IMG/VR virus record: IMGVR_UViG_3300025131_000039
Span: 1-59,958 of that record
Reading direction: 5' to 3' (one strand)
Length of the DNA stretch: 59,958 nucleotides
Source: a virus
Lineage: Duplodnaviria > Caudoviricetes
Shown: in pieces, positions 1-59,958 of the stretch
Layout of the letters: each line of letters opens with the position of its first letter
Position numbering within the stretch: the stretch's first letter is position 1
Made by a program: the position numbers and the translations under genes
Notes under the pieces: generated by a model
What the model was told of the DNA's origin: nothing
The model's input: only the letters and a program-made list of their open reading frames with translations
Databases searched by the model: none

Positions 1-191
1 ATTAGTAGATGGGTCTGCAAGATCAGGAGCAGCTAAGTTAGTTGTATTCAATGCCAAGAAATTAGTAGGAGCACTATACTGCCATTCTTCTTCAGCAAAG
101 TATGCATCAAATACAGCACTTGATTCATTACAAACTGCTGGACCCCATCCACCTCCATTAACCAATGTAGAACTTATTGTATATGCTGCAC
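1..191. repeat. Terminal overlap copy 1 (matches 59768-59958, 186/191 identical)
   Basis: Direct comparison: first 126 bp identical, mismatches at 127, 131, 151, 163, 184. Confidence 0.95.
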
Positions 192-1383
192 CTGTTCCAC
201 TTGAACCAGATGTAGGATCACCTGAGTTCTGCCATGTATCATTCTTTCCAAAGTATACAAAGCCATTATCAAGATCCATAGCTACACTTATAACATCTCC
301 TACATCCCATGAATTTCCAAAGTCAGCAAGTGTATTATTTCTATATGTCTTTCCATCTAATGATCTATAACCAAGGCTATCACCTGTACCATGCTTACTA
401 CTACTACCTAGTTCATGGTTTGATTGTACATCACATTGACTTATTCCTATTAGCCCACCTACAACTACATCTGTAGATGTCCATTTAACTTCCCAATACC
501 ATTTACCAGTAGTTGGAAAAAAGGTTCCTTTAGCTGAATCTTGTGCTCCAGTACCATTTACAAATCTTTTATTACCTTCTGATAATGTAATATTATCTTC
601 TAAATTATCAGCTACATTCCATACACAATGATTATTAGTCGGAGTATCTGATGATTGATGATCTGAACTTATATTGTTTTCTGTGAAATCATTATTATTA
701 CCACTTACATCATTACCTAGATCACCACTAGATTCAAAATCTAAGAAGCATCCATTCGTACCATAACTTCCACTATACTCTTTTGGAATCCAAACACCTT
801 TACTATTAGTTTCTCCAAAGTCTGCTGCTTCTTCTTGTGTACCATCTATTATATAAAATTCAGCTATATAGCCATCCATATAATTAGAACCTTCTTTACC
901 TATATAATGTGCTGATGTACTATTTATATCAAATGCAAAATCTTCTGCTGGTGCTGTATCTGTACCTAATGAAGCTATTGAACCATTCACATATAATTTT
1001 AATCTATCACTTGCTGTACTCTGTGTTGTATCAGCAGCTATAACTATATGATTCCAAGCTGTTGGATCTCGAAAAACTCCACTAGTAACTTTCAAATTAC
1101 TACCATCACTTACATATAATTTATTATCAGTATCTGATATTTTAATTTCAGTATCACCTACTGCAAATAAAACTATTCCTCCACTAGTAGTACTTGCAAA
1201 TTTACATAATTTAAACCAAAAGCTCATAGTCCAAGTTGTTCTATTAGTATTAGTACTAGGACTTCTTGATAGATACGAGCTAGAAGAAAAATCAAACATA
1301 CAAGAATTATCAATAGAATATGTAGTAGCTGCTCCAGCTTGAGCTGCTGCTGCTGCCATCATATAGTTGGTAAAGATACTCAT
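1..1383 (-). CDS. Tail/fibre protein with LamG(ConA-like) and SPRY-like domains, 5' part; continues across the circular junction into 59767-58736 (~804 aa total)
   Basis: ATG at 1383 (MSIFTNYMMAAAAQAG...); motifs RTTWTMSFWFK, FRDPTAWNHIV, GTNGCFLDF, GKWYWEV; frame continuous with ORF 58736-59824 via the 191-bp end overlap. Confidence 0.75.
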   Translation of the reverse strand, partial: MSIFTNYMMAAAAAQAGAATTYSIDNSCMFDFSSSSYLSRSPSTNTNRTTWTMSFWFKLCKFASTTSGGIVLFAVGDTEIKISDTDNKLYVSDGSNLKVTSGVFRDPTAWNHIVIAADTTQSTASDRLKLYVNGSIASLGTDTAPAEDFAFDINSTSAHYIGKEGSNYMDGYIAEFYIIDGTQEEAADFGETNSKGVWIPKEYSGSYGTNGCFLDFESSGDLGNDVSGNNNDFTENNISSDHQSSDTPTNNHCVWNVADNLEDNITLSEGNKRFVNGTGAQDSAKGTFFPTTGKWYWEVKWTSTDVVVGGLIGISQCDVQSNHELGSSSKHGTGDSLGYRSLDGKTYRNNTLADFGNSWDVGDVISVAMDLDNGFVYFGKNDTWQNSGDPTSGSSGTGAAYTISSTLVNGGGWGPAVCNESSAVFDAYFAEEEWQYSAPTNFLALNTTNLAAPDLADPSTN

Positions 1384-1384
1384 T

Positions 1385-1951
1385 TTATTTTTCTAACTCA
1401 GGCCAATCATATAATATGCCTGTTGTGTTACCTTCATTATCTGTTGTTAAAAACAAGGCTTCTATTGCTTCTGTATCTGTTGCATTATTAATAGCATTCT
1501 CCATCTCTGTAGCTTTAGTACGAATGGCATCTCTCCAAGTTTGAAGATTATTTGGAATAGCAGTTCCCTTATCAGCTTTACGAATAATAGCCCAATCAGT
1601 TTGAGATAAAAGACTACCTTGTTGATGCTTTACTCGTTCAATTAAAACAGATTTGACTCCACGAGTAATCCTCTGATTTCCTTTATCATCCTTTACTAGA
1701 TTACCATTTTCATCTGTAGTATTTTCATCATCTAACTTCTTAGCTATCTTTGTTACCTTACCAGCCTCATCTTGTGTAAATGACCATGTTATTTCATTAG
1801 GAATAGAATCAGGAATTATTTCTTCTAGACCAGCAGCTTTCTTCTCAGCTTCACTCCAGATGTGCCAGTTACTTGGATGTCGTATATTATTGGCATCTTT
1901 CCATGAAGAACCTTCTCTTATAATATTTCCTGTTTCGATTTCTCTCCACAT
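1385..1951 (-). CDS. Tail fibre assembly/chaperone-like protein
   Basis: LLSQTDWAIIRK...WRDAIRT motif typical of phage tail assembly chaperones; lies among fibre genes. Confidence 0.6.
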   Translation of the reverse strand: MWREIETGNIIREGSSWKDANNIRHPSNWHIWSEAEKKAAGLEEIIPDSIPNEITWSFTQDEAGKVTKIAKKLDDENTTDENGNLVKDDKGNQRITRGVKSVLIERVKHQQGSLLSQTDWAIIRKADKGTAIPNNLQTWRDAIRTKATEMENAINNATDTEAIEALFLTTDNEGNTTGILYDWPELEK

Positions 1952-1963
1952 AATTTACTCCTA

Positions 1964-2461
1964 TTAAATAGTATACGTTCGTTCTTCACCTTCCGACCAA
2001 GAACCAACATTAGTTTGTGTATTTAAATCACTAAATGTCGAATTATCGTTTGAACCTTGTAATGTAAATGTCTTTGGTGCTTGGCTTTCTTTTCCATTTC
2101 TTCCTGCTGTGAGGCTGTAACTTGTAGCTGCAATTCCATTACCACTTCCCAAATCCACCTGAATGTATTGAGGATATCCTGCTTGATAAGCAGAAGCCCA
2201 ATGAGGCTCTGAACCAGTAGTAACCCTATCAAAAGCCTTGTAATACGTTCTTGTAGCATTATCTCTACTTGAACCAGTTGCAACCAAAGGTGAAGGAGCA
2301 GAATCTCCTGTCATTGCCGTTGGATACTGAGTACTAGCAACGAATATTGCTAATTCACCTACAGCAACTTCATTGGCATTATGGCCGTCTGCAATACTTA
2401 ATCTCCAATATCTATAAGTAATAGAACCAGAGCCGAACATCTGTGTTCCAAATACTGGCAT
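1964..2461 (-). CDS. Discoidin (F5/8 type C)-like carbohydrate-binding tail accessory protein
   Basis: YKAFD...W...PQYIQVDLG...PKTFTLQGSND and YRYWRL motifs. Confidence 0.65.
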   Translation of the reverse strand: MPVFGTQMFGSGSITYRYWRLSIADGHNANEVAVGELAIFVASTQYPTAMTGDSAPSPLVATGSSRDNATRTYYKAFDRVTTGSEPHWASAYQAGYPQYIQVDLGSGNGIAATSYSLTAGRNGKESQAPKTFTLQGSNDNSTFSDLNTQTNVGSWSEGEERTYTI

Positions 2462-5400
2462 TAGCTAAATGCTTTCTGTACTGCACCAAGTTGAATACTT
2501 CCTGATGCTCTAACAAAGTATGGTATGATATCCACGGCATTAGCACCAGTACTGAGAGTTATACCTGCACCACCAGCCGTTTCATAATCCGTTCCTAAAC
2601 TCAAAGTTCTTGAACCTGTTCCATCCTGAATACAAACTATAATTCCAGATTGTCCTACCTGCTCTGTACTTGGATTAGCAAAGGTAACATTACCTGTAAA
2701 TGTAAGAACAAAGTTTTGATTGGTAGCAAAGTCTAGTGTTACACTTCCTGTATTACTTGTATCTGTATCTGTTGTAGCAAGTAAAGTTCCAGTTATGGTA
2801 GTTCCATTTGCTGTAGTAGCAAGTTTTGCAGAATTGTCGTGATAAAGAGTGACGGCACCATCACCAGCAAGAACTGCATATGTTTCACTACCATTAGCAG
2901 ATTCAACTCTAAGATCACTAGTACGAATTTTTAAATTACCAGTTCCTCCATCAGCAATATAACTATCCGAACCATCGTGAAAAATTTGTAAGTCTCCAAC
3001 AGTCCCAAATTCTGCTTTTGCATTGTCTAAAAACCTAAGATCATCTGTTCCTGTAGGAACAACAGCAACTATAGTGTCGGCATCGTTCTTGAGAGTTATG
3101 TCATATGAACTGCCCTGCCCAGTTAGTATCAGCCCTTCTGCTGCTGTATATCCGATAGCAGCAGCATCACTAGCAGCCGTGTCTCCAGCAGGATTTACTG
3201 TACCACCTACTCCAAGATCTCCTGTAATAGTTGTGTTACCTGTAATAGTTACTGTGCCACCTACAGTTAAGTTACCTACTAGTACTGTATTACCTGATAC
3301 ACATACATCATCGTCAAATTCTGCTTTAGCTGCAACAGTCATTGTACTTAATAAGTTAGTAGCTCCACCTACACTCAAGGCTCCTGCTATACTAGCAGCA
3401 CCTCCTATAGTTGTAGTACCACCTACAGCTAAGTTACCAACAAGTACTGTATTACCTGAAACACATACATCGTCATCAAACTCTGCTTTACCGACAACAG
3501 TTGCTGTACCACCTACTCCTAAGTTACCTGTTAAGGTTGTGTTACCAGCTATAGTTACTGTACCACCTACAGTTAAGTTACCTACTAATATTGAATTACC
3601 TGATACACAAACGTCATCATCAAACTCTGCCTTGGATGCAAAAGTAGCAACACCACCCACACCTAATGTACCAGTAAGAGTTGTATTACCAGCTATAGTT
3701 ACAGTACTGGCAAATGTAGCAGCTCCACCAACACCTAATGTACCTGTTAGTGTAGTATTGCCAGCTATAGTAACTGTTGATGCAAAGTGTGCAGCACCTC
3801 CCACACTAAGAGCACCTCCTATACTAGCTGCTCCACCAATAGTGGCTGTACCTCCAACTGTTAAGTTACCTACTAGAACTGTATTTCCACTTACACATAC
3901 AGCATCATCAAACTCAGCCTTACCTGCAACAGTTAGTGTACTTGCAAGATTAGTAGCACCACCTACACTAAGTGCTCCTGCTATACTGGCAGCTCCACCT
4001 ATGGTAGTAGTACCACCAACTGTTAAGTTGCCAACTAATATAGAATTACCAGAGACACACACATCATCGTCAAAATCAACCTTACTTACAAATTGGGCAG
4101 TTCCAGATACAAAGGCAGTTCCACCTATGGTTATATTTGTTACGGATATATTACCTTGAACGTCAGCAGTAATACCTGTAAGATTAGAACCATCACCATA
4201 GAATGCACTTGCACATACCTTTGCATTTGCAGCTTGTACATTAGCACCAGCTATGGTTACTGTACTGGCAAAGTTAGCAGCACCTCCTACACTTAAAGCA
4301 CCTCCAATACTGACAGCACCTCCAATAGTAGCTGTACCACCTACGGCTAAGTTACCTACTAATACTGAGTTACCACTTACACATACGTCATCGTCAAACT
4401 CAACCTTGGCAGCAAAGGTAGCTATACCTGTTTGTGTCAGAGTACCACCTATAGATGCATTACCTGCTACATCTAATGTACTTCCAAGACTTGTAGCACC
4501 TGATACACGTATTGTACTAAGGAAACCTGAAGCTCCAGATACAGTAGCTGTACTCAAGAAGTTAACTGCACCAGCTACACTAAGAGTACCACCAATCGTA
4601 GCATTACCTGTTACTCGTAAAGCTGAAACAGATGTATTACCAGAAGCTGGAACATTCGTTAAATTAGATCCATCACCATAGAAAGCAGAAGCACAAACCT
4701 TTGCATTGGCTGCTTGTACACCAGTACCTGCTATGGTAACAGTTCCTGTTATATTAAGATTACCACCTATGGATGTATTACCTACTACGGATAAAGCTCC
4801 ACCTACACCAAGTGAATCTGCCAAAGTCACAGCACCACCTATGGTAGCCGTACCTCCAACAGTCAAGTTGCCTACTAGTACTGAGTTACCTGATACACAT
4901 ACATCATCGTCAAACTCTGCCTTACCTACTACAGTTAATGTACTAAGTAAGTTCGTAGCTCCTCCGACACTCAAGGCTCCTGCTATACTTGTAGCTCCAC
5001 CTATCGTTGCTGTACCTGCCACGGCAAGATTTGTACCTATATTGGCATCACCACTAACGGATACATCTTTCTTGAATGTACCATCACCTGATACAGTAAC
5101 TGTAGATTCAAAGGTAGCTGCACCTGTTCCTTTAAATGTACCACTGACAGATACATTGCCAGCTACATCCAGTGTACTTCCAAGGCTAACGGCTCCTGTT
5201 ATGGTGGTAGTTCCACCTACGGCCAAGTTACCTACCAGTACAGTATTACCACTTACACATACATCGTCATCAAATTCTACTTTACTTACAAATTGAGATG
5301 TACCACTTACATATGCATTACCTACTACCGATATATTTCCTACACAGACATTCCCACCTACACTGGAATTAACACCTGTAATATTGGAACCATCACCATA

Positions 5401-5682
5401 AAATGCAGAGGCACATACTTTTGCATTAGGTGCTGCTACATTGGCACCATCAATAGATACTGTACCACCTATCTGTACGTTACCAGATACAGAAGCATTA
5501 CCATCTACTCCAAATGTACCTGTTGCCTTGGCTGCTCCTGTTGCTACTTGGAAAGCTATATTAGTACCATCACCTGTTTGTATCTGTGTAAGATCAGCAG
5601 AGACACCAGCATTGGCACTTACAGCTAGTTTAATTAGCTGCTTATATGTATCTGATATTTGTCTTCCTGTTAATGTGCTCAT
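2461..5682 (-). CDS. Long repetitive tail fibre protein
   Basis: G/A/V/T/S-rich repeats (8x K[AV][ED]FDD[DA]VCVSGN, 3x AKVCASAFYGDGSN); C-terminal QDGTGSRTLS domain; likely start MSTLTG at 5682. Confidence 0.75.
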   Translation of the reverse strand: MSTLTGRQISDTYKQLIKLAVSANAGVSADLTQIQTGDGTNIAFQVATGAAKATGTFGVDGNASVSGNVQIGGTVSIDGANVAAPNAKVCASAFYGDGSNITGVNSSVGGNVCVGNISVVGNAYVSGTSQFVSKVEFDDDVCVSGNTVLVGNLAVGGTTTITGAVSLGSTLDVAGNVSVSGTFKGTGAATFESTVTVSGDGTFKKDVSVSGDANIGTNLAVAGTATIGGATSIAGALSVGGATNLLSTLTVVGKAEFDDDVCVSGNSVLVGNLTVGGTATIGGAVTLADSLGVGGALSVVGNTSIGGNLNITGTVTIAGTGVQAANAKVCASAFYGDGSNLTNVPASGNTSVSALRVTGNATIGGTLSVAGAVNFLSTATVSGASGFLSTIRVSGATSLGSTLDVAGNASIGGTLTQTGIATFAAKVEFDDDVCVSGNSVLVGNLAVGGTATIGGAVSIGGALSVGGAANFASTVTIAGANVQAANAKVCASAFYGDGSNLTGITADVQGNISVTNITIGGTAFVSGTAQFVSKVDFDDDVCVSGNSILVGNLTVGGTTTIGGAASIAGALSVGGATNLASTLTVAGKAEFDDAVCVSGNTVLVGNLTVGGTATIGGAASIGGALSVGGAAHFASTVTIAGNTTLTGTLGVGGAATFASTVTIAGNTTLTGTLGVGGVATFASKAEFDDDVCVSGNSILVGNLTVGGTVTIAGNTTLTGNLGVGGTATVVGKAEFDDDVCVSGNTVLVGNLAVGGTTTIGGAASIAGALSVGGATNLLSTMTVAAKAEFDDDVCVSGNTVLVGNLTVGGTVTITGNTTITGDLGVGGTVNPAGDTAASDAAAIGYTAAEGLILTGQGSSYDITLKNDADTIVAVVPTGTDDLRFLDNAKAEFGTVGDLQIFHDGSDSYIADGGTGNLKIRTSDLRVESANGSETYAVLAGDGAVTLYHDNSAKLATTANGTTITGTLLATTDTDTSNTGSVTLDFATNQNFVLTFTGNVTFANPSTEQVGQSGIIVCIQDGTGSRTLSLGTDYETAGGAGITLSTGANAVDIIPYFVRASGSIQLGAVQKAFS

Positions 5683-5954
5683 ATCGTTTGCCACCATCTA
5701 TTTTCTGAATCCCAATTACTGGTGCAGTTTTGCCAATCTACAGCTCTGCCACCATCATCAGGACGAGGATTACGTATTGCCGGGTTATCTCTAACATCAG
5801 GTACTTTATTCTGAGGATGATTCTTCAGGTCATACTTACCTTCATAATCCTGTGGGCATACCAGCATCCCATAACTATTCATTTTCATAACTCTATGTGG
5901 ATAAACAAATCCACATGTATCACACATTGCTAGAGCATTCTTATTACTAGCCAT
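5679..5954 (-). CDS. Small Cys-containing virion-module protein
   Basis: CDTCG...LVCP...HPQ motif; position in structural operon. Confidence 0.6.
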   Translation of the reverse strand: MASNKNALAMCDTCGFVYPHRVMKMNSYGMLVCPQDYEGKYDLKNHPQNKVPDVRDNPAIRNPRPDDGGRAVDWQNCTSNWDSENRWWQTI

Positions 5955-5955
5955 T

Positions 5956-6630
5956 TTATACCGTATTTATATGAGGTCTAATATACATACTAGCTCGTTG
6001 TTTATCTTCTTCTAATGCTCTATTTAATAATTCTTCATAGTTTCCTTTTAACATTGCTATTCTATCAGGAGGTGTACCAGCAGTCTTCATAGCAAGATAG
6101 TAGGAAAGTCCACATGTAAGAGGTGGAAGAAATCTTTTGGGAAGATCTGCATTCTGATCAGCAGATTTATTAACATCTTCCAGTTCTCGTATTCCTTCTA
6201 TATTTAAAATATCTGTACTATTCTCAGGTATGGGCCATACTAGAATATTAGCATTATCTCTATTTCTTTTTACTGTAAACTGACTTGGTCTACCTGTCTG
6301 CTTCTTATTGGGAATAATCTGATATTCCTCAAAACTAATTCTTTGTAGTTGTATATCTGTGTCATCTCTACGTAATACTACTTCCAATGCATCCAAGGTA
6401 TCACTTGCCAATGCATAGGAAGTGGTACTGGTAGCAACAGTTACCAATGTAGTATAGGTAGTCCATAGGAGAATACCTCTATTCTGCCAATCCTTTAACA
6501 TTAGATTGATAGACCTACGTGCAGAAGCAGGAGTATGACCAAGAGTTTGTTCGCCTCCGATCATCTCCGTAGCTTCTTGGATCACCTCATCTATATCTAA
6601 GTTAAAGTTAAATGTTCCTGACGTTGCCAT
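5956..6630 (-). CDS. Head-tail adaptor / tail tubular-like protein
   Basis: ARRSINLML.DWQNRG..LW, GRPSQ, WP.P, CGLSYYLA motifs; synteny. Confidence 0.6.
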   Translation of the reverse strand: MATSGTFNFNLDIDEVIQEATEMIGGEQTLGHTPASARRSINLMLKDWQNRGILLWTTYTTLVTVATSTTSYALASDTLDALEVVLRRDDTDIQLQRISFEEYQIIPNKKQTGRPSQFTVKRNRDNANILVWPIPENSTDILNIEGIRELEDVNKSADQNADLPKRFLPPLTCGLSYYLAMKTAGTPPDRIAMLKGNYEELLNRALEEDKQRASMYIRPHINTV

Positions 6631-6636
6631 ATTAAA

Positions 6637-6825
6637 CTATTTCTTTTTACCATGAGTATGATGTGTCTCACTCATGAAGAAACCTACTACACCTGATACT
6701 CCACAAGCAAGCATAACTATATTCTGCCATAGTTCAACTGGTACGGAAATACCAACCATAGCTAGAACACCTGCTAATGCAGCATAGGAAGAAGGCTCTT
6801 TAAATCTACTTATAATATGAGTCAT
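6637..6825 (-). CDS. Small two-TM membrane protein (holin-like)
   Basis: RFKEPSSYAAL N-terminus plus two hydrophobic segments and basic tail. Confidence 0.5.
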   Translation of the reverse strand: MTHIISRFKEPSSYAALAGVLAMVGISVPVELWQNIVMLACGVSGVVGFFMSETHHTHGKKK

Positions 6826-6968
6826 GTTGTTCTCCTTTTGCTCTTTGTTTTTAACGTACTACCTTTACTCTTCTGTATAGCTGCACCATGCTTTCTAGTC
6901 CAGTTCTTGGCTATATTAGGATGGTTAGCATACATATAAGATCTTTGAGCTTTTGACTTAAACGGCAT
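6822..6968 (-). CDS. Small basic protein (48 aa, MPFKSKAQRSYMYANHPNIAKNW...)
   Basis: Own translation; start and stop overlap both neighbours (translational coupling); not in ORF track. Confidence 0.7.
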   Translation of the reverse strand: MPFKSKAQRSYMYANHPNIAKNWTRKHGAAIQKSKGSTLKTKSKRRTT

Positions 6969-7831
6969 TATTTCTTATATCCTTTACCATAACCACGTAG
7001 AGCAGCACCAACACCGATGGGTCCACCTGCTTTACGTCTTACTGTTCCACCACGTTTTCTAATCTCAAATCCACCCATAGCTCGTAGTTCTTCTTCAGAT
7101 GGTAAATAGTTAGCATGTTTACCTAGACCCATTGCCTCTGCTGTTGCTGCTGTTGGAGGTGCATATCTACCTGTGGCTACAACTATTACTCGTGGACTAC
7201 CATCAGGATTTTTACCTCTTTGAACAAGTTTAACTGTTCCATTCTTAATTAATCTACGTAGCTGTGCTCGTGAATAATTTTTAGGATTAGGATCTACTTT
7301 CATCTTGGATGGTAAAGCAGTATTTACTCCTTCACCAATATTACCTTTTTGAGCAGCCGATCCTCTAACTAAAGGTAATCTGGTAGGTTGTCTAGCAGCT
7401 TCAGGACGTTGAGCCATCATACGCTGAATAGTTTTACTTCCTTTACCAGTAAGACCTGCTGCTTCTTGTTCTAGTCTACTTGCTAGAGCAGCTTCTTGTT
7501 TTCCTATATCTCGTGCTCTAGCTTGAGGAGATAATGCTGTTGATCTTATAGCTGGAAGTGTTGTACTTCTTCTAGTAGGTGTAGCCTTCTTAACTTTAGA
7601 AGCAGACTTCTTTCTTTCTCGTAATTCTTTTACACTAATACCAAGTTCCTCTGCTTGTGCTTGCTCTTCTTTAGTACCGGGTTTACGACCACGAGTTTTA
7701 CGTTTACGTCCACGAGTTTCTTTCTTAACTTTAGTAGTTTCATCTGTCTTTGGTTTAGAACTACTAGCTTTACGCTTACGTCCACGAGTTTTTTTCTTAA
7801 CTACTGACTTTACAACTTTTGCAATTGCCAT
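6968..7831 (-). CDS. K/R-rich basic protein, putative internal/DNA-condensing virion protein
   Basis: Very basic; C-terminus KRGGTVRRKAGGPIGVGAALRG. Confidence 0.6.
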   Translation of the reverse strand: MAIAKVVKSVVKKKTRGRKRKASSSKPKTDETTKVKKETRGRKRKTRGRKPGTKEEQAQAEELGISVKELRERKKSASKVKKATPTRRSTTLPAIRSTALSPQARARDIGKQEAALASRLEQEAAGLTGKGSKTIQRMMAQRPEAARQPTRLPLVRGSAAQKGNIGEGVNTALPSKMKVDPNPKNYSRAQLRRLIKNGTVKLVQRGKNPDGSPRVIVVATGRYAPPTAATAEAMGLGKHANYLPSEEELRAMGGFEIRKRGGTVRRKAGGPIGVGAALRGYGKGYKK

Positions 7832-7842
7832 GTTACCCTCCG

Positions 7843-8382
7843 TTATTTACGTCTAACAGCTCCACCACCACGGAGAGCAGCACCTATTCCTATACTACCA
7901 CCAGACTTACGTTTAACAGTTCCACCAGACTTATTAGTTTTAAATCTAAGTTCCTGTCCTCGTGTAAACTTCTCACCTTTTTCACGAGTTTCAAATCGTC
8001 TATTTCCTTTTGTTCGTATCTTATGTGCTCTTTCTAAACGAGCTTTAAGCTGTGGATTTTGAACCTTTCTTTTCATTGCCATTATTTCAGTGCCAAAGTA
8101 CTTTTCAGCAATATCATTTGCACTCATACCTTTAAGTTGTTTTCTAACTCTTGACATTTCAGGAAGGTAACTTTTTGCAACTTGCTCAGTCTTCTTACTA
8201 CGATCAGCACGTTTAGCTCCTGCTTTAGCTTCTGATTGCACTCGTGCTGTTTCTTTTTTTACAGCTTGTTTTGCTTTATATTTTTTTAAACCTGTTGGTT
8301 CTCCACTTTTTGTTTTTGGTTTAAGTGCTCGTTGAACACGTTTCCTTTGAATTGCTCTTAGACCTTTAGATAGAATACCCAT
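7843..8382 (-). CDS. K/R-rich basic protein
   Basis: C-terminus KSGGTVKRKSGGSIGIGAALRG shared with 6968-7831. Confidence 0.6.
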   Translation of the reverse strand: MGILSKGLRAIQRKRVQRALKPKTKSGEPTGLKKYKAKQAVKKETARVQSEAKAGAKRADRSKKTEQVAKSYLPEMSRVRKQLKGMSANDIAEKYFGTEIMAMKRKVQNPQLKARLERAHKIRTKGNRRFETREKGEKFTRGQELRFKTNKSGGTVKRKSGGSIGIGAALRGGGAVRRK

Positions 8383-8398
8383 TTGTTTATCTCCTCTA

Positions 8399-8920
8399 TT
8401 AAACTTTACCGCCAGCTTTATAGCCGATCATGATTTTACCACCGCCTCTGCGAGAAACAGATCCACCTTTAGAATACTTTCTCTTTGGTGTACCACCTTT
8501 ACGTTTCTTTACTGTTCCACCTTTTGACTTGGAAACTTTACCACCTGCTTTAGCTCCCGGTAATAGAAAATCAGGATCTATAGGTGTTTCAGAATCATCT
8601 TTTGCTTTCATTCGCATTCGGAACTTTTCTCCTCTATCTCCTTCATATCCTTCAGGTGGAGGCAAATTCTCTTTAGTTACTTTTGTATTTGGCTTTTTCT
8701 TCTTACGCCATTTAGGTGGATTATAAGGACTTGTACCAGTACCGGGAACCATCTCCCAATCACCGGGACGATTTATTGTACCTCTGTACGCTTTTCCTTC
8801 TGCTAAATCCTTGGCTGTTCCTACTCGTGTATCACGTACATTTGTACCTGCACCAGTTTTCTTTCCAGCTCCACCTGTACGTCTACGAATTGTTTTTGAA
8901 GTATTAGATCGACTAACCAT
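8399..8920 (-). CDS. K/R-rich basic protein
   Basis: Multiple KxGGxV repeats, ends GGKIMIGYKAGGKV. Confidence 0.6.
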   Translation of the reverse strand: MVSRSNTSKTIRRRTGGAGKKTGAGTNVRDTRVGTAKDLAEGKAYRGTINRPGDWEMVPGTGTSPYNPPKWRKKKKPNTKVTKENLPPPEGYEGDRGEKFRMRMKAKDDSETPIDPDFLLPGAKAGGKVSKSKGGTVKKRKGGTPKRKYSKGGSVSRRGGGKIMIGYKAGGKV

Positions 8921-9600
8921 TATTGTGCTCCTTGTATTACAGTATTAGGACCACCCACTGGATTACGTGGATTCTCCATATCATCCTGCCTCATTCTACG
9001 AGATTGATTTCTAAGTGCATCTACTGCATTTTTATAACTACCTTCCCATTCCTGTACTACATTCCAACTCTTGGTGAATCGTGCTGACTCTACCATGCAA
9101 GCACTAAAGAGTGCAGTATAGGCAAATTCACTAAAGTAGTTTGAGGTTGTTGCACTTGTCCCTGTCGCAGAAGATAAGGGAATAGGTCTGCGTGTATATT
9201 GTATTTCTCCTGACACCGCTGAAGCAGGAGTTGGTACTATGTAAATGGATGTATTATTCTTACGTGCATAATATCGTGGAGTACCTGAAGATGTGCTGGC
9301 GTGAGGCCAGTAATCTATAGCATACTCATATGTTCTTTGTAATAGAGTGGTAATATTAGATGAAGCACTCGTTTTAAAATTAACATTCCTTACTACAAGA
9401 GTATCGGCTGGCAGACTAACCGTAGGATTATTTGCCGTAAATGAGAAAGTGGCAAAGTTATCCAGACCGGGATCATCCAGTTCTTTTATCAGACGATCTT
9501 CTGCCTTCTCTACAAACTTAGAGATTTGCTCCTCATATTCTGAGGAGTCATTCTCTGCTGTATTTATAAGATCCGTTTTAAGGAATGCATAATTAGGCAT
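8920..9600 (-). CDS. Head-tail adaptor / tail tubular protein A-like
   Basis: AEDRL..ELD, GTPRYYA, IVPTP motifs; downstream of capsid. Confidence 0.6.
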   Translation of the reverse strand: MPNYAFLKTDLINTAENDSSEYEEQISKFVEKAEDRLIKELDDPGLDNFATFSFTANNPTVSLPADTLVVRNVNFKTSASSNITTLLQRTYEYAIDYWPHASTSSGTPRYYARKNNTSIYIVPTPASAVSGEIQYTRRPIPLSSATGTSATTSNYFSEFAYTALFSACMVESARFTKSWNVVQEWEGSYKNAVDALRNQSRRMRQDDMENPRNPVGGPNTVIQGAQ

Positions 9601-9604
9601 GGGC

Positions 9605-9925
9605 TTATCCTAATATGGCAGTTACAGGTCCAGCATCAGGTGCAGATACCGTTACCTTACCGTATACGGCTACACCAGTTTCTCCTAAATATGTATCAAT
9701 TACTCCGTTTGCCTGAATAGCCAATCGTATAGCTGTTCCCTTTGCAGTCTTATTTGTGATCTGCTGCTCACCCATTATCTCAATCATTCCTGATACAGTT
9801 GCCGTAGCATGTATAGCCACGATACGAGTAGTCGTACCATCAGCACCTACTGTTGCTCCTGTATCCACCCTCTTTAAAGGGCCACTGCCAACTGTTGCCA
9901 TTGCAACTGTAAGATTTGAAGCCAT
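9605..9925 (-). CDS. Hypothetical virion protein (beta-rich)
   Basis: ORF with RBS (aggag) in structural operon. Confidence 0.55.
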   Translation of the reverse strand: MASNLTVAMATVGSGPLKRVDTGATVGADGTTTRIVAIHATATVSGMIEIMGEQQITNKTAKGTAIRLAIQANGVIDTYLGETGVAVYGKVTVSAPDAGPVTAILG

Positions 9926-9939
9926 GTTATTCTCCTTTA

Positions 9940-10230
9940 TTAAACTTTACCACCAGCTTTGTAGCCGTACATTATCTTACCACCACGTTTTTTTCTTCCT
10001 CCTCTACGTTTTACTGGACCCGGACCAACTCTAGCACCTCTACCTTTTTTAGGTGGTAGAAATGTAGGATGTTGTGCTGCAAATTCATCTCGTTGCTTTT
10101 GTGTAGCAAAACTATCTAATATACGTTGAAACTCTTTATGTGTAGAAGGAGGCTTATCAAGTTTTTCATATTGACCAAGGTCTTTTTTAACTTTTCCCAT
10201 TTCTTTATCTAAATTATATTTATTAGGCAT
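9940..10230 (-). CDS. Small basic protein
   Basis: Ends GGKIMYGYKAGGKV, near-identical to C-terminus of 8399-8920. Confidence 0.6.
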   Translation of the reverse strand: MPNKYNLDKEMGKVKKDLGQYEKLDKPPSTHKEFQRILDSFATQKQRDEFAAQHPTFLPPKKGRGARVGPGPVKRRGGRKKRGGKIMYGYKAGGKV

Positions 10231-10252
10231 AGATTAGTTCCTCTTTTTTAAT

Positions 10253-10288
10253 AGTAAGGAGGGTGGCTAACGCATCACCCCCCTCACA
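10253..10288 (-). terminator. GC-rich hairpin after capsid gene (probable partial terminator/stabiliser)
   Basis: Imperfect gtgag...gggtga / ccaccctccttac stem immediately after capsid stop; no strong U-tract. Confidence 0.45.
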
Positions 10289-10298
10289 TTAGTTGCCT

Positions 10299-11198
10299 TT
10301 AGCTTCCAGCATTTCCACGCCAGCCTCTCCAATCGGAAACACCAAAACTATATCGTTCTCGTGCTTTAAATCGAAGATTGCCAGTGTCGAAATCTGGCTC
10401 CATTTTTGTCTGAAGTGGAGTACGTGCAAACATCTTTGTACCATTAGGAACATCGGTCTTTACAAACCAATCATCAGTTCCAGTGAAACGCCTATTGACA
10501 TAGAATCCTTGTGGGATCATGCCCATGTGACGAGTGGCATTGATATCATTATTAGAACCACCGGGTTTGCCGGGAGTATTTAAAATGGTATCAGCAATAT
10601 TCCATGAGTCAACAGGAATATGCAAAGATACAGCACTTGCACCTATGAGGATACCACGATCATCCTTGGTCTTTTGGACGTTGGTGATAGCAGTTTCAAG
10701 AGTTGCAATAGCCAATGCACCAGCAGATTCCAGATTGCTCTGGTTCCCATCCGAAATGGTAGGATGAGTAGAAGCAAAGAATGCAACACCATCTCCAATT
10801 GTATCGGAAAATCCGTTGGTAAACAGATTAGCAGCTTTGACTTCCTTGGTATTTGCCATTGCACGAGCCAAACCTCTGGCACGTAACTTAGCAAACGTAT
10901 CATACAAGTTGTCTTCCATTGCTTCTTCTGTAATTGCAAAAGCTAGAGCTACAGTCTCTGCCGTATACCGGGCAGTATAACTCTCTTGTGCATCATCATA
11001 GGTAACAGCAGCCCCTTCAGATTTAACTGGAGCCGTGCCGAAACCTGTAAATAGAACTTCTTCTTCAAAGGCTCTGTCAGAGTTTTCGGTGTCATAAAGT
11101 GCTTTATGCTCATCGTCAACCTGACCGTATTCCAGCCCAAAGACGGCATTTAAACCGGGGAGAAGTTCTTTAGCAATACTAGCTCTATTAACAGCCAT
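10299..11198 (-). CDS. Major capsid protein
   Basis: MAVNRASIAKELLPGLNAVFGLEY, SDRAFEEEV, DFDTGNLRFKARERYSFGVSDWRG: capsid type I recognise from HMO-2011-like marine podoviruses. Confidence 0.9.
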   Translation of the reverse strand: MAVNRASIAKELLPGLNAVFGLEYGQVDDEHKALYDTENSDRAFEEEVLFTGFGTAPVKSEGAAVTYDDAQESYTARYTAETVALAFAITEEAMEDNLYDTFAKLRARGLARAMANTKEVKAANLFTNGFSDTIGDGVAFFASTHPTISDGNQSNLESAGALAIATLETAITNVQKTKDDRGILIGASAVSLHIPVDSWNIADTILNTPGKPGGSNNDINATRHMGMIPQGFYVNRRFTGTDDWFVKTDVPNGTKMFARTPLQTKMEPDFDTGNLRFKARERYSFGVSDWRGWRGNAGS

Positions 11199-11216
11199 AG
11201 TTTATCTCCTTCCTAG

Positions 11217-11834
11217 TTATGCCGTTGAAACTGTTGCAGTTGCAAAACGATCCCTGTGCGTGGGTAACCAGACCTCAAGCATTGGATATTGGTCAAGTCC
11301 GTCTGTACCTTCATTCGGATCTTTAGCATATCCAATAACTCGCACATTACCTACAATGGTTTCTACACCAGCAGCCGAAGTTTCTACGAAGAACGCAGAC
11401 TGACCTGTAGTAGTACTACCAGCAGAAGCTGTCGAAACAGTTGCCGTATAATTAAGTACTTTACAAATCTCTCCATGACTACAAGTTGCATTACCTTGAA
11501 TGTAATACGTCTGATCAGGATCAGTTATGACATGGAACTCAACACTGGTTGCAGCCGTGATAGCTTCACCGGGCCAATAACGTGACCAAGTTGGCTTACC
11601 ATCCGTATCTACATAGTTACAACCAACGAATACGCCAGAAGGCTTCAAGGTTGCACCGATAGATTCCGAAATCGTACCACTAGCTTCAATACAGATTAAG
11701 TCACCAGTATACAGTTTCTTAGGAGCACGAGTTATAGTAGTCGGTGAGATAACACTTGACATCCCACCTGTATTATAATTCTGCCCCTTCTTACGAGCAG
11801 GAAGAAAGCCACGTAATGCTCTTGTACTAGACAT
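11217..11834 (-). CDS. Capsid-associated (decoration/minor capsid) protein
   Basis: GVFVGCNY.D, V.TDP...Y.IQ, GSTTTGQS motifs; directly upstream of capsid. Confidence 0.6.
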   Translation of the reverse strand: MSSTRALRGFLPARKKGQNYNTGGMSSVISPTTITRAPKKLYTGDLICIEASGTISESIGATLKPSGVFVGCNYVDTDGKPTWSRYWPGEAITAATSVEFHVITDPDQTYYIQGNATCSHGEICKVLNYTATVSTASAGSTTTGQSAFFVETSAAGVETIVGNVRVIGYAKDPNEGTDGLDQYPMLEVWLPTHRDRFATATVSTA

Positions 11835-11862
11835 TATATTTCTCCTTCCAATTGTTTATGGA

Positions 11863-12354
11863 CTACTCCTGAAAAGTAGGAGTCCGTCCTTTAAATGTTC
11901 TCGATTTACTACTATTGGAAATAGGCATCTGAGAATTGGAATGCCGCATTAATTGTGCATTAACAGCTTCCAACATATCGTTGGCCTTAGTCCTATAGTG
12001 TTTTCTTTTGGCCTCTAGCTTTACCGTGGGTATCTTACCCAAAGCAATGTCTCCACGACAGACAACTCCAGCATATCGGCCTTCTTCTCTCACGGTAGAA
12101 GTGGCTCCCATTTCAGGTACTTCTTCAGGAGAAACAAACTCCCATCCTTGCTGTTGTTTCTTACCAACTTCTTGGTAATCATCCTGACCATTAAGAAGGA
12201 TACGTAGCCAACCAAGAGACATATCTTGCTGACGATATCTTTCCTCAACTTCACGAGGTATATAAGTTGCGTTTGGTTCTTCAAAGACGTATTCTGTTTC
12301 TTCTCTGGTTTCGTTTTCCCTAGTCTGAGAACTACGTGATTCAATACGTGTCAT
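11863..12354 (-). CDS. Conserved head-module protein
   Basis: WLRI...GQDD...GWEFV...G..LGKIP; between scaffold and capsid genes. Confidence 0.6.
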   Translation of the reverse strand: MTRIESRSSQTRENETREETEYVFEEPNATYIPREVEERYRQQDMSLGWLRILLNGQDDYQEVGKKQQQGWEFVSPEEVPEMGATSTVREEGRYAGVVCRGDIALGKIPTVKLEAKRKHYRTKANDMLEAVNAQLMRHSNSQMPISNSSKSRTFKGRTPTFQE

Positions 12355-12369
12355 AATTTCTCCTCCACG

Positions 12370-13323
12370 TTACAGTTTAATTGCTGTGTATTCGCCATCG
12401 GAGTTTTCCACCTTGGCTTTTTCAGCAGCATATTGTTCAAGCGGTATACCCCAGTTCTGTGCTAACCTTACATCTTCTTTAGTAAGTTTAACTTTCCCCG
12501 GAGCTGGAGTGGAACGTGACGCTCCAGCTACCACTTGAGCAGGTTTAGACGGTTGTTCCTGCACCGAACTTTCTTTGACAGCAGCGTTAAACTTGTTTGG
12601 AAATGTTTCCCTAATCCTGCTATCAATCTCTTTATAAAACTCTGGATCACTTGGATCAAACCCTTCTTCTTTTAGTTCTGCATCTAATGCAAGTGCGGCT
12701 GCGGTCATTACCCTATCTTGTCCGAACCAATCATTATTCTGTGACCATTCAATGGCTCGTGGATCTGCTGCGCCTTGCGGTTGAGCTGGTTGCTGTGGTT
12801 GTTGAACAGGCTGTTGAGGCTGCTGTTCAAACTGAGCCTTAGTAGCACCTAATGATTTTAGATCATTCTGTGCTTCATTTAAAAATTCCTGCGCTTGAAG
12901 AATCTTACTTGTATCACCTTCTTCATGTGCAGACTTATAAGCGGCTCTTGCCAACTCCATCTTATCTGTAAGCTGCTTCTCATTTGCATCTAGTTGCAGT
13001 TTACTAATGTTAGTAAATTCTTGTTCTCTAGTAGTAAGTCTACCAGTTAGTTGCTCGTTCTGTTGTATAAGTTGAGAGATCTGGTCATCTCTATCCTTAC
13101 GTTGTTTTATTAATTGTCGTATTCTTTTCTGAGCACCCTTAGTTTCAATACCATCTAATTCTTCAGGCTGCTCTGGTTTTGTTTCTTTTTGCTCTGTATC
13201 AGAAGGAGCTTCAACTTCAGTCTTGGCTTCTACTGATTTATCTTCTTCCACCTCAAATTCTACTTTAGGTGTATCTTCCTGACTTGGTGATTCCACCTCA
13301 GTCCACTCTTCTTTCTCAATCAT
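12370..13323 (-). CDS. Capsid scaffolding protein
   Basis: Acidic N-terminus, coiled coil (QKRIRQL), DP.A..W...N.WFG.D, GIPLEQYA; position. Confidence 0.7.
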   Translation of the reverse strand: MIEKEEWTEVESPSQEDTPKVEFEVEEDKSVEAKTEVEAPSDTEQKETKPEQPEELDGIETKGAQKRIRQLIKQRKDRDDQISQLIQQNEQLTGRLTTREQEFTNISKLQLDANEKQLTDKMELARAAYKSAHEEGDTSKILQAQEFLNEAQNDLKSLGATKAQFEQQPQQPVQQPQQPAQPQGAADPRAIEWSQNNDWFGQDRVMTAAALALDAELKEEGFDPSDPEFYKEIDSRIRETFPNKFNAAVKESSVQEQPSKPAQVVAGASRSTPAPGKVKLTKEDVRLAQNWGIPLEQYAAEKAKVENSDGEYTAIKL

Positions 13324-13373
13324 TTTAATTCCTTTCGCTGCTTACGAAGCATACGTGTTTACGTCCTTATTCT

Positions 13374-13402
13374 ATTATACTACATTAAGTCTAAATGTGC
13401 AA
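13374..13402 (-). promoter_or_regulatory. sigma70-type promoter for scaffold/capsid operon
   Basis: TTGCAC-17nt-TATAAT on - strand. Confidence 0.65.
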
Positions 13403-13405
13403 GTG

Positions 13406-13828
13406 TTAAGAACTAGATGTTAGATTAAATGTAGGGTCTAAGTCTTTAGGATGTTCTACTGTACATATAACCTGATCATCAAATAATAAAATAAGCCTTA
13501 CAGATTTATAGAATAGTTTCTGACCAGCATGTTTAGCATAGCATACATAGTCACCTTCCTGACACCACCCTCCATTTGGGAATCTTGTCTCATCGTAATA
13601 TGCCAAATCTCCTAAAGATAGAACTTTACCTACCGTTGTGAGATATGCCATATCGTCCTTAGTTGAATCAGGTAGCATAATACCACCCTTTGTTACACCT
13701 TTTATACTTATGGGCCTAACTAAAATATGAAAGCCCGGTATCTCTGGTAGAGGACTGGGATCTTTGACCTCATCCTCTGTGATCCACATATCATTCTTGA
13801 TAGCGTTTCCTAAATGTACCTGTTGCAT
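13406..13828 (-). CDS. groES: GroES-like co-chaperonin
   Basis: ILVRP...TKGGIMLPD...GKVLSLG...GDYV.YAKHAG...LLFDDQV. Confidence 0.85.
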   Translation of the reverse strand: MQQVHLGNAIKNDMWITEDEVKDPSPLPEIPGFHILVRPISIKGVTKGGIMLPDSTKDDMAYLTTVGKVLSLGDLAYYDETRFPNGGWCQEGDYVCYAKHAGQKLFYKSVRLILLFDDQVICTVEHPKDLDPTFNLTSSS

Positions 13829-14020
13829 TTACTCCTCTTCATCGTACATACGTTTTTTAATAATATCAGAGAATATTTGTCTACTCCACTCAATACCTGC
13901 TATCTGTCCTACAATTTGTCGATACTGTGCATAACCTTCCACAGTACCTTCACCAAGAACATTCTTCAGTCTATTAAGTTCGTAGTTATATTCTTTGATA
14001 ACCTCATCCCAAATTTCCAT
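13829..14020 (-). CDS. Hypothetical protein
   Basis: Y..YRQIVGQIAG motif; coupled to groES. Confidence 0.6.
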   Translation of the reverse strand: MEIWDEVIKEYNYELNRLKNVLGEGTVEGYAQYRQIVGQIAGIEWSRQIFSDIIKKRMYDEEE

Positions 14021-14023
14021 TAT

Positions 14024-14224
14024 TTATTTAGGATATTTCCATGAAGATGGATCTCTCTGGTTTAGCACACCCTTTTGTGGTCTAGCACCAGCACCGCCAT
14101 CTTTAATAGATTTCTTAGTGGGATCTCCATATGCACCACCATCACCATTAGGTACATGCGTAGGATAACCATCTGTCACACCCTTAACATCGTTAGGGTA
14201 GTGCGCTCCTATATTTCTAGGCAT
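14024..14224 (-). CDS. Hypothetical protein (MPRNIG...)
   Basis: RBS aggag upstream of ATG 14224, overlaps portal stop. Confidence 0.5.
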   Translation of the reverse strand: MPRNIGAHYPNDVKGVTDGYPTHVPNGDGGAYGDPTKKSIKDGGAGARPQKGVLNQRDPSSWKYPK

Positions 14225-16817
14225 CTTCTTCTCCTTTCTGTGTAGCTGCATTTGCAACAACACTATTTACAACATCCATTGTTGTGTGTAGACTTTTATC
14301 ATTTACATCAGCAATTTTTTGCATAACTTCTGTTGTTATTTTCTTTGCATCAAGATCCAGTTTCTGTTGACCAAGAGCAATCTTGACCATCATATCTACT
14401 GACTTTAACTTATTCTTTTCTTGTTCTGTAGCAGCCTTGGTGAGCAGATCAACGGCCTTCATAGTTTCCTTACTTGATCTATCCAGATCTGCTTTCTCCT
14501 TACGGAACTTAACATTAACACCTTCTGATACAACTTCTTTCATAAGTTTAGCTTCTTCCAGTTGTAACTTCTGTGCATCCAATGCAGCTTCAGCCGCATT
14601 CTGTGCAGCTTCCATTTGTATCTTCTGCTGCTCTAGTTGTACTTTATGCTGTTCCAGAATAACCAGTTGCTGTTCTGGTGACTTAGCTTGACCTGCTGCT
14701 TTATTAGCATTCAGTATCTGTTGTGCAGCATAGGTCATTACACCTTCAATTGCTTCTGGCTTCTGCTCTGGCATCTGCTCCATAGCCATCTTGGTAATAC
14801 CATCCATCTGCTCCTGATACTTATGTACCATGTGCTCCTGAATATTAGCTTCCAATATAGGTCTAACACGCTGCATAGTAGGACTTCCACCATTCATGGG
14901 ATCTTGCAAGTAGGCCATCTTTATTTGAACGTGTGCATCATGGTTCTGACCGGGGAATGCTGCAATGGGCATTCCTTTCACAGCAGCCATGATATCGGAT
15001 ACTGGATCAAGATTCTGTGGTTTTATCTTGGGCGGCAGTATCTCTTCCAAGTTCGGCATATTTGCCGCATTCAATATTGTTCTACTTAATGCTTCCATAT
15101 TGAACATACCGGGGGGTGATTGCTGTGCCATTTGCATAGCCATTTGTGCAATCATAAGGCGGTGAGCATTAGATGGAATATTGGGATCGCTAACAGGGAT
15201 AACGTCCACTCTTCCATCAAAGTCAGACTTAAATATACTCCGACTTTCAAACGGCACATCATAGGGATATTCACTTGGTAGATAGTCGTAGTCTATTCTA
15301 GCAAGAATCCTAAATTCATCTCTCTGGGATTTATGCAATCGTTTATGGATTGCAGAGAAGAATTTACTGGACGCTTCCAGTAGTGCCATTGTTGTACCTA
15401 CTGGTCCGTAAGAAGATGCTTCCGATACAATTTGTTCTGTACTGTCTGCAAACTTCTGACCTGCTGTTGAAACAAATCCCAACATCTGGAACAAGGTCGA
15501 GGAAGGCTCTTTGTAGGGGAGAGGAACGATAGCCTTTGCCAAGTCCACACCTGTAGATTCAACTTCTTTAAACTCACCGGGGCTAATAGGATCATTGTCA
15601 CCAACTACCCTAACACCTTTAGCCTTGAACCCACCCGGCAGGTTCGCAAATTGACCTGCATCAATAAGACTTCTCATTGCTGCTGTAGCACTCATGGTAA
15701 GATTACCAAGGAAGTGCATAAGGCCAAAGCCGTAGAAACCAAAACCCGGTACAAACCGATAATGTACAAAGTGATTTATCTTTTCCTTATTTGTATCGTC
15801 AGGTTTATAGTTTCTACGAACACATAAAACTTTTCTTGATTGTTCTTCTACTGTTACAATATAGGGAAGTGCTATTCCCTCTTCTTTATTTGGTTCATCT
15901 ATCTCCAGATAACAATGCTGTTCCAGTAGTACATACTGTGGATCTGTATCCTGTGTTGGAGAGAACCCTAGTATTGTATCCATCTTGGATGCAAATGCAG
16001 TAGGTTCAGGATTAGATGCTTCTGGTAAATCTGTATCTGAATATATTCCTGAACGAATATCTTTTGCCAGATCAATAGGACTACGATAGATTACATGTGT
16101 ATACCTGTCAGCTTTGGAAAGATTACTGGAATAATAAGATACGTAAAACTGGTCAATAGGAACAAATTCTGACACTGGTCGTTTAAGATTTGCATCGTAG
16201 TATACTTTCTTAAATGCGGAGCCTATTAGTGGAAGATGGAAAAGCATCTTCTCAAATTCGTCAAAGTACTCTGGCATCTGCTCTGTGAGCTGGTAATTCA
16301 TAAAGTTCTTGACACGATTGGCTTGCATCTCTCTATCTGGAGTGGACTTGCCAAGTATCTGTGTCTTGATCGGACCTGCCGATGGAAACAATTCCTGTGA
16401 TGCTTTACTTTGGAACTTAACGGCTGACTCTACCAGTAGTGGATGTACTGCTGTACAGGCACCATCGAATGGTTCTGATGTTTCCTGTATCTTTAAACCT
16501 AGGAGGTCAAAGCCACGTTCAAACATAGACTCCCATTCCTGCCGGGAGTTCTTATCTGCATCGTAGTTGTTATATACATTCTCTGCTATTTCTTCCAGAG
16601 CATCATCATCCAGATCTTCTGCAAGATTAGCATACCATTCCTTTACAGGAGCTTCTGCTTCCATAACAACAGTCTTAGTAAAATCTACTGTTACGCCACC
16701 ATCTGGATCTAATTCAAAAGTAGCTTCCTGTTCCTCACTTACAGGATTAGCATCCATAGGAATTACATTTGCAACTTCCTGTGGTATCTGATCGTATGGA
16801 TTTCTTTCTGTAGCCAT
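14217..16817 (-). CDS. Portal protein
   Basis: GFDLLG..., PFDGAC.AVHPLL.E, NFMNYQLTE.MPEY, GSAFKKVYYD, PVGTT.ALLE; long coiled C-terminus; follows TerL. Confidence 0.9.
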   Translation of the reverse strand: MATERNPYDQIPQEVANVIPMDANPVSEEQEATFELDPDGGVTVDFTKTVVMEAEAPVKEWYANLAEDLDDDALEEIAENVYNNYDADKNSRQEWESMFERGFDLLGLKIQETSEPFDGACTAVHPLLVESAVKFQSKASQELFPSAGPIKTQILGKSTPDREMQANRVKNFMNYQLTEQMPEYFDEFEKMLFHLPLIGSAFKKVYYDANLKRPVSEFVPIDQFYVSYYSSNLSKADRYTHVIYRSPIDLAKDIRSGIYSDTDLPEASNPEPTAFASKMDTILGFSPTQDTDPQYVLLEQHCYLEIDEPNKEEGIALPYIVTVEEQSRKVLCVRRNYKPDDTNKEKINHFVHYRFVPGFGFYGFGLMHFLGNLTMSATAAMRSLIDAGQFANLPGGFKAKGVRVVGDNDPISPGEFKEVESTGVDLAKAIVPLPYKEPSSTLFQMLGFVSTAGQKFADSTEQIVSEASSYGPVGTTMALLEASSKFFSAIHKRLHKSQRDEFRILARIDYDYLPSEYPYDVPFESRSIFKSDFDGRVDVIPVSDPNIPSNAHRLMIAQMAMQMAQQSPPGMFNMEALSRTILNAANMPNLEEILPPKIKPQNLDPVSDIMAAVKGMPIAAFPGQNHDAHVQIKMAYLQDPMNGGSPTMQRVRPILEANIQEHMVHKYQEQMDGITKMAMEQMPEQKPEAIEGVMTYAAQQILNANKAAGQAKSPEQQLVILEQHKVQLEQQKIQMEAAQNAAEAALDAQKLQLEEAKLMKEVVSEGVNVKFRKEKADLDRSSKETMKAVDLLTKAATEQEKNKLKSVDMMVKIALGQQKLDLDAKKITTEVMQKIADVNDKSLHTTMDVVNSVVANAATQKGEEDA

Positions 16818-16851
16818 AAATTTCCCCTAAATAATTCTTCCCATTACTTAC

Positions 16852-16880
16852 ATTATACACCTAACTACGCCAGTACGCAA
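16852..16880 (-). promoter_or_regulatory. sigma70-type promoter upstream of portal
   Basis: TTGCGT-17nt-TATAAT, -35 inside end of terL. Confidence 0.55.
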
Positions 16881-18402
16881 CCCTTTTCTTCTTTGGAACA
16901 TCATCATCCCATTCTGGATCTTCAGGATGTGTAAGATGCCACGACTCTCGCATGAAATGTACAGCCATAGTCAGGGCATCTACCTGATCATCATGAGCTG
17001 CATTGGGAAACTGTATCAGTTCTTCCAAGAGATCATCAGCCCACTTCTTATGTCTGGGTATCCAAACCTTTCCTGCTTCCATCATGGGAGAGGCTGCATA
17101 TACACGGCTAACCTTATCCCTATCTGGCAGATATTCTCTTACTGGTAGTCCACTTCTACGCATATCCTGTAGTAGCGACTGACCACTGGCTTTCTTCTCT
17201 ATGATACAGACATCAGGTTTGAAATCATTGTACAATACCTGTGATATCCTACGTAATTCAGGATATTCAAATCTTCCCTTCATATTACCCAGTAATATCA
17301 GGTTAGATACGTAGGCTTCTGCTCCATCTTCATCCTGATCGTACATGGAAAATATACCCCATGTCTGAATTACACTGTAATCTGCTGTGGTTTTCGTGGA
17401 GAAAGCCGTATCGTATGTCTGTAGGACAAAATCACACGTAGGAGGCTCATTGTAATCCCACCATTTTATCCATTTCTTCTTTATAAGCCCACCTTCCTCT
17501 GGAGTAGGGTTCTGCATGTACAATGCATTCCAGTAGCGTGCTCCATTGGAGGCTCTAATCTCATTCTCATCTATCTGTAGTACTTCATCTGGCTTCCATT
17601 CTGGAAAGTAGGACGATCCCACTGGTAGCTTTAAAAGTTCTGCTGCTTCATCATCTAGCCATGCAGGTATTCGTACCACCTCCCACGGAATAGTTTCATA
17701 TTCGCTCATATCCTCTTGCTGTTTTAGAAGCCATCCACATAAATCATCAAAATGATACCTTGTATTAATAATTAATATGGAACCGTTTGGCATTAAACGA
17801 GTTCGTAGACCAGCAGGATACCATTCCTTGACATATCTACGGCCAGCTTCGGAATATGAATCCTCTTCGGACATCACATCGTCCAATATCGCTATATTAG
17901 CCCCTCGTCCTGCAATTTGGCTACGGACCCCGGCTGCATAGTACGTTCCACCTTGGTTTGTTTTCCACTTCCCGGCTGCACGTACATCTGTTCGTAGAGA
18001 AACACCCTTGAAAATGTTCTGAAACTCTTCCGAATTGACAACATCACGTACAGAACGGCCAAAATCACTAGAAAGTTGATCAGAGTGAGACACAGTAAGA
18101 ATTTCATGTTGTGGATTTCTCCCTATATACCACGCTGGAAACAATTTGGAACAAATAACAGACTTCGAACTACGTGGTGGTAGGAACACCATTAGTCTTT
18201 TGATCTCTCCAGACTCTAATTGTTTTAATTTATTAGATATTAGCTCAATATGTCGTCCCATCTTCCAATCGGAAACAAGAATTGGAGCCATTAGTCGAAC
18301 AAATGTTAGGAAATCAGTCTGAGTACTCTGTAGTATACTTAGATTTAACAGGTTATTAAGATCTAAGTATGAAGATAATTGTTGTTCTTGTTGTATTTCC
18401 AT
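16861..18402 (-). CDS. terL: Terminase large subunit
   Basis: PPRSSKS Walker A-like, ILDD Walker B, ALYMQNP, DTAFS..TTADYS, FPNAAHDDQVDA nuclease motif. Confidence 0.95.
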   Translation of the reverse strand: MEIQQEQQLSSYLDLNNLLNLSILQSTQTDFLTFVRLMAPILVSDWKMGRHIELISNKLKQLESGEIKRLMVFLPPRSSKSVICSKLFPAWYIGRNPQHEILTVSHSDQLSSDFGRSVRDVVNSEEFQNIFKGVSLRTDVRAAGKWKTNQGGTYYAAGVRSQIAGRGANIAILDDVMSEEDSYSEAGRRYVKEWYPAGLRTRLMPNGSILIINTRYHFDDLCGWLLKQQEDMSEYETIPWEVVRIPAWLDDEAAELLKLPVGSSYFPEWKPDEVLQIDENEIRASNGARYWNALYMQNPTPEEGGLIKKKWIKWWDYNEPPTCDFVLQTYDTAFSTKTTADYSVIQTWGIFSMYDQDEDGAEAYVSNLILLGNMKGRFEYPELRRISQVLYNDFKPDVCIIEKKASGQSLLQDMRRSGLPVREYLPDRDKVSRVYAASPMMEAGKVWIPRHKKWADDLLEELIQFPNAAHDDQVDALTMAVHFMRESWHLTHPEDPEWDDDVPKKKRVAYWRS

Positions 18403-18455
18403 TAAGTCCCTGTAGTAACTATGTACTTTATCTCTTAATTAGCTTTATAAGTCTA

Positions 18456-18484
18456 ATTATACACTATATACTCTCTATGCACAA
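18456..18484 (-). promoter_or_regulatory. sigma70-type promoter upstream of terL
   Basis: TTGTGC-17nt-TATAAT on - strand. Confidence 0.6.
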
Positions 18485-18694
18485 GTAATTTTTTTAGTAG
18501 CTCGGAAGTTATTGATAAGGTGGACTAATTATTAGCCCTTAAATTTTGGTAAATATGTGAGAGGGTGGTTATATATATATATATGCACATGCGTTCTTGC
18601 GGGTGGGGGCGCATGAAGACTTTAAAAGTCTTGACAAGTCTTGAAAAAAAGATACCTTGACCCAAAAACAACTACTAAGTAGTAGTTGGACGAA

Positions 18695-18740
18695 ATAAAA
18701 AACTACTACTTAGCTTTCTTTGAAAGCAGTAGTTTTTTAT
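18695..18740 (+). repeat. Type B bulged hairpin (stem-ACTTA bulge-GCTT..AAGC-stem)
   Basis: ataaaaaactact/agtagttttttat plus gctttc/gaaagc; same architecture as 19089-19138. Confidence 0.7.
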
Positions 18741-18854
18741 AATAGATTTTGGAGTTGACGATGGAGATTGTGGAGTTCATCGAAGATGGATCTCTTCAGT
18801 CTCTTCAGAGACTTTAAGGCTGCTGCCAACTACTTAACTAAGTAGTTGAACTAG

Positions 18855-18905
18855 CTAATAAATACTTGGTAGGGAGTTCTTACGAACTACCAAGTAGTTT
18901 ATTAG
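18855..18905 (+). repeat. Type A intergenic hairpin H1
   Basis: ctaataaa-tacttggta-ggga-gttc TTAC gaac-taccaagta-g-tttattag. Confidence 0.85.
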
Positions 18906-18940
18906 AATTAGGATGAACCTGACGAATTGGAGATTGCCGA

Positions 18941-19096
18941 ATGATGAATAGAAATTGGAGAATTGAGCAGCTTATTCAAGCCAAGAAAGAGTTGGATAGA
19001 CAACTATCAATGGGAGTTGACGGCTTGGAGCATCATGGTCAACTACTGGACTACGAAGCAAAGCTTCTGGATGTAGAAACCGCTTTAACTAAATAA
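18941..19096 (+). CDS. First early gene, 51-aa helical protein
   Basis: Own translation MMNRNWRIEQLIQAKKELDRQ...; ggag RBS. Confidence 0.55.
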   Translation: MMNRNWRIEQLIQAKKELDRQLSMGVDGLEHHGQLLDYEAKLLDVETALTK

Positions 19097-19138
19097 TACT
19101 ACTTAGCTTGGTTAAGTATACCAAGCAGTATTATTTAG
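19089..19138 (+). repeat. Type B bulged hairpin
   Basis: ctaaataatact-actta-gcttggt...accaagc-agtattatttag. Confidence 0.75.
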
Positions 19139-19352
19139 AATTTAGGAAGGAGATTGTCCGATGGTTTAAGGTTATGTCCGAAGAAGTGATCTGTGGCTAC
19201 TCTCTGGAGCCACGGCTATGGGGCAAAGCAGGATGACAGAGAGGCGGTAGGGAGAAGATAAATCGTCAATCCCTACCGTAGGAAAGAGGAGCAGCTATGC
19301 TCTTGAAATAGTTTGGCGTACCTTTTTCAACTCAAATCCGAAAGGAAATATC

Positions 19353-19553
19353 ATGTCTTTTGTAATGCAAGCTTTTGTCGATGGTGAATGGAAAAACATT
19401 AACCGTGGAAAAAACCAACATCAAAGAACTTGGAAGAAGATCAATTCTGAGTTGCCAGTTAGAGTTGTTCACTCTAACGGCTCTTTCAAAGTCACCTCTA
19501 ATGGTGAAAAGTTGGAAGGAACAGGCGAAGCCTTGTCCTTTGTGGCAAGGTAA
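19353..19553 (+). CDS. Early hypothetical protein
   Basis: Strong RBS gaaagga; 66 aa. Confidence 0.65.
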   Translation: MSFVMQAFVDGEWKNINRGKNQHQRTWKKINSELPVRVVHSNGSFKVTSNGEKLEGTGEALSFVAR

Positions 19554-19562
19554 TCTTGCAAA

Positions 19563-19614
19563 CTAATAATACCCTGTAGTAGAGTATCTTACGATACTAC
19601 AGGGTAATTATTAG
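19563..19614 (+). repeat. Type A intergenic hairpin H3
   Basis: ctaataat-accctgt-agtag-agtatc TTAC gatact-acagggt-a-attattag. Confidence 0.85.
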
Positions 19615-19700
19615 AAAGTTGTCTTTGATGAGCCACATTGAATGTGGTTCATTTAAGCTAACTTATCTTGAGTTAGTTTACCAAAGTACTGTGTACTTTT

Positions 19701-19932
19701 GGGAAGTAGTGGTGGATGGTGGTTCACTAGCCGTAAGGCTGAAAAATAGGACAAGCTAGGTCTGGCGAAAGCTCACTTAGTGTAACTACTCAAGGTTAGG
19801 GGCTTGAGGGAACTGATCATCTACTATCAGAGATACTTTGCAAGGTATCTTTGATAGTCAAGTGCATCCTAGTGTGTGCGACTCGGAGGCGTCCTCCCCG
19901 CAGCAGAAGGTTCGATTCCTTCTGGCTTCCCA
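19701..19932 (+). ncRNA. Candidate tRNA-like structured ncRNA (~232 nt)
   Basis: GGGAAGT(19701-07) pairs with GCTTCCC(19925-31); T-arm cagaagg-TTCGATT-ccttctg; D-like hairpin with GG; GNRA hairpins; no canonical anticodon arm. Confidence 0.55.
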
Positions 19933-19973
19933 TAAGTACATGGTACATAACTTGTCTTGAAAGGAGAAGAACT

Positions 19974-20192
19974 ATGTCAAAGAGAAAGGCCGAAAGGCAG
20001 TTGCAAAGGTTCTTGGATTGGTGCAATGCCAACCCACAAAGTACAAGTCAAGAGTGGGTCAAGAACTTTAAGAGAATGGGCTGGACAGCTCAGAGTGATT
20101 TCGGATTCTGGACTAGGGAGAATGAAGAACATCAAGCTTCAAAGAAGTTTGGTTTTGTTTTGAACAATCCCGGCAGGGAATTTACTAACTAA
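19974..20192 (+). CDS. Early hypothetical protein (MSKRKAERQ...)
   Basis: RBS gaaaggag before ATG 19974; the longer annotated start overlaps the RNA. Confidence 0.65.
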   Translation: MSKRKAERQLQRFLDWCNANPQSTSQEWVKNFKRMGWTAQSDFGFWTRENEEHQASKKFGFVLNNPGREFTN

Positions 20193-20209
20193 TCTTGAAA
20201 GGAGCTGTT

Positions 20210-20398
20210 ATGGATATCACAATCCAAATTCAGAACGACACGGCTTATCCAGCTTGTAGTAATGCCAAGCTATTCGCTGAAATAGCAGGGACAAAGACTT
20301 TGACAACAGAAGTCTTGCAAAGAATTATGTGGCTTGGTTTCAAAATTAAACTTGCATCTTCCGATGAACTCTTAGATAATTGGCTCAGAAAGGAGTAA
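20210..20398 (+). CDS. Early hypothetical phage protein
   Basis: YPAC..AKLFA.IAGTKTLT...LG motif seen in phage small proteins; aaggag RBS. Confidence 0.65.
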   Translation: MDITIQIQNDTAYPACSNAKLFAEIAGTKTLTTEVLQRIMWLGFKIKLASSDELLDNWLRKE

Positions 20399-20402
20399 TA
20401 CT

Positions 20403-20516
20403 ATGAACAAAGGCATAGTAGGTGGTGGATTTCTGTTATTCTCAACAGCGTTCACATTCTTAATCTTTGGCCTATGTGTAGGCTATTACTATGGAATGGC
20501 ATTTGCCACAATGTAA
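20403..20516 (+). CDS. 37-aa single-TM peptide
   Basis: Own translation MNKGIVGGGFLLFSTAFTFLIFGLCVGYYYGMAFATM; aaggag RBS. Confidence 0.5.
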   Translation: MNKGIVGGGFLLFSTAFTFLIFGLCVGYYYGMAFATM

Positions 20517-20531
20517 AGGATTAGTACCAAA

Positions 20532-20705
20532 ATGCAAACAGCAAAACAATTCTTGGAATGGTATCTTGATATACAAAGCAAAGAGATAGACTTTGCAGAG
20601 GTGGAGAAGAATTTATTCTCTTTGCCAAAGCAAGAACAAGATACTATACGAAGGTTATTGACTTCTGCAAAAGCTAAGAAGGTTGATGACCTAGCTCAAT
20701 ATTAA
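20532..20705 (+). CDS. 57-aa early hypothetical protein
   Basis: Own translation; aagga RBS. Confidence 0.5.
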   Translation: MQTAKQFLEWYLDIQSKEIDFAEVEKNLFSLPKQEQDTIRRLLTSAKAKKVDDLAQY

Positions 20706-20714
20706 CTTGACAAC

Positions 20715-20766
20715 CTATTAAGTATCCTGTAGTAGATTACTTAAGATACTACAGGATGCTTAATAG
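20715..20766 (+). repeat. Type A-like intergenic hairpin H4
   Basis: 20-bp stem ctattaagtatcctgtagta/tactacaggatgcttaatag with one T-G pair. Confidence 0.8.
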
Positions 20767-20782
20767 AAATAGGAGATTTGAT

Positions 20783-20917
20783 ATGAAGCCATTGTTATAT
20801 CCTAACCTTGATCGTTCCAAACTAACCAAAGCTGAATTGGAAGAACTCTTAGAATTGGAGGAACTTGAAGAGGCAAGATATCAAGATTGGTATGAAGATG
20901 CAGAACAACAGTTGTAA
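20783..20917 (+). CDS. 44-aa acidic early protein
   Basis: Own translation ...ELEELLELEELEEARYQDWYEDAEQQL; aggag RBS. Confidence 0.55.
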   Translation: MKPLLYPNLDRSKLTKAELEELLELEELEEARYQDWYEDAEQQL

Positions 20918-20928
20918 GGAGTAAGACT

Positions 20929-21102
20929 ATGTTTGATAGTGCATTTGCGAAGTTGTCAAGAGAAGACAAAGAAGAACTACAAAGTAGGATAGACTTTACT
21001 ATCAGCAGTAACGCTGATTTATTCTTGATGACAAGTGAGCAAGAGAGTCGGTTCCGCTTCTATGAAACTCAAATATTCTTGAAAGAGAAAGGGTTAATTT
21101 AA
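20929..21102 (+). CDS. 57-aa early protein, paralog A
   Basis: AKLS.E.KEELQ.RIDF.IS...RF.ET..FLKEKGLI shared with next ORF. Confidence 0.75.
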   Translation: MFDSAFAKLSREDKEELQSRIDFTISSNADLFLMTSEQESRFRFYETQIFLKEKGLI

Positions 21103-21263
21103 TGCTTACAAGTATCTATGCAAAGTTATCAGCCGAAAATAAAGAGGAATTGCAAAATAGAATTGACTTTGTTATCAGTATAAATACTGATGGCTGCACC
21201 TCTGATGCTGACATTCGCTTCTTTGAAACCGAAGACTTCTTGAAAGAGAAAGGGTTAATCTAA
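21102..21263 (+). CDS. 53-aa early protein, paralog B
   Basis: Tandem paralog, TAATG coupling on both sides. Confidence 0.75.
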   Translation: MLTSIYAKLSAENKEELQNRIDFVISINTDGCTSDADIRFFETEDFLKEKGLI

Positions 21264-21940
21264 TGCAAGTCAAAGAATACGTGAGGCATTGTGAGGATAT
21301 CGGTATGTTTTCAACCGATAGACCTATTAATGACGTTGGAGATACAGAAGGTTCTTGTCTACATAGAACTCCTTACTGTGATGAAAAGTGTTACAACGTC
21401 AAGCTCTATAAGATGTATCCTAACATGGCTGTCAAAGATGTACGAAGTGAGGAGATATGGCAGAACATAAAGCCTTTGCAAGTCAAAGAAGTCTTGGCGA
21501 GAAAGCGTAAGCAAACCAAGAGAGTAAGGCATTGCACCAGAGGTGAGCCAATCAAAGAAGTCTCTGACATTTGGAAGATCAAAGCAGAGGCAAAAGCTAC
21601 GCCAGAGACTACATGGTGGATACCTACAAGAGCTTGGCGAGATCCAACTCTTAACTTCTTGATAAGAACAGAGTTATTTCCTATCAAGAACTTAGCGATT
21701 AATGCCAGCGTTGACCCATCAAATAGCGTAGAAGAATGGAATATGCTGGAAAGTCAAGGCTGGAATATCATGTTCTTTGGTGATGATAGTCTTGACAAAA
21801 GCCCTGCTTCTGGTAAAAGAATGTTTGATTGTCCAAAGACAAAGTGGGGTTTGAAAGGTCACTGTGGTATATGCAAAGCTGGTTGCTTTAGTCAGACTAC
21901 CATAGGTAGACAACAGATTGTCAAATTGTACGAACATTAG
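21263..21940 (+). CDS. Gp88-like Cys-rich (putative Fe-S / radical-SAM-like) protein
   Basis: SC-x6-C-x3-CY, R....GE, WIPTR, CP...CxxC..C pattern. Confidence 0.55.
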   Translation: MQVKEYVRHCEDIGMFSTDRPINDVGDTEGSCLHRTPYCDEKCYNVKLYKMYPNMAVKDVRSEEIWQNIKPLQVKEVLARKRKQTKRVRHCTRGEPIKEVSDIWKIKAEAKATPETTWWIPTRAWRDPTLNFLIRTELFPIKNLAINASVDPSNSVEEWNMLESQGWNIMFFGDDSLDKSPASGKRMFDCPKTKWGLKGHCGICKAGCFSQTTIGRQQIVKLYEH

Positions 21941-21951
21941 GAGAGTATACT

Positions 21952-22221
21952 ATGAAGAAGTACATTCATGTTAACCAACATAACATCAAGAGTAACCGCA
22001 AGTATGGAGAGAATAAGCCTGTCTTTACAGTCAAGACTTACAAGTCTAATGACTATGGGCATGAGGTACATATTGACGGCCCATGTACCATAGTGTATAG
22101 TCCTCTAAAGCCTTTGTCTTGCGGTGCTCATGTCTGGATACAGACAGAGGCAGAGGTACATATCAAAGAGGAAAGAGAGCTGGATATTGGCACCATCGTT
22201 GACGTAACATCTAAAAGATAA
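21952..22221 (+). CDS. Conserved marine phage hypothetical protein
   Basis: IHVNQH.I..N, PV.TVK, GP...VYSP.KPL.CGA.VWI.T. Confidence 0.7.
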   Translation: MKKYIHVNQHNIKSNRKYGENKPVFTVKTYKSNDYGHEVHIDGPCTIVYSPLKPLSCGAHVWIQTEAEVHIKEERELDIGTIVDVTSKR

Positions 22222-22232
22222 GGAGTAACTAA

Positions 22233-22388
22233 ATGACAGAAGAAGAGTATCAAGAATATGTTTGCCAGTTGGCAAGAGAGCATGGCTCAATGCACTCTAC
22301 CTTGCAATGGCTGGAGAAGTATACCAATCTTGACAAGATATCTTTAGACATAGTGAAAGGAACTTTGGAGAATGTCACATCCAGTTAA
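22233..22388 (+). CDS. Small hypothetical protein
   Basis: Own translation; taaggag RBS. Confidence 0.45.
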   Translation: MTEEEYQEYVCQLAREHGSMHSTLQWLEKYTNLDKISLDIVKGTLENVTSS

Positions 22389-22530
22389 TGATATCATCTA
22401 CGATAACATGGAAGATCGTTATCAAGAACTTTATGCTATGTATATAGAGAAAGGTTATGCTCCTTACATAGCAGAAGATAGGGCGTTGATTGATGTCCGT
22501 GAGGAGTTTGAAATCTGTCAACCTAATTAA
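22372..22530 (+). CDS. Small hypothetical protein
   Basis: Own translation MSHPVNDII...; ggag RBS; stop lies inside hairpin H5. Confidence 0.45.
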   Translation: MSHPVNDIIYDNMEDRYQELYAMYIEKGYAPYIAEDRALIDVREEFEICQPN

Positions 22531-22574
22531 CCATATGTAGTGAAGTTCTTACGAACTACATATGGATTAATTAG
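22523..22574 (+). repeat. Type A intergenic hairpin H5
   Basis: ctaattaa-ccatatgtag-tgaa-gttc TTAC gaac-tacatatgg-a-ttaattag. Confidence 0.9.
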
Positions 22575-22603
22575 TACTAACAAAACTGAAAGGAAATATT
22601 GAG

Positions 22604-22774
22604 ATGAATTTTGTATTCCGTTTGCGTAAACGTGACCGCTTTTTTGGTACACGTAAGACCAAGGATGGCCGTAGGTTTGACCTTGGTAAGATGTATCTCC
22701 ACGTTGCAAAGGCTCCACATTTCTGGAATATTAAGGGAATAGTGGATGTACGTGGCCGTACTTTTGTGATATAA
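22604..22774 (+). CDS. 56-aa basic protein
   Basis: Own translation MNFVFRLRKRDRFFGTRK...; gaaagga RBS; followed by GC hairpin ~22781-22801. Confidence 0.6.
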   Translation: MNFVFRLRKRDRFFGTRKTKDGRRFDLGKMYLHVAKAPHFWNIKGIVDVRGRTFVI

Positions 22775-22818
22775 TATTAAGTGGGGGTGAAATTCCCCCA
22801 CATAACACGGAGAATGTT

Positions 22819-23598
22819 ATGAACAAGAGACTAAGAAGTAAACTGGGAAATCCTAGCTCACATAAATATTGTATATCACCTAGAAATTCTCTCTACAGAG
22901 AATTAAGAATGGTAAAGGAGAACAGAGTATTAAGTCAAAATAATCTATCTAAGTTAAGACAATCTATACTTGATGAAAACCTATTGGAGCTACGCCCCAT
23001 TCTTGTATATGAAAAGGGTGGTATATTATACATAGCAGATGGACAACATAGATATAAGATAGCCGTGGAAGAACATCTTGACTACTACATAGAGGTACAT
23101 GAAGGAGAAATAACACCAGAAACAATTGCAAAATTAAATACAAATCAAAGGAACTGGACTGTAATGGACTTTGCTCACTCATGGGCTACGTCAACAGGTA
23201 CGAAGAAAGTTTATTCAAAGTATCTTGAGTACTATGAGGACCACAATATAACACATTCGATGCTTATAAGTTTATTTAATGGTGGAACTCAGAGAGGAAT
23301 AGGGATGAAAGAATTTAAGGAAGGTAAATTAAAATGGAATCCCTTGATAAAAGAGTATGTAGAAGATGTACTCTATAAGATGAAACAACTTGAGTTTGCT
23401 GCGTTTAATCCAGCGATGAACAAGGTTACACTTAGAAGGCAGACGTTTCAAATAGGTATGCTTACCGCACTCAAGACACCTAAGTTTAGATTCAATAGAT
23501 TTATCAAGAACTTATATGATGTTAAACATAGATTTAATAAGTATCATAGAGTGGTTGACATTAAGCAAGAAATCTTTAGAATAGAGAGTGCTAAATAA
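22819..23598 (+). CDS. ParB/Srx-like N-terminal domain protein
   Basis: PILV......IADGQHR motif; LN..QRNW. Confidence 0.7.
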   Translation: MNKRLRSKLGNPSSHKYCISPRNSLYRELRMVKENRVLSQNNLSKLRQSILDENLLELRPILVYEKGGILYIADGQHRYKIAVEEHLDYYIEVHEGEITPETIAKLNTNQRNWTVMDFAHSWATSTGTKKVYSKYLEYYEDHNITHSMLISLFNGGTQRGIGMKEFKEGKLKWNPLIKEYVEDVLYKMKQLEFAAFNPAMNKVTLRRQTFQIGMLTALKTPKFRFNRFIKNLYDVKHRFNKYHRVVDIKQEIFRIESAK

Positions 23599-23611
23599 CT
23601 AGGAGAGGACC

Positions 23612-23794
23612 ATGAAAAAGAATGGCAAAGCTAAAGTTATACGCAATCAAGACTGTAAAAACCTTGCTGAACTTGAACAAAATTATGCTGGATTATGGAG
23701 AGCATTGGGATGGAAGGTAACAAAGAAAAAGAACTCCTTTATCTTGAGAAGCCAGTGCCATACCTATATGATAGGAGCTGGTGATGCAATATAA
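23612..23794 (+). CDS. Hypothetical protein
   Basis: aggag RBS, 60 aa. Confidence 0.5.
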   Translation: MKKNGKAKVIRNQDCKNLAELEQNYAGLWRALGWKVTKKKNSFILRSQCHTYMIGAGDAI

Positions 23795-23948
23795 AACCCA
23801 TGCAGATATAGACCCACTGACAGAGAGTTATCTTTGCACAGTGGCTAATGTAGGAAGTATCTATGAGCTTGACATAGATGTTATTAACGAGTATCTTTTT
23901 GAGATGCACAGATATCATACAGTAAACAACCAGAAGGAAGTAGCATAA
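23784..23948 (+). CDS. Hypothetical protein (54 aa)
   Basis: Own translation; aggag RBS; TAATG coupling to next gene. Confidence 0.45.
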   Translation: MQYKTHADIDPLTESYLCTVANVGSIYELDIDVINEYLFEMHRYHTVNNQKEVA

Positions 23949-24853
23949 TGTTTGACTATCAAATGTTTGACCATGACAAGATTGATTTTGAAGTAGAAAA
24001 GTTTAACCTTGCATCCTATACAGATGGGTTCGTTGCTATACCCTCACATATAGGTGTAGGTCTTAGACGTAAAGATACTAGAGACACTCTTGCCATAGTC
24101 TCTGAAGCATATGAGCCAGTGCAATATAAAGACATAGTAACTGGCGTTCAAGAAGCTATAGGTCTATCCGATATGGACTTAACCGATGCCACATATGAGA
24201 CTAATGTCTATGATAATGGAGCAAGGCTTGAGCTACGTGCCAAGTTCCCTGCCCATGAGATACAGATAGACAAAGGAGACACAGTTATACCTGAGTTTGT
24301 CTTTCGTACTTCCCATAATAGGACATGGGCTAACAATGGTATGATGGGATTATGGAGAGGCTTCTGCTACAACACATTAGTATCAGGAGATAAGCTGGCC
24401 TATGTCTATGGTAGACACACCAAGAACTTCAACGTGCTAGGCTTTGCCTCAAAGATAGAGAAGGCTTCTGAATACATAGCTGGTGGTGGACTGCAACAGA
24501 TGAGGAACTGGTATCACACAGATGTTAGCCGTGATAATGTAATCAATCTGTTCACCCATACCTTGGCAAAGAAGACTAATAATATTAGCCGCAAGGTAGA
24601 ACCTAACAAGGTGATGCTCTCTAATCTAATGAAGATCTTTGATGAAGAGAACCGTCACCTACATGGAAGAGGTAGCTATGAGAAGTATGGCACACAGAAC
24701 AAAGGTACTATGTGGTCTGCTTATCAGGCTGCTACCTACTGGAGTAGCCATGATAAGAATGGTGGTAGACCATCCCACACTACCATAGGTGGTAGAGAAG
24801 ACAAGGTAAGGAAGATGTTACACTCACCACAATGGATGCAACTAGCAGCATAA
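23948..24853 (+). CDS. DUF932-like protein
   Basis: L.IVS..YEPVQ, SH, R..C.N.L, RHTKN, T.WSAYQA.T.W..H motifs. Confidence 0.7.
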   Translation: MFDYQMFDHDKIDFEVEKFNLASYTDGFVAIPSHIGVGLRRKDTRDTLAIVSEAYEPVQYKDIVTGVQEAIGLSDMDLTDATYETNVYDNGARLELRAKFPAHEIQIDKGDTVIPEFVFRTSHNRTWANNGMMGLWRGFCYNTLVSGDKLAYVYGRHTKNFNVLGFASKIEKASEYIAGGGLQQMRNWYHTDVSRDNVINLFTHTLAKKTNNISRKVEPNKVMLSNLMKIFDEENRHLHGRGSYEKYGTQNKGTMWSAYQAATYWSSHDKNGGRPSHTTIGGREDKVRKMLHSPQWMQLAA

Positions 24854-24864
24854 GGAATAGGACT

Positions 24865-25014
24865 ATGAAAGATCAGAGAGTTGTAGGTAAACGTAAGCAC
24901 AATCCATTAGCGAAGCAACTCTCTGATCCTATGTGGAGAAAGAGAGTTGTCACCAGTAAGGTTGTGTATAATAGAAAGAAAGTAAAGGATATAGACTATG
25001 TGGATCATAGTTAA
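24865..25014 (+). CDS. 49-aa basic peptide resembling ArfA
   Basis: NPLAKQLSDPMWRKRVVTSKVVYNRKK resembles ArfA core N..EALLHDPLFRQRV..KKGKGSY.RK. Confidence 0.4.
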   Translation: MKDQRVVGKRKHNPLAKQLSDPMWRKRVVTSKVVYNRKKVKDIDYVDHS

Positions 25015-25183
25015 TAGTGATTTCGATGAGGACTGTACCAACATACTCATGGGTGAGGATGGTGCGGCTTTGAAATTCAAAGATAAGACAAGTGCATATA
25101 GATACTTACAAAGTATGTGTAAGGAACATGGACTAGACTACGATTTAATGGAAGGTGATGTGGAATTATGGCGGCTTCACTAG
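24998..25183 (+). CDS. Hypothetical protein
   Basis: Overlap-coupled small ORF. Confidence 0.5.
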   Translation: MWIIVNSDFDEDCTNILMGEDGAALKFKDKTSAYRYLQSMCKEHGLDYDLMEGDVELWRLH

Positions 25184-25452
25184 GTGGTGTCAAGCCACAC
25201 CACTCTGTACTTAAACGTGACAAAGACCATCCTCTATATATCAAAGGGGTACTGGATTGGATGGAGCATAATAATGCTTTGGTAAAAGAACATTCCAGAT
25301 TAGCTAGGCGTGGTGATAAGGATAGCATGTCTCAAAGATATATACATGAAGGATATGTCAGAGATATTAGACACTATCTGCGAACAGGAGATTGGATATC
25401 TGATTTCTTTGGTAAGAATCAAGAACATAAAATTAAATGGAGAAGTATATGA
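25168..25452 (+). CDS. Hypothetical phage protein
   Basis: YV..I..YLRTGDWI..FFG..QEHK motif. Confidence 0.6.
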   Translation: MAASLGGVKPHHSVLKRDKDHPLYIKGVLDWMEHNNALVKEHSRLARRGDKDSMSQRYIHEGYVRDIRHYLRTGDWISDFFGKNQEHKIKWRSI

Positions 25453-25718
25453 CTGACTTTGTATGGCCTGAAGATAACTTTAACTCTGTACGTAAGGATC
25501 TTGGAGCACATGTTTCCAAGAGAACTGAGTATGTCCAACGTAACTTTGATAAGAAGTGGGTACGTTGGGAGCTAGTGGATACCCAAACTAAAGAGAGGTA
25601 TCCGTTTCAAACAGGCTGCAATAAGAGAGAAGTCTGGATTGCCACTGGTGTGTGGCATGATAAACCTGTCACTACTATGAATAAGGAGAGACAAAGGTGG
25701 AAAGGAAGGCAGAAGTAA
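25449..25718 (+). CDS. Hypothetical protein
   Basis: ggag RBS, ATGA overlap. Confidence 0.5.
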   Translation: MTDFVWPEDNFNSVRKDLGAHVSKRTEYVQRNFDKKWVRWELVDTQTKERYPFQTGCNKREVWIATGVWHDKPVTTMNKERQRWKGRQK

Positions 25719-25882
25719 GGGAGATACGTTACATCCATCAAGGTTCTACCAATGGTATTGGTTGGCAGGTTATTGTCTATGATCCTCGTGGTGATGTTCG
25801 TATCTTGAAAGAAAGTATTTACAAAGAGGCAGCAATAGACTATGCTGCTGAGTATAACAAGGAGCTGTCCAATGAACATTGA
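25697..25882 (+). CDS. Hypothetical protein
   Basis: aaggag RBS before GTG. Confidence 0.5.
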   Translation: MERKAEVREIRYIHQGSTNGIGWQVIVYDPRGDVRILKESIYKEAAIDYAAEYNKELSNEH

Positions 25883-26117
25883 GAAAGAACTACGAAGGAA
25901 TGTTAAAGAGTTGCAAGAACAATTGCAAAGGGCATATGAAAGAATAAAACTTTTGCAAGATGAGATTCACAGTGAACGTCAGAGGAATTTCTACAACGAT
26001 CACTTCTCCAATAAGGATAAATCTGGATGGGCCATGATAGAGCACCCACCTGAGTATCTTGAAGAGGGTCATGCTGAGTTGCCCTATCCTATTGAAAAGA
26101 CAGAGAATGATGTATGA
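25872..26117 (+). CDS. Coiled-coil hypothetical protein
   Basis: aaggag RBS; heptad pattern. Confidence 0.55.
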   Translation: MNIEKELRRNVKELQEQLQRAYERIKLLQDEIHSERQRNFYNDHFSNKDKSGWAMIEHPPEYLEEGHAELPYPIEKTENDV

Positions 26118-26433
26118 AGATGCCAAGATATTAAGTAGGCATGACTTCCTTGAAAAATATGGTAACCACAATGAGTGGATCTATGATAAGGTACATGGTG
26201 AATGGATAAGAGAAATTCTAAAAGAAAGTCTTAAGTCTATAGATAATAGAAAAGAAAAGGAGAGGCAGATGAGTAAAGTAAATGACTTACTAATTCAGAT
26301 GGAAGAGGAAGCTCCACATATTACTAAGACTGCTTTCGTTGGAAAGTATGGGTGGATACATGAAGATGTATGGACAAAGGTTCGTATTGAAATGAGAGAT
26401 CAACTTGGATTGGAGTTAGAAGATGAAGACTAA
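26107..26433 (+). CDS. Hypothetical protein with internal duplication
   Basis: F..KYG..EWIYDKV and F..KYG..EDVWTKV halves. Confidence 0.5.
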   Translation: MMYEDAKILSRHDFLEKYGNHNEWIYDKVHGEWIREILKESLKSIDNRKEKERQMSKVNDLLIQMEEEAPHITKTAFVGKYGWIHEDVWTKVRIEMRDQLGLELEDED

Positions 26434-26701
26434 AGAACATATCTGTCAAGTCTATGACTTTACTTCCATTAGAGAAGTAATCATGGAGAAGAAGCAAGAG
26501 AAAGAGAAAGCAAGGTATCAAGATAAGTTAGCTGAGATGCAGATAGATCAGGATAACATCACACTTGATCTGTTTACCATCAGAGACATGATACTTAATG
26601 GCTTTGATCCCTCTTGCCCTGAAGACATAGTAGAATATGGAAGGAAGGTGGGCTATGAGATTGATTGGGATACAGGAACATGGAATCCAACCGATGACTA
26701 A
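26423..26701 (+). CDS. Hypothetical protein
   Basis: ggag RBS; overlapped ORF. Confidence 0.5.
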   Translation: MKTKEHICQVYDFTSIREVIMEKKQEKEKARYQDKLAEMQIDQDNITLDLFTIRDMILNGFDPSCPEDIVEYGRKVGYEIDWDTGTWNPTDD

Positions 26702-26873
26702 GACTTTTATACAAGAAGAACGAGACAAATACTTCTGGATTAGGGTTAAAGAATATAAGAGGGAAGGATACTCGTATAGAGAAGCAAAAGGATTAGCTAG
26801 TCAAGATACAAATGAAGCTATGGCTTCAGATGAAATCTGGATGGAGCAGTTTGAGAAGGAGACATGGGAATGA
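26694..26873 (+). CDS. Hypothetical protein
   Basis: YKREGYS.REAK.LA motif; coupled ORF. Confidence 0.5.
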   Translation: MTKTFIQEERDKYFWIRVKEYKREGYSYREAKGLASQDTNEAMASDEIWMEQFEKETWE

Positions 26874-27145
26874 AATACAGTGGAGTAGCTTGTATAGAGT
26901 GGCTTGACTCTTCAGAGTATGAGGATGCCGATTGGAAGTCAGAAGATGAGGTCAAAGAATTAACACCTATGCGTATCAAAAGTGTAGGTATACTAGTCAA
27001 TGAGGATGACTTGTATATTACACTTGCATCCTCTGTTAATAACTATGATCTTGATTGTGAAGCACAGTATGGCGGTTTGATATCTATTCCTAAATGTGCA
27101 GTCTTAAAAAGATTATCTTTACCAAGGGTATTTACAGATGACTGA
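26864..27145 (+). CDS. Conserved phage hypothetical protein
   Basis: IEW.DS...W...SVG.L......ITLAS...IP motif. Confidence 0.6.
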   Translation: MGMKYSGVACIEWLDSSEYEDADWKSEDEVKELTPMRIKSVGILVNEDDLYITLASSVNNYDLDCEAQYGGLISIPKCAVLKRLSLPRVFTDD

Positions 27146-27851
27146 GAATGGATGGGTTAATCTAGAGGACCACTTAGGTACTGACGTTACAGTAGTTAAT
27201 GCAGCAAGAGTATCCTTTGGTAAACAAATAAATATTATGAACGAACCAGATGAAAGGTTAATAGCTTATCTTGCCAAGCATAATCATTGGTCACCTTTCT
27301 CTCATTGTTATGTAGTGTTTCGTATCAGAGCACCTATCTTTGTAGCTCGTCAGTTAGTTAAGCATCAAGTAGGCTTGGCTTGGAATGAAATAAGTAGAAG
27401 ATATATTGACAAGCCACCTGAGTTTTGGTATCCCTCTAAGTGGAGAGAGAAAGCTGAAGATAAGAAGCAAGGATCAACAGACAATGAGGTGCATGGTAAT
27501 CAGTGGATACAGGAGAAGTATAATAAAGCTATTGAACTATGTCAGCAAACGTATGAAGATATGATAAAGGCAGGGGTCTGTCCTGAACAAGCCAGAACTA
27601 TACTACCTCAGTCCCTTTATACTGAATGGTACTGGAGTGGTAGTCTCTATGCCTTTGCCAGAGTATGTAATCTTAGATTAAGTCCAGATGCACAAGAAGA
27701 AACTAGATGGGTAGCAGAATGCATATCATATCATATGCATAAGTTATATCCTGTCTCATGGAGAGAACTTATGAAACATAAAATAGAAGAGGAGATGAGT
27801 GAACGTATGAAAGAAATATATAGTGGCACTTGGCCGGGTCCGGGTGTGTAA
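27138..27851 (+). CDS. thyX: Flavin-dependent thymidylate synthase
   Basis: VVNAARVSF, HWSPF, ARQLVKHQ...NEISRRY, PEQAR..LPQ, AQ.E. Confidence 0.95.
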   Translation: MTENGWVNLEDHLGTDVTVVNAARVSFGKQINIMNEPDERLIAYLAKHNHWSPFSHCYVVFRIRAPIFVARQLVKHQVGLAWNEISRRYIDKPPEFWYPSKWREKAEDKKQGSTDNEVHGNQWIQEKYNKAIELCQQTYEDMIKAGVCPEQARTILPQSLYTEWYWSGSLYAFARVCNLRLSPDAQEETRWVAECISYHMHKLYPVSWRELMKHKIEEEMSERMKEIYSGTWPGPGV

Positions 27852-27859
27852 CATGGAAA

Positions 27860-27909
27860 CTAATTAACCATATGTAGTAGTTCTTACGAACTACATATGG
27901 ATTAATTAG
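27860..27909 (+). repeat. Type A intergenic hairpin H6
   Basis: 50 bp identical to 32289-32338; ends 12 bp before primase-helicase ATG. Confidence 0.9.
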
Positions 27910-27921
27910 AAAGGGGAAAAT

Positions 27922-29544
27922 ATGCTGAAGAAACAGTGGCTCGACAGAGGGCCATGTCCTAAATGTAAGTCATCCGATGCTAATGTTAAGCATGAGCAGG
28001 GATATTCGTATTGCTTTAGTTGTAATACAAAGTTTGGTGATAATGTTGCTATTGTACCTAAACAAGAATGGACGGTGAAACCTATGTCAACAACTGGAAG
28101 TTGGGGTAATATTAGTGATCGTAAGATTACTATGGATACCGCAAAGAAATATAGTACAAAGATAAAGCAATCTGGTAACATCGTGACCCATCATCTGTAT
28201 GGTTACTTCAACGATAGTGGTGAGCAGATAGGTCACAAAGTTAGACAGTGCAAAGACAAAAGAATGTGGGTGGAAGGTGAGCTAACTGATGCCCTGTTGT
28301 TTGGTCAGAATATATTCTCACCGAAGGGTAAGTATATAACTATATGTGAAGGTGAAGTGGATGCCATGTCAGCCTATGAACTGATGGGATCTAAGTGGCC
28401 TTCTGTATCTATCAAGACAGGAGCTGGTTCAGCATTGCGTGATTGCAAGAATGCATTCACTTATCTGGATAGCTTTGATAACGTAATCATATGCTTTGAC
28501 ATGGACAAGCAAGGTCAAGAAGCTGCACAAGAAGTAGCTCAGTTGTTTGCACCTAACAAGGCAAGGATAGTACGTATGGATCACAAGGATGCTAATGAGT
28601 ATCTCAAGATGGGACAACGTGCTGCCTTCAATGATTGCTGGTGGAATGCAAAGCCATTCACACCTGCTGGTATAATTAATCTCAAAGACTTAGGCGAAAC
28701 ATTATACGATGAGGATTTCTGTGAGACTTGTCTCTATCCTTGGCCTCGTATGAATGAGAAGACCTATGGTATGCGAACAGGAGAACTGATTACATTCTGT
28801 AGTGGTAGTGGTATGGGTAAGTCAAGTATCATACGTGAACTTATGCATCACTTCCTACGTAATACAAAAGATAACATAGGTATACTTGCTCTTGAGGAGA
28901 GTGTGAAGAACACGGCATGGAACATCATGTCAGTGGAAGCAGATGCTAGGTTGTACATCAAGGAGATTAGAGATCAGTTTACACCAGAGCAATTGCAGAA
29001 GTTCCAAGCGGAGACTATTAACTCTGGTAGGTTCTTTGCCTTTGATCACTTTGGATCAGTGGACAATGACGAGATACTAGCAAGGGTTAGGTTTATGGCT
29101 CAAGCTCTTGATTGTAAATGGATTTGTCTGGATCACTTAAGCATACTTGTATCAGGTCAAGAGGATACAGATGAACGTAAGTCCATCGACATACTAATGA
29201 CCAAGCTACGATCTCTCGTGGAGCAGACAGGTATATGCTTGTTACTTGTATCCCATCTACGTAGGCCATCTGGTGACAGAGGACATGAGGATGGTAGGGA
29301 AGTAACACTCTCTCACTTGAGAGGTTCCGCATCCATAGGACATCTGAGTGATGGTGTCATTGGATTGGAGCGCAACCAGCAAGACGATGATCCAATCATA
29401 GCCAACACAACTACCATACGTATACTCAAGAACAGATATACAGGAGATACAGGTGTGGCTACACATTTATTTTATAACAAAGACACAGGTAGGATGACTG
29501 AAATAGACAACCCATTTGATGTAGGAGATACTAATGCCGATTAA
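27922..29544 (+). CDS. T7 gp4-like primase-helicase
   Basis: Zn finger CPKC...CFSC, TOPRIM EGEVDA/FDMD, Walker A GSGMGKS, LDHL, LRGS, KNRYTG. Confidence 0.95.
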   Translation: MLKKQWLDRGPCPKCKSSDANVKHEQGYSYCFSCNTKFGDNVAIVPKQEWTVKPMSTTGSWGNISDRKITMDTAKKYSTKIKQSGNIVTHHLYGYFNDSGEQIGHKVRQCKDKRMWVEGELTDALLFGQNIFSPKGKYITICEGEVDAMSAYELMGSKWPSVSIKTGAGSALRDCKNAFTYLDSFDNVIICFDMDKQGQEAAQEVAQLFAPNKARIVRMDHKDANEYLKMGQRAAFNDCWWNAKPFTPAGIINLKDLGETLYDEDFCETCLYPWPRMNEKTYGMRTGELITFCSGSGMGKSSIIRELMHHFLRNTKDNIGILALEESVKNTAWNIMSVEADARLYIKEIRDQFTPEQLQKFQAETINSGRFFAFDHFGSVDNDEILARVRFMAQALDCKWICLDHLSILVSGQEDTDERKSIDILMTKLRSLVEQTGICLLLVSHLRRPSGDRGHEDGREVTLSHLRGSASIGHLSDGVIGLERNQQDDDPIIANTTTIRILKNRYTGDTGVATHLFYNKDTGRMTEIDNPFDVGDTNAD

Positions 29545-30058
29545 ATTTGATAGAAATTTATATAATAAATATGATTCCTTAACTAAGAATGTTATGAGTC
29601 ATTGGTTATTATCTAAAGGTTATAAGGATATTAATACTGAAGAAACATATGGAGTAGATGTCGTATGTAAAGATAAGTTAGGTTTGGAGTGTTACTTTGA
29701 GACAGAGATAAAGACAAGCTGGCGTGACCATTGGCCTGAGTCTTGGAAGGAGATACGTATTCCATACAGGAAGCATAAGCTCATAGACAAGTGGGTAAGC
29801 TCAGTGAAATCGGAGGGGTGTATTGGTCCCTTAACCTTTGTCATATTCAACAAGCACTTGGATCAGGCATGGTTTATGGATGGCTCTATGGTTAGTGAGA
29901 GTGATGTTAAACCAGTGGACAATAGAAGGAGAGCAGCAGAGCCTTTCTATCATATCAAAGTAGCTGATGCTAAGTTAGTGAAGGTAATGCCAAGTCCAGT
30001 ATTAAAGGAGAAAGGTTATGACAAAGATTTACTCATTAATAGTAAGTACCCTAGCTAG
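29534..30058 (+). CDS. PD-(D/E)xK-like nuclease-fold protein
   Basis: E.YGVDV...FETEIK pattern. Confidence 0.5.
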   Translation: MPIKFDRNLYNKYDSLTKNVMSHWLLSKGYKDINTEETYGVDVVCKDKLGLECYFETEIKTSWRDHWPESWKEIRIPYRKHKLIDKWVSSVKSEGCIGPLTFVIFNKHLDQAWFMDGSMVSESDVKPVDNRRRAAEPFYHIKVADAKLVKVMPSPVLKEKGYDKDLLINSKYPS

Positions 30059-30263
30059 ATGGATACCCCTCTTGGTCTTTATACCCATATTATCGTGGAT
30101 GGTTATGATGCTTACCGTCTTAATCGTAAAGCATTATATAGAGGACTTACCGTACAGCAACGGCTTTTCAATGTGGCTATGTTCTTTAATTACAGCTTAC
30201 GTTTTCTGTCTGTATAACTTTATGAGGAGTAAACGTGTTAGTATCAATAACGAATCAAGCTGA
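30018..30263 (+). CDS. Membrane protein
   Basis: Two hydrophobic segments; aaggag RBS. Confidence 0.5.
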   Translation: MTKIYSLIVSTLARWIPLLVFIPILSWMVMMLTVLIVKHYIEDLPYSNGFSMWLCSLITAYVFCLYNFMRSKRVSINNESS

Positions 30264-30555
30264 CCATCATCTGTCAGGTATAGTTAAATCAGAGAATGCA
30301 ATAGGCATAGAGCTTGGTGTTAAAGGTGGTGGTTGTGCTGGCTTTACATACCAATGGGAAGTTTTGTTTGACATTCCTGATGAACATGATATAATTCCAC
30401 TTAAAGAAGGGAAGTTATATATTAAGAAAGAAGCAACGATGTTATTAATAAATACAACTATAGACTTCTCTACTGGTATTAATGGTAATTATATTATATT
30501 TAAGAATCCTAATGCTACATCACAGTGTGGATGTGGAGAAAGTTTTGGGATATGA
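30235..30555 (+). CDS. iscA: A-type Fe-S cluster carrier (IscA/SufA/HesB family)
   Basis: GVKGGGCAGF.Y and NPNATSQCGCGESF. Confidence 0.9.
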   Translation: MLVSITNQADHHLSGIVKSENAIGIELGVKGGGCAGFTYQWEVLFDIPDEHDIIPLKEGKLYIKKEATMLLINTTIDFSTGINGNYIIFKNPNATSQCGCGESFGI

Positions 30556-30761
30556 AATATAAAATGTGGGAACATTGGTGCCCAGTGGAACACACAACTA
30601 TAAACGTAGGAAACGGAGAGGAGTGTAACTGGTGTGGACAAGACGAGGAATATGAAAGTCGCAACCGTAGATATAGAAACAGATTCACTACAACCAACAT
30701 TAATCCATTGTATAGTAGCAAAGGATCATCAGACATCACAGATACAAGTGTGGGATCATAG
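30552..30761 (+). CDS. Small Cys-containing protein (overlaps polymerase start)
   Basis: HWCP...ECNWCG putative Zn ribbon. Confidence 0.4.
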   Translation: MKYKMWEHWCPVEHTTINVGNGEECNWCGQDEEYESRNRRYRNRFTTTNINPLYSSKGSSDITDTSVGS

Positions 30762-32292
30762 TAATCTTGATACGTTTAAGGATTGGGCTAAAACTATTGA
30801 TCGTTTTGTCATGCATAATGGTATTTCGTTTGATGCACCTAATCTTAACAAGCTACTAGGCACACAGATTAAGTTGGAACAGGTCATAGATACCTTGGTA
30901 TTATCACAACTTATCAATCCCATTAGAGATAAAGGTCATAGTCTTCAGGCATGGGGTGAACGGTTAGGTCATTACAAGATGGAGCATGAGGACTTCTCGC
31001 AGTACTCAAAGAGTATGCTTGAGTATTGTAAGAATGATGTTGAGTTAACCTATGAGGTATACAATCAGTTAGCTAAAGAAGGAGCTACCTTCTCCAAGAA
31101 ATCTATTCGTATGGAACATAAGGTACGTGCCATAGTAGATAAACAGGAGAAGAATGGCTTTGCTTTAGACATACGTAAGACCATAGGATTACTGTCTCGC
31201 CTCACTGATGAAGCTCAAGATCTTGAAGCATGGTCTAAGGTATCCTTTGAACCTACAGCAGTGGAGTTAAAGACCAAGACAAAGTACATACCATTTAATA
31301 TAGGATCACGACAGCAGATCGCTGATCGTTTGATGGAGCTTGGTTGGAAACCAAAGGAGTTCACTGAGAAGTCAGGACAACCTAAGATTAGTGAAGAGAT
31401 TCTTGATAAGATTAAGATGGAAGAAGCACATAAGTTTTCACGATACTTCCTATTGCAAAAGAGAATAGCTCAGATACAATCTTGGATTAATTCCTATGAC
31501 GATACCACTGGTAGGGTACATGGTAGAGTATTAACTCTAAAGACTATCACTGGCCGTATGGCTCACCATAGTCCTAACATGGCTCAGATACCAGCAGTAC
31601 GTAGTCCCTTTGGTAAGGAGTGTAGAGCCTGTTGGACTGTGGATAATCCACATACTCATACTCTGGTAGGTACAGATGCTTCTGGTCTTGAGCTACGATG
31701 CCTTGCCCATCTGATGGACAGTAAAGATTATACTAATGAGATCCTCAATGGTGATGTACATACAGCTAACATGAAGATGGCTGGCCTCACCGACAGGGAT
31801 CAAGCAAAGACATTTATCTATGCATTTATGTATGGAGCAGGTGCCGCCAAGATCGGTAAGATCGTAGGTGGTAACAAAGATCATGGACAGGAACTAATGG
31901 ATAGGTTCTTGTCTAATATGCCAGCCCTAAAACGTGTCCGTAACAGCGTTCAGAAGGCCGCTGAGAGGGGTATGATACGAGGGGTGGATGGCAGACACCT
32001 GCATATAAGATCACCTCATGCTGCTCTTAACACCTTAATACAAGGAGCAGGAGCAAGTATATGTAAGGATTGGCTTATTAATATGATACAAAGAATAAGC
32101 CACAAAGGAATTGATGCACGATTAGTTGCTTCAATACATGACGAGTACCAGTTCGAGGTAGCAAAGAAGGATGTGAACCAGTTCGGTATCATAACCAAGG
32201 ATGCTATCAAGGATACGGAACTCAAGTTAAAGTTCAGATGCCCACTGGATAGTACATGGAAGCATGGAACGACATGGGCTGAGACACACTAA
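30652..32292 (+). CDS. polA: Family A DNA polymerase with 3'-5' exonuclease (T7-like)
   Basis: DIET, HNG..FD, YC.NDV exonuclease motifs; DASGLELR, AKTFIYAFMYG, IHDE polymerase motifs. Confidence 0.95.
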   Translation: MKVATVDIETDSLQPTLIHCIVAKDHQTSQIQVWDHSNLDTFKDWAKTIDRFVMHNGISFDAPNLNKLLGTQIKLEQVIDTLVLSQLINPIRDKGHSLQAWGERLGHYKMEHEDFSQYSKSMLEYCKNDVELTYEVYNQLAKEGATFSKKSIRMEHKVRAIVDKQEKNGFALDIRKTIGLLSRLTDEAQDLEAWSKVSFEPTAVELKTKTKYIPFNIGSRQQIADRLMELGWKPKEFTEKSGQPKISEEILDKIKMEEAHKFSRYFLLQKRIAQIQSWINSYDDTTGRVHGRVLTLKTITGRMAHHSPNMAQIPAVRSPFGKECRACWTVDNPHTHTLVGTDASGLELRCLAHLMDSKDYTNEILNGDVHTANMKMAGLTDRDQAKTFIYAFMYGAGAAKIGKIVGGNKDHGQELMDRFLSNMPALKRVRNSVQKAAERGMIRGVDGRHLHIRSPHAALNTLIQGAGASICKDWLINMIQRISHKGIDARLVASIHDEYQFEVAKKDVNQFGIITKDAIKDTELKLKFRCPLDSTWKHGTTWAETH

Positions 32293-32338
32293 TTAACCAT
32301 ATGTAGTAGTTCTTACGAACTACATATGGATTAATTAG
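32289..32338 (+). repeat. Type A intergenic hairpin H7
   Basis: Identical to H6; its TAA is the polymerase stop codon. Confidence 0.9.
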
Positions 32339-32356
32339 ATTAAGGTAATTTTGTTG

Positions 32357-32385
32357 TTGACACCCTGATCTAATTATGAGATAAT
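32357..32385 (+). promoter_or_regulatory. sigma70-type promoter upstream of SSB
   Basis: TTGACA-17nt-GATAAT. Confidence 0.75.
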
Positions 32386-32422
32386 TCATTTTTAAACAAT
32401 AGATATATAGGAGATATAAAAT

Positions 32423-32896
32423 ATGTCAGTAATTTCTGGAATCGCTTATTGGGCTGCAATCACCAACCCTAACACTACCTTTGATAGTGATGGTGTATGG
32501 TCTGTAGACATCTGTAATCTGGATGAAAAGAGTTTAGCCACTGTTAAGAACGATGGCCTTATATTAAAGAATAAAGGCGATGAACGTGGTGACTTTGTTT
32601 CAGTTAAGCGTAAGGTTCGTAGGAAGGATGGTTCTCTCAACCGTGCTCCTGATCTGGTTGATGGTCAGAAGCGTACCATGTCCAACACCCTTATTGGAAA
32701 TGGCTCAGAGGTTAATGTTCACTACACTACCTATGAGTGGGAGTTTAAGGGCCGTCAAGGAGTGAGTGCGGATCTCCGTGCCGTACAAGTAACTAATCTT
32801 ATTCCTTACAACACAGAGGCAGATGAAGCCTTTGATGTTGTGGACGGTGCTTTCGTTTCAGAAGAAGGGGATGATGATATTCCCTTTGCTTCTTAG
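32423..32896 (+). CDS. ssDNA-binding protein (T7 gp2.5-like)
   Basis: IGNGS.V.V, L.AVQV..L..Y, acidic tail DDDIPF. Confidence 0.8.
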   Translation: MSVISGIAYWAAITNPNTTFDSDGVWSVDICNLDEKSLATVKNDGLILKNKGDERGDFVSVKRKVRRKDGSLNRAPDLVDGQKRTMSNTLIGNGSEVNVHYTTYEWEFKGRQGVSADLRAVQVTNLIPYNTEADEAFDVVDGAFVSEEGDDDIPFAS

Positions 32897-32911
32897 TAAG
32901 TAATTAATCTT

Positions 32912-32944
32912 GTGGGAGAGGTGTAGTGCCTCTCCTACTTTTTT
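32912..32944 (+). terminator. Rho-independent terminator after SSB
   Basis: gtgggagagg/cctctcctac stem followed by tttttt. Confidence 0.75.
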
Positions 32945-32947
32945 AAT

Positions 32948-33814
32948 ATGAAAGATATACATACATTAGTTGAAGATATCTATAGTCTTTTTGATCCAGA
33001 TGAATTACAGATGGATGAGAAGGAAATAGATAAACACGTAGATGAATTTGCAACCAACATAAAGGAGCATTTAAAACTATTCTTAAATGAGAAGCCTCGT
33101 AGTAGAAGTAATTTACGTCTATCAGCTATAGGTAAGAAGGATCGCCAGCTATGGTATGATATGTATACTACTGAGGATAAGATAATACCACTATCTTCTT
33201 CCACTCGTATCAAGTTTCTCTATGGTTATATACTTGAGGAACTTCTTATTGTATTGTCCAGACTAGCAGGACATACCGTTACTGATATGCAAAAGGAAGT
33301 TAGTGTGGAAGGAGTGAAGGGACATCAAGATTGTATGATTGATGGTGTCCTAGTAGATTGTAAGTCTGCATCTGATTATAGCTTTAAGAAGTTTGATAAG
33401 GGTAGGCTGGAGAGGGATGATCCATTCGGATACATTGCTCAGATATCAGCTTACGCAGAAGCTAATGATAAAGATGAGGCTGCATTCTTGGTTATCAATA
33501 AGGTAACTGGTGAGATATGTTTGTTACCTGTTCATTCTCTTGAGATGATTAATGCATCTGATAGGATTAAAGATCTTAAAGAGGTAATGAAACAGCAAGC
33601 TCCACCTGCCAGATGCTACTCCGATGTAGCTGATGGTGCTTCTGGTAACAGAAGGTTAGGTACTTCTTGTATATACTGTGCTCATAAGAAGTACTGTTGG
33701 AGTGATGCCAATGGTGGTGATGGATTGAGAGTCTTTAGATATGCAAATGGATATAGATATTTAACCACTGTATCTAGGACTCCTAAAGATGTACCAGAGG
33801 TTATAGATTGGTAG
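32948..33814 (+). CDS. Cas4-like PD-(D/E)xK exonuclease
   Basis: LRLS.IG..RQLWY, GH.D..IDG.LVD.KSAS, Y..Q...Y, C-terminal C..C.....C. Confidence 0.8.
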   Translation: MKDIHTLVEDIYSLFDPDELQMDEKEIDKHVDEFATNIKEHLKLFLNEKPRSRSNLRLSAIGKKDRQLWYDMYTTEDKIIPLSSSTRIKFLYGYILEELLIVLSRLAGHTVTDMQKEVSVEGVKGHQDCMIDGVLVDCKSASDYSFKKFDKGRLERDDPFGYIAQISAYAEANDKDEAAFLVINKVTGEICLLPVHSLEMINASDRIKDLKEVMKQQAPPARCYSDVADGASGNRRLGTSCIYCAHKKYCWSDANGGDGLRVFRYANGYRYLTTVSRTPKDVPEVIDW

Positions 33815-34524
33815 ATCACCATTGGTTGAAGTTTGGTAGTGATAAGACATTCCATGCTGACACATACAAGTTTGGCTTTGTCTATATCATTACCAACCTT
33901 CAGACTACCAAGGCATACATCGGATGTAAACAGTATATGATTAAGGCTAAGTTCGGAGAGAAGGAATCAAACTGGAGAGTATATACTGGTTCTTCCAAGT
34001 GGCTCAATGAAGACATAGAGAAGCTAGGTAAGAAGCATTTCAAGTTTGAGATCATAGCAGAGTATAAGAACAGACGTAGTCTTAGATACTATGAGCTGTA
34101 CTATCAGATGAAATATAATGTGCTTGCTTCTACTTTAGAAGGTACAGATGAACCAGCCTACTATAACTCACGAGTAGGTGGTAAGTTCTATCGGCCTGTT
34201 GAGAGCTATGAAGATCCTGAATATAGAAGGAAACAATCTGAGTCTTCAAATAAAAGATGGAGTGATCCTGAAAAGAGAAAGAAAATATCTGAGTCTTTAA
34301 AAAATTCTGAAGCATTTCAAAAATCTAGGAAAGATCCTGAATATAGAAGGAAACAATCTGAGGCTATGAAGAAAAGATGTGAAGATCCTGAATATAGAAA
34401 GAAACTGTCTGAGGCTGCGCAGAAAAGAACTGTTAATTATGATACTGAATATAGAAAGAAACTGTCTGAGGCTGCGAAGAAAGGATGGGTCAAAAGGAAA
34501 AGAAAGAAGAATGCAAGACGATGA
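33808..34524 (+). CDS. GIY-YIG family endonuclease with repeated C-terminal basic helices
   Basis: GFVYIITN...AYIG.K, Y.GSS, YYN; DPEYR[RK]K.SE repeats. Confidence 0.75.
   Translation: MVDHHWLKFGSDKTFHADTYKFGFVYIITNLQTTKAYIGCKQYMIKAKFGEKESNWRVYTGSSKWLNEDIEKLGKKHFKFEIIAEYKNRRSLRYYELYYQMKYNVLASTLEGTDEPAYYNSRVGGKFYRPVESYEDPEYRRKQSESSNKRWSDPEKRKKISESLKNSEAFQKSRKDPEYRRKQSEAMKKRCEDPEYRKKLSEAAQKRTVNYDTEYRKKLSEAAKKGWVKRKRKKNARR
34209..34480 (+). repeat. Coding tandem repeats (ga.cctgaatatagaa.gaaac..tctgag), ~5 units
   Basis: Units begin near 34210, 34262, 34331, 34381, 34441. Confidence 0.8.
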
Positions 34525-34855
34525 CATAGATATATTTGTAGATCCTATCATTCAGTTCGATCACGAGGAACCTGAACGTAGGTTATTCTTGGCTATAATT
34601 GGTCGAGCACTTATAGATATATTAAAGAAACCTAACAAGAATACACAGACATATCAAGAGGATATAGTTATCAGGGACCGTGCTCATGCATGGTTCTTTT
34701 GTAGTATTGGAGTAACGTGTGACAACTTTGAATTTATATGTGATGGTGCAGGTATAGAACCGTCACAGGTTAGGAGCTTTGCTCTTACAGCTATGCATTC
34801 AAAGAAGAAGAAGAACATAATATACAAGATCTATAATATAATAACGGAGAAATAA
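34511..34855 (+). CDS. Conserved phage hypothetical protein
   Basis: PERRLF.AII..A..D, A.AWF, F..IC..AG..P. Confidence 0.65.
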   Translation: MQDDDIDIFVDPIIQFDHEEPERRLFLAIIGRALIDILKKPNKNTQTYQEDIVIRDRAHAWFFCSIGVTCDNFEFICDGAGIEPSQVRSFALTAMHSKKKKNIIYKIYNIITEK

Positions 34856-34856
34856 A

Positions 34857-35297
34857 GTGTATGACGAGGGACAACTTGACTTCTTTAAGAAAGAAATTAT
34901 AATAGAATTAGATGAGAATAGTAGAACATGTACTGAATGTAATAAGACAAAACTATTAGATGATTTCCCAAATGATCCTACTATGTACCAAGGAAAGAGA
35001 CACCAATGCAGACAGTGTACTAATGTTCATGTACGTGTTGTAAATTTCTTAAAAACAAAACATAGGTATCCTGATGATGATTACAAGTGTCCTATTTGTG
35101 AGAAAAGTTTTGAGGGTAAGGTACGTAGAAAGGGAATAACATGGTGCCTTGATCATTGCCATATAACAAACCAATTCAGGGGATGGCTTTGCGAGAATTG
35201 TAATTCAGGGATAGGGAAGTTAAAGGATAGTGTTGAGTTATTACAAAGAGCAATAAAATATTTAGAGGGGAATGTAGGCGATGACAAACGGAGCTAA
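34857..35297 (+). CDS. Endonuclease VII-like (His-Me) nuclease
   Basis: CPIC, LDHCH...FRGWLC.NCN.GIG. Confidence 0.85.
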   Translation: MYDEGQLDFFKKEIIIELDENSRTCTECNKTKLLDDFPNDPTMYQGKRHQCRQCTNVHVRVVNFLKTKHRYPDDDYKCPICEKSFEGKVRRKGITWCLDHCHITNQFRGWLCENCNSGIGKLKDSVELLQRAIKYLEGNVGDDKRS

Positions 35298-35520
35298 AGA
35301 ACATCAGGTTGGTGGTGATCATTATAAGAACTTGACCATAGGACCAACAGAGTATATAATGGCTAACAAACTTAACTGGTGTGAAGGTAATGCAGTTAAG
35401 TATATTACCAGACATCGTATTAAAGGTGAAGGATTACAAGACCTGTTAAAAGCAGTACATTATATTAACTTATTAATTGAACTTGAATATGGGGAGAGTA
35501 GTGATGAGTCTACCGACTGA
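35281..35520 (+). CDS. DUF3310 family protein
   Basis: QVGGDHY, EGNAVKY..R...K....DL.KA.HY. Confidence 0.85.
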   Translation: MTNGAKEHQVGGDHYKNLTIGPTEYIMANKLNWCEGNAVKYITRHRIKGEGLQDLLKAVHYINLLIELEYGESSDESTD

Positions 35521-37468
35521 GTACCAGAACTTTATTTACTTATCCAGATATTCTCGTTGGCTGGAATCGGAAGGCCGTAGAGAAACATGGGATGAGACTG
35601 TCAATAGATTAATTAGTTTCTTTAGAGTTCATGTAGAAACAAACCTTGGGGTTAAGGATCAACTTGATACCAAGGATTGGAGTATGATACGTAATGCTAT
35701 TCTTAATCTTGAAGTAATGCCTAGCATGAGATCGTTGATGACTGCTGGCCCTGCTCTTGAGAGGGAGAACATAGCTGGATATAATTGTTCCTATATACCA
35801 GTGGATAATCCAAAGTCCTTTGATGAGATACTTTATATTCTTATGAATGGTACAGGTGTAGGCTTCTCTGTTGAGAGACAGTATGTCAATCAGTTACCTA
35901 CCATACCAGACGTAGAGTTTGAGAGAACCGATGACGTTATTAGTGTGGCTGATTCCAAGGAAGGATGGGCCAGAGCATTCAAGGATTTGATATCTTATTT
36001 ATATTCAAATAGAATACCAAAGGTAGATGTTGCCAAGGTACGTCCTGCTGGTTCAAGGTTAAAAACCTTTGGTGGTAGAGCCAGTGGTCCTCAACCATTG
36101 GTGGACTTGTTTGACTTTACCATACGTAAGTTTGAAGAAGCCAGAGGTAGGAAACTAAACTCCATAGAGTGCCATGATATAGTTTGTAAGGTGGGTGAGG
36201 TGGTAGTCGTAGGTGGTGTACGTAGGTCTGCTCTCATATCTTTGTCTAATCTATCAGATGATCGTATGAGAGCAGCTAAGTCTGGTGCTTGGTTTAATAC
36301 TGATCCACAACGAGCCTTGGCTAACAACTCTGCTGTATATACTAATCGTCCTGACACTGGTATATTTATGCAGGAATGGCAGTCTCTCTATGAAAGTAAG
36401 AGTGGTGAACGAGGTATCTTTAATCGTGAGTCAGCACAATACAAAGCCTCACAAAATAAACGTAGAGCATGGGATGTAGACTTTGGAACTAATCCTTGTT
36501 CAGAGATTATACTACGTCCTAATCAATTCTGTAATCTAACAGAGGTAGTGTGTAGGCATGAAGATGATCGTAATTCTTTGGCAAGAAAGATACGTATAGC
36601 TACCCTGTTAGGTACTATTCAATCTACACTCACTGACTTTGGCTATCTTAGAAAGAGATGGATAACTAATACAGAAGAAGAGAGACTGCTAGGTGTATCT
36701 CTTACAGGGATTATGGATTGTGAACTACTACATACTTCTCCAGAGAAGTTATCTTACTCTGCTAATATACCTTACTTAGAAGATACTCTTAAATATCTAC
36801 GTAACGTAGCCGTGACAACGAATAAGAAGTGGGCAGAGAAACTAGGTATACCTCAGTCCACGGCTATTACCTGTGTGAAACCATCAGGTACTGTCAGTCA
36901 GCTAGTAGATAGTGCCAGTGGTATCCATGCTAGACACTCAGAGTTTTATATTAGAACAGTCAGAGGAGACAATAAAGATCCTATGACTGCATTCTTAAAG
37001 GACATGGGTATACCTAATGAACCTCAAAGAAATGGTAATGTAGAATCTAAGGATGTTTCTGTCTTCTCATTTCCTGTCAAGACATATGCTAAGTCTGTAT
37101 ATAGAAATGATCTTAGTGCTATACAACAACTGGAAATATGGAAGACGTATGCAGAACACTGGTGTGAACACAAGCCAAGTGTTACTATATCTGTGAAGGA
37201 AAGAGAGTGGATAGAAGTTGGTGCTTGGTGTTGGGATAACTTTGATCATCTATCTGGTGTATCTTTCTTACCTTATGCTGATCATAGTTATATACAAGCC
37301 CCTTATCAGGAGATAACCAAAGAGGAATATAGCAAAGCAATGAAAACTATGCCGAAGAAACGTATTGATTGGTCTTTACTTACAGAGTTTGAGAAGGAAG
37401 ACACAACAAAAGGATCACAAGAACTGGCATGTACTGCTGGCGTATGTGAACTGGTAGACATATCATGA
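35504..37468 (+). CDS. nrdJ: Class II (adenosylcobalamin-dependent) ribonucleotide reductase
   Basis: MPSMR, YNCS, GTGVGFSVE, VVVGGVRRSALI, TNPCSEI, CNL, TCVKPSGTVSQL, C-terminal C...C; no beta subunit gene. Confidence 0.9.
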   Translation: MSLPTEYQNFIYLSRYSRWLESEGRRETWDETVNRLISFFRVHVETNLGVKDQLDTKDWSMIRNAILNLEVMPSMRSLMTAGPALERENIAGYNCSYIPVDNPKSFDEILYILMNGTGVGFSVERQYVNQLPTIPDVEFERTDDVISVADSKEGWARAFKDLISYLYSNRIPKVDVAKVRPAGSRLKTFGGRASGPQPLVDLFDFTIRKFEEARGRKLNSIECHDIVCKVGEVVVVGGVRRSALISLSNLSDDRMRAAKSGAWFNTDPQRALANNSAVYTNRPDTGIFMQEWQSLYESKSGERGIFNRESAQYKASQNKRRAWDVDFGTNPCSEIILRPNQFCNLTEVVCRHEDDRNSLARKIRIATLLGTIQSTLTDFGYLRKRWITNTEEERLLGVSLTGIMDCELLHTSPEKLSYSANIPYLEDTLKYLRNVAVTTNKKWAEKLGIPQSTAITCVKPSGTVSQLVDSASGIHARHSEFYIRTVRGDNKDPMTAFLKDMGIPNEPQRNGNVESKDVSVFSFPVKTYAKSVYRNDLSAIQQLEIWKTYAEHWCEHKPSVTISVKEREWIEVGAWCWDNFDHLSGVSFLPYADHSYIQAPYQEITKEEYSKAMKTMPKKRIDWSLLTEFEKEDTTKGSQELACTAGVCELVDIS

Positions 37469-37815
37469 AGGAAGGAAAAGTATGGGGTAACACGATAGAC
37501 CTATTGAAAAGTCCTGCTGTTGAGATACATCAGATATACATAAAGCCTAAATCATATTGCTCATTGCATAAACATCAGACAAAGTTTAATGCTTTCTATG
37601 TTATTTCTGGCAAGCTAATGATAGAACGATGGAAGAATGACTATGATCTAACAGATCAGACTATATTACATGCCGGGGATTTTACTGTAGTACCACCGGG
37701 AGAATATCATATGTTCACAAGTCTTGATGAATGTGTTAGTGGGCTGGAGATATATTGGAGTGAGTTAAATCATAATGACATAATAAGAAAGAACTCAGGG
37801 GGTACAAAAAAATAA
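37465..37815 (+). CDS. Cupin-domain protein (sugar isomerase-like)
   Basis: CSLH.H..K...FYV.SG, GD...VPPG.YH. Confidence 0.75.
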   Translation: MKEGKVWGNTIDLLKSPAVEIHQIYIKPKSYCSLHKHQTKFNAFYVISGKLMIERWKNDYDLTDQTILHAGDFTVVPPGEYHMFTSLDECVSGLEIYWSELNHNDIIRKNSGGTKK

Positions 37816-37891
37816 GGCTTGCCTGTGCCTTCCGACTACTGCTGTAAAAGGTGTGGCTAGAAGAAATCGGACTACAGGCTCTGAAAAGTTC

Positions 37892-37920
37892 TTGACAAGT
37901 TCTTAATTATGTGAGATAAT
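37892..37920 (+). promoter_or_regulatory. sigma70-type promoter upstream of hsp20
   Basis: TTGACA-17nt-GATAAT; shares taattat and gagataat with SSB promoter. Confidence 0.75.
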
Positions 37921-37965
37921 ACACACTGGAATGCCATAATGGGTTCCTAAACAAAGGAGAATGAT

Positions 37966-38373
37966 ATGTTAAACAATGACTTATGGCCTAGATATTTTAT
38001 TGGGTTCGACAGAATGCTGGCAAATTTTCCAGCCCCTACTAATAATACAGATGGTGGGTATCCACCTTATGATATTGTTAAATCAGGTGAAGACTCTTAT
38101 TGTATAGAGATGGCTCTTGCAGGTTTCACTAAAGAAGAAATACAGGTTGAGGTTAAAGAAAGTAACTTAACTATAGAAGGGGATGCCAGTGATAGACATG
38201 ATAACTCTGACTATGTTCACAAGGGAATTGCTAGGAGAGCATTCCAAAGGAAGTTTGTCCTTAACGACACGGTTGAAGTCGAGGGGGCTGACCTTACCGA
38301 TGGGGTACTTCATATTCGATTAAAGCAGAACATTCCTGAAGAACAAAGACCAAGACAAATAACTGTTAATTAA
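37966..38373 (+). CDS. hsp20: Small heat shock protein (Hsp20/IbpA-like)
   Basis: IGFDR, YPPYDI, IEMALAGF, HKGIA.RAF.R.F.L, A.L.DG.L.I.L, PEE.RPR.I. Confidence 0.95.
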   Translation: MLNNDLWPRYFIGFDRMLANFPAPTNNTDGGYPPYDIVKSGEDSYCIEMALAGFTKEEIQVEVKESNLTIEGDASDRHDNSDYVHKGIARRAFQRKFVLNDTVEVEGADLTDGVLHIRLKQNIPEEQRPRQITVN

Positions 38374-38382
38374 GGAGACTCT

Positions 38383-39162
38383 ATGAATACAGTCTATATT
38401 GGCTACGATCCTAAAGAGGATATGGCCTACCAAGTTTTAAAGTTCTCATTGGAACGTATAACAACGAAGCCAATAAGAGTAGTGCCAATTCGATTAGATG
38501 TAGTACAGCGTATGGGTCTGTATCGTAGAGACTTTTCTGTTATGGACGGTCAGAGATATGATATGATTGATGGCCGTCCTTTCTCTACTGACTTTTCCTT
38601 TACCAGATTTCTTGTTCCCTTCTTGAATATGTTTGAAGGCAAGGCTCTGTACATGGACTGTGATATGTATATGAGGACAGATGTGGCAGACCTCTTTGAT
38701 ATATGTAATTTAGATTACTATCCTCTGTGGTGTGTGCATCACGAGTATGAACCAGAAGCCAGTAGCAAGATGGATAACAAAGTACAGGAACCATACCGTA
38801 GAAAGAACTGGTCAAGTCTTATAATGTTTAACTGTGCTCATCAGGCACACAAGAACCTTAGTATAGATGATGTCAATACACAATCAGGCAGATGGTTGCA
38901 TGGTTTTGAGTGGCTACCTGATAAGGAAGCAGACATAGGACGTATACCTGAAGAATGGAACTGGCTTGATGGTCACTCTGATCCTAACTTAGAAGCAAAG
39001 AATGTACACTTCACAACAGGTGGACCTTGGTTTGAAGGATGGGAATGCAGGGGTAAGGTAGATGCGAAGTATGCAGTCGAGTGGACTAACGATGCACGAT
39101 GGTTACAAGCTAATGGCATGGTAGATGCTGAAGTAGATTACTTAATAAAGGCAAAGAATTAA
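38383..39162 (+). CDS. GT-A fold glycosyltransferase (GT8-like)
   Basis: IGYD, STDFSFTRF.VP, MDCDM (DxD), RKNWSS, EWNWL, HFT.GGPW. Confidence 0.8.
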   Translation: MNTVYIGYDPKEDMAYQVLKFSLERITTKPIRVVPIRLDVVQRMGLYRRDFSVMDGQRYDMIDGRPFSTDFSFTRFLVPFLNMFEGKALYMDCDMYMRTDVADLFDICNLDYYPLWCVHHEYEPEASSKMDNKVQEPYRRKNWSSLIMFNCAHQAHKNLSIDDVNTQSGRWLHGFEWLPDKEADIGRIPEEWNWLDGHSDPNLEAKNVHFTTGGPWFEGWECRGKVDAKYAVEWTNDARWLQANGMVDAEVDYLIKAKN

Positions 39163-41507
39163 TGACACAAATAAATGTAGTTACAGCATTCAATGAGAAC
39201 TCTCTTAAAGATCATGCACACCAGATGTTTCAACGAGTTGCCAAGTACTGGCATCCAGATATTAAACTAACAGCTTACTATTTTGATTGTGATATAACAG
39301 CCTATGATCTTCCTGATTGTATTGAGTATAAAAATCTTGAGGAAGTGCAGGGCTTTAATGAGTTTCGTGCTGATATGGCAGTCCACGATGGTACTGAGAA
39401 TGGTACACTAGATTACAACTGGAGAATAGATACACTTCTAACAGCTCCTAAAGTTTTTGCTCTTACAGAACAGTCCTTCTCCATAGCTGAGAAGACCAAG
39501 GATGGTGGATGGTTACTGTGGATGAACACAAATATCATACCAGTAGCTGATCTTACATCTGACTATATACATAAGTTCTTTCCAGAGGGTTCTGATATAG
39601 TACATCTAAGTGGAGATACAACGGCTGATACACCTGATCAGTATAGTAATCCATCCTTTATGGCCTTCAATCTAAATCATCAGTCACCTTTGGATATACT
39701 TGGTGATCTACGTGGAGCCTATGAGAGTAACGAGATACTATCCTATAGAGAATGGCATGATGCTTTTATCTTTGAAAGATTGCTAAATATATACAGAGCA
39801 CATGGTATGAGAGTGCATACCCTTACTCCAGCCAATACAAAGAAGGGTATCTTTGCTACTCCCTTTAGAAAGTATCTAACAAACTTAGAGGAAAGTAACA
39901 GAGCCTTACGTGACAGTGATGGTAACAGGGTCTTCCCTCTATCAGAGGAAGCCTTACCACCAGACATTAGACCTAATCGTACTAAGATGCTGGCTGATAT
40001 TATTAGATACTATAAGCCTGAAACTATAGTGGAAACAGGTACATGGAATGGTGGACGAGCTATAGAAATGGCTCTTGCTGCTTTTGAAAACAACGATGAA
40101 GTTACCTATACAGGCTACGATTTGTTTGAGGATGCTACAGAAGACACAGATATAGAAGAGTTTAATCACAAAGCTCATGTTAATATGAAAGCTGTTGAGA
40201 AAAGATTAACAGAGTTCAAAGATAGCATGAAGAAAGATAAGAATAAAACCTTTAACTTTACCTTGGTCAAGGGTAATACACGAGATACTCTGGTAAAGGC
40301 AGAGCCTGACTTAGCTTTGATAGGTGGTGGTAATAGTATTATAACTACACAGAATGATTACTCCAAGCTGGAAGGCTCTCGTGTCAAGATGGTGGATAAC
40401 TATTTCAGTGAGGATGCTGATAAGAAACAACCATCCAAGAAGTATCATGGAGCAAACATACTGATACAGACATTGGAGAGTGTGAAGAGAATAGTCCTTC
40501 CTTCCTCTGACCCTGTTAAGGATGGTGGAGTAACTCATTATTGTATTATATATAATGAAGCTACAACTCCAGCCCTTCCTGATAGCTTACTTAACGTACC
40601 TATTGTGGTACATCCACGAGACTGTGTAGACAAAGAGTATATACAGAGCAATATCATGGAGAACATGAAGCTAATGGATAAGGACAAGTTCCTTGGTAAG
40701 TGTATACCTCATAATGGGGAAGTTATTATAGTATCAGGTGGACACTCAACGGACTTTGATAAGGTCAAACAGTTTATTAAGGAGAAACCAGATGCTAAAG
40801 TACTATGTGTAAAGCACTCTTATCCTAAACTGTTGGAGAATGGTATCAAACCTTGGGCTTGTATTGTACTTGATCCACGGTCTATTGAAGGAGAGAGTAC
40901 ACATGGAGTAATACGTAAGGATCTATTCAAGACTATTGATCCTACCACTAAGTTCTTTGTGGCATCCATGACTGATCCATCTGTTACCAAGTATCTGCTG
41001 GAGAAGAAAGCTGACATCTATGGATGGCATGCATTTACCGAATCACTACGTAATGAAGAGGAGAGAGAACAGGAGATAGAGAACCAGAAGGTACATGTAA
41101 TGCCTAACCTTGGCATACCAGAAGGCTCTACTCTTATTACAGGTGGTACGTGTGCAGCCATGAGGTGCCTTGGCATCATGCATACGATGGGCTTTAGAAC
41201 ATTTGATCTCTTTGGATTTGATTCTTCCATGCAGAAGAAGCCTACTCCAGAGCAGATGAAAGAGACAACAGGCTCAGAGGATGAGGAGCCAAAGCCTAAG
41301 TACATACAGGTTAATGTACGAGGTGAAGACTTCTGGACTACTGGTGAGCTACTGGCTATGGCACAGGATTGTGAACGTACCTTTAACGATGCATCTATGA
41401 ACTTAACACTGGATGTGCATGGAGACAAGACACTCGTTAGTGCTCTATGGAAACTATATCTTGATGAACGAAAAGTAAGTGAGTTCAAGGATGCATTCAA
41501 TGACTGA
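39162..41507 (+). CDS. Tri-domain protein: GT-like + SAM-methyltransferase-like + Maf/DUF115-like glycosyltransferase
   Basis: N: VVTAF..KVFA..EWHD.F.F; middle: IVETGTWNG, GYDLFE; C: IIVSGG.S, GIKP, LDPR, GGT.A, MGFR.FDLFGFDSS. Confidence 0.6.
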   Translation: MTQINVVTAFNENSLKDHAHQMFQRVAKYWHPDIKLTAYYFDCDITAYDLPDCIEYKNLEEVQGFNEFRADMAVHDGTENGTLDYNWRIDTLLTAPKVFALTEQSFSIAEKTKDGGWLLWMNTNIIPVADLTSDYIHKFFPEGSDIVHLSGDTTADTPDQYSNPSFMAFNLNHQSPLDILGDLRGAYESNEILSYREWHDAFIFERLLNIYRAHGMRVHTLTPANTKKGIFATPFRKYLTNLEESNRALRDSDGNRVFPLSEEALPPDIRPNRTKMLADIIRYYKPETIVETGTWNGGRAIEMALAAFENNDEVTYTGYDLFEDATEDTDIEEFNHKAHVNMKAVEKRLTEFKDSMKKDKNKTFNFTLVKGNTRDTLVKAEPDLALIGGGNSIITTQNDYSKLEGSRVKMVDNYFSEDADKKQPSKKYHGANILIQTLESVKRIVLPSSDPVKDGGVTHYCIIYNEATTPALPDSLLNVPIVVHPRDCVDKEYIQSNIMENMKLMDKDKFLGKCIPHNGEVIIVSGGHSTDFDKVKQFIKEKPDAKVLCVKHSYPKLLENGIKPWACIVLDPRSIEGESTHGVIRKDLFKTIDPTTKFFVASMTDPSVTKYLLEKKADIYGWHAFTESLRNEEEREQEIENQKVHVMPNLGIPEGSTLITGGTCAAMRCLGIMHTMGFRTFDLFGFDSSMQKKPTPEQMKETTGSEDEEPKPKYIQVNVRGEDFWTTGELLAMAQDCERTFNDASMNLTLDVHGDKTLVSALWKLYLDERKVSEFKDAFND

Positions 41508-42120
41508 GCCATCCACTGAGTATAACGAATTAGTAGATGAATACAAGGGCTTACATAAAGATCCTACTATGTTTCCGGGCAAGAGTGTACTCAAGTATAC
41601 ACATTATATTAGATCTATTCTAAAGGATAATAAGTGTAAGACTCTTCTAGATTATGGTAGTGGTAAGGGATACTTATATGAAGCAGATCATCCTTATACT
41701 AAGAAGAAGTTAACTAAACCATTGGATAAGTTCTGGAATCTGAACTCAGTAACCTGCTATGATCCGGGTGTGGAGAAGTTCTCCAAGCTACCTGAAGGAG
41801 TATTCGATGCAGTCATAGCTGTGGATGTGATGGAACATATACCTACAGAAGATGCAGAGTGGGTGTTGGATAAGATTATGGGCTACTCAAGCAAGGCTGT
41901 ATTCCTGAACATAGCCTGTTACGAAGCACTTAAAACATTTAAGAACGGCAAGAACGTACACGTATCTGTACATTCTCCTGAATGGTGGATGGACTTATTG
42001 AATAAAGTATGGTATAATAAGCATCATGAATGGACAACTGTTCATGTAACCTTTGAAGAAGTGGAGGAAAGGTTTGTCTCGTCTGGAATATTTAAAACAA
42101 ATGTTTTGTACAGTCATTGA
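41500..42120 (+). CDS. Class I SAM-dependent methyltransferase
   Basis: LLDYGSGKG, YDPG, FDAVIAVDVMEHIP. Confidence 0.85.
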   Translation: MTEPSTEYNELVDEYKGLHKDPTMFPGKSVLKYTHYIRSILKDNKCKTLLDYGSGKGYLYEADHPYTKKKLTKPLDKFWNLNSVTCYDPGVEKFSKLPEGVFDAVIAVDVMEHIPTEDAEWVLDKIMGYSSKAVFLNIACYEALKTFKNGKNVHVSVHSPEWWMDLLNKVWYNKHHEWTTVHVTFEEVEERFVSSGIFKTNVLYSH

Positions 42121-42217
42121 GGATATCATGGAAGATTGGGAACTAATTATATCTTTATTCGTACTCAGCTTTGTGATAATGTTCTTCAGTGCAATCTATT
42201 TAACATAGGAGAATAGT

Positions 42218-42622
42218 ATGGCTATAGGAATTATAGAATCAGTAGTGGGTGTGGTAGATAATGTACTGGATAAGTTTGTCGAGGACAAAGATCTACGTGC
42301 CAAGTTAAACCATGAGCTAAAGACACAGGTGCAACGAGCTAATCTTGCACAGATAGATGTTAATAAGGAACAGGCCAAGCATCCTTCTATCTTTGTAGCA
42401 GGAGCTAGGCCAGCTATCATGTGGATATGTGCCTTTGGATTAGGATGGCAATTCGTATTCCAACCTGTATGCCTATGGGTACTAGCTATATGGGCTACTG
42501 ATGTAGTCATGCCTATCATACCAACAGAAGGACTGATGACATTAACATTATCTTTACTTGGTCTTGGTGGTATGAGAAGTTTTGAGAAGACCAAAGGTAT
42601 ACAAAGAGACAATCTTAAATAA
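42218..42622 (+). CDS. 3TM holin-like protein
   Basis: N.E.AKH.S.FVAG.RPAI.W, LLGLGGMRSFEK.KG. Confidence 0.8.
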   Translation: MAIGIIESVVGVVDNVLDKFVEDKDLRAKLNHELKTQVQRANLAQIDVNKEQAKHPSIFVAGARPAIMWICAFGLGWQFVFQPVCLWVLAIWATDVVMPIIPTEGLMTLTLSLLGLGGMRSFEKTKGIQRDNLK

Positions 42623-43029
42623 TGCTAACAGATAAACAAGAGAGGTTTGCTCAAGCATACATCCTACATCGTAATGCAACAGAAGCTGCGAAGGCTGCTG
42701 GTTATGCTACACGATCTGCCTATAATCAAGGCTATAGGATGTTAAAGAATGCAGAGATAGTAGAGAGAATAGCTGATCTTGAGAATGAACTTGAAACAAA
42801 CATTGATGTAATAGAGGAGATAGAAAATCAATACACATTTGCGAAAGCAAATGGACATACGAATAGTGCTATCAAGGCACTTGAACTCCTGTCCAGAATA
42901 CGTGGAGCTAAAAGCGGTAAAGAAATAGATATATCAGAGGAAGGATTGGAAACAGCTATCGTGGAAGCTATGCAGGTACTGGGTAAGGAGAAGGTTAGTG
43001 AACTTGTTAATAAATGTAACTTTACATAG
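42622..43029 (+). CDS. terS: Terminase small subunit-like protein
   Basis: LT.KQERF...Y....NATEAA..AGY HTH; A.KALELL. Confidence 0.8.
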   Translation: MLTDKQERFAQAYILHRNATEAAKAAGYATRSAYNQGYRMLKNAEIVERIADLENELETNIDVIEEIENQYTFAKANGHTNSAIKALELLSRIRGAKSGKEIDISEEGLETAIVEAMQVLGKEKVSELVNKCNFT

Positions 43030-43038
43030 GAGAAATAC

Positions 43039-43389
43039 ATGAAGATTATAGCCGCTTTAGTAGCTAGTTTATTTTTAATTGCTGCTTGTAATGAAGACAA
43101 AGAAGCACAAGCAGGTGACGTTACTGTTGAAGATCTGGCACCATTGCCTACTAGGACAGCAGATCTAGGGATTACACTAGGTACTCGCTATGAGTTTAAT
43201 GCAGATGATGGTACTCAGAATAAGATGAGGCTCTTTCTTTCAAAGCAGTTCTTGGAAGACAATGTTATCAAGGTAGCTTGGACACGTAAGATAGGGCGTA
43301 CCGTAAACTTCTTTCGTTCTGATACAGTAGATGGTGTGAGCTATAGAGATACAGGAGATATATTCCTAGAATATAGCCGTAGTTTTTAA
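43039..43389 (+). CDS. Lipoprotein
   Basis: Signal peptide with lipobox IAAC; C-terminal ...FLEYSRSF. Confidence 0.65.
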   Translation: MKIIAALVASLFLIAACNEDKEAQAGDVTVEDLAPLPTRTADLGITLGTRYEFNADDGTQNKMRLFLSKQFLEDNVIKVAWTRKIGRTVNFFRSDTVDGVSYRDTGDIFLEYSRSF

Positions 43390-43538
43390 TTCCTCTCTCT
43401 GTTAAATAGTTCAAAGAGTGTTCTGATCTTCTCTTTTATAATTTGAATATCAGAATGCATCTTAGCCAGCACAATGATAAGGGTAATAAGTGCAACAAAG
43501 ATGGGCCAAGACGTTCTAATAAATTCCATCCAAATCAT
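43386..43538 (-). CDS. 50-aa TM plus coiled-coil peptide (possible lysis accessory)
   Basis: Own translation MIWMEFIRTSWPIFVALITLIIVLAKMH...; aaggag RBS. Confidence 0.55.
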   Translation of the reverse strand: MIWMEFIRTSWPIFVALITLIIVLAKMHSDIQIIKEKIRTLFELFNRERN

Positions 43539-43559
43539 TTGTTACTCCTTATCGTTGCG

Positions 43560-43934
43560 TTACTTATAACTCCATATCATTGGAGTTTGATGATCGTCCA
43601 TATCTAGGTGGACAAACCTATCTTCCTTAGAGCCATGCTGCTTTATACCTATACCTTTAAAGCCATGCTCTGTTGCTACTCTAATTATATTATATGCTTT
43701 CTTACCATGACATGCAATGTCTACTGCTATACCTCGTAGGTGAGGAGAGTCCCTACGGCCTCCGATAACATCGTTGTAGGCCATATGTCTGTAGCCTGAT
43801 ATTATATTCATATGTTGATCTAGTTCTTTGCGAAGAGCTACGAGTCTTTTCATAAACTCTTCATTCATATTTATTTCCCCTGTTCCTTTACATCTTAAAT
43901 CGTCTTCTGAGAAAAACTCCCATCGTTTCTTCAT
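43560..43934 (-). CDS. Peptidase M15 endolysin
   Basis: F...L.C, SGYR, S.H..G.AVDI, FVHLD Zn-peptidase motifs. Confidence 0.85.
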   Translation of the reverse strand: MKKRWEFFSEDDLRCKGTGEINMNEEFMKRLVALRKELDQHMNIISGYRHMAYNDVIGGRRDSPHLRGIAVDIACHGKKAYNIIRVATEHGFKGIGIKQHGSKEDRFVHLDMDDHQTPMIWSYK

Positions 43935-43943
43935 TATAACTCC

Positions 43944-44555
43944 TTATATGGGTCGTGCATTATATGGGTATGGATTACGTTGTATCATCCCACCTGTATA
44001 TTTTTTTAACTTTTTAAAAACCTTTGCTGCATATTTTTCATTCTTTTCTTTATCTTCACTTCCATACCAATCACCTATTACTTCAGCTAATTGTAGATCA
44101 TCCAATCTATCAGGATCGTATCCTTTATAATAGGCTTTTAATTTAAATAGTCTATCACCTAAATCCCAATATGTCTCTTTTTCTTCTGGGGTTAAGAGAT
44201 CTCCTGTTCCACCATAATCATATCGTGGATCATATCCTTCCATATCTTGCTCGTTACCATGTTTAGCAAATTTCTTAGATTGTCTTTTTAGCTTTTCTAC
44301 TAATTTCTTTTCTTTATCAGATAGTTTTGATTGCCCCTTACTTATTAAGTGATCATCTTTTAAATCATCCAACGTAGATCCTGTTATTTGCAAGGGACCA
44401 TAAGCAGTAGAACCACCGGGAGCCTCTCTATGCAGAGTTCTAATCCAAGGATCATCATATAGTTCTTTCGGTGTTTCGTGAGCAGCTATACCTCTTGTAA
44501 GTATATCTCTAGGAGAAGTTCTAGGCAAATACTCCCTTGTAAAAATCTCAGTCAT
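43944..44555 (-). CDS. Lysozyme-like-fold virion protein (putative)
   Basis: I...HET and STAYGPLQIT resemble transglycosylase motifs. Confidence 0.45.
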   Translation of the reverse strand: MTEIFTREYLPRTSPRDILTRGIAAHETPKELYDDPWIRTLHREAPGGSTAYGPLQITGSTLDDLKDDHLISKGQSKLSDKEKKLVEKLKRQSKKFAKHGNEQDMEGYDPRYDYGGTGDLLTPEEKETYWDLGDRLFKLKAYYKGYDPDRLDDLQLAEVIGDWYGSEDKEKNEKYAAKVFKKLKKYTGGMIQRNPYPYNARPI

Positions 44556-44797
44556 TACTTATCCATTCTCATGTAGTCATCAATCTTATCTTCAAGCCTA
44601 TCGAACCTTGCCATAATCTGCTGTAGGTCATCTTTAACATCTTGTTTGGTTGCATAGGTTAGAGCTATGTGCTCCCTATTAGACAACCCTTCCTCACGTA
44701 TCTTTGTAATGGATGCTGAAGTGTTACGTATCCACCACAGAAATCCACCAATAGCCATCGTGAGAATGGCATTCCAGATCATGGTCATGTCTTGCAT
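44555..44797 (-). CDS. Small TM plus coiled-coil protein
   Basis: WN..LT...G...WW; Y.TK....RFDRLE.KID. Confidence 0.55.
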   Translation of the reverse strand: MQDMTMIWNAILTMAIGGFLWWIRNTSASITKIREEGLSNREHIALTYATKQDVKDDLQQIMARFDRLEDKIDDYMRMDK

Positions 44798-44798
44798 T

Positions 44799-47700
44799 TT
44801 AATTCCTCTGTTTAGATTGTTCATATATCTCAAATTTATTTGGTTCTTCACTAATTAAAGAAGAATTTCTATATCTATTATATATCTTCATTAACTGAGA
44901 CTGTGCCTCCCATATCGGTGGAGCTGAGTCTACTTGTAATAAACTTTCTTGCCACCATTTCTTTATTTGAGAACTTCTTGGCTTTGGTGGTATATATATA
45001 CCTGAATTTAATAAACTATTCCACATTTGTTTATCTATATCATACAATCCCTGTGCTGTTATAGATTTTTTTATAGCTGCATTATCAAGTCCTGCTCCTC
45101 TAGCTCTTTCAAATATATCATTTAAATCTTTTGCTTTAGAAAATTGTATTTCTAAAGCCTCTTCATAGGCTTTTACAAGATCATCAACTGTTGTTGGAGA
45201 TTTTTCTTGTATCATATTGGTAAATATTTTACCTGCATCTGCCATGTCCTTTTTTACATTAGCAATCTCATACCCCATTTTAATTTTTATATCATATTCT
45301 TCTGGTTTTATTCCACTTAATCCTATCCATTGATCTTGTGAATTAAATCTACTACCTGATTTTCCTCTTCTAATTGCAGAATAAGGATCAATACCTTGCT
45401 TTTCCAGTTCGTATGCTTCAAATTTAGTAACATCAGGTCGATCAGTATAAGATCTAACTAAATTTTTCACAGTACCTTCACCGCCCGGTGAGTATGCTCT
45501 CCACATTTCCTTCATAAATTGTACTGTATTATATCCAAGATTTTCAACACCTTCCTTATATATTTTTCTTCCATATTCATCATAACCCATCCATACTCTG
45601 CCTAATGCTTCTGCATACATAGAAGGACCAAACCAATTTGCTAATGTTCCAACTGTATTATCCCAAACTGCTTGACCTATTTTATAATCTACATCATCTC
45701 CACCTGTTTGTATAGCTTGTAGAGTTGCATTTATAGGTGTATGAAAATTAGCCCACGGAAAACCATAGCTAAGATTAATTCTTCTTCCTTTACCATTTTT
45801 AGGTGGAGTCAACCAATAATAATAATTTCCTTTAGCATAATCCTCATCAAAGGATTGAATATAATCGAAAGCATCTGAGGCTAAACCTGTAGCACCAGAT
45901 ATTACTTTATCAGCACTCCATGCAGATACAGCACCAGCAGAAGATTGAGCTATCATAGTACTTCCTAGTCTATAAAGTCCATTATTTGCTATATCTTCTC
46001 CAGCTAAAGTTCCATCAGGAAGTCGTACATTACGCTTCATTAATTCTCTTCCTTCACGAACTTCATCTTTAGCAGTTTTTAATATATTATATTGTGTTCT
46101 TGCTAGTTCACTGGTATAAGAAAAGAAATCAGCAAATGGTACAGTACGTAAATATTTTATAAACTGAGATACACTTGCATAGTTTTGCATATGTCTTAGT
46201 GTTTGATCAGCAGCCACTCTATCTAAATAAGTAAGAGCATACTCAACACCATCTGCACTTCTATTTTTTTCTACGACATGTAAAGAAGGATTATAAAATT
46301 TACCACCCTGTCTATTCCATTCATCTAATAACTTTCTTTCTTCACGATTTAATGCTTCTCCAGCCTCTTGTTTTATTTTAGCAACAGATGCTCTACCTAT
46401 TAAAACATTTCTATAGTTTTGTTTCTCATTTAAGAATCCAAAATATTTCCACATATCATCTAAACTTTGATAAACTTCTGCAACACCTAAATTAAGTTTC
46501 TTTGCTCTATTAGCTATACCTTTTTGAGATCGTTGTAAAGGACTTACCTGTGCAAATAAAGATCCACTAGCTGCATCAGCAAAGTTAGCTCTTATAGATG
46601 CTAAATGTACACCACTTTGATGTACGCCTAAAGCAATTAGTTTCTCTATTTCTCCTCGTATAGCAGGATCACTCCATCCAGCCATTTCTTTAAATACAGG
46701 TTTTAGTGCTTTAAGATATGTAGGTCTAAAATATCCAGCACCAAATGCCATCATACCAGCACTTAAAAAGTTACGTGGATATGCAGTTAAACTGTATAAT
46801 ACTTTAGCACCTCTTGTTAAACCTTGTTGATAAAGGTATCCTCTAATTACTTTTCCACCAATATAATTTCCACGAGCTTTTCCAGCCGCTGCTGTCTGAT
46901 GAAGAATTTCATTCCCATTTAAAATTGCATCAGCTACTGTGGATCGTCCATATAGTCCTGACAATGGACGTTGTAATCCTTCTGTTGCTGCTCCAAATCC
47001 TTCCTCATATGGAACATCTATACCAGTACGTTCTGGAAATCGTGATTTAAGTTCTGTAGTTTCTCCTCGTGCTACACTACGTATTGGACCTGCTCCCGGT
47101 ATAAATCCACCTTTAACAAGTTCACTCATTTCTTTTTCATATCTATATGTATTAATAGTAGAATTAAGTTTAAGGAATGAGTTTTCATAATTAGTAAATG
47201 GATCTTCATACTCACCCATAAGTTTTCTAATGGGAGCAGGAATTGCTTTTCTTTTATCCAAAATTTTAATTGGATTCTTACCTATTTTTAAACCATCGGA
47301 AGATCCAAATAGCTTGAACATTTCATCTTCACCATGAATGTTCATTATATCATCCATAAGTTTTGTAACATAACCAGTATCTGGATCAAAATAAGATTGA
47401 TGGAGTGCTATATCTTTAGGATCAACTCCTGCTTGTGCAGCCGATTTATAATTATAATTAGATATACCACTTGCATCTGTAGTAATATGATTATTCATCT
47501 TATTATCTATATCTGCAAGTTTTTTATTAGTTTGAAATACTCTATTTTTTAAAAAGGTTCTAGCACCTACATATATATCTGGTGTAGAGTATGCAATCTC
47601 TTTCCATGCTGGATCATTAAATATTTTATACTGTCTATTTATCCATAGCTCAGTAGTCTTACCATCCATTGATTTTTCTATTTTTCCATAGAGAGGATTC

Positions 47701-49433
47701 GGTATTTGTTTTCCTTTTTTATATGTATCTTTTTTTATAGCTCCTGTTCCTAAAAGAACCTTCTGATAATATTGTATATCTTTCCTCATCTCCTTTAATA
47801 CTTTTAAAGTTTGAGGTTTATCTTTATACTTATTACTAAGTTTACTAACTGTTAAAGCATTACCTCTCAATATATTATTAAGATCTCTTAGTGTATTATC
47901 AGCAAGATTTGCTGCTGTTTTTCTATCTATTAACTTTTGCTTTAATGATGTTCCAAAAAATTCTTTTTGTACAGCTTTATCTAATTGCTTAACTCTTTGT
48001 CCAGCTACTCTTTTAGCTCTTGCTTCACCAGCATCTTTTCTTCTTAGAAGAACTCCAGCTTCTCTAGGTAAACCAGCATCAGAAGATACTTTCTTTTTCA
48101 ACCACCCTACTGTAAGTTCTCCTCTGGCTAACTCCGATCCATATCTTGGTGCAGACTGTGGACCTATATTAAATTCATTAAATTTTCTTCCTATAAATTT
48201 TTTATTCTTACTACCCTTAACAGCTACTAATTCAATACCTAAAGATTTAAAAATATTTTTAATTTCTTCTATACTTGCTCGACTCTGAATATCTTTTGAA
48301 GCACCTCTTCTATTCTTTAGCTTTTCTGTAAGTGCTCTTACTCCTTTTATATCTAAAGTAATCCGTCCACCTTTTATAAGTTTTCTTTGAGTATCAAAAG
48401 CTAATTGTTGTATATTACCTATATCCATTTCAGAACGAACAGTACCTGTAGTTCTATTTACAGGTTTAATAGTAGCTCTTTCCAATGCTGTTAGTTTCTC
48501 ATTATTCTGTCTAACTCTACGCTTTCTAAATAATTTTTCAGAAGCTCTCCCACCATATTTTGATAATAATGATGTAGATAAAGCTCCTTCCAAAGCAGCA
48601 GTAAGAGTTTGAACAGGATCATACTCTTTTACTTCACCTGTTTCTGGATCAATAAACTCCATATTTATATCGAATGTTTGTTGAGCTAAGTCATAAGCTC
48701 CCATATATGCAGCACCGGGAAGTAATGCAGTTTTTCCTCTCTGACTAGCTACAGTTTTAGCTGCTTTACTTCTAGCTTTTGATAATATAGATGCAGTTAT
48801 AGTTTTATGTACTACTCCTTTTTCAGCAAATTGTGTTGCAACCTTTGTTGTAACACCTCTGTCTACTAAATTTTTTATTAATTGCTTTTTAAAGGAACCT
48901 CGTGCAGCCATAGCAGCAGCTCTACCACCAATTTTAGCAGCAGCAAAACCAAAACCAAAACTAGGTAGACCTATTGCTATGGCTACTGGATCAGTAGCCA
49001 TTTGTCTTAAAGAATTCCAAGCTGATCTTAAATCAGGATCAGCCTCGTCATATAAGTTTAAAGAGGTTACCCATGCGTTCTGTACTTCAGGAGTAAAGTT
49101 CTTTACATCTAATGCAGTAGATCCTAAATTATATAGATCCCATGAAAGTTTAGCTTGTCTATTTTTTAACCAATTAGATAATTTTTTATCTGATCCTTTA
49201 AAATTTTCTCCCTCTTCATATTTATAAATAGATTTAGCTGAAGATAACCATTCAGGATTAGTATTTAATGACTCCATAGTTCTTATTGAAGTAGCCGCAG
49301 GAACTTCTTCACCACTTCTAGGATCAGTAGTGGTTTGCTCTCTTATAGGTCTTGGATCTACTTTTGATCCTAGATCTGTATCAGAAGACTTCTTAGAAGC
49401 CTCATACTGCTCAAATTTATTTAGTTCAGCCAT
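44799..49433 (-). CDS. Large internal virion (DNA ejection-type) protein
   Basis: 1544 aa helical, last of three large ORFs after tail genes, as in podovirus ejectosomes. Confidence 0.6.
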   Translation of the reverse strand: MAELNKFEQYEASKKSSDTDLGSKVDPRPIREQTTTDPRSGEEVPAATSIRTMESLNTNPEWLSSAKSIYKYEEGENFKGSDKKLSNWLKNRQAKLSWDLYNLGSTALDVKNFTPEVQNAWVTSLNLYDEADPDLRSAWNSLRQMATDPVAIAIGLPSFGFGFAAAKIGGRAAAMAARGSFKKQLIKNLVDRGVTTKVATQFAEKGVVHKTITASILSKARSKAAKTVASQRGKTALLPGAAYMGAYDLAQQTFDINMEFIDPETGEVKEYDPVQTLTAALEGALSTSLLSKYGGRASEKLFRKRRVRQNNEKLTALERATIKPVNRTTGTVRSEMDIGNIQQLAFDTQRKLIKGGRITLDIKGVRALTEKLKNRRGASKDIQSRASIEEIKNIFKSLGIELVAVKGSKNKKFIGRKFNEFNIGPQSAPRYGSELARGELTVGWLKKKVSSDAGLPREAGVLLRRKDAGEARAKRVAGQRVKQLDKAVQKEFFGTSLKQKLIDRKTAANLADNTLRDLNNILRGNALTVSKLSNKYKDKPQTLKVLKEMRKDIQYYQKVLLGTGAIKKDTYKKGKQIPNPLYGKIEKSMDGKTTELWINRQYKIFNDPAWKEIAYSTPDIYVGARTFLKNRVFQTNKKLADIDNKMNNHITTDASGISNYNYKSAAQAGVDPKDIALHQSYFDPDTGYVTKLMDDIMNIHGEDEMFKLFGSSDGLKIGKNPIKILDKRKAIPAPIRKLMGEYEDPFTNYENSFLKLNSTINTYRYEKEMSELVKGGFIPGAGPIRSVARGETTELKSRFPERTGIDVPYEEGFGAATEGLQRPLSGLYGRSTVADAILNGNEILHQTAAAGKARGNYIGGKVIRGYLYQQGLTRGAKVLYSLTAYPRNFLSAGMMAFGAGYFRPTYLKALKPVFKEMAGWSDPAIRGEIEKLIALGVHQSGVHLASIRANFADAASGSLFAQVSPLQRSQKGIANRAKKLNLGVAEVYQSLDDMWKYFGFLNEKQNYRNVLIGRASVAKIKQEAGEALNREERKLLDEWNRQGGKFYNPSLHVVEKNRSADGVEYALTYLDRVAADQTLRHMQNYASVSQFIKYLRTVPFADFFSYTSELARTQYNILKTAKDEVREGRELMKRNVRLPDGTLAGEDIANNGLYRLGSTMIAQSSAGAVSAWSADKVISGATGLASDAFDYIQSFDEDYAKGNYYYWLTPPKNGKGRRINLSYGFPWANFHTPINATLQAIQTGGDDVDYKIGQAVWDNTVGTLANWFGPSMYAEALGRVWMGYDEYGRKIYKEGVENLGYNTVQFMKEMWRAYSPGGEGTVKNLVRSYTDRPDVTKFEAYELEKQGIDPYSAIRRGKSGSRFNSQDQWIGLSGIKPEEYDIKIKMGYEIANVKKDMADAGKIFTNMIQEKSPTTVDDLVKAYEEALEIQFSKAKDLNDIFERARGAGLDNAAIKKSITAQGLYDIDKQMWNSLLNSGIYIPPKPRSSQIKKWWQESLLQVDSAPPIWEAQSQLMKIYNRYRNSSLISEEPNKFEIYEQSKQRN

Positions 49434-49438
49434 TTTAA

Positions 49439-51979
49439 TTAATTTGTTTTTGAATATTTTTCATTTAACTCTTCAATCGACATACTTATAAGTTCATCAA
49501 TCTGTTCTCTTGTCCCACCATACTGCTTTATAAAAGCTGCTATTGATGCCTCATCAGGTTCACTTCGTAATAGATCTATTGCTCCTCTATCTGCACTTAT
49601 AGTACCTTCTCCTAAATGTGTTCTTATATCTTGAGAAACAGCATTGAGTCCTGCTTGAATACCACCAACATCTGGCCCACTAAGTCGCATTGCTTCAAGA
49701 CCTTTCTCCACAGCATTAAGTATTTTCAGCCTTACAACAGGAGGTACATCATCACCTAACACAACATCACCATTAGGTAATACTTGATAATCAACCTTAA
49801 ATCCATCATAAATTAGATTTTTAAGTGAATTAACATCTGATGAAGAAGCTCCCTCTCCTAGTGCTGCTAATTCTGCTACTCTTATATCAGCTTGTACTCC
49901 ATATAAATCTGTAGAAAGATCAAACAGAGTTCCTGCTGCTGCCTGTTCTTCAGCTCGATATGCTCTCTCTTGTTCTAGTGCTTCTTTTGATATACCTGCT
50001 TTTGTTTCCAATGCAGCTAGATCAGATTGTTCAATTTGATCAAGAAGATCTAATTCTTTTCCATAAAAATCTTCCTGAGTTTGTAAAATTGAAGGAAGTG
50101 TTTGCTCACCAGCAGATACAGTCGCACCTAACAGTCCTCGTAAACCTCCTTGTTGAGCACCACCAGATACATCTGTACCTAGCCGTGATAAGAACTTAGC
50201 CAAGTTTCCAAACTGTGCTTGTCTTTCTCTATCAGCTAGTCCTGCCAGTCTATCTTCTAATTTTCCACTTCTTCCCTTAACTCCTTCTAAATATGCTTCT
50301 TGAGCTGCTGCATATTCAGTACGTAGTGGATCATCTCTACCTATTCTTCCTTCCTCAACTAACTTTCTAAGTCTTTCATATTCTTCAAATGGATATGGTA
50401 CTCTTCCACTTCTTTCAACTGGATTCTGACTACCACCATGTCCTTGTGTAAGCCAATCATCAGGATTATTTAAACTTGATGTAGATGCATTTTTACTAAC
50501 AGATAATAATCCACCTTCAGCATACTGACCACCTTGTGTACCGGGATTAAACTCAGCATAGGCTTTCTTGGCAGTACCACCTAGTCCTTTTAATTTTTCT
50601 AAGAATTTAGGATTATTTCTTAATATCATATTAATTAAACCCTTTCCCTGTCCTGATGTAGCAGGTCCACCTTGTGGTTGTGCAGTCTTAGTAGCACTTA
50701 CCCTACTACCACCAAATCTATTTACAACACCACCACTACCTACAGGTTCAGACAATCCACGTATAGCTGCTCCTCTTTGTCGTAGCATCTCCAATGAATC
50801 TAATTCATTAGGTTGCTGTTGATCCATCATTGGCTGACCACCACCTTGCAATCCTACCAGACCACCTTCTTTCTTGAAGCCGCCAAAGGCTCCATACAAT
50901 CCAGCAGCCGTACCTAACCCACCTACTAGTGTCTGTGCCAAGGATGGAGTTGCAAGTGTATCTATTGTAGTTCTTTGTTGAGATGCATCCAATGGAAAAC
51001 CTCGTATTAGTGAAGCATATCGTTGCAAGGATCTTTGAGGGAATGCCTGTTCTTCCAAGAACTCACGCCTTGCCAGATCAAGAGCTTGCTGTTCTCTCTG
51101 CTGTTGTATCTCTCCAATACCTGCCAGACCAGATAGATCTGATCTTGCACGAGTACCTGTTATATCTCCCAATGCTGCAAACTGTCTACCACCTGTCATC
51201 TCTCTTTGTCGTTGTTGTTCAGCAGCTAACTGTGCATTCTGAAATGCTGTAGATAATCCTTGTGCCTGTATGTCACCAAGTCTTTGTCCAAGATTTCTTT
51301 CAGCTTCTGCTTCCAATATAGCCTGTCTGGAACCACCAAAGGAACCAGCACCTACAGCCTGTGCTGCCCTACCTTGACTAGCTAGATCTTCATCTCTTAC
51401 AGCTTCTCTCTTGGCTATATCTACCACATTCTGCAAGAATGGGTCCATCCTACGTTGTATATCTTCTGTACCTATCTCTGCTGTACCTAATGCAGTAGCA
51501 GATAAAGCTGGTTGATAGTATGTACTGGCTTGAGCAAGAGGTGTACCAGCTAATCCTGTAAACTGCCTTCTACCTAATTCCTGTGCAGCTAATTGTTCAG
51601 GTCCAAACTCAGCTATCTGTGGACCGGGGAATGGTTGGAATCCTTCTGCCTGTTCTCTCTCAAACTCTGCCTGTCCTTGTGTAAGTGCATCACTAACAAA
51701 TGGTCTTAGTTCTTTTGGAAAGGATGCTTCCTGTTTAACTTGCTGTTGAGGGGGAGGAGGAGGTTGACCACCACCACCGAACTGTCTAAGTCCAGTAATC
51801 TCATTAATTGTTCCTGACCCACCAATAGACTTTAACAGACGAGCTTCAAATGTATTTACATGAGCTAGTTCTGTATCTCCTTCCGTACCATAACCTGCAA
51901 GTTCACCGTACAAATTGTTGAACAGCTCCACCTTCTCAGGCATTGACAGGGTTGATGTATATTTTCTAATGTCAGTCAT
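49439..51979 (-). CDS. Internal virion / ejection protein
   Basis: MDPF.QNVVD, AG.FGGSRQA..E motifs; Q/G/A-rich. Confidence 0.6.
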   Translation of the reverse strand: MTDIRKYTSTLSMPEKVELFNNLYGELAGYGTEGDTELAHVNTFEARLLKSIGGSGTINEITGLRQFGGGGQPPPPPQQQVKQEASFPKELRPFVSDALTQGQAEFEREQAEGFQPFPGPQIAEFGPEQLAAQELGRRQFTGLAGTPLAQASTYYQPALSATALGTAEIGTEDIQRRMDPFLQNVVDIAKREAVRDEDLASQGRAAQAVGAGSFGGSRQAILEAEAERNLGQRLGDIQAQGLSTAFQNAQLAAEQQRQREMTGGRQFAALGDITGTRARSDLSGLAGIGEIQQQREQQALDLARREFLEEQAFPQRSLQRYASLIRGFPLDASQQRTTIDTLATPSLAQTLVGGLGTAAGLYGAFGGFKKEGGLVGLQGGGQPMMDQQQPNELDSLEMLRQRGAAIRGLSEPVGSGGVVNRFGGSRVSATKTAQPQGGPATSGQGKGLINMILRNNPKFLEKLKGLGGTAKKAYAEFNPGTQGGQYAEGGLLSVSKNASTSSLNNPDDWLTQGHGGSQNPVERSGRVPYPFEEYERLRKLVEEGRIGRDDPLRTEYAAAQEAYLEGVKGRSGKLEDRLAGLADRERQAQFGNLAKFLSRLGTDVSGGAQQGGLRGLLGATVSAGEQTLPSILQTQEDFYGKELDLLDQIEQSDLAALETKAGISKEALEQERAYRAEEQAAAGTLFDLSTDLYGVQADIRVAELAALGEGASSSDVNSLKNLIYDGFKVDYQVLPNGDVVLGDDVPPVVRLKILNAVEKGLEAMRLSGPDVGGIQAGLNAVSQDIRTHLGEGTISADRGAIDLLRSEPDEASIAAFIKQYGGTREQIDELISMSIEELNEKYSKTN

Positions 51980-52406
51980 CTTTCATATCCTTTACTAAGA
52001 CAGTGTAGTATTTCTTATATCCCTTATCTTTTAACAATCTAATCCATCCATCACGTTGTGCTACAATTTCAACATAATCTATATTCTGTTTCTTGCAAAA
52101 ATCTTCTGTAGCTTTGTACCAATCATCTATCCATAAGTCCATTGTATTATTATTTGTAGCAGCTAGTTCCATTCTTAAATGATTATTTCTGGAATAATGA
52201 ATTATCTGTGTGGCACATGCTCCTATAATCTTATTCTGTTCCTTGTCCAGTATTACCCATAACTGGTATGTCTTACTCTTTATCCAACTCTTTATATCTT
52301 CTAACGTATTCTCTCCTAAAGATTTCTCAAGTGGCTTACTTAATAGTTCCCCAACATCAGGCCATATAAGATCAACATGCTTTGGTTCAACTTGATATAT
52401 AATCAT
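51972..52406 (-). CDS. GNAT-like-fold virion morphogenesis protein
   Basis: W..V...L, QLW, GA..T.I..Y, R.GW.R.L; position among ejection genes. Confidence 0.5.
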   Translation of the reverse strand: MIIYQVEPKHVDLIWPDVGELLSKPLEKSLGENTLEDIKSWIKSKTYQLWVILDKEQNKIIGACATQIIHYSRNNHLRMELAATNNNTMDLWIDDWYKATEDFCKKQNIDYVEIVAQRDGWIRLLKDKGYKKYYTVLVKDMKDD

Positions 52407-54695
52407 CTATACTAAACTTGAGAGTTCCCTTCCTGCATCCAGTTGAGTCTGCTGCTTATTTGTACCATGTGCTTTCTTACGAAGCAACTGATTAAATTGA
52501 TCCAGCATCTTGGAACCAGCAGTACTACTACCATTACCTAGCATAGATACTACATCGGCTGGCATTACATATTCATCTGAACTTAGGAGAGCCATGTCAG
52601 GAGTATTAGGTACATCTGCTGGAGTTTGAGGTACTACTCCAAATGCTACATCGTCATCCATACCATCTCCCTGACCCATTACTCTTCCTTCAAAGACAGG
52701 AGTATTACCACCTGTAGCTAGTCCTACAATTCCACCAGTAGCTGCTTCCTGTAGTTGAGGTAGATTAGCAGCTCTATTCAATAGATCTTCTAAAGCAGCA
52801 TCACCCTGTTCTTGGAATGCTGTAGCAGTAGCTTGAGGTACGCCAGCAGTAGCTTGAGGTACGCCAAAAGTTTGAGGTACACCAGCAGTAGATTGATCTA
52901 ATAGACTTTGAAAGAGTGCAGCATCTTCTATAGTACTAGGAGAACTTCCACCTATTCTTGCTAGAGTTTCTTGAGCATTGAATGGATTAATAGTAAATTC
53001 TCTAGCTTGTATAGCTTCCTCTACAGGAGGAGGAGGAGGTTTTACAGGATCATTTCTTCCTCTACCTCGACTATTCGTTATAGCTGGATGTTCTGCATAT
53101 CCACCGGGATATCCACCATATGATCCACCATAACCACCTGCTGTACTACCTGTTGCTCCTGTTGTACCACCACCTCCGCTAGAAGCACCTAATCCTGATT
53201 TTCCTTTAATTACTTTAATTCCATTAGGAAGTATTTCTCCTCCACTAAATAAACCTACAATACCACCTTGCTTGGCTACATTAACATCCTGCTCTGTGAA
53301 CCAGCTTTGTGGTTGCCCTGCTGTGGGAGAGCTACTTAGATACTGTGCTAGTATCTCATCTCTATTACGTCCTACAGGAGTACGTATAGGTAGAGGTGGC
53401 TTTTTCTCAAATTCAAATATTTCTTCTTGTTCTTCCAATGGTTCAGGATATTGTGGTTGTAACATGGAGTATCCTAACAATCCCCCACCACCTATGATAC
53501 CAGCTTTAGTTAAATCACCTTGCCTATCCCACCAATCACTTAATTTACCTAATCCTGTTTTTTCTGTTTGATCTGATGTTGAAGCACTCCCATCTGTTGA
53601 AGTATTCCCACTTAAATATTGTTGTTCTACATCTGAAATACTATCTGTTAGTCCACCATAAACATAATTATCAGGTGATCTTTCATAATTACCTTGCCAA
53701 TTTTGTTCAATACTTGAAAGATCAGGCTGTGCTGCATTAGCTCTACCAAGAGCATCCATTGTTACTCTATTATTATACATATTATGTGGTTGCACAACAG
53801 GTGCTACATCAGCCCTACCAAGAGCATCCATTGTTACATTACTTGTAGGTATAGATGGAGTAGTTACAGGAACAGGACCACTAAGTAGATTTTTTGTTCC
53901 AGCATAGTTAACTGGTGCTTGTGCTACTGGAGTGTAGCTTGGTTGTACTACATCTACTTTAGGAGCTGGTGGTGCCCAAGGTGGTTGGAATGTATCTACA
54001 GCCGGGTCAATTGCAGCAACAGTAGGTATTGAGTCTCCTCCTCCAAAGTCTGGCAATAGATTTTGACCTTCTGGAGCAGTTACAGCACCACCAAGACCAC
54101 CCATAGCAGCACCCATAAGTATATCACGCATTGGATTATCACTATCGCCAAAGAGAGAACGAACACCACCCATTGCTCCACCAATAAGCATCCCTTGTCC
54201 TATGGCACCTAGACCACCCCATGCTGTACCTAATGCTGAAGTACCTAATGCTCCACCTATAGCTGGACCTGCAACTCCACCTAAAGCTCCAAAGGCAGCA
54301 CCCTTTAAAGGATCACCACCTGTAACAGCCGAACCTATACCACCTATGGCAGCACCAGTTAAGGCTGGCACTATGAAAGGAGCTAAAGCAGGTAAGAATG
54401 CTTCTGGTAAACCAGTTTCAGGATTAGTTGTAAGAGGAGCAATAGATGCTAATCCTTGTACTTCTTCTGGGTTAACATGTATTAATGTTGTATCTCCATA
54501 CCTACCTTTAGATGCTACCTCTTCTACACTATTATGTAATCCCATATCTCCACCGCCTTCTCTACGTACAGGCTTACGAGCAGGTCCACGTTTCAAGAGT
54601 TGCATAGCATTGTACCTATCCATAGCATTAGGCACTTCAGCTTCTGTCCCTATCATATCTTGTAGTTGTTCCAGTTGTTTTACATTATATGCCAT
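52407..54695 (-). CDS. Internal virion protein
   Basis: GRYGDT.L.HV.P.E..NPETGLPEAF; Gly-rich hydrophobic segments; G.GDG.DD...LSSDEYV.PADVV. Confidence 0.6.
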   Translation of the reverse strand: MAYNVKQLEQLQDMIGTEAEVPNAMDRYNAMQLLKRGPARKPVRREGGGDMGLHNSVEEVASKGRYGDTTLIHVNPEEVQGLASIAPLTTNPETGLPEAFLPALAPFIVPALTGAAIGGIGSAVTGGDPLKGAAFGALGGVAGPAIGGALGTSALGTAWGGLGAIGQGMLIGGAMGGVRSLFGDSDNPMRDILMGAAMGGLGGAVTAPEGQNLLPDFGGGDSIPTVAAIDPAVDTFQPPWAPPAPKVDVVQPSYTPVAQAPVNYAGTKNLLSGPVPVTTPSIPTSNVTMDALGRADVAPVVQPHNMYNNRVTMDALGRANAAQPDLSSIEQNWQGNYERSPDNYVYGGLTDSISDVEQQYLSGNTSTDGSASTSDQTEKTGLGKLSDWWDRQGDLTKAGIIGGGGLLGYSMLQPQYPEPLEEQEEIFEFEKKPPLPIRTPVGRNRDEILAQYLSSSPTAGQPQSWFTEQDVNVAKQGGIVGLFSGGEILPNGIKVIKGKSGLGASSGGGGTTGATGSTAGGYGGSYGGYPGGYAEHPAITNSRGRGRNDPVKPPPPPVEEAIQAREFTINPFNAQETLARIGGSSPSTIEDAALFQSLLDQSTAGVPQTFGVPQATAGVPQATATAFQEQGDAALEDLLNRAANLPQLQEAATGGIVGLATGGNTPVFEGRVMGQGDGMDDDVAFGVVPQTPADVPNTPDMALLSSDEYVMPADVVSMLGNGSSTAGSKMLDQFNQLLRKKAHGTNKQQTQLDAGRELSSLV

Positions 54696-54946
54696 TACTT
54701 CATTCTCCGTGGATTAGCGTAGTTCGATTGTGGTAATGTATTATTAGCAATAAAAGTACTCTGTTGATTTGGATGGTAGTACATAGGATTATCAAGATTA
54801 GTCATTGGCTTAACTAGAGTCTGTACCGTAGCAGACTTCAAGTAAATAGGCGTACCAAATACTCCCTTATTCATATTGGAAATAAAGCTACCATCTACGA
54901 TATACTGTTTATATTCATCTCTAGTCATTAGTTTAAATCCTGCCAT
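54695..54946 (-). CDS. Hypothetical protein
   Basis: Coupled ORF in tail operon. Confidence 0.45.
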   Translation of the reverse strand: MAGFKLMTRDEYKQYIVDGSFISNMNKGVFGTPIYLKSATVQTLVKPMTNLDNPMYYHPNQQSTFIANNTLPQSNYANPRRMK

Positions 54947-55212
54947 GCTTGTGTTCCTGCTGTACTAACGTATCCTTTAAACTTACCACTACTAACTGAG
55001 TAAGCTATATCACCTTTATCTGGCCTCTTAATACTACCCACCGTTACTACTGCATAAATATTAGTAGATGGTTTAGCTTCTTCTATTTGATCTCGTGTAT
55101 CCAGTTCGTTAACAAGTGCAGCACCCCATTGCTGAAATCTATTGTAAACATGTTCTACTCCCCTCTGAACATCATCAGGAAATATTAATGGAAACTCTGG
55201 ATACCTAGCCAT
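54928..55212 (-). CDS. Small tail-associated protein
   Basis: GDIAY....KFKGY....W.DL motif. Confidence 0.55.
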   Translation of the reverse strand: MARYPEFPLIFPDDVQRGVEHVYNRFQQWGAALVNELDTRDQIEEAKPSTNIYAVVTVGSIKRPDKGDIAYSVSSGKFKGYVSTAGTQAWQDLN

Positions 55213-57413
55213 TATCTCATCCCATCAGGTTGCATTGACATACGAATGGAACCCCATTGCCACTTCGTACCTCCTGATTCACAGGATACTCTTACTCTCC
55301 CCTGCCTTCCTCGTGCTCTTAAATCTACTTTACTTGTATTCTTTGATATGGAGAATGGTCCTTTCTCCACCAAATCTGAATCAGGTTGATCTGGAAAATT
55401 CTTTGTCTTTATGGAAAACTTAATTAATCCATCATTCATAGTTAAATCAGGAATGATACGATCAATAAACATTAACTCATTACCATCCTGTATATCAAAG
55501 TCTGCTGACTCCAAAAATGAAGTTGCTGCTTCACCATTTACTGTAAAGATATTTTCAGGTTCGTTATTATATAAGTTATTACCTGCAACACTTACACCTG
55601 TTGTAATTGTATTATCAAAGGTTCCCTTATCTGCAAAGGTAGTAAAGATACCACTACCATAGGTCCAGTAGTTTTCATCAGGCGACCATATAACATAGGA
55701 GTCACACTCATTGGAATCCGTGGAAGGATATAACCATACTATTTCTTTAAATTCTGAATTAACTCCTGCAAATATCTTATCTTTCTGGCTCTCATTTAAT
55801 CTATCAAATATATATCTACGTACTGTACAGTCCAGAGTTCGTACCTGTCCATCAAATACATAGAAGTTATCAAAGCCCATCCATGCAGTACGACCATCAT
55901 AGTCAACGGCTGCATGTGGTGCTATAAGTCCACAACCAGAACCCATCTGTGCAAACTTAAATGTAAATGGTGGACCTACAAATGTCTGTAACCATAGTGC
56001 ATTGTCTGTCCATATATTAATAGCATTTCTAGATCGTACTCCACCTACTATCTTATTACCATCAGTAATTTGTACTTCACCTGAAGTCGAACTAACAGAA
56101 GGAACCCAATTAGTCTGGTCTTCCTGATTAGACCATCGTACTGTCATGGGATCATATGTACCTGATGGTGATGCCGTAGTTCCAAATTGATTAGCTCCAA
56201 GAGCTATGACATGTCTATCATTAGGAGATACCAAGATAGATGCAATCGTTGTAGGTGTGGAGTTTGTAGCTCCAGATACTTTTACTGCTCTTAAAGGAGT
56301 TGTTGATGCATCTGTATCGAATAGATATAGTGTTCCGTTCCTACGATTACATAGTACATCTTCACCCCAATTATCTAAACTCCATTGTGTAATCTGACTT
56401 GAGAAACCTGTAGCCCCTACAGATGTAGGTTTATTATAAGCTCTGCCTGTAGTACCTTGTGGGAATATACGAGCAGTCATATTCAAATTAGAAGTAACAT
56501 CTCCTGATGCACTTGCATTAGCTTTAGCTGTAATAATAATCTGTGTACTTGCTACTGATGTTACAGTAAATAGAGGACCACCTACACTTACTCCACCTAC
56601 ACTAGACTTAGTTAGTATAAGATTACCTCCTACTGTGGCAGCTACAGCATCTATACTTGTAGGCTTAAAGAATACAAAGTCATTGGCAGCAGCATTATGA
56701 GCAGCTCCACAAGAGACAGTGACCAAGGGACTACCAGCATTTGTCGTAACCTTACTTATACCTACAGATGTTGGCTCTGTAGCTGTATACTTGGCAGCAC
56801 CAAATCCTAGACCGGGAGCAGCATTAGATACACCAGTAAAGATAGGATAGTGTACAGTAGCCTGACCTGAACTATTTTGAGCAGCACTGGCAGTTGTAGC
56901 TACTTCTATGGAGAAAGAATTAGTTCCTAGATTAGTAACCTCATATACACTTGTACCTAATATTATATTACCACCTATGGTTACACCACCACTTGGACCT
57001 GATACACTGGTAAAGAAGACATAATCTCCAGTTGCTCGTCCATGTCCAGCAGCCGTAACTGTAACTGTAGTAGCTGATAGAGCTACGGTAAATGCACTTG
57101 TAATAGTAGTTGAAGTAGAAACAGGAGTTATATCTACAAGCCTATCCTGATCATGTTCATACAACTTCTGAGGTGTGCCAAAGATTGCTCTCTTCTGCTG
57201 ATCATAATCTGTATAGGTAAGAAGATCACGAGCAGCACCATCAAACGTAGCAGATACTTTTGTCTCATACCCACGTAGGTTCTCTGGTCTACCAGCTCTA
57301 AACCTTACCCTATCAGCATCATACCAAGAACCTTCCTCTGCATACTGAGTAGATTCCCTTCTAATGCCGGGAGCAAAATTCATCTTTACAAGTTTAGCAT
57401 TTGAAGAAGACAT
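55212..57413 (-). CDS. Tail tubular B / stabilisation (nozzle) protein
   Basis: PGI.R..T.Y..EG.W.D.D.VRFR.G.PE, WSLDNWGED, VRWS.QE, RARGRQ. Confidence 0.75.
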   Translation of the reverse strand: MSSSNAKLVKMNFAPGIRRESTQYAEEGSWYDADRVRFRAGRPENLRGYETKVSATFDGAARDLLTYTDYDQQKRAIFGTPQKLYEHDQDRLVDITPVSTSTTITSAFTVALSATTVTVTAAGHGRATGDYVFFTSVSGPSGGVTIGGNIILGTSVYEVTNLGTNSFSIEVATTASAAQNSSGQATVHYPIFTGVSNAAPGLGFGAAKYTATEPTSVGISKVTTNAGSPLVTVSCGAAHNAAANDFVFFKPTSIDAVAATVGGNLILTKSSVGGVSVGGPLFTVTSVASTQIIITAKANASASGDVTSNLNMTARIFPQGTTGRAYNKPTSVGATGFSSQITQWSLDNWGEDVLCNRRNGTLYLFDTDASTTPLRAVKVSGATNSTPTTIASILVSPNDRHVIALGANQFGTTASPSGTYDPMTVRWSNQEDQTNWVPSVSSTSGEVQITDGNKIVGGVRSRNAINIWTDNALWLQTFVGPPFTFKFAQMGSGCGLIAPHAAVDYDGRTAWMGFDNFYVFDGQVRTLDCTVRRYIFDRLNESQKDKIFAGVNSEFKEIVWLYPSTDSNECDSYVIWSPDENYWTYGSGIFTTFADKGTFDNTITTGVSVAGNNLYNNEPENIFTVNGEAATSFLESADFDIQDGNELMFIDRIIPDLTMNDGLIKFSIKTKNFPDQPDSDLVEKGPFSISKNTSKVDLRARGRQGRVRVSCESGGTKWQWGSIRMSMQPDGMR

Positions 57414-57415
57414 AT

Positions 57416-58339
57416 TTACCTATCAAAGTTCTTTAGAAGTACTGCATCTATTGTTGCACTACTTCGTGCATTAAATACCAGCATATCTACATCAGCAGCA
57501 CCTGTACTTAAACTAGGTACAGAGGCTGATACAAACTGCCAAGCCGTGTTAAAACTTAATGTCCTAGACCCTGTACCATCCTGTACAAAGTATATGTTAC
57601 CACCTTGTCCTACTGTGCATTCAGCAGGTTTCTTCAGTGTTCTATTTCCACCTATAGTAACCAAGAAGTTATTACCCTTGGCAAAGTTTACACTGATACA
57701 TGCTGCATCTGTTACAGTCACTATAGGATTATATACTCTGGCTGATGTTGATATAACAAATGATCCATCACGTATAGTCTTTGTACCTAGTAAGGTTACA
57801 TTACCTGTAGTGGATACTCGTAGATATCGTATGTCAGCAAGAGAAGTATCAGGTATATTAGTAGCACAGACTCCTATATCTGCACTGGCTGCTGTACCTA
57901 GATTAAATCCTTTAGCATTAATAGAGTGTACTGATGTACCATCACATATAACTAATCCTACAGAACCTAGTGGTATATCATATCCATCACCACTGGCTGT
58001 CTTCATCTTCACAATATCAGATGCTGTAGTATTAGCTGATACCTTATTATTAATTACATAGCTCTTTGACTTGGCAGGTATAACTAATGATATAGTATTA
58101 TTGGACCCACCAACTGATCCTTTTAATTCCAAGAAAGCAGAACGAGATTCATCTGCTGCACCTTCGTTCTCTGTTAAGGTAACTGTAGCTGCTGATCCTA
58201 TTGATACTGTTGTATAAGAAGCAATAGCATCGTCTACCAGATCAATGACTTGGTTATTAAGAACAGTTCCCCATGTGTTGGGATTGTCACCATCTCCTTG
58301 TTTTGTTAGTCTTATTCGACTAGTATAACTTGATGCCAT
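57416..58339 (-). CDS. Tail fibre-related protein
   Basis: MASSY...L...G.N..TWG...N N-terminus; C-terminal QDGTGSRTLS domain homologous to 2461-5682. Confidence 0.65.
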   Translation of the reverse strand: MASSYTSRIRLTKQGDGDNPNTWGTVLNNQVIDLVDDAIASYTTVSIGSAATVTLTENEGAADESRSAFLELKGSVGGSNNTISLVIPAKSKSYVINNKVSANTTASDIVKMKTASGDGYDIPLGSVGLVICDGTSVHSINAKGFNLGTAASADIGVCATNIPDTSLADIRYLRVSTTGNVTLLGTKTIRDGSFVISTSARVYNPIVTVTDAACISVNFAKGNNFLVTIGGNRTLKKPAECTVGQGGNIYFVQDGTGSRTLSFNTAWQFVSASVPSLSTGAADVDMLVFNARSSATIDAVLLKNFDR

Positions 58340-58349
58340 TATTCAACTC

Positions 58350-58724
58350 CTACTTAAAGTATGGATTAGTATCATAGGGAATACTCATTTCCCCACCTAT
58401 TAACCCACATGATTTATTATTTGGTTTCGATAAAAGTAATACCCACATACCTTTATATTGATGTATGTATAATTCAGCAAGATCTTCTTCTGTTGTTAAT
58501 CCCCACCAAACTTTCTTTAACTGTAGCCTGTCTGTTAAATCCCTATGAGCAAATTCACTATCGGAACATGGTAGATGCCTTTGAAATAATATACCAAACA
58601 TTTCAGTAGATGGTTGATCTGCTTCAGGTGCTTGACTATATGGTGTACCATTAGCATTGGATGCAAATATAAATCCTATGCCCATTGCTATGATAACTAT
58701 TATAGTCATTAATAAAATTCTCAT
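58350..58724 (-). CDS. Exported/membrane-anchored hypothetical protein
   Basis: N-terminal hydrophobic segment; C...WVLL...SC motif. Confidence 0.55.
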   Translation of the reverse strand: MRILLMTIIVIIAMGIGFIFASNANGTPYSQAPEADQPSTEMFGILFQRHLPCSDSEFAHRDLTDRLQLKKVWWGLTTEEDLAELYIHQYKGMWVLLLSKPNNKSCGLIGGEMSIPYDTNPYFK

Positions 58725-58735
58725 CTATTCATTCC

Positions 58736-59958
58736 TTATAATACTGCTGGAGCTACTGCCACTCCACTCCCACCAAAAGGATGCTTGGCAAAAGCTGCAA
58801 ACATATAAATAATATCATCAGCATTCATTCTATTATCTGTTCCTCTAAGTTTAAAACCATTAGAAAGAAAATCTACTGCAACTGTACTAATAGTTGTTTC
58901 TGCACTATTTTCATTACCTAACATAAACTTTTCTGCTGGATTATATGTATCTCGTGCTCTGTCAAAAATAGTCCAAGGTTCACCATCAGAATGTGATTTA
59001 ATCATTATCATTTCAGGAGTAAAGTCACAGAATGCATACGTACCATCTATTTCCCCATGTCCTGTATAAGTTCCAAACTTAGAAAATCCTGCTACTTCTA
59101 CAAATGCATAAGCTGCATAAGTTCTAGTCGAACCATTAACATTAACATCTGTTCCTAGTGTAAAGGTTGTTGAACTTGCTCCTGTAACATGACCAGCAGA
59201 ACTTTCTGGTGGATCATCATCTGAAAGTTTAAATTTCTCACTATAAACAGAAATACCTGTTTCCCAGTTTGATGCAAGATGATTAGTTCCATTACTACGA
59301 GGAAATACCCATACAGTAGTAGGAGTAACTCCTAAACCATGTCCAACAGTTGCTGCACTTCCTGTTCCAGTATATGTACTAATACTCATTCCAGCCGTTG
59401 TATCTACATACGTTGTTGTTGTATTAATACTACCATCTGTATTAGATGATCCTGAATTACCAGTAGCCCAATTCCATGCCACATACGTTCTACTACTTGT
59501 ATTAATAGTTCCTGTTGACAATTCACTACCATCTCCAAGTGCAAAACCATCGGTATCAAAAGATGTTACAGCATCTGTTACAGCATCTTCTGTATCATTG
59601 TTATTCCAGAAGAGAGCTTTTCCAACTCCTCGTGCTGCATCTTGAAAAACATGATCATCACCATTACTTCTACTCTTTGCCCATACTAAATCTGGTTGCA
59701 TATTAGAATTACCACCAAAAGTAATAGATTGTGTACTACCATTTCCTGTGTACGTAGCTACTTGGAAATTAGTAGATGGGTCTGCAAGATCAGGAGCAGC
59801 TAAGTTAGTTGTATTCAATGCCAAGAAATTAGTAGGAGCACTATACTGCCATTCTTCTTCAGCAAAGTATGCATCAAATACAGCACTTGATTCGTTAGAA
59901 ACTGCTGGACCCCATCCTCCTCCATTAACTAATGTAGAACTTATTGTATAGGCTGCAC
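58736..59958 (-). CDS. 3' part of the LamG/SPRY tail protein begun at 1383
   Basis: YTGNG, PDLVW.K.R, YVAWNW, GHGLG..P, GFSKFG.Y.G, DFLSNGFK.R motifs; same frame across overlap. Confidence 0.75.
   Translation of the reverse strand, partial: AAYTISSTLVNGGGWGPAVSNESSAVFDAYFAEEEWQYSAPTNFLALNTTNLAAPDLADPSTNFQVATYTGNGSTQSITFGGNSNMQPDLVWAKSRSNGDDHVFQDAARGVGKALFWNNNDTEDAVTDAVTSFDTDGFALGDGSELSTGTINTSSRTYVAWNWATGNSGSSNTDGSINTTTTYVDTTAGMSISTYTGTGSAATVGHGLGVTPTTVWVFPRSNGTNHLASNWETGISVYSEKFKLSDDDPPESSAGHVTGASSTTFTLGTDVNVNGSTRTYAAYAFVEVAGFSKFGTYTGHGEIDGTYAFCDFTPEMIMIKSHSDGEPWTIFDRARDTYNPAEKFMLGNENSAETTISTVAVDFLSNGFKLRGTDNRMNADDIIYMFAAFAKHPFGGSGVAVAPAVL
59768..59958. repeat. Terminal overlap copy 2 (matches 1-191)
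   Basis: Direct comparison. Confidence 0.95.

Follow-up and report, generated by a model that had tools for sequence, protein, structure and literature searches.

The stretch of DNA analyzed here, from an uncultured marine phage (IMG/VR record IMGVR_UViG_3300025131_000039, 59,958 nucleotides; hereafter the window) carries six copies of a hairpin of about 50 bp that belongs to a genuine structure-constrained family with strong covariation. The hairpins are placed in early and replication genes, at or right behind stop codons, and the element is accessory and portable. The explanation that we tentatively place first is that they act as gene-end modules at the RNA level, in mRNA processing or 3′ stabilization, similar to the RNase III sites of T7 or to the REP elements of enterobacteria.

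Hairpins in the window

A covariance model (R1), built from 23 hairpins and run on the whole window with filters off, found exactly six hairpins, all on the + strand and intergenic between 18855 and 32338, and none elsewhere (76.1, 75.2, 74.0, 71.2, 55.9 and 29.4 bits); the other matches in the window were six reverse-strand shadows of these copies (30.2-15.4 bits) and nine at E values of at least 1.5. All six copies lie where an earlier, sequence-only reading of this DNA had placed them. That reading had described the family by the pattern CTAAT..ATTAG, and it was right that covarying hairpins exist, whereas the bare pattern alone is not significant: it has six matches in the window against 3.98 expected, and at least six occur in 22 of 100 shuffles. 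One of the six matches (16709) is unrelated to the hairpin family, and the pattern misses the 20715 copy because that copy begins CTATT. The R1 covariance search, unlike the bare pattern, is decisive for the family being real. The hairpins and the features that adjoin them are as follows.

18855-18905, + strand: hairpin copy 1, in the leader of the + arm, ahead of ORF 18941-19096; lower stem ACTTGGTA/TACCAAGT, bulge GGGA, apical stem GTTC/GAAC, loop TTAC; -20.8 kcal/mol; R1 71.2 bits, E 1.9e-16
19353-19553, + strand: small early gene P0001, 66 aa, motif PVRVVHxNGSxKV
19563-19614, + strand: hairpin copy 2, 10 nt past the stop of the P0001 gene; 5-bp apical stem GTATC/GATAC, loop TTAC; -26.1 kcal/mol; R1 55.9 bits
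20715-20766, + strand: hairpin copy 3, behind ORF 20532-20705 and followed by an SD and an ATG at 20783; decayed apex ATTAC TTAA GATAC, 25-nt arms, 88% complementary; -28.6 kcal/mol; R1 29.4 bits, E 9e-5
22523-22574, + strand: hairpin copy 4, with the stop of ORF 22372-22530 in its 5′ arm; bulge GTGAA; R1 75.2 bits
27860-27909, + strand: hairpin copy 5, between thyX (27138-27851) and the primase-helicase gene (ATG 27922); R1 76.1 bits
32289-32338, + strand: hairpin copy 6, with the DNA polymerase stop TAA (32290-32292) in its 5′ arm; R1 74.0 bits
32357-32385, + strand: sigma-70-type promoter-like site TTGACA-17-GATAAT, matching at 11 of 12 positions, ahead of a gp2.5-like SSB gene
32912-32938, + strand: canonical intrinsic terminator, a 12-bp stem followed by TTTTTT, behind the SSB gene

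RNA fold energies of the six copies range from -20.8 to -28.6 kcal/mol, and copies 5 and 6 are identical at 50 of 50 bases. As the sequence-only reading had noted, five of the six have a TTAC loop (the decayed apex of the 20715 copy has TTAA), and some overlap a stop codon (copies 4 and 6) or end just upstream of a ribosome-binding site or promoter: the SD and ATG of the primase-helicase gene come 3-13 nt after copy 5, and copy 6 ends 19 nt upstream of the promoter-like site. The genome-wide regulatory layer that it had envisaged is not borne out, in that all six copies are confined to a 13.5-kb part of the + arm, with none in the 32.4-43.4 kb region or in the - arms. Rfam gave no match at the gathering threshold in the whole window, and a search of 18400-20100 returned chance-level matches alone (E 0.03 or higher).

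Structure and covariation

With copies added from related IMG/VR contigs, the covariance model and scan that the sequence-only reading had called for yielded 72 distinct hairpins, which are not phylogenetically independent. They share a common apex, consisting of a 5′ G..A bulge, a stem GU(W)C/G(W)AC of 4-5 bp and a UUAC loop. Among the 67 parsed hairpins the loop is TTAC in 64, and the apical stem is GTTC/GAAC in 38, GTAC/GTAC in 18, GTATC/GATAC in 10 and GTTAC/GTAAC in 1. The proposed bulges are also present: the 5′ bulge is 3-5 nt long and purine-rich, with G as its first base and A as its last, and the 3′ side has a single-base bulge or a T.T mismatch. With a helix of 21-23 bp in total, the element has the form of a bulged hairpin of roughly two helical turns, as at an RNase III site of the T7 type. 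The stems are AT-rich (about 30% GC), and hairpin energies across the family range from -20 to -34 kcal/mol.

Below the shared apex, the sequence of the lower stem is unrelated among copies and always paired, and the stem base differs by lineage (CTAAT.., CTATATA.., TAAGTAAG..). In the alignment (A4; 65 distinct rows), which was fitted to the model so that its pair counts are biased upward, pairing is kept in 91.1% of cells and double compensatory changes occur at 18 of the 21 pairs (271 cells), as against one-sided changes in 19 cells. The observed covariation score was reached by none of 500 shuffles, and slid controls score 0.036-0.097 compared with 0.543 for the real alignment. The minimum-energy apex computed by RNAfold differs from that drawn in the sequence-only reading; because an apical pair is U-A in 47 rows, A-U in 18 and unpaired in none, the GTTC/GAAC stem with the TTAC loop is favored over the RNAfold apex.

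The two strands are not equivalent. The 3′ side has 46 single-base bulges and the 5′ side has 6, and the sense strand folds better than the antisense strand in 62 of the 72 hairpins. Sense folds contain only 20 G.U pairs among 1504, and antisense folds only 29 among 1534. Their near-absence, like the small number of one-sided changes, is atypical of an element under selection solely as RNA. It agrees with a hairpin that is formed, or corrected, in DNA as well, and a hairpin that acts at the DNA level therefore stays a serious rival.

Position, strand and gene context

Within each record all copies lie on one strand (two in G001, six in G002, five in G003 and five in G004). As judged with a crude ORF caller, the hairpin shares its orientation with the closest ORF of 100 aa or more downstream of it in 58 of 63 cases. 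Of the 72 hairpins, 45 have the stop of a co-oriented ORF at -15..+9 nt relative to their start, 49 are followed within 40 nt by an ORF start, and 3 lie inside a long ORF. The 5′ arm contains stops in all three frames in 37 of the 72 hairpins, compared with 7% of shuffles. Only 35 of 61 hairpins run in the same direction as the long ORF upstream of them, and the remaining 26 are mostly arm-start hairpins adjoining divergently transcribed structural genes. Close relatives keep copies upstream of the primase-helicase gene and where the DNA polymerase gene ends; position is thus conserved, and the lack of positional conservation that the sequence-only reading had named as counting against a role is not what is found.

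A U-rich tail (at least six T in the 10 nt after the stem) follows 1 of the 72 hairpins, and with stems of about 30% GC the hairpins do not qualify as intrinsic (Rho-independent) terminators, in agreement with the sequence-only reading. The canonical terminator at 32912 indicates that the phage uses U-tract terminators where they are needed. A consensus promoter-like site follows only one of the six window copies (32289). Because copy 6 lies upstream of this site, it falls at the 3′ end of the polymerase transcript rather than in the SSB leader. In hairpin-less relatives the site is kept directly behind the polymerase stop codon, and its sequence suggests that the host polymerase is in use.

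Distribution, gain and loss

The number of copies per phage ranges from two to eight. At the DNA polymerase 3′ junction, which is the site of copy 6, 8 of 37 distinct relatives carry the hairpin, and comparison of two loci (L010 and L008) reveals a clean presence/absence indel of 56 nt with otherwise identical flanks. The thyX-primase site of copy 5 is empty in all 43 distinct upstream regions listed, from relatives whose primases are 70-82% identical. A relative that is 95-98% identical to the window (L087) has eight hairpins instead of six and differs by cassette-sized indels; of the six breakpoint regions, three are no farther than about 45 nt from a hairpin and the other three are more distant. 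Identical copies occur within one genome, as in window copies 5 and 6 and in the duplicated rows of L098 and L105/L114, and orthologous copies in the 95-98% identical relatives nonetheless differ in sequence. Copies are thus gained and lost cleanly and are homogenized within genomes.

Hairpins are missing from sister phages whose TerL is 86-87% and whose primase is 81% identical, and no substitute hairpin family was seen in the early region of the one hairpin-less sister examined. Because it is absent from close sister phages and not replaced, the hairpin is dispensable. Its spread is patchy with respect to core-gene similarity, the nearer sister lineage being without hairpins and more distant phages having them. 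It is present on the G002 contig, whose terminase is unrelated, and two bacterial MAGs hold one hairpin each, one of which adjoins a phage-type integrase.

Candidate partner proteins

Across viral records, P0001 alone among the window proteins has a presence that tracks that of the hairpins: genes of its family occur in all five hairpin-bearing records (the window and G001-G004) and in none of six hairpin-less records, of which G006 and G007 hold both TerL and primase and should therefore span the early region. These genes usually adjoin a hairpin, and P0001 may be regarded as a candidate hairpin partner. It has no match to a Pfam family and none to a PDB fold at E <= 0.001, and its resemblance is to repeat units found in giant proteins, not to known RNA binders. 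No P0001 relative was found in the two MAGs, both incomplete, that have one good hairpin each, and the co-occurrence may reflect merely one shared early-region module. The two partners put forward by the sequence-only reading are not supported, since the gene for the ParB-like protein (22819) is missing from the 95-98% identical relative with eight hairpins, and relatives of the basic 22604 protein occur in 12 of 65 hairpin-less loci.

Possible functions of the hairpins

A processing or stabilization role, or a protein-binding site, as proposed by the sequence-only reading, remains the apparent best fit to the position and anatomy of the hairpins. In the reading that we tentatively prefer, they would be portable gene-end modules of host-transcribed early and replication operons, with RNA as the putative active form. 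The hairpin would form in the mRNA just behind a stop codon, and the three-frame stops in its 5′ arm would keep ribosomes off it. The helix of ~22 bp, broken by the 5′ G..A bulge and by the 3′ single-base bulge or U.U mismatch, may then function in processing, in 3′ protection or in both: an RNase III-type enzyme would bind or nick the hairpin, or the hairpin would halt 3′ exonucleases, with each upstream cistron ending in a stable hairpin and the downstream SD being released. Bacterial RNase III is not known to require a specific loop, and the conserved apex is therefore unexplained by this enzyme; the near-invariant A-GU(W)C-UUAC-G(W)AC may be a recognition surface for a phage or host factor. 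No RNase III gene was found in the window. The dispersed copies of ~50 bp could also be recombination substrates, and recombination may make the copies of one genome alike and relocate or remove small gene cassettes, as is the case for the promoter-early stem-loops (PeSLs) of T4-like phages. Escherichia coli RNase III substrates usually cover two helical turns, bulges or internal loops can confine cleavage to one strand, and such a cut leaves a product with a protective 3′ hairpin; no conserved positive sequence determinants had been found, according to the available text of this source (PMC1540722).

An unlikely but serious rival is that the hairpins are selfish or recombinogenic palindromes that form in single-stranded or supercoiled DNA during replication or recombination and have no dedicated RNA function. 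They would spread by copy-and-paste or gene conversion, would be tolerated in the sense orientation behind stops, where they are least harmful, and would have their tip and bulges read by a copying or nicking machinery, as in REP/RAYT, the ends of IS200/IS605 and integron attC. The clean 56-nt indel, the 43 empty thyX-primase regions, the homogenized copies and divergent orthologues, the extra copies and cassette-sized indels of the nearest relative and the patchy distribution, which reaches a phage with an unrelated terminase and two MAGs, all argue for such an element, as does pairing that is almost purely Watson-Crick. However, a copied element should bring its lower stem with it, yet the lower stems are unrelated between copies, and because they are paired all the same, selection or self-templated correction is needed. 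A transcript-level role would be the simpler explanation of the strict co-orientation with genes and of the three-frame stops. Moreover, no transposase, HUH nuclease, RAYT or integrase was found among the window proteins, no target-site duplication is visible at the L008/L010 junction, and the Endonuclease VII-like gene does not track the hairpins, being missing from G001 and G003.

It is quite unlikely that the hairpins are operators for a sequence- and shape-specific binding protein of the phage (for example, of the P0001 family) or of the host, one that recognizes the UUAC loop and the bulged A and controls translation of the neighboring cistrons or antitermination. The layout would be like that of RNA-phage coat-protein operators or of lambda N with boxB. 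The apex is nearly invariant while all else varies, and known protein-binding hairpins likewise have a bulge 4-5 bp beneath a small loop; SDs start 3-20 nt after several copies, and the tracking of hairpins by the P0001 family points in the same direction, subject to the reservations about this protein given above. Nevertheless, copy 6, which lies upstream of the promoter of the next gene, is not the 5′ operator of that gene, and six to eight sites per genome are many for a nut-type system. We regard as very unlikely the proposal that the hairpins are factor-dependent terminators or attenuators that lack a U-tract and insulate early cassettes, like the stem-loop half of a PeSL. The copies are stable and stand at gene ends, copy 6 directly precedes a promoter, and PeSL stem-loops act as terminators, according to the available text of that report (PMC2839356). 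On the other hand, 71 of the 72 hairpins have no U-tract in a family whose window phage has a canonical terminator, termination at copy 5 would cut off the essential primase gene, with no promoter-like site following that copy, and terminators do not need the conserved loop and bulge. The N4-type hairpin promoters that the sequence-only reading had brought up, that is, single-stranded DNA promoters or priming signals for a phage enzyme, are extremely improbable here, even if a DNA hairpin can in general be a recognition signal and several copies precede genes. Among 50 scanned window proteins, of which a 1544-aa protein with no family match could hide a very divergent enzyme, no phage RNA polymerase turned up, and consensus sigma-70-type promoter-like sites are present. 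The promoter hairpins of N4 are short, unlike stems of ~22 bp with a 4-nt loop, and the copies start on stop codons, not at a fixed distance from start codons.

Comparison with known systems

The coat-protein operators of MS2 and PP7 and lambda boxB, which are read by proteins, have a 5′ bulged purine a few bp below a small conserved loop, and the phage hairpins resemble them in this respect. They differ in having no homology to these elements, in belonging to a DNA phage, in their extra lower stem of ~18 bp, in their many gene-end copies and in having at most a candidate as binding protein. Integron attC sites are imperfect palindromes at the 3′ ends of small, co-oriented and often promoterless cassettes, conserve structure over sequence and have extrahelical bases that mark one strand, all of which recalls the palindromes described here at gene ends. 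In attC, however, the R″/R′ boxes at the base are conserved and the tip is variable, which is the opposite of the phage hairpins; given their variable stem base and the lack of an IntI integrase in the window, the hairpins are not placed among attC sites, and no attI site or cassette promoter is apparent.

The REP/BIME elements of enterobacteria are imperfect palindromes behind genes or within operons that stabilize mRNA 3′ ends, and they are dispersed repeats with a GTAG motif. The phage hairpins are likewise dispersed gene-end palindromes with GTAG, which in their case sits inside the stem and covaries. REPs are chromosomal, occur in hundreds of copies and are linked to RAYT transposases, whereas the hairpins number two to eight per phage and one in each of the two MAGs; with no HUH protein in the window, they are not assigned to the REP/RAYT class.

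Like the PeSLs of T4-like phages, the hairpins are short repeated intergenic stem-loop cassettes in a plastic region of small early genes. PeSLs are linked to insertion, deletion and replacement of ORFs between near-identical phages, as far as the available text of two reports goes (PMC2839356, PMC4122927), and the 95-98% identical relative with eight hairpins invites the same comparison. A PeSL combines a strong sigma-70 promoter with a terminator stem-loop, often with polyG/polyC, whereas the present stems are AT-rich and have no attached promoter; the composite is not seen here, since the one promoter-like site that follows a hairpin, that after 32289, persists in hairpin-less relatives. 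In the hairpins, unlike PeSLs, structure rather than sequence is conserved, the specific apex excepted.

The RNase III sites of the T7 early region are R0.3-R1.3, with R1.1 as the model substrate. No sequence relation to these sites and no Rfam match was found, and the phage hairpins differ from them in their almost invariant loop, apical stem and bulge, in their near-lack of G.U pairs and in being limited to one 13.5-kb stretch and optional among close relatives. Nevertheless, both are bulged hairpins of about two helical turns that occur in several copies per genome, one of them in the leader before the first sizeable ORF, and both stand between cistrons of what is, for the present phage on the evidence of position and orientation, probably a host-transcribed early polycistronic mRNA. 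As at the T7 sites, an interruption in one strand could restrict cutting and leave a protective 3′ hairpin, as far as the available text describes it (PMC1540722).

Identification and extent of the hairpin family

The six bulged hairpins that the sequence-only reading had placed along the plus-strand arm are all present at the claimed coordinates, copies 5 and 6 being identical. Each is about 50 bases long and consists of a variable lower stem, a 5′ bulge, an apical stem and a small loop, which is UUAC in five of the six. The flanking pattern by itself is not significant (6 matches against 3.98 expected). When the whole window was scanned, with filters off, using R1, a covariance model built from 23 hairpins, exactly the six copies were returned on the plus strand, at 76 to 29 bits; the other matches in the window were reverse-strand shadows opposite genuine hairpins and nine matches at E of at least 1.5. 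The same scan contradicts the proposal of a genome-wide regulatory layer, because family copies are absent from the structural arms and from 32.4–43.4 kb.

Hairpins, genes and signals of the window
16861-18402, minus-strand arm: TerL
18675-18713 and 18695-18740: overlapping inverted repeats between the arms
18855-18905 (+): hairpin copy 1
19563-19614 (+): hairpin copy 2
20715-20766 (+): hairpin copy 3
22523-22574 (+): hairpin copy 4
27138-27851 (+): ThyX
27860-27909 (+): hairpin copy 5
27922-29544 (+): T7-type primase-helicase
30634-32292 (+): family A DNA polymerase
32289-32338 (+): hairpin copy 6
32423-32896 (+): gp2.5-like SSB
32912-32938 (+): canonical terminator, hairpin followed by T6
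34857-35297 (+): Endonuclease VII-like protein
30368, 23555, 32357: consensus sigma-70-type promoter-like sites (promoter scan)
Plus-strand arm: Cas4-like exonuclease, SegE-like GIY-YIG endonuclease, ribonucleotide reductase
Minus-strand arms: capsid gene and large structural genes

A primase-helicase search collected 80 related loci, of which 14 are R1-positive, every one with a primase at least 83% identical, and a strict apex pattern matched 32 IMG/VR contigs; on the 30 pattern loci R1 gave 97 matches, shadows counted. After shadows and matches below 28.7 bits had been discarded, 117 forward hits remained, corresponding to 72 distinct sequences. R1 is biased toward the window-type lower stem, and divergent members are undercounted, as exemplified by a hairpin in locus L078. 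This hairpin, 5′ of a primase-helicase gene whose product is 70% identical, has the same CTAATTAAT...ATTAATTAA base and a different tip (..TATATAAG TTTTAACG AATATA..), and may represent a diverged sister family that escapes R1.

No Rfam family was matched, and the motif was found described neither in the literature searched nor in the main text of the paper on HTVC023P-type genomes (PMC9599517). Lacking an attached promoter, a U-tract, RAYT, attC boxes and an Rfam match, the element is a member of none of the known systems compared below, and the motif is among the better-supported uncatalogued structured elements that one could hope to spot by eye.

Genomic setting

The window spans one entire IMG/VR virus record, 59,958 bases long (completeness estimate 98%, G+C 38.9%), for which megablast found no near-identical phage record and distant blastn found only short matches, inside the primase and polymerase genes. 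Judged by terminase, the closest cultured phages are the pelagiphages HTVC027P and HTVC023P, at 41–42% identity. Replication genes and small early ORFs occupy the plus-strand arm at about 18.76–43.4 kb. Phage RNA polymerase, RNase III, transposase, HUH nuclease and integrase were not detected among the window proteins scanned; because sigma-70-type promoter-like sites and a canonical T6 terminator are predicted, transcription is likely to depend on the host polymerase with ordinary terminators. Overlapping inverted repeats at 18665-18745, in the divergent intergenic region (18403-18760), are rich in ACTACT/AGTAGT, have A- and T-runs on their flanks and resemble a bidirectional terminator or attenuator separating the two arms; a (TA)n run is found at about 18572-18586.

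The ORF-free stretch 19615-19973 contains a structured RNA candidate of about 235 nt (19690-19940, plus strand). In it, a 5′ GGGAAGU is paired to a 3′ GCUUCCC located just behind a perfect T-arm (GAAGG-UUCGAUU-CCUUC), an arrangement suggestive of a tRNA- or tmRNA-like end, and its folding energy of -103.1 kcal/mol (z = -6.16) was equaled by none of 200 shuffles. The sole database signal is a weak partial match to beta_tmRNA, scoring 15.2 bits where the gathering score is 84 (E 0.037); ARAGORN found nothing in the window, this candidate included, and the candidate has no G3·U70 pair and no encoded CCA. In the related locus L087, a different segment replaces window 19680-19946.

Structure and covariation

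The covarying structure drawn from the sequence alone is upheld: in an alignment of 76 hits (65 distinct rows) fitted to the model, 18 of 21 pairs change on both sides (271 cells) and 91.1% of cells pair. None of 500 shuffles reached the observed covariation score, which falls from 0.543 to 0.036–0.097 when the partner is slid. The lower stems of different lineages are unrelated to one another, and covariation extends even to the GTAG/CTAC at the stem top (GCAG/CTGC, CTAG/CTAG, GGGG/CCCC).

The conserved part is the apex. Its bulge starts with G and ends with A (GTGAA 13, GTAGA 10, GTGA 10, GTA 8, and others), the apical stem is GTTC/GAAC in 38 cases, GTAC/GTAC in 18, GTATC/GATAC in 10 and GTTAC/GTAAC in 1, and the loop is TTAC in 64 of the 67 parsed hairpins, five of the 72 being too decayed for parsing. 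An apical-stem pair that is U-A in 47 rows and A-U in 18 decides for the apex as originally drawn and against the alternative given by RNAfold. Mimicry of an anticodon loop and a K-turn were both dropped, the loop being of 4 nt with an invariant C-G closing pair and the 3′ strand having no unpaired G·A.

The 5′ bulge (GUA, GUAA, GUGA, GUAGA and so on; for example, window 22540-22555) is complementary to the UUAC loop over 3–4 bases, G·U allowed, and repeats the GUA from the top of the lower stem, so that register slippage is possible. This arrangement could permit loop-bulge pairing between copies or alternative conformers.

Position relative to genes

Within a record, the copies lie on one strand only and are clustered within about 10 kb (two in record G001, six in G002, five in each of G003 and G004). 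The following counts refer to 72 distinct hairpins that are not independent samples, and to crude ORF calls. Among ORFs of 100 aa or more, the closest one downstream shares the orientation of the hairpin in 58 of 63 cases and the closest one upstream in 35 of 61, the other 26 being mostly hairpins that come first in the arm and adjoin the divergent structural arm. In 45 of the 72, a co-oriented ORF of 40 aa or more ends between -15 and +9 nt from the hairpin start; in 49, an ORF starts no more than 40 nt downstream; and only three are spanned by an ORF of 100 aa or more. Stop codons in all three frames occur in the 5′ arm of 37/72 hairpins, compared with 7% of composition-matched shuffles, and in the 3′ arm of 8/72. 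A U-rich tail follows just one of the 72, in agreement with the earlier view that these are not standard terminators. These positional features make sense for an element that needs a ribosome-free place at the end of a coding region in RNA. Lying upstream of the predicted SSB promoter, copy 6 is assigned to the tail of the polymerase transcript rather than to the leader of SSB. A promoter joined to the hairpins was sought and not found, the region having 44 promoter-like sites against 43.9 in shuffles.

A hairpin outside the family (19097-19140, plus strand), with a GCTTGGT-TAAGTAT-ACCAAGC core, lies just behind the stop of ORF 18941-19096 and is followed by TTAGAATTTAGGA, much like the sequence 3′ of copy 1; R1 scores it at 13.1 bits (E 3.4). 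In place of that ORF, L087 has a 650-nt segment with two family hairpins.

RNA or DNA as the active form

Single-base bulges number 46 on the 3′ side and 6 on the 5′ side, and the sense strand folds more stably in 62 of 72 hairpins. This 3′ bulge bias and stabler sense fold, together with the 5′ purine bulge and the asymmetric loop, argue that one specific strand, the transcript strand, folds. However, the comparison of G·U with A·C between strands gave no RNA-specific signal, G·U pairs accounting for 20 of 1504 pairs when the sense strand is folded and 29 of 1534 for the antisense strand, and one-sided changes are confined to 19 cells against 271 with double changes. Because both G·U pairs and one-sided changes are so few, compensation seems to skip G·U intermediates, as would be expected if the arms were corrected against each other in DNA or exchanged by recombination. 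In light of the wobble result, action at the RNA level is held only tentatively, at somewhat short of an even chance, and a palindrome acting at the DNA level is kept as an unlikely but serious alternative. The two are not mutually exclusive, since PeSLs are described, in the excerpted text of PMC2839356, as regulatory as well as recombinogenic. A search of sequencing runs for the window returned no RNA run and one run, of unspecified kind, with 0.21 of the sampled words.

Gain, loss and spread

The hairpins form an accessory, portable element. Of 37 distinct relatives, 8 have one at the polymerase-SSB junction, where loci L010 and L008 have the same flanks and differ by a 56-nt indel immediately behind TAA; no target-site duplication was seen at this indel. 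At the thyX-primase junction, the hairpin occurs in none of the 43 distinct upstream regions listed (from loci L019-L084, primase 70–82% identical), many of which have the stop/start overlap TAATG. L087, which is 95–98% identical to the window, carries eight copies compared with six, with cassette-sized replacements; this otherwise collinear locus also lacks the ParB-like gene (22819-23598) as well as thyX (27138-27851), gene-sized differences that fall at window 22801-23602 and 27081-27829. Copies are homogenized within genomes, window copies 5 and 6 being the same and the two in locus L015 one base apart, and orthologous copies in close relatives differ.

Across the phages, presence of the hairpins is patchy relative to the similarity of core genes. 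Records G006 and G007 have no copies despite a TerL 86–87% identical to that of the window; because they hold both TerL and primase (loci L023 and L024, primase 81% identical), they should span the early region, and no substitute long-hairpin family was seen in that of L023. Several hairpin-less records are fragments, estimated to be 46–56% complete. Copies are carried by the more distant G001, G003 and G004 (TerL 72–73%, primase 65%) and by G002, whose terminase has no detectable relation to that of the window. Among 185,579 prokaryote genomes, the strict pattern matched two MAG contigs, labelled Pseudomonadota and Rhodospirillaceae respectively, with one good copy apiece; in one of them a phage-type integrase gene precedes the copy by 187 nt, with cellular genes alongside. 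A first look at the cultured distant relatives HTVC027P, HTVC023P, 023Pt_psg01 and DSL-LC04 gave no hairpin candidates, which is weak evidence.

Candidate proteins for recognition of the tip

The sole candidate that tracks the hairpins by co-occurrence in viral records is the family of P0001, a 66-aa early protein (gene 19353-19553, plus strand). Relatives occur in 5/5 hairpin-bearing and 0/6 hairpin-less viral records and usually adjoin a hairpin, although this link may reflect only a shared early-region module, and P0001 is absent from both hairpin-bearing MAGs. It has no Pfam family and no PDB fold match at E ≤ 0.001, and its AlphaFold model is fair (pLDDT 83.3). Because it aligns to up to 11 repeated stretches in metagenomic proteins of 771–2941 aa, P0001 looks like a free-standing single copy of a repeat unit from giant proteins. 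The ParB-like protein and the basic protein encoded at 22604, both suggested earlier as binding partners, are rejected by co-occurrence, the ParB-like gene being absent from L087 with its eight hairpins.

The Endonuclease VII/HNH-like gene (34857-35297, plus strand) is a variable insert, with an allele 41–46% identical where the flanking genes are 87–99% identical. Among loci holding both flanking genes, it is present in 3/3 with hairpins and missing from 19/19 without; as a partner it was ruled out by the absence of PF02945 from the hairpin-bearing, nearly complete G001 and G003. It behaves like a free-standing homing endonuclease gene.

Proposed function and comparison with known systems

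The phages that carry it belong to an abundant, uncultured marine group, and the motif combines an invariant tip with independent stem sequences by the dozen, a set place behind stop codons and natural knock-in/knock-out pairs. Should it serve in processing or stability, mRNA punctuation in the style of T7 would be widely distributed among marine phages, and the motif would supply a compact gene-end part that can be moved; should it serve in recombination, gene exchange in the hypervariable early regions of these phages would be accounted for. The near absence of G·U pairs from a transcript-oriented hairpin is a puzzle with implications for the maintenance of palindromes in phage DNA.

Processing of the RNase III type would be compatible with the total helix of about 22 bp, the 3′-strand interruption and the intercistronic site, which match the described E. 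coli substrates. As described in the introduction of PMC1540722, those substrates comprise two turns of helix, cutting can be restricted to one bond by bulges or internal loops, the product has a protective 3′ hairpin, and a bulge-helix-bulge can permit binding without cleavage. The same introduction reports no known positive sequence determinant for RNase III, which therefore cannot alone explain the invariant apex; a second reader of the tip is implied.

In their working, the closest known elements would be the RNase III sites of T7 early mRNA and REP elements, as gene-end RNA hairpins, although REP is linked to RAYT, of which there is none here. In evolution, the closest are PeSLs, repeated intergenic cassettes in a plastic early region, which have a promoter attached, unlike the present hairpins; integron attC sites have attC boxes, and these hairpins do not. 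It is conceivable, if decidedly improbable, that in lytic marine phages the hairpins act in cis as the sites of a system of portable cassettes, in which each small early gene has a gene-end hairpin, the bulge and UUAC tip are read by a dedicated small protein, and the form folded in single-stranded DNA is where crossovers transfer cassettes from one phage backbone to another, unrelated one and also into integrated elements. Complementarity of the bulge (GUR/GUAA) with the loop (UUAC) could then allow loop-bulge pairing between copies. Such a system would parallel integron attC or PeSL sites in function and have a recognition code of its own.

What the first reader, a model, noticed from the sequence alone, without database searches (positions are those of the whole stretch)
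19701..19932. Candidate novel tRNA-mimic ncRNA with a ~170-nt structured insert, in the early region
Seen: 5' GGGAAGT pairs with 3' GCTTCCC followed by an unpaired A, like an acceptor stem (no encoded CCA). A canonical TTCGATT T-loop is closed by an extended 7-bp stem (19904-19924). A D-like hairpin tggtgga/ttcacta has a GG-containing loop (19710-19729). In place of an anticodon arm there are agcc-GTAA-ggct and ggc-GAAA-gct (GNRA loops), ctcaag/cttgag, a ~15-bp ctatcagagatactt...ggtatctttgatag helix, long-range tagga/tccta and cactt/aagtg pairs, and tgcg-ggagg/cctcc-cgca. Many pairs are G-T wobbles, favouring an RNA on the + strand. It lacks the G3-U70 pair and an obvious tag ORF of tmRNA, and I see no clear group I intron core. 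Inference: an RNase P/CCA-processed tRNA-like RNA (decoy for anticodon nucleases, Y-RNA-like scaffold, or a ribosome-interacting RNA).
Basis: partly seen in the sequence, partly recalled or inferred. Interest (0 to 1): 0.85.

Follow-up and report, generated by a model that had tools for sequence, protein, structure and literature searches.

The report
Phage RNA cassette mimicking tRNA top
A marine phage carries, just ahead of its first early genes, a strongly folded 232-base RNA gene whose two ends imitate the upper half of a transfer RNA, but it is not a normal tRNA and its function is still untested.

Summary
The sequence features are real. Bases 19701-19707 pair with 19925-19931. A canonical T-loop sits on a perfect 7-bp stem. 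Several hairpins have near-certain pairing probability, and the + strand folds far better than shuffles (z -5.15; - strand -2.87). No known model claims it: default ARAGORN and Rfam gathering thresholds give nothing. The RNA is the core of a cassette (19686-19946) whose leader and trailer extend the acceptor stem into a 22-position helix. In two metagenome contigs it follows a second structured RNA ("RNA-A"). The window lost RNA-A, and the closest relative has RNA-A only. Another relative has a tRNA-Tyr-like gene in the equivalent place. Only two haplotypes exist; their three differences all preserve predicted pairs, which is weak support. A covariance model found no match in 35 related records. 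ARAGORN with introns allowed gives a borderline tRNA-His with a 138-nt intron, but no intron model supports splicing. Best reading: a lineage-restricted, tRNA-derived accessory ncRNA, processed from the early transcript. Its function as a tRNA mimic or decoy is inferred only.

The parts
19563..19616 (+). Long intergenic hairpin (about 17-20 bp stem), member of a repeat family that recurs between early genes (second copy about 20712-20769)
   Evidence: (family D4); role (RNase III site or terminator) is inferred
19617..19683 (+). Conserved module GAAAGTTGTCTTTGATGAGCCACATTGAATGTGGTTCATTTAAGCTAACTTATCTTGAG that precedes the RNA cassettes in the window, L002, L005 and L180/L216. Putative early promoter or regulatory module.
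   Evidence: the sigma-70 consensus scan did not list it, so a promoter role is inference
19686..19698 (+). Leader strand GUACUGUGUACUU, pairs with the trailer 19934-19946
   Evidence: MFE of 19672-19960, z -6.16; G19686 partner C19946 becomes U in L180/L216, pair kept
19701..19932 (+). The 232-nt tRNA-like RNA ('RNA-B')
19701..19707 (+). Acceptor-like stem, 5' strand (pairs with 19925-19931; U19700 also pairs with A19932)
19714..19725 (+). 5' strand of a 12-bp long-range helix with 19810-19822.
   Evidence: p 0.87-1.0; G19719.U19817 becomes G-C in L180/L216
19728..19741 (+). 5-bp hairpin UAGCC-GUAA-GGCUG (GNRA loop)
19755..19781 (+). Hairpin GCUAGGU/ACUUAGU with inner GGC-GAAA-GCU
   Evidence: C19766>U in L180/L216 keeps the pair with G19771
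19789..19808 (+). Hairpin CUCAAG-GUUAGGGG-CUUGAG
19823..19858 (+). 16-bp hairpin with UGCA loop
19885..19897 (+). Hairpin GGAGG-CGU-CCUCC (in the position of a long variable arm)
19904..19924 (+). T-arm: 7-bp stem plus loop UUCGAUU
19925..19932 (+). Acceptor-like stem 3' strand GCUUCCC plus A. CCA is not encoded in the 7/7 reading. In the ARAGORN frame the last three bases read C-C-A.
19934..19946 (+). Trailer strand AAGUACAUGGUAC, pairs with the leader
19974..20192 (+). Downstream 72-aa early gene of unknown function (RBS AAGGAG at 19961-19966). Its homologs define the slot in relatives.

Best explanation
19701-19932 is a real non-coding RNA gene on the + strand. It is the core of a 261-nt cassette (19686-19946) in the leader of the phage's early operon.

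The two ends form a 7-bp acceptor-like stem that abuts a 7-bp T-arm with a canonical T-loop, so together they imitate the top half of a tRNA. The roughly 190 nt between them form a multi-helix body instead of D and anticodon arms.

It most likely descends from a phage tRNA gene. A relative has a tRNA-Tyr-like gene in the equivalent slot, and the 3' end also fits the tRNA-His gene pattern.

It is an accessory module that can be present or absent independently of a neighbouring structured RNA (RNA-A).

Inferred mechanism:
1. It is co-transcribed with the early genes.
2. It is cut out through its 22-position closing helix (RNase III-type substrate) and/or at U19700|G19701 by RNase P.
3. It then acts in trans through its tRNA-like end, for example by occupying a tRNA-binding enzyme or a tRNA-targeting defence nuclease.

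Shown: the structure signal, the cassette anatomy, the modular presence/absence and the failure of known models. Inferred: transcription, processing and function.
For: Structure:
- z -5.15 for the RNA and z -6.16 for the cassette, with 0 of 200 shuffles as good in each case. The - strand gives only -2.87.
- Acceptor and T-arm have p about 1.

Not coding:
- 0 PHROG hits for the 4 overlapping ORFs.
- The downstream gene keeps its own RBS and ATG in relatives that lack the RNA.

Not a known family: (-m).

Cassette and modularity:
- L180/L216 carry RNA-A followed by this RNA.
- The window lacks RNA-A.
- L002 carries RNA-A only, at the same place.
- RNA-A shows compensatory changes in 3 of 14 closing-stem pairs. 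The slot therefore hosts at least one RNA that evolves under structural constraint.

tRNA link:
- L007 has an ARAGORN tRNA-Tyr(gta) 20 nt upstream of the homologous gene.
- That tRNA has acceptor GGGCAGT/GCTGCCC plus A, against GGGAAGT/GCTTCCC plus A here, and the same GGTTCGATTCC.

Variation: the 3 substitutions between the two haplotypes all fall on predicted pairs and keep them. p = 0.066 for random transitions and 0.0025 for random substitutions of any type.

Spread: identical sequence occurs in contigs of 4 of 4 runs laid, from 4 studies.
Against: - No transcript evidence. No RNA run was listed as a holder.
- Only two haplotypes, so no true covariation test. 'Not breaking a pair' has p = 0.34 for transitions.
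- The low divergence of the cassette (3 in 274) is matched by 0 in the next 138 nt. It may reflect a recent recombination block, not selection.
- No homolog by BLAST in 34 related records, or by covariance model in 35 related records. The RNA is dispensable for close relatives.
- The favoured fold leaves no D-loop GG free to dock on the T-loop, so a full tRNA elbow may not form.
- The acceptor plus T stack is 14 bp, against 12 in tRNAs. Whether RNase P, the CCA-adding enzyme or synthetases would accept it is unknown.
- Similarity of the 5' interior to the L007 tRNA is not significant (479 of 2000 shuffles).
- The L007 tRNA is itself below Rfam threshold (22.2 bits).
- No consensus promoter was listed directly upstream.
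Confidence: 0.5

Rival explanations
1. It is a cis-acting leader or processing element only. The long closing helix and the tRNA-like end serve as RNase III / RNase P 'punctuation'. They would define or stabilise the 5' end of the downstream early mRNA, and the excised RNA would have no job of its own.
For: - It lies in the 5' leader of gene 19974-20192, with no terminator-like site between it and the gene.
- The closing helix spans 22 positions.
- Other long hairpins recur between early genes.
- RNA-A occupies the same leader in relatives.
Against: - 232 nt of elaborate, well-folded body is far more than a cleavage signal needs.
- Relatives express the same gene with RNA-A, or with a tRNA-like gene instead.
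- The RBS is not sequestered by the fold.
Confidence: 0.2
2. It is a decayed tRNA gene or a recombination scar: a tRNA gene disrupted by inserted sequence and drifting, with residual structure but no function.
For: - It is absent from the closest relative and from 35 related records.
- There is no encoded CCA, while the L007 tRNA encodes CCA.
- It shares an 11-mer, TAGTGGTGGAT, with RNA-A, which suggests illegitimate recombination (8 of 1000 shuffles reach 11).
- The window shows a precise deletion between TCTTGAG repeats.
Against: - The inserted body is itself very well folded (z -5.15), with GNRA-capped helices. Random insertions are not.
- All 3 substitutions keep pairs.
- The same sequence occurs in metagenomes of several studies.
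Confidence: 0.15
3. It is an interrupted but functional tRNA gene. ARAGORN reads tRNA-His(GUG) with G-1:C73, a 138-nt intron (19735-19872) and a long variable arm. After self-splicing it would decode His.
For: - ARAGORN -i calls it at default thresholds with score 102.4. This was the only intron-containing call in 520,595 nt of related loci.
- The 3' end pattern GGTTCGATTCC-N5-GCTNCCCA is mostly tRNA-His in metagenomes: 14 of the 20 other ARAGORN calls among 71 hits.
- G19702 can pair with C19930 as G-1:C73.
- At ARAGORN's boundaries the 5' exon ends in U and the intron ends in G, as group I introns require (reading).
Against: - No group I or group II model hit, even at E <= 10 on 501 nt.
- 138 nt is below known group I sizes (recalled).
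- The splice-site U sits in the GUAA loop rather than in a U.G pair (reading).
- Position 37 would be U. In the tRNA-His anticodon loops I read by eye it is a purine.
- The anticodon stem has a C.A mismatch, and the acceptor in that frame has an A.G mismatch and two G.U pairs.
- tRNA-His has no long variable arm (established knowledge).
- The score is at the bottom of the 100-125 range of the other calls.
- That fold costs 21 kcal/mol in the unspliced RNA.
Confidence: 0.1
4. It is a reduced tmRNA or a Y-RNA-like (YrlA) scaffold.
For: - Its topology resembles the tmRNA tRNA-like domain: acceptor stem, T-arm, and a helix formed by the segment after the acceptor with the segment before the T-arm (19709-12/19898-901, p 0.66).
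- The window has GGCGAAAG, which fits the YrlA motif GNCGAAN0-1G (PMC4201824, passages).
Against: - The pair is G3-C70, not G3.U70.
- There is no tag frame.
- ARAGORN -m and all Rfam tmRNA models are silent.
- No TROVE gene in the phage, while the control genomes ring.
- The YrlA-like motif is GGTGAAAG in L180/L216.
- YrlA has its ends at the anticodon-stem side (PMC4201824).
Confidence: 0.03

Closest known systems
Phage-encoded tRNA genes, in particular the tRNA-Tyr(gta)-like gene of relative L007 (349..274, - strand)
   Same: - Same slot, immediately upstream of the homologous 72-aa gene.
- Near-identical acceptor with one compensatory pair.
- Discriminator A.
- Identical GGTTCGATTCC T-loop region.
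- Both score about 22 bits on Rfam tRNA-Sec and stay below threshold.
   Different: - 232 nt against 76 nt.
- No 7-nt anticodon loop.
- T-stem of 7 bp rather than 5.
- No encoded CCA.
- Leader and trailer are paired.
- Interior similarity is not significant.
tmRNA tRNA-like domain
   Same: - Acceptor plus T-arm with no anticodon arm.
- A large structured body lies between the two halves.
   Different: - No G3.U70.
- No tag reading frame.
- No model hit.
- Shorter than typical tmRNAs (recalled).
YrlA / bacterial Y RNAs (PMC4201824)
   Same: - ncRNAs with a tRNA-like module, also found in phages.
- M. smegmatis YrlA is cut by RNase P and receives CCA (passages read).
   Different: - YrlA lies within 4 kb of a Ro60/TROVE gene. 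None is present here.
- Permuted topology.
- The binding motif is not conserved here.
Group I intron-bearing bacterial tRNA genes (recalled: cyanobacterial tRNA-Leu, Azoarcus tRNA-Ile)
   Same: - A tRNA frame interrupted in the anticodon region.
- U before and G at the end of the ARAGORN intron.
   Different: - No Rfam intron hit.
- 138 nt.
- No U.G pair at the splice site.
Phage tRNA-Tyr as supplement or decoy against PtuAB/Septu (PMC11555353, PMC13096335; abstracts and passages read)
   Same: - A single tRNA-Tyr-type gene in a phage early or accessory region, as in L007.
- A tRNA-derived RNA, as here.
[quoted passage not shown] In a tRNA-based alignment, that is where this RNA carries its huge extra body.
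   Different: - Those are decoding tRNAs shown to work by dosage.
- Nothing is tested for this RNA, and its host and that host's defences are unknown.
T4 stable RNAs of unknown function in the tRNA cluster (species 1 and 2; recalled, not looked up)
   Same: Phage small stable RNAs encoded with tRNAs and processed with them.
   Different: No sequence or structure comparison was made here.

Membership tests
canonical tRNA | Detected by ARAGORN default / Rfam RF00005 at gathering score | tested here: not met
   0 genes. No gathering-level hit. Best clan hit is tRNA-Sec at 21.8 bits against a threshold of 47, over 19853-19930 only.
canonical tRNA | 7-bp acceptor stem abutting a T-arm with a T-loop | tested here: met
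   However, the T-stem is 7 bp, so the stack is 14 bp rather than 12.
canonical tRNA | D-arm with GG loop | tested here: inconclusive
   The complementary segments exist (19710-16/19723-29), but p is about 0 and forcing them costs +5.3 kcal/mol.
canonical tRNA | Anticodon arm with 7-nt loop | tested here: not met
   The hairpin after the D region has a 4-nt GUAA loop. A 7-nt loop appears only if 138 nt are removed.
tRNA-His (with intron) | G-1:C73, GUG anticodon, purine 37, short variable loop, a splicing mechanism | tested here: inconclusive
   G-1:C73 and GUG are possible. U37, the long variable arm and the absence of any intron model hit argue against. ARAGORN score 102.4.
tmRNA | G3.U70, tag ORF, model hit | tested here: not met
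   (-m, also -ps80).
group I intron | Conserved core (P3-P8, G-binding P7) detectable by RF00028 | tested here: not met
   No hit at E <= 10 in 19500-20000.
YrlA / Y RNA | Ro60 (TROVE) gene within a few kb | tested here: not met
   PF05731: 0 matches in the 98%-complete record. The control rings in D. radiodurans and B. thetaiotaomicron.
YrlA / Y RNA | Conserved GNCGAAN0-1G near the 5' end | tested here: not met
   GGCGAAAG lies at 19764-19771, not near the 5' end, and reads GGTGAAAG in L180/L216.
expressed, processed ncRNA | Discrete transcript with defined ends | not testable with these tools
   Only DNA contigs were available.

The most novel reading that the evidence does not exclude
This would be a new class of phage counter-defence RNA. 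In it, a tRNA (Tyr- or His-type) top half is fused to a large folded body grown at the anticodon/variable region. It would be excised from the early transcript and would serve as a non-decodable decoy or sponge for tRNA-targeting immune nucleases, or for another tRNA-binding host factor. It would be exchanged among related phages as a cassette, alongside a second unknown RNA (RNA-A).
Probability: 0.15. Interest if true: 0.8.

Novelty: new variant of a known kind. Interest (0 to 1): 0.5.

Why it matters
Phage tRNAs have recently been shown to defeat tRNA-cleaving defences by supplying extra tRNA (PMC11555353, PMC13096335).

A tRNA-derived RNA that can no longer decode, yet keeps the acceptor/T-arm face and has gained a large ordered body, would be something different. 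It would be an RNA-only mimic evolved from a tRNA gene in a DNA phage.

The locus also shows that the leader of this phage group's early operon is a swap site for structured RNAs: RNA-A, this RNA, or a tRNA-Tyr-like gene. That gives three natural genotypes to compare.

If the RNA turns out to be only a processing signal or a scar, the finding is of local interest only.

Tried and rejected
Homolog searches for covariation:
- Three exact or IUPAC patterns in IMG/VR gave 0 hits.
- The looser pattern N{3,5} gave 77 loci, all ordinary or odd tRNA-like 3' ends and none with the 5-nt spacing.
- BLAST against 34 related records gave only 14-19-nt chance pieces.
- Covariance model R1 gave 0 of 35 records at E <= 1. 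Against the 76 pattern loci it gave only ordinary tRNAs at 18 bits or less.
- The metagenome scan gave 71 loci, of which 2 (L180, L216) are true copies.
- The genome scan gave 1 chance match inside a coding region, with no tRNA there.
- blastn against GenBank phages gave no match.

Sequencing runs:
- No RNA holder was listed.
- The four runs laid were DNA contigs identical to the window, so they gave no variants.
- Parts without cover in those runs mean nothing.
- The one joint (19636 to 19948, 20-nt sides) continues into a different gene. I take it to be another copy of the repeated module, not a haplotype of this slot.

Rejected readings:
- tRNA-Tyr ancestry of the 5' interior. The ungapped look-alike with L007 is not significant.
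- A cloverleaf I built with stem 19726-30/19869-73 and anticodon GUA costs 14.6 kcal/mol and needs C33.
- Stronger conservation of the RNA than of its flanks. The next 138 nt are also unchanged.
- RF00005 over 36 related records gave 0 hits. It missed even the L007 gene, so it says little.

Other limits:
- Supplements of the three papers were not opened and could hold tRNA-Tyr sequence sets relevant to the comparison.
- No literature search was made for this exact RNA beyond. None of the listed titles describes it.

Full report
**What the window is.** The 59,958-nt window is a whole IMG/VR virus record estimated 98% complete. TerL (16861-18402, -) and portal lie to the left on the - strand. 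A + strand block with small ORFans, ParB-like, ThyX, primase/helicase, PolA and RNR genes starts near 18.9 kb, and GC skew flips there. The nearest cultured relatives by TerL are Pelagibacter phages HTVC027P and HTVC023P at about 42% identity. The host is therefore unknown beyond 'marine bacterium'. The finding lies about 1.3 kb into the early block.

**Checking the observation.** Partition-function probabilities give p about 1 for these elements:
- the acceptor-like stem (19701-07/19925-31);
- the 7-bp T-stem around UUCGAUU (19904-24);
- the GUAA hairpin;
- the GAAA hairpin and the helix that encloses it;
- CUCAAG/CUUGAG;
- the 16-bp hairpin;
- GGAGG/CCUCC.

The MFE is -93.7 kcal/mol, z -5.15, and 0 of 200 shuffles fold as well. 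The reverse strand gives z -2.87, so the structure is strand-specific, as the G.U argument predicted.

The D-like hairpin, tagga/tccta and cactt/aagtg all have p about 0. Enforcing the D hairpin costs 5.3 kcal/mol, and adding the two long-range pairs costs 13.6. Instead, 19714-25 pairs with 19810-22 (12 bp, p 0.87-1.0). The 'tRNA-likeness' that is solid is therefore the top half only: the acceptor stem plus the T-arm.

**The element is bigger than reported.** Folding 19672-19960 shows leader 19686-98 paired with trailer 19934-46. With U19700-A19932 this extends the acceptor stem into a helix of 22 positions with one U.U mismatch (z -6.16). Three of its pairs are G.U, again pointing to RNA on the + strand.

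**Known families.**
- ARAGORN default finds nothing in the window, and Rfam gathering thresholds find nothing.
- At E <= 10 on 501 nt, the only relevant hit is tRNA-Sec at 21.8 bits (threshold 47). It covers the T-arm and the 3' acceptor strand. No tmRNA, intron, ribozyme or Y-RNA model appears.
- ARAGORN in tmRNA mode finds nothing, even at relaxed threshold.
- No frame gives a tag-like peptide.
- G3 pairs with C, not U.
- No TROVE/Ro60 gene is present, while the control genomes ring.

With introns allowed, ARAGORN calls tRNA-His(GUG). The acceptor is shifted by two bases so that G19702 can serve as G-1 opposite C19930. The call has a 138-nt intron at 32/33 and a long variable arm. Its score is 102.4, at the bottom of the 100-125 range of the other calls. 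It was the only intron call in 520,595 nt of related loci. I keep this as a rival (see below).

**Relatives and the slot.** TerL brought in 80 related loci, and none contains the RNA. In the closest one (L002, TerL 98%) the flanks align on both sides. The 265 nt around the RNA are replaced there by a different 115-nt element closed by a 15-17-bp stem (z -7.06). I call that element RNA-A.

RNA-A occurs in L002, L005, L007 and L012/L013 and is absent from the window. Five distinct RNA-A sequences show compensatory double changes in 3 of 14 closing-stem pairs. RNA-A is therefore under structural constraint. It has no Rfam match.

The single metagenome scan returned two true copies of the tRNA-like RNA (L180, L216). 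In both the order is: module - TCTTGAG - RNA-A - TCTTGAG - leader - tRNA-like RNA - trailer - gene. The window equals that arrangement minus RNA-A, with the junction exactly at the repeated TCTTGAG.

Three genotypes therefore exist: RNA-A only, both RNAs, and the tRNA-like RNA only. The two RNAs are independent, dispensable cassettes. They share the 11-mer TAGTGGTGGAT, which is the 5' closing strand of RNA-A (8 of 1000 shuffles reach 11). This points either to recombination history or to alternative pairing in the tandem transcript. I cannot tell which.

**Link to tRNA genes.** L007 carries an ARAGORN tRNA-Tyr(gta) of 76 nt with encoded CCA, ending 20 nt before the start of the homolog of window gene 19974-20192. 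Its acceptor differs from ours by one compensatory pair (C4-G69 against A4-U69). The discriminator is A in both, and GGTTCGATTCC is identical.

That tRNA is itself non-canonical. Its best Rfam hit is 22.2 bits on tRNA-Sec, and the RF00005 search of its record was silent.

In IMG/VR the pattern GGTTCGATTCC-N3-GCTNCCCA belongs to tRNA-Tyr in 27 of the 33 sites that ARAGORN called, out of 77 hits. With the 5-nt spacing that our RNA has, the metagenome hits that ARAGORN calls are mostly tRNA-His: 14 of 20, leaving out the two copies of our RNA, with 49 of the 71 hits not tRNA at all. In those tRNA-His genes the spacing arises from a 5-bp T-stem, a 7-nt acceptor strand, C73 and CA.

The 3' end therefore fits two frames:
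- Tyr-like, with a T-stem lengthened by two Watson-Crick pairs;
- His-like, with a weak acceptor (A.G mismatch and two G.U pairs).

The first frame is thermodynamically better. Similarity of the 5' interior to the L007 tRNA is not significant (479 of 2000 shuffles). Descent from a tRNA gene is likely, but which one is open. No bacterial species-representative genome has a tRNA with this 22-nt 3' end.

**Natural variation.** Contigs of four runs from four studies are identical to the window over what they cover. L180 and L216 differ from the window at three places in 19673-19946:
- 19766 C>U (partner G19771);
- 19817 U>C (partner G19719);
- 19946 C>U (partner G19686).

Each falls on a predicted pair and keeps it. 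The second change supports the long-range helix rather than a free D-loop G19. The chance of three paired-and-kept changes is 0.066 for random transitions and 0.0025 for any substitution. The chance of merely not breaking a pair is 0.34 and 0.078.

The cassette has 3 changes in 274 nt, against 13 in the 219-nt downstream gene. However, the first 111 nt of that gene have none, and the region upstream of 19560 is only 74% identical. The pattern is mosaic and cannot be read as selection on the RNA.

**How it probably works.**
- Shown: a strand-specific, very stable fold. An acceptor/T-arm module. A closing helix long enough for RNase III. U at -1 and G at +1, as RNase P prefers (established knowledge). 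No terminator-like site before the next gene. Cassette behaviour among relatives.
- Inferred: transcription with the early genes, excision, and action in trans through the tRNA-like face.

The functional guess leans on recent work showing that PtuAB/Septu and retron-Eco7 deplete tRNA-Tyr by cutting its variable loop, and that phage tRNA-Tyr rescues infection, possibly as a 'decoy or supplement' (PMC11555353 and PMC13096335, abstracts and passages). A lone tRNA-Tyr-like gene in L007 fits that theme. Our RNA, which cannot decode, would be a pure mimic. Nothing here tests this.

**Why not the intron reading.**
- No group I or II model hit appears.
- 138 nt is shorter than known group I introns (recalled).
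- The splice-site U lies in the GUAA tetraloop rather than in a U.G pair.
- Position 37 would be U.
- There are mismatches in both the anticodon and acceptor stems.
- A long variable arm is foreign to tRNA-His.

In its favour:
- the default-threshold ARAGORN call;
- the tRNA-His-like 3' pattern;
- G-1:C73;
- a U before and a G at the end of the proposed intron.

I give it 0.1.

**Verdict.** It is best filed as a new variant of a known kind: a tRNA-derived or tRNA-like phage ncRNA. It is lineage-restricted, real as a structure, and unproven as a transcript or a function.

Noticed in passing
L002:2091-2205(-), L005:126-222(-), L007:663-791(-), L012:2220-2388(-), L180:795-908(-); absent from the window: RNA-A is a 97-169-nt structured RNA in the same early leader. 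It has an invariant core GGTTTGTCAGCCAACACC, a hairpin with loop CTTGACAAG and a variable inserted hairpin. Compensatory changes occur in 3 of 14 closing-stem pairs. It has no Rfam match, and only 5 IMG/VR contigs hold the core.
   Followed up: partly
window 18631-18643 and the RNA-A 3' hairpin (e.g. L002 about 2103-2125): The 13-mer TTGACAAGTCTTG occurs in the divergent region between TerL and the early genes, and again as the loop and 3' stem of the RNA-A hairpin. A similar TTGACAAGTCTT stands before the module in L216. It may be a -35-type promoter box or a protein binding site.
   Followed up: no
window 19563-19616 and 20712-20769; several copies in L002: A repeated 17-20-bp intergenic hairpin (…ACCCTGTAGTA…TACTACAGGGT…) lies between early genes, followed in some copies by a conserved 65-nt module. 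These look like processing or regulatory units of the early operon.
   Followed up: partly
window 19135-19345 (+): A 210-nt stretch with no convincing ORF lies between two small early genes and folds moderately well (z -2.85, 2 of 200 shuffles as good). It may be another leader or RNA.
   Followed up: partly
window 33808-34524 (+): A SegE-like GIY-YIG homing endonuclease gene (Pfam PF19835, E 1.2e-27) lies in the replication block.
   Followed up: no
IMG/VR loci such as L084, L097, L098, L102, L109, L120, L158: Among the 77 IMG/VR hits to the Tyr-type 3' pattern, 44 are not called as tRNAs by ARAGORN. They include a sequence recurring in more than 20 contigs and several that look by eye like acceptor-plus-T-arm 'minihelix' elements. 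They could be attP-type tRNA fragments or other tRNA-like RNAs.
   Followed up: no
L007:274-349 (-): The relative's tRNA-Tyr(gta) has a 3-bp D-stem and a C.C mismatch in the anticodon stem, and it scores below Rfam threshold (22.2 bits). It may itself be a non-standard tRNA.
   Followed up: partly
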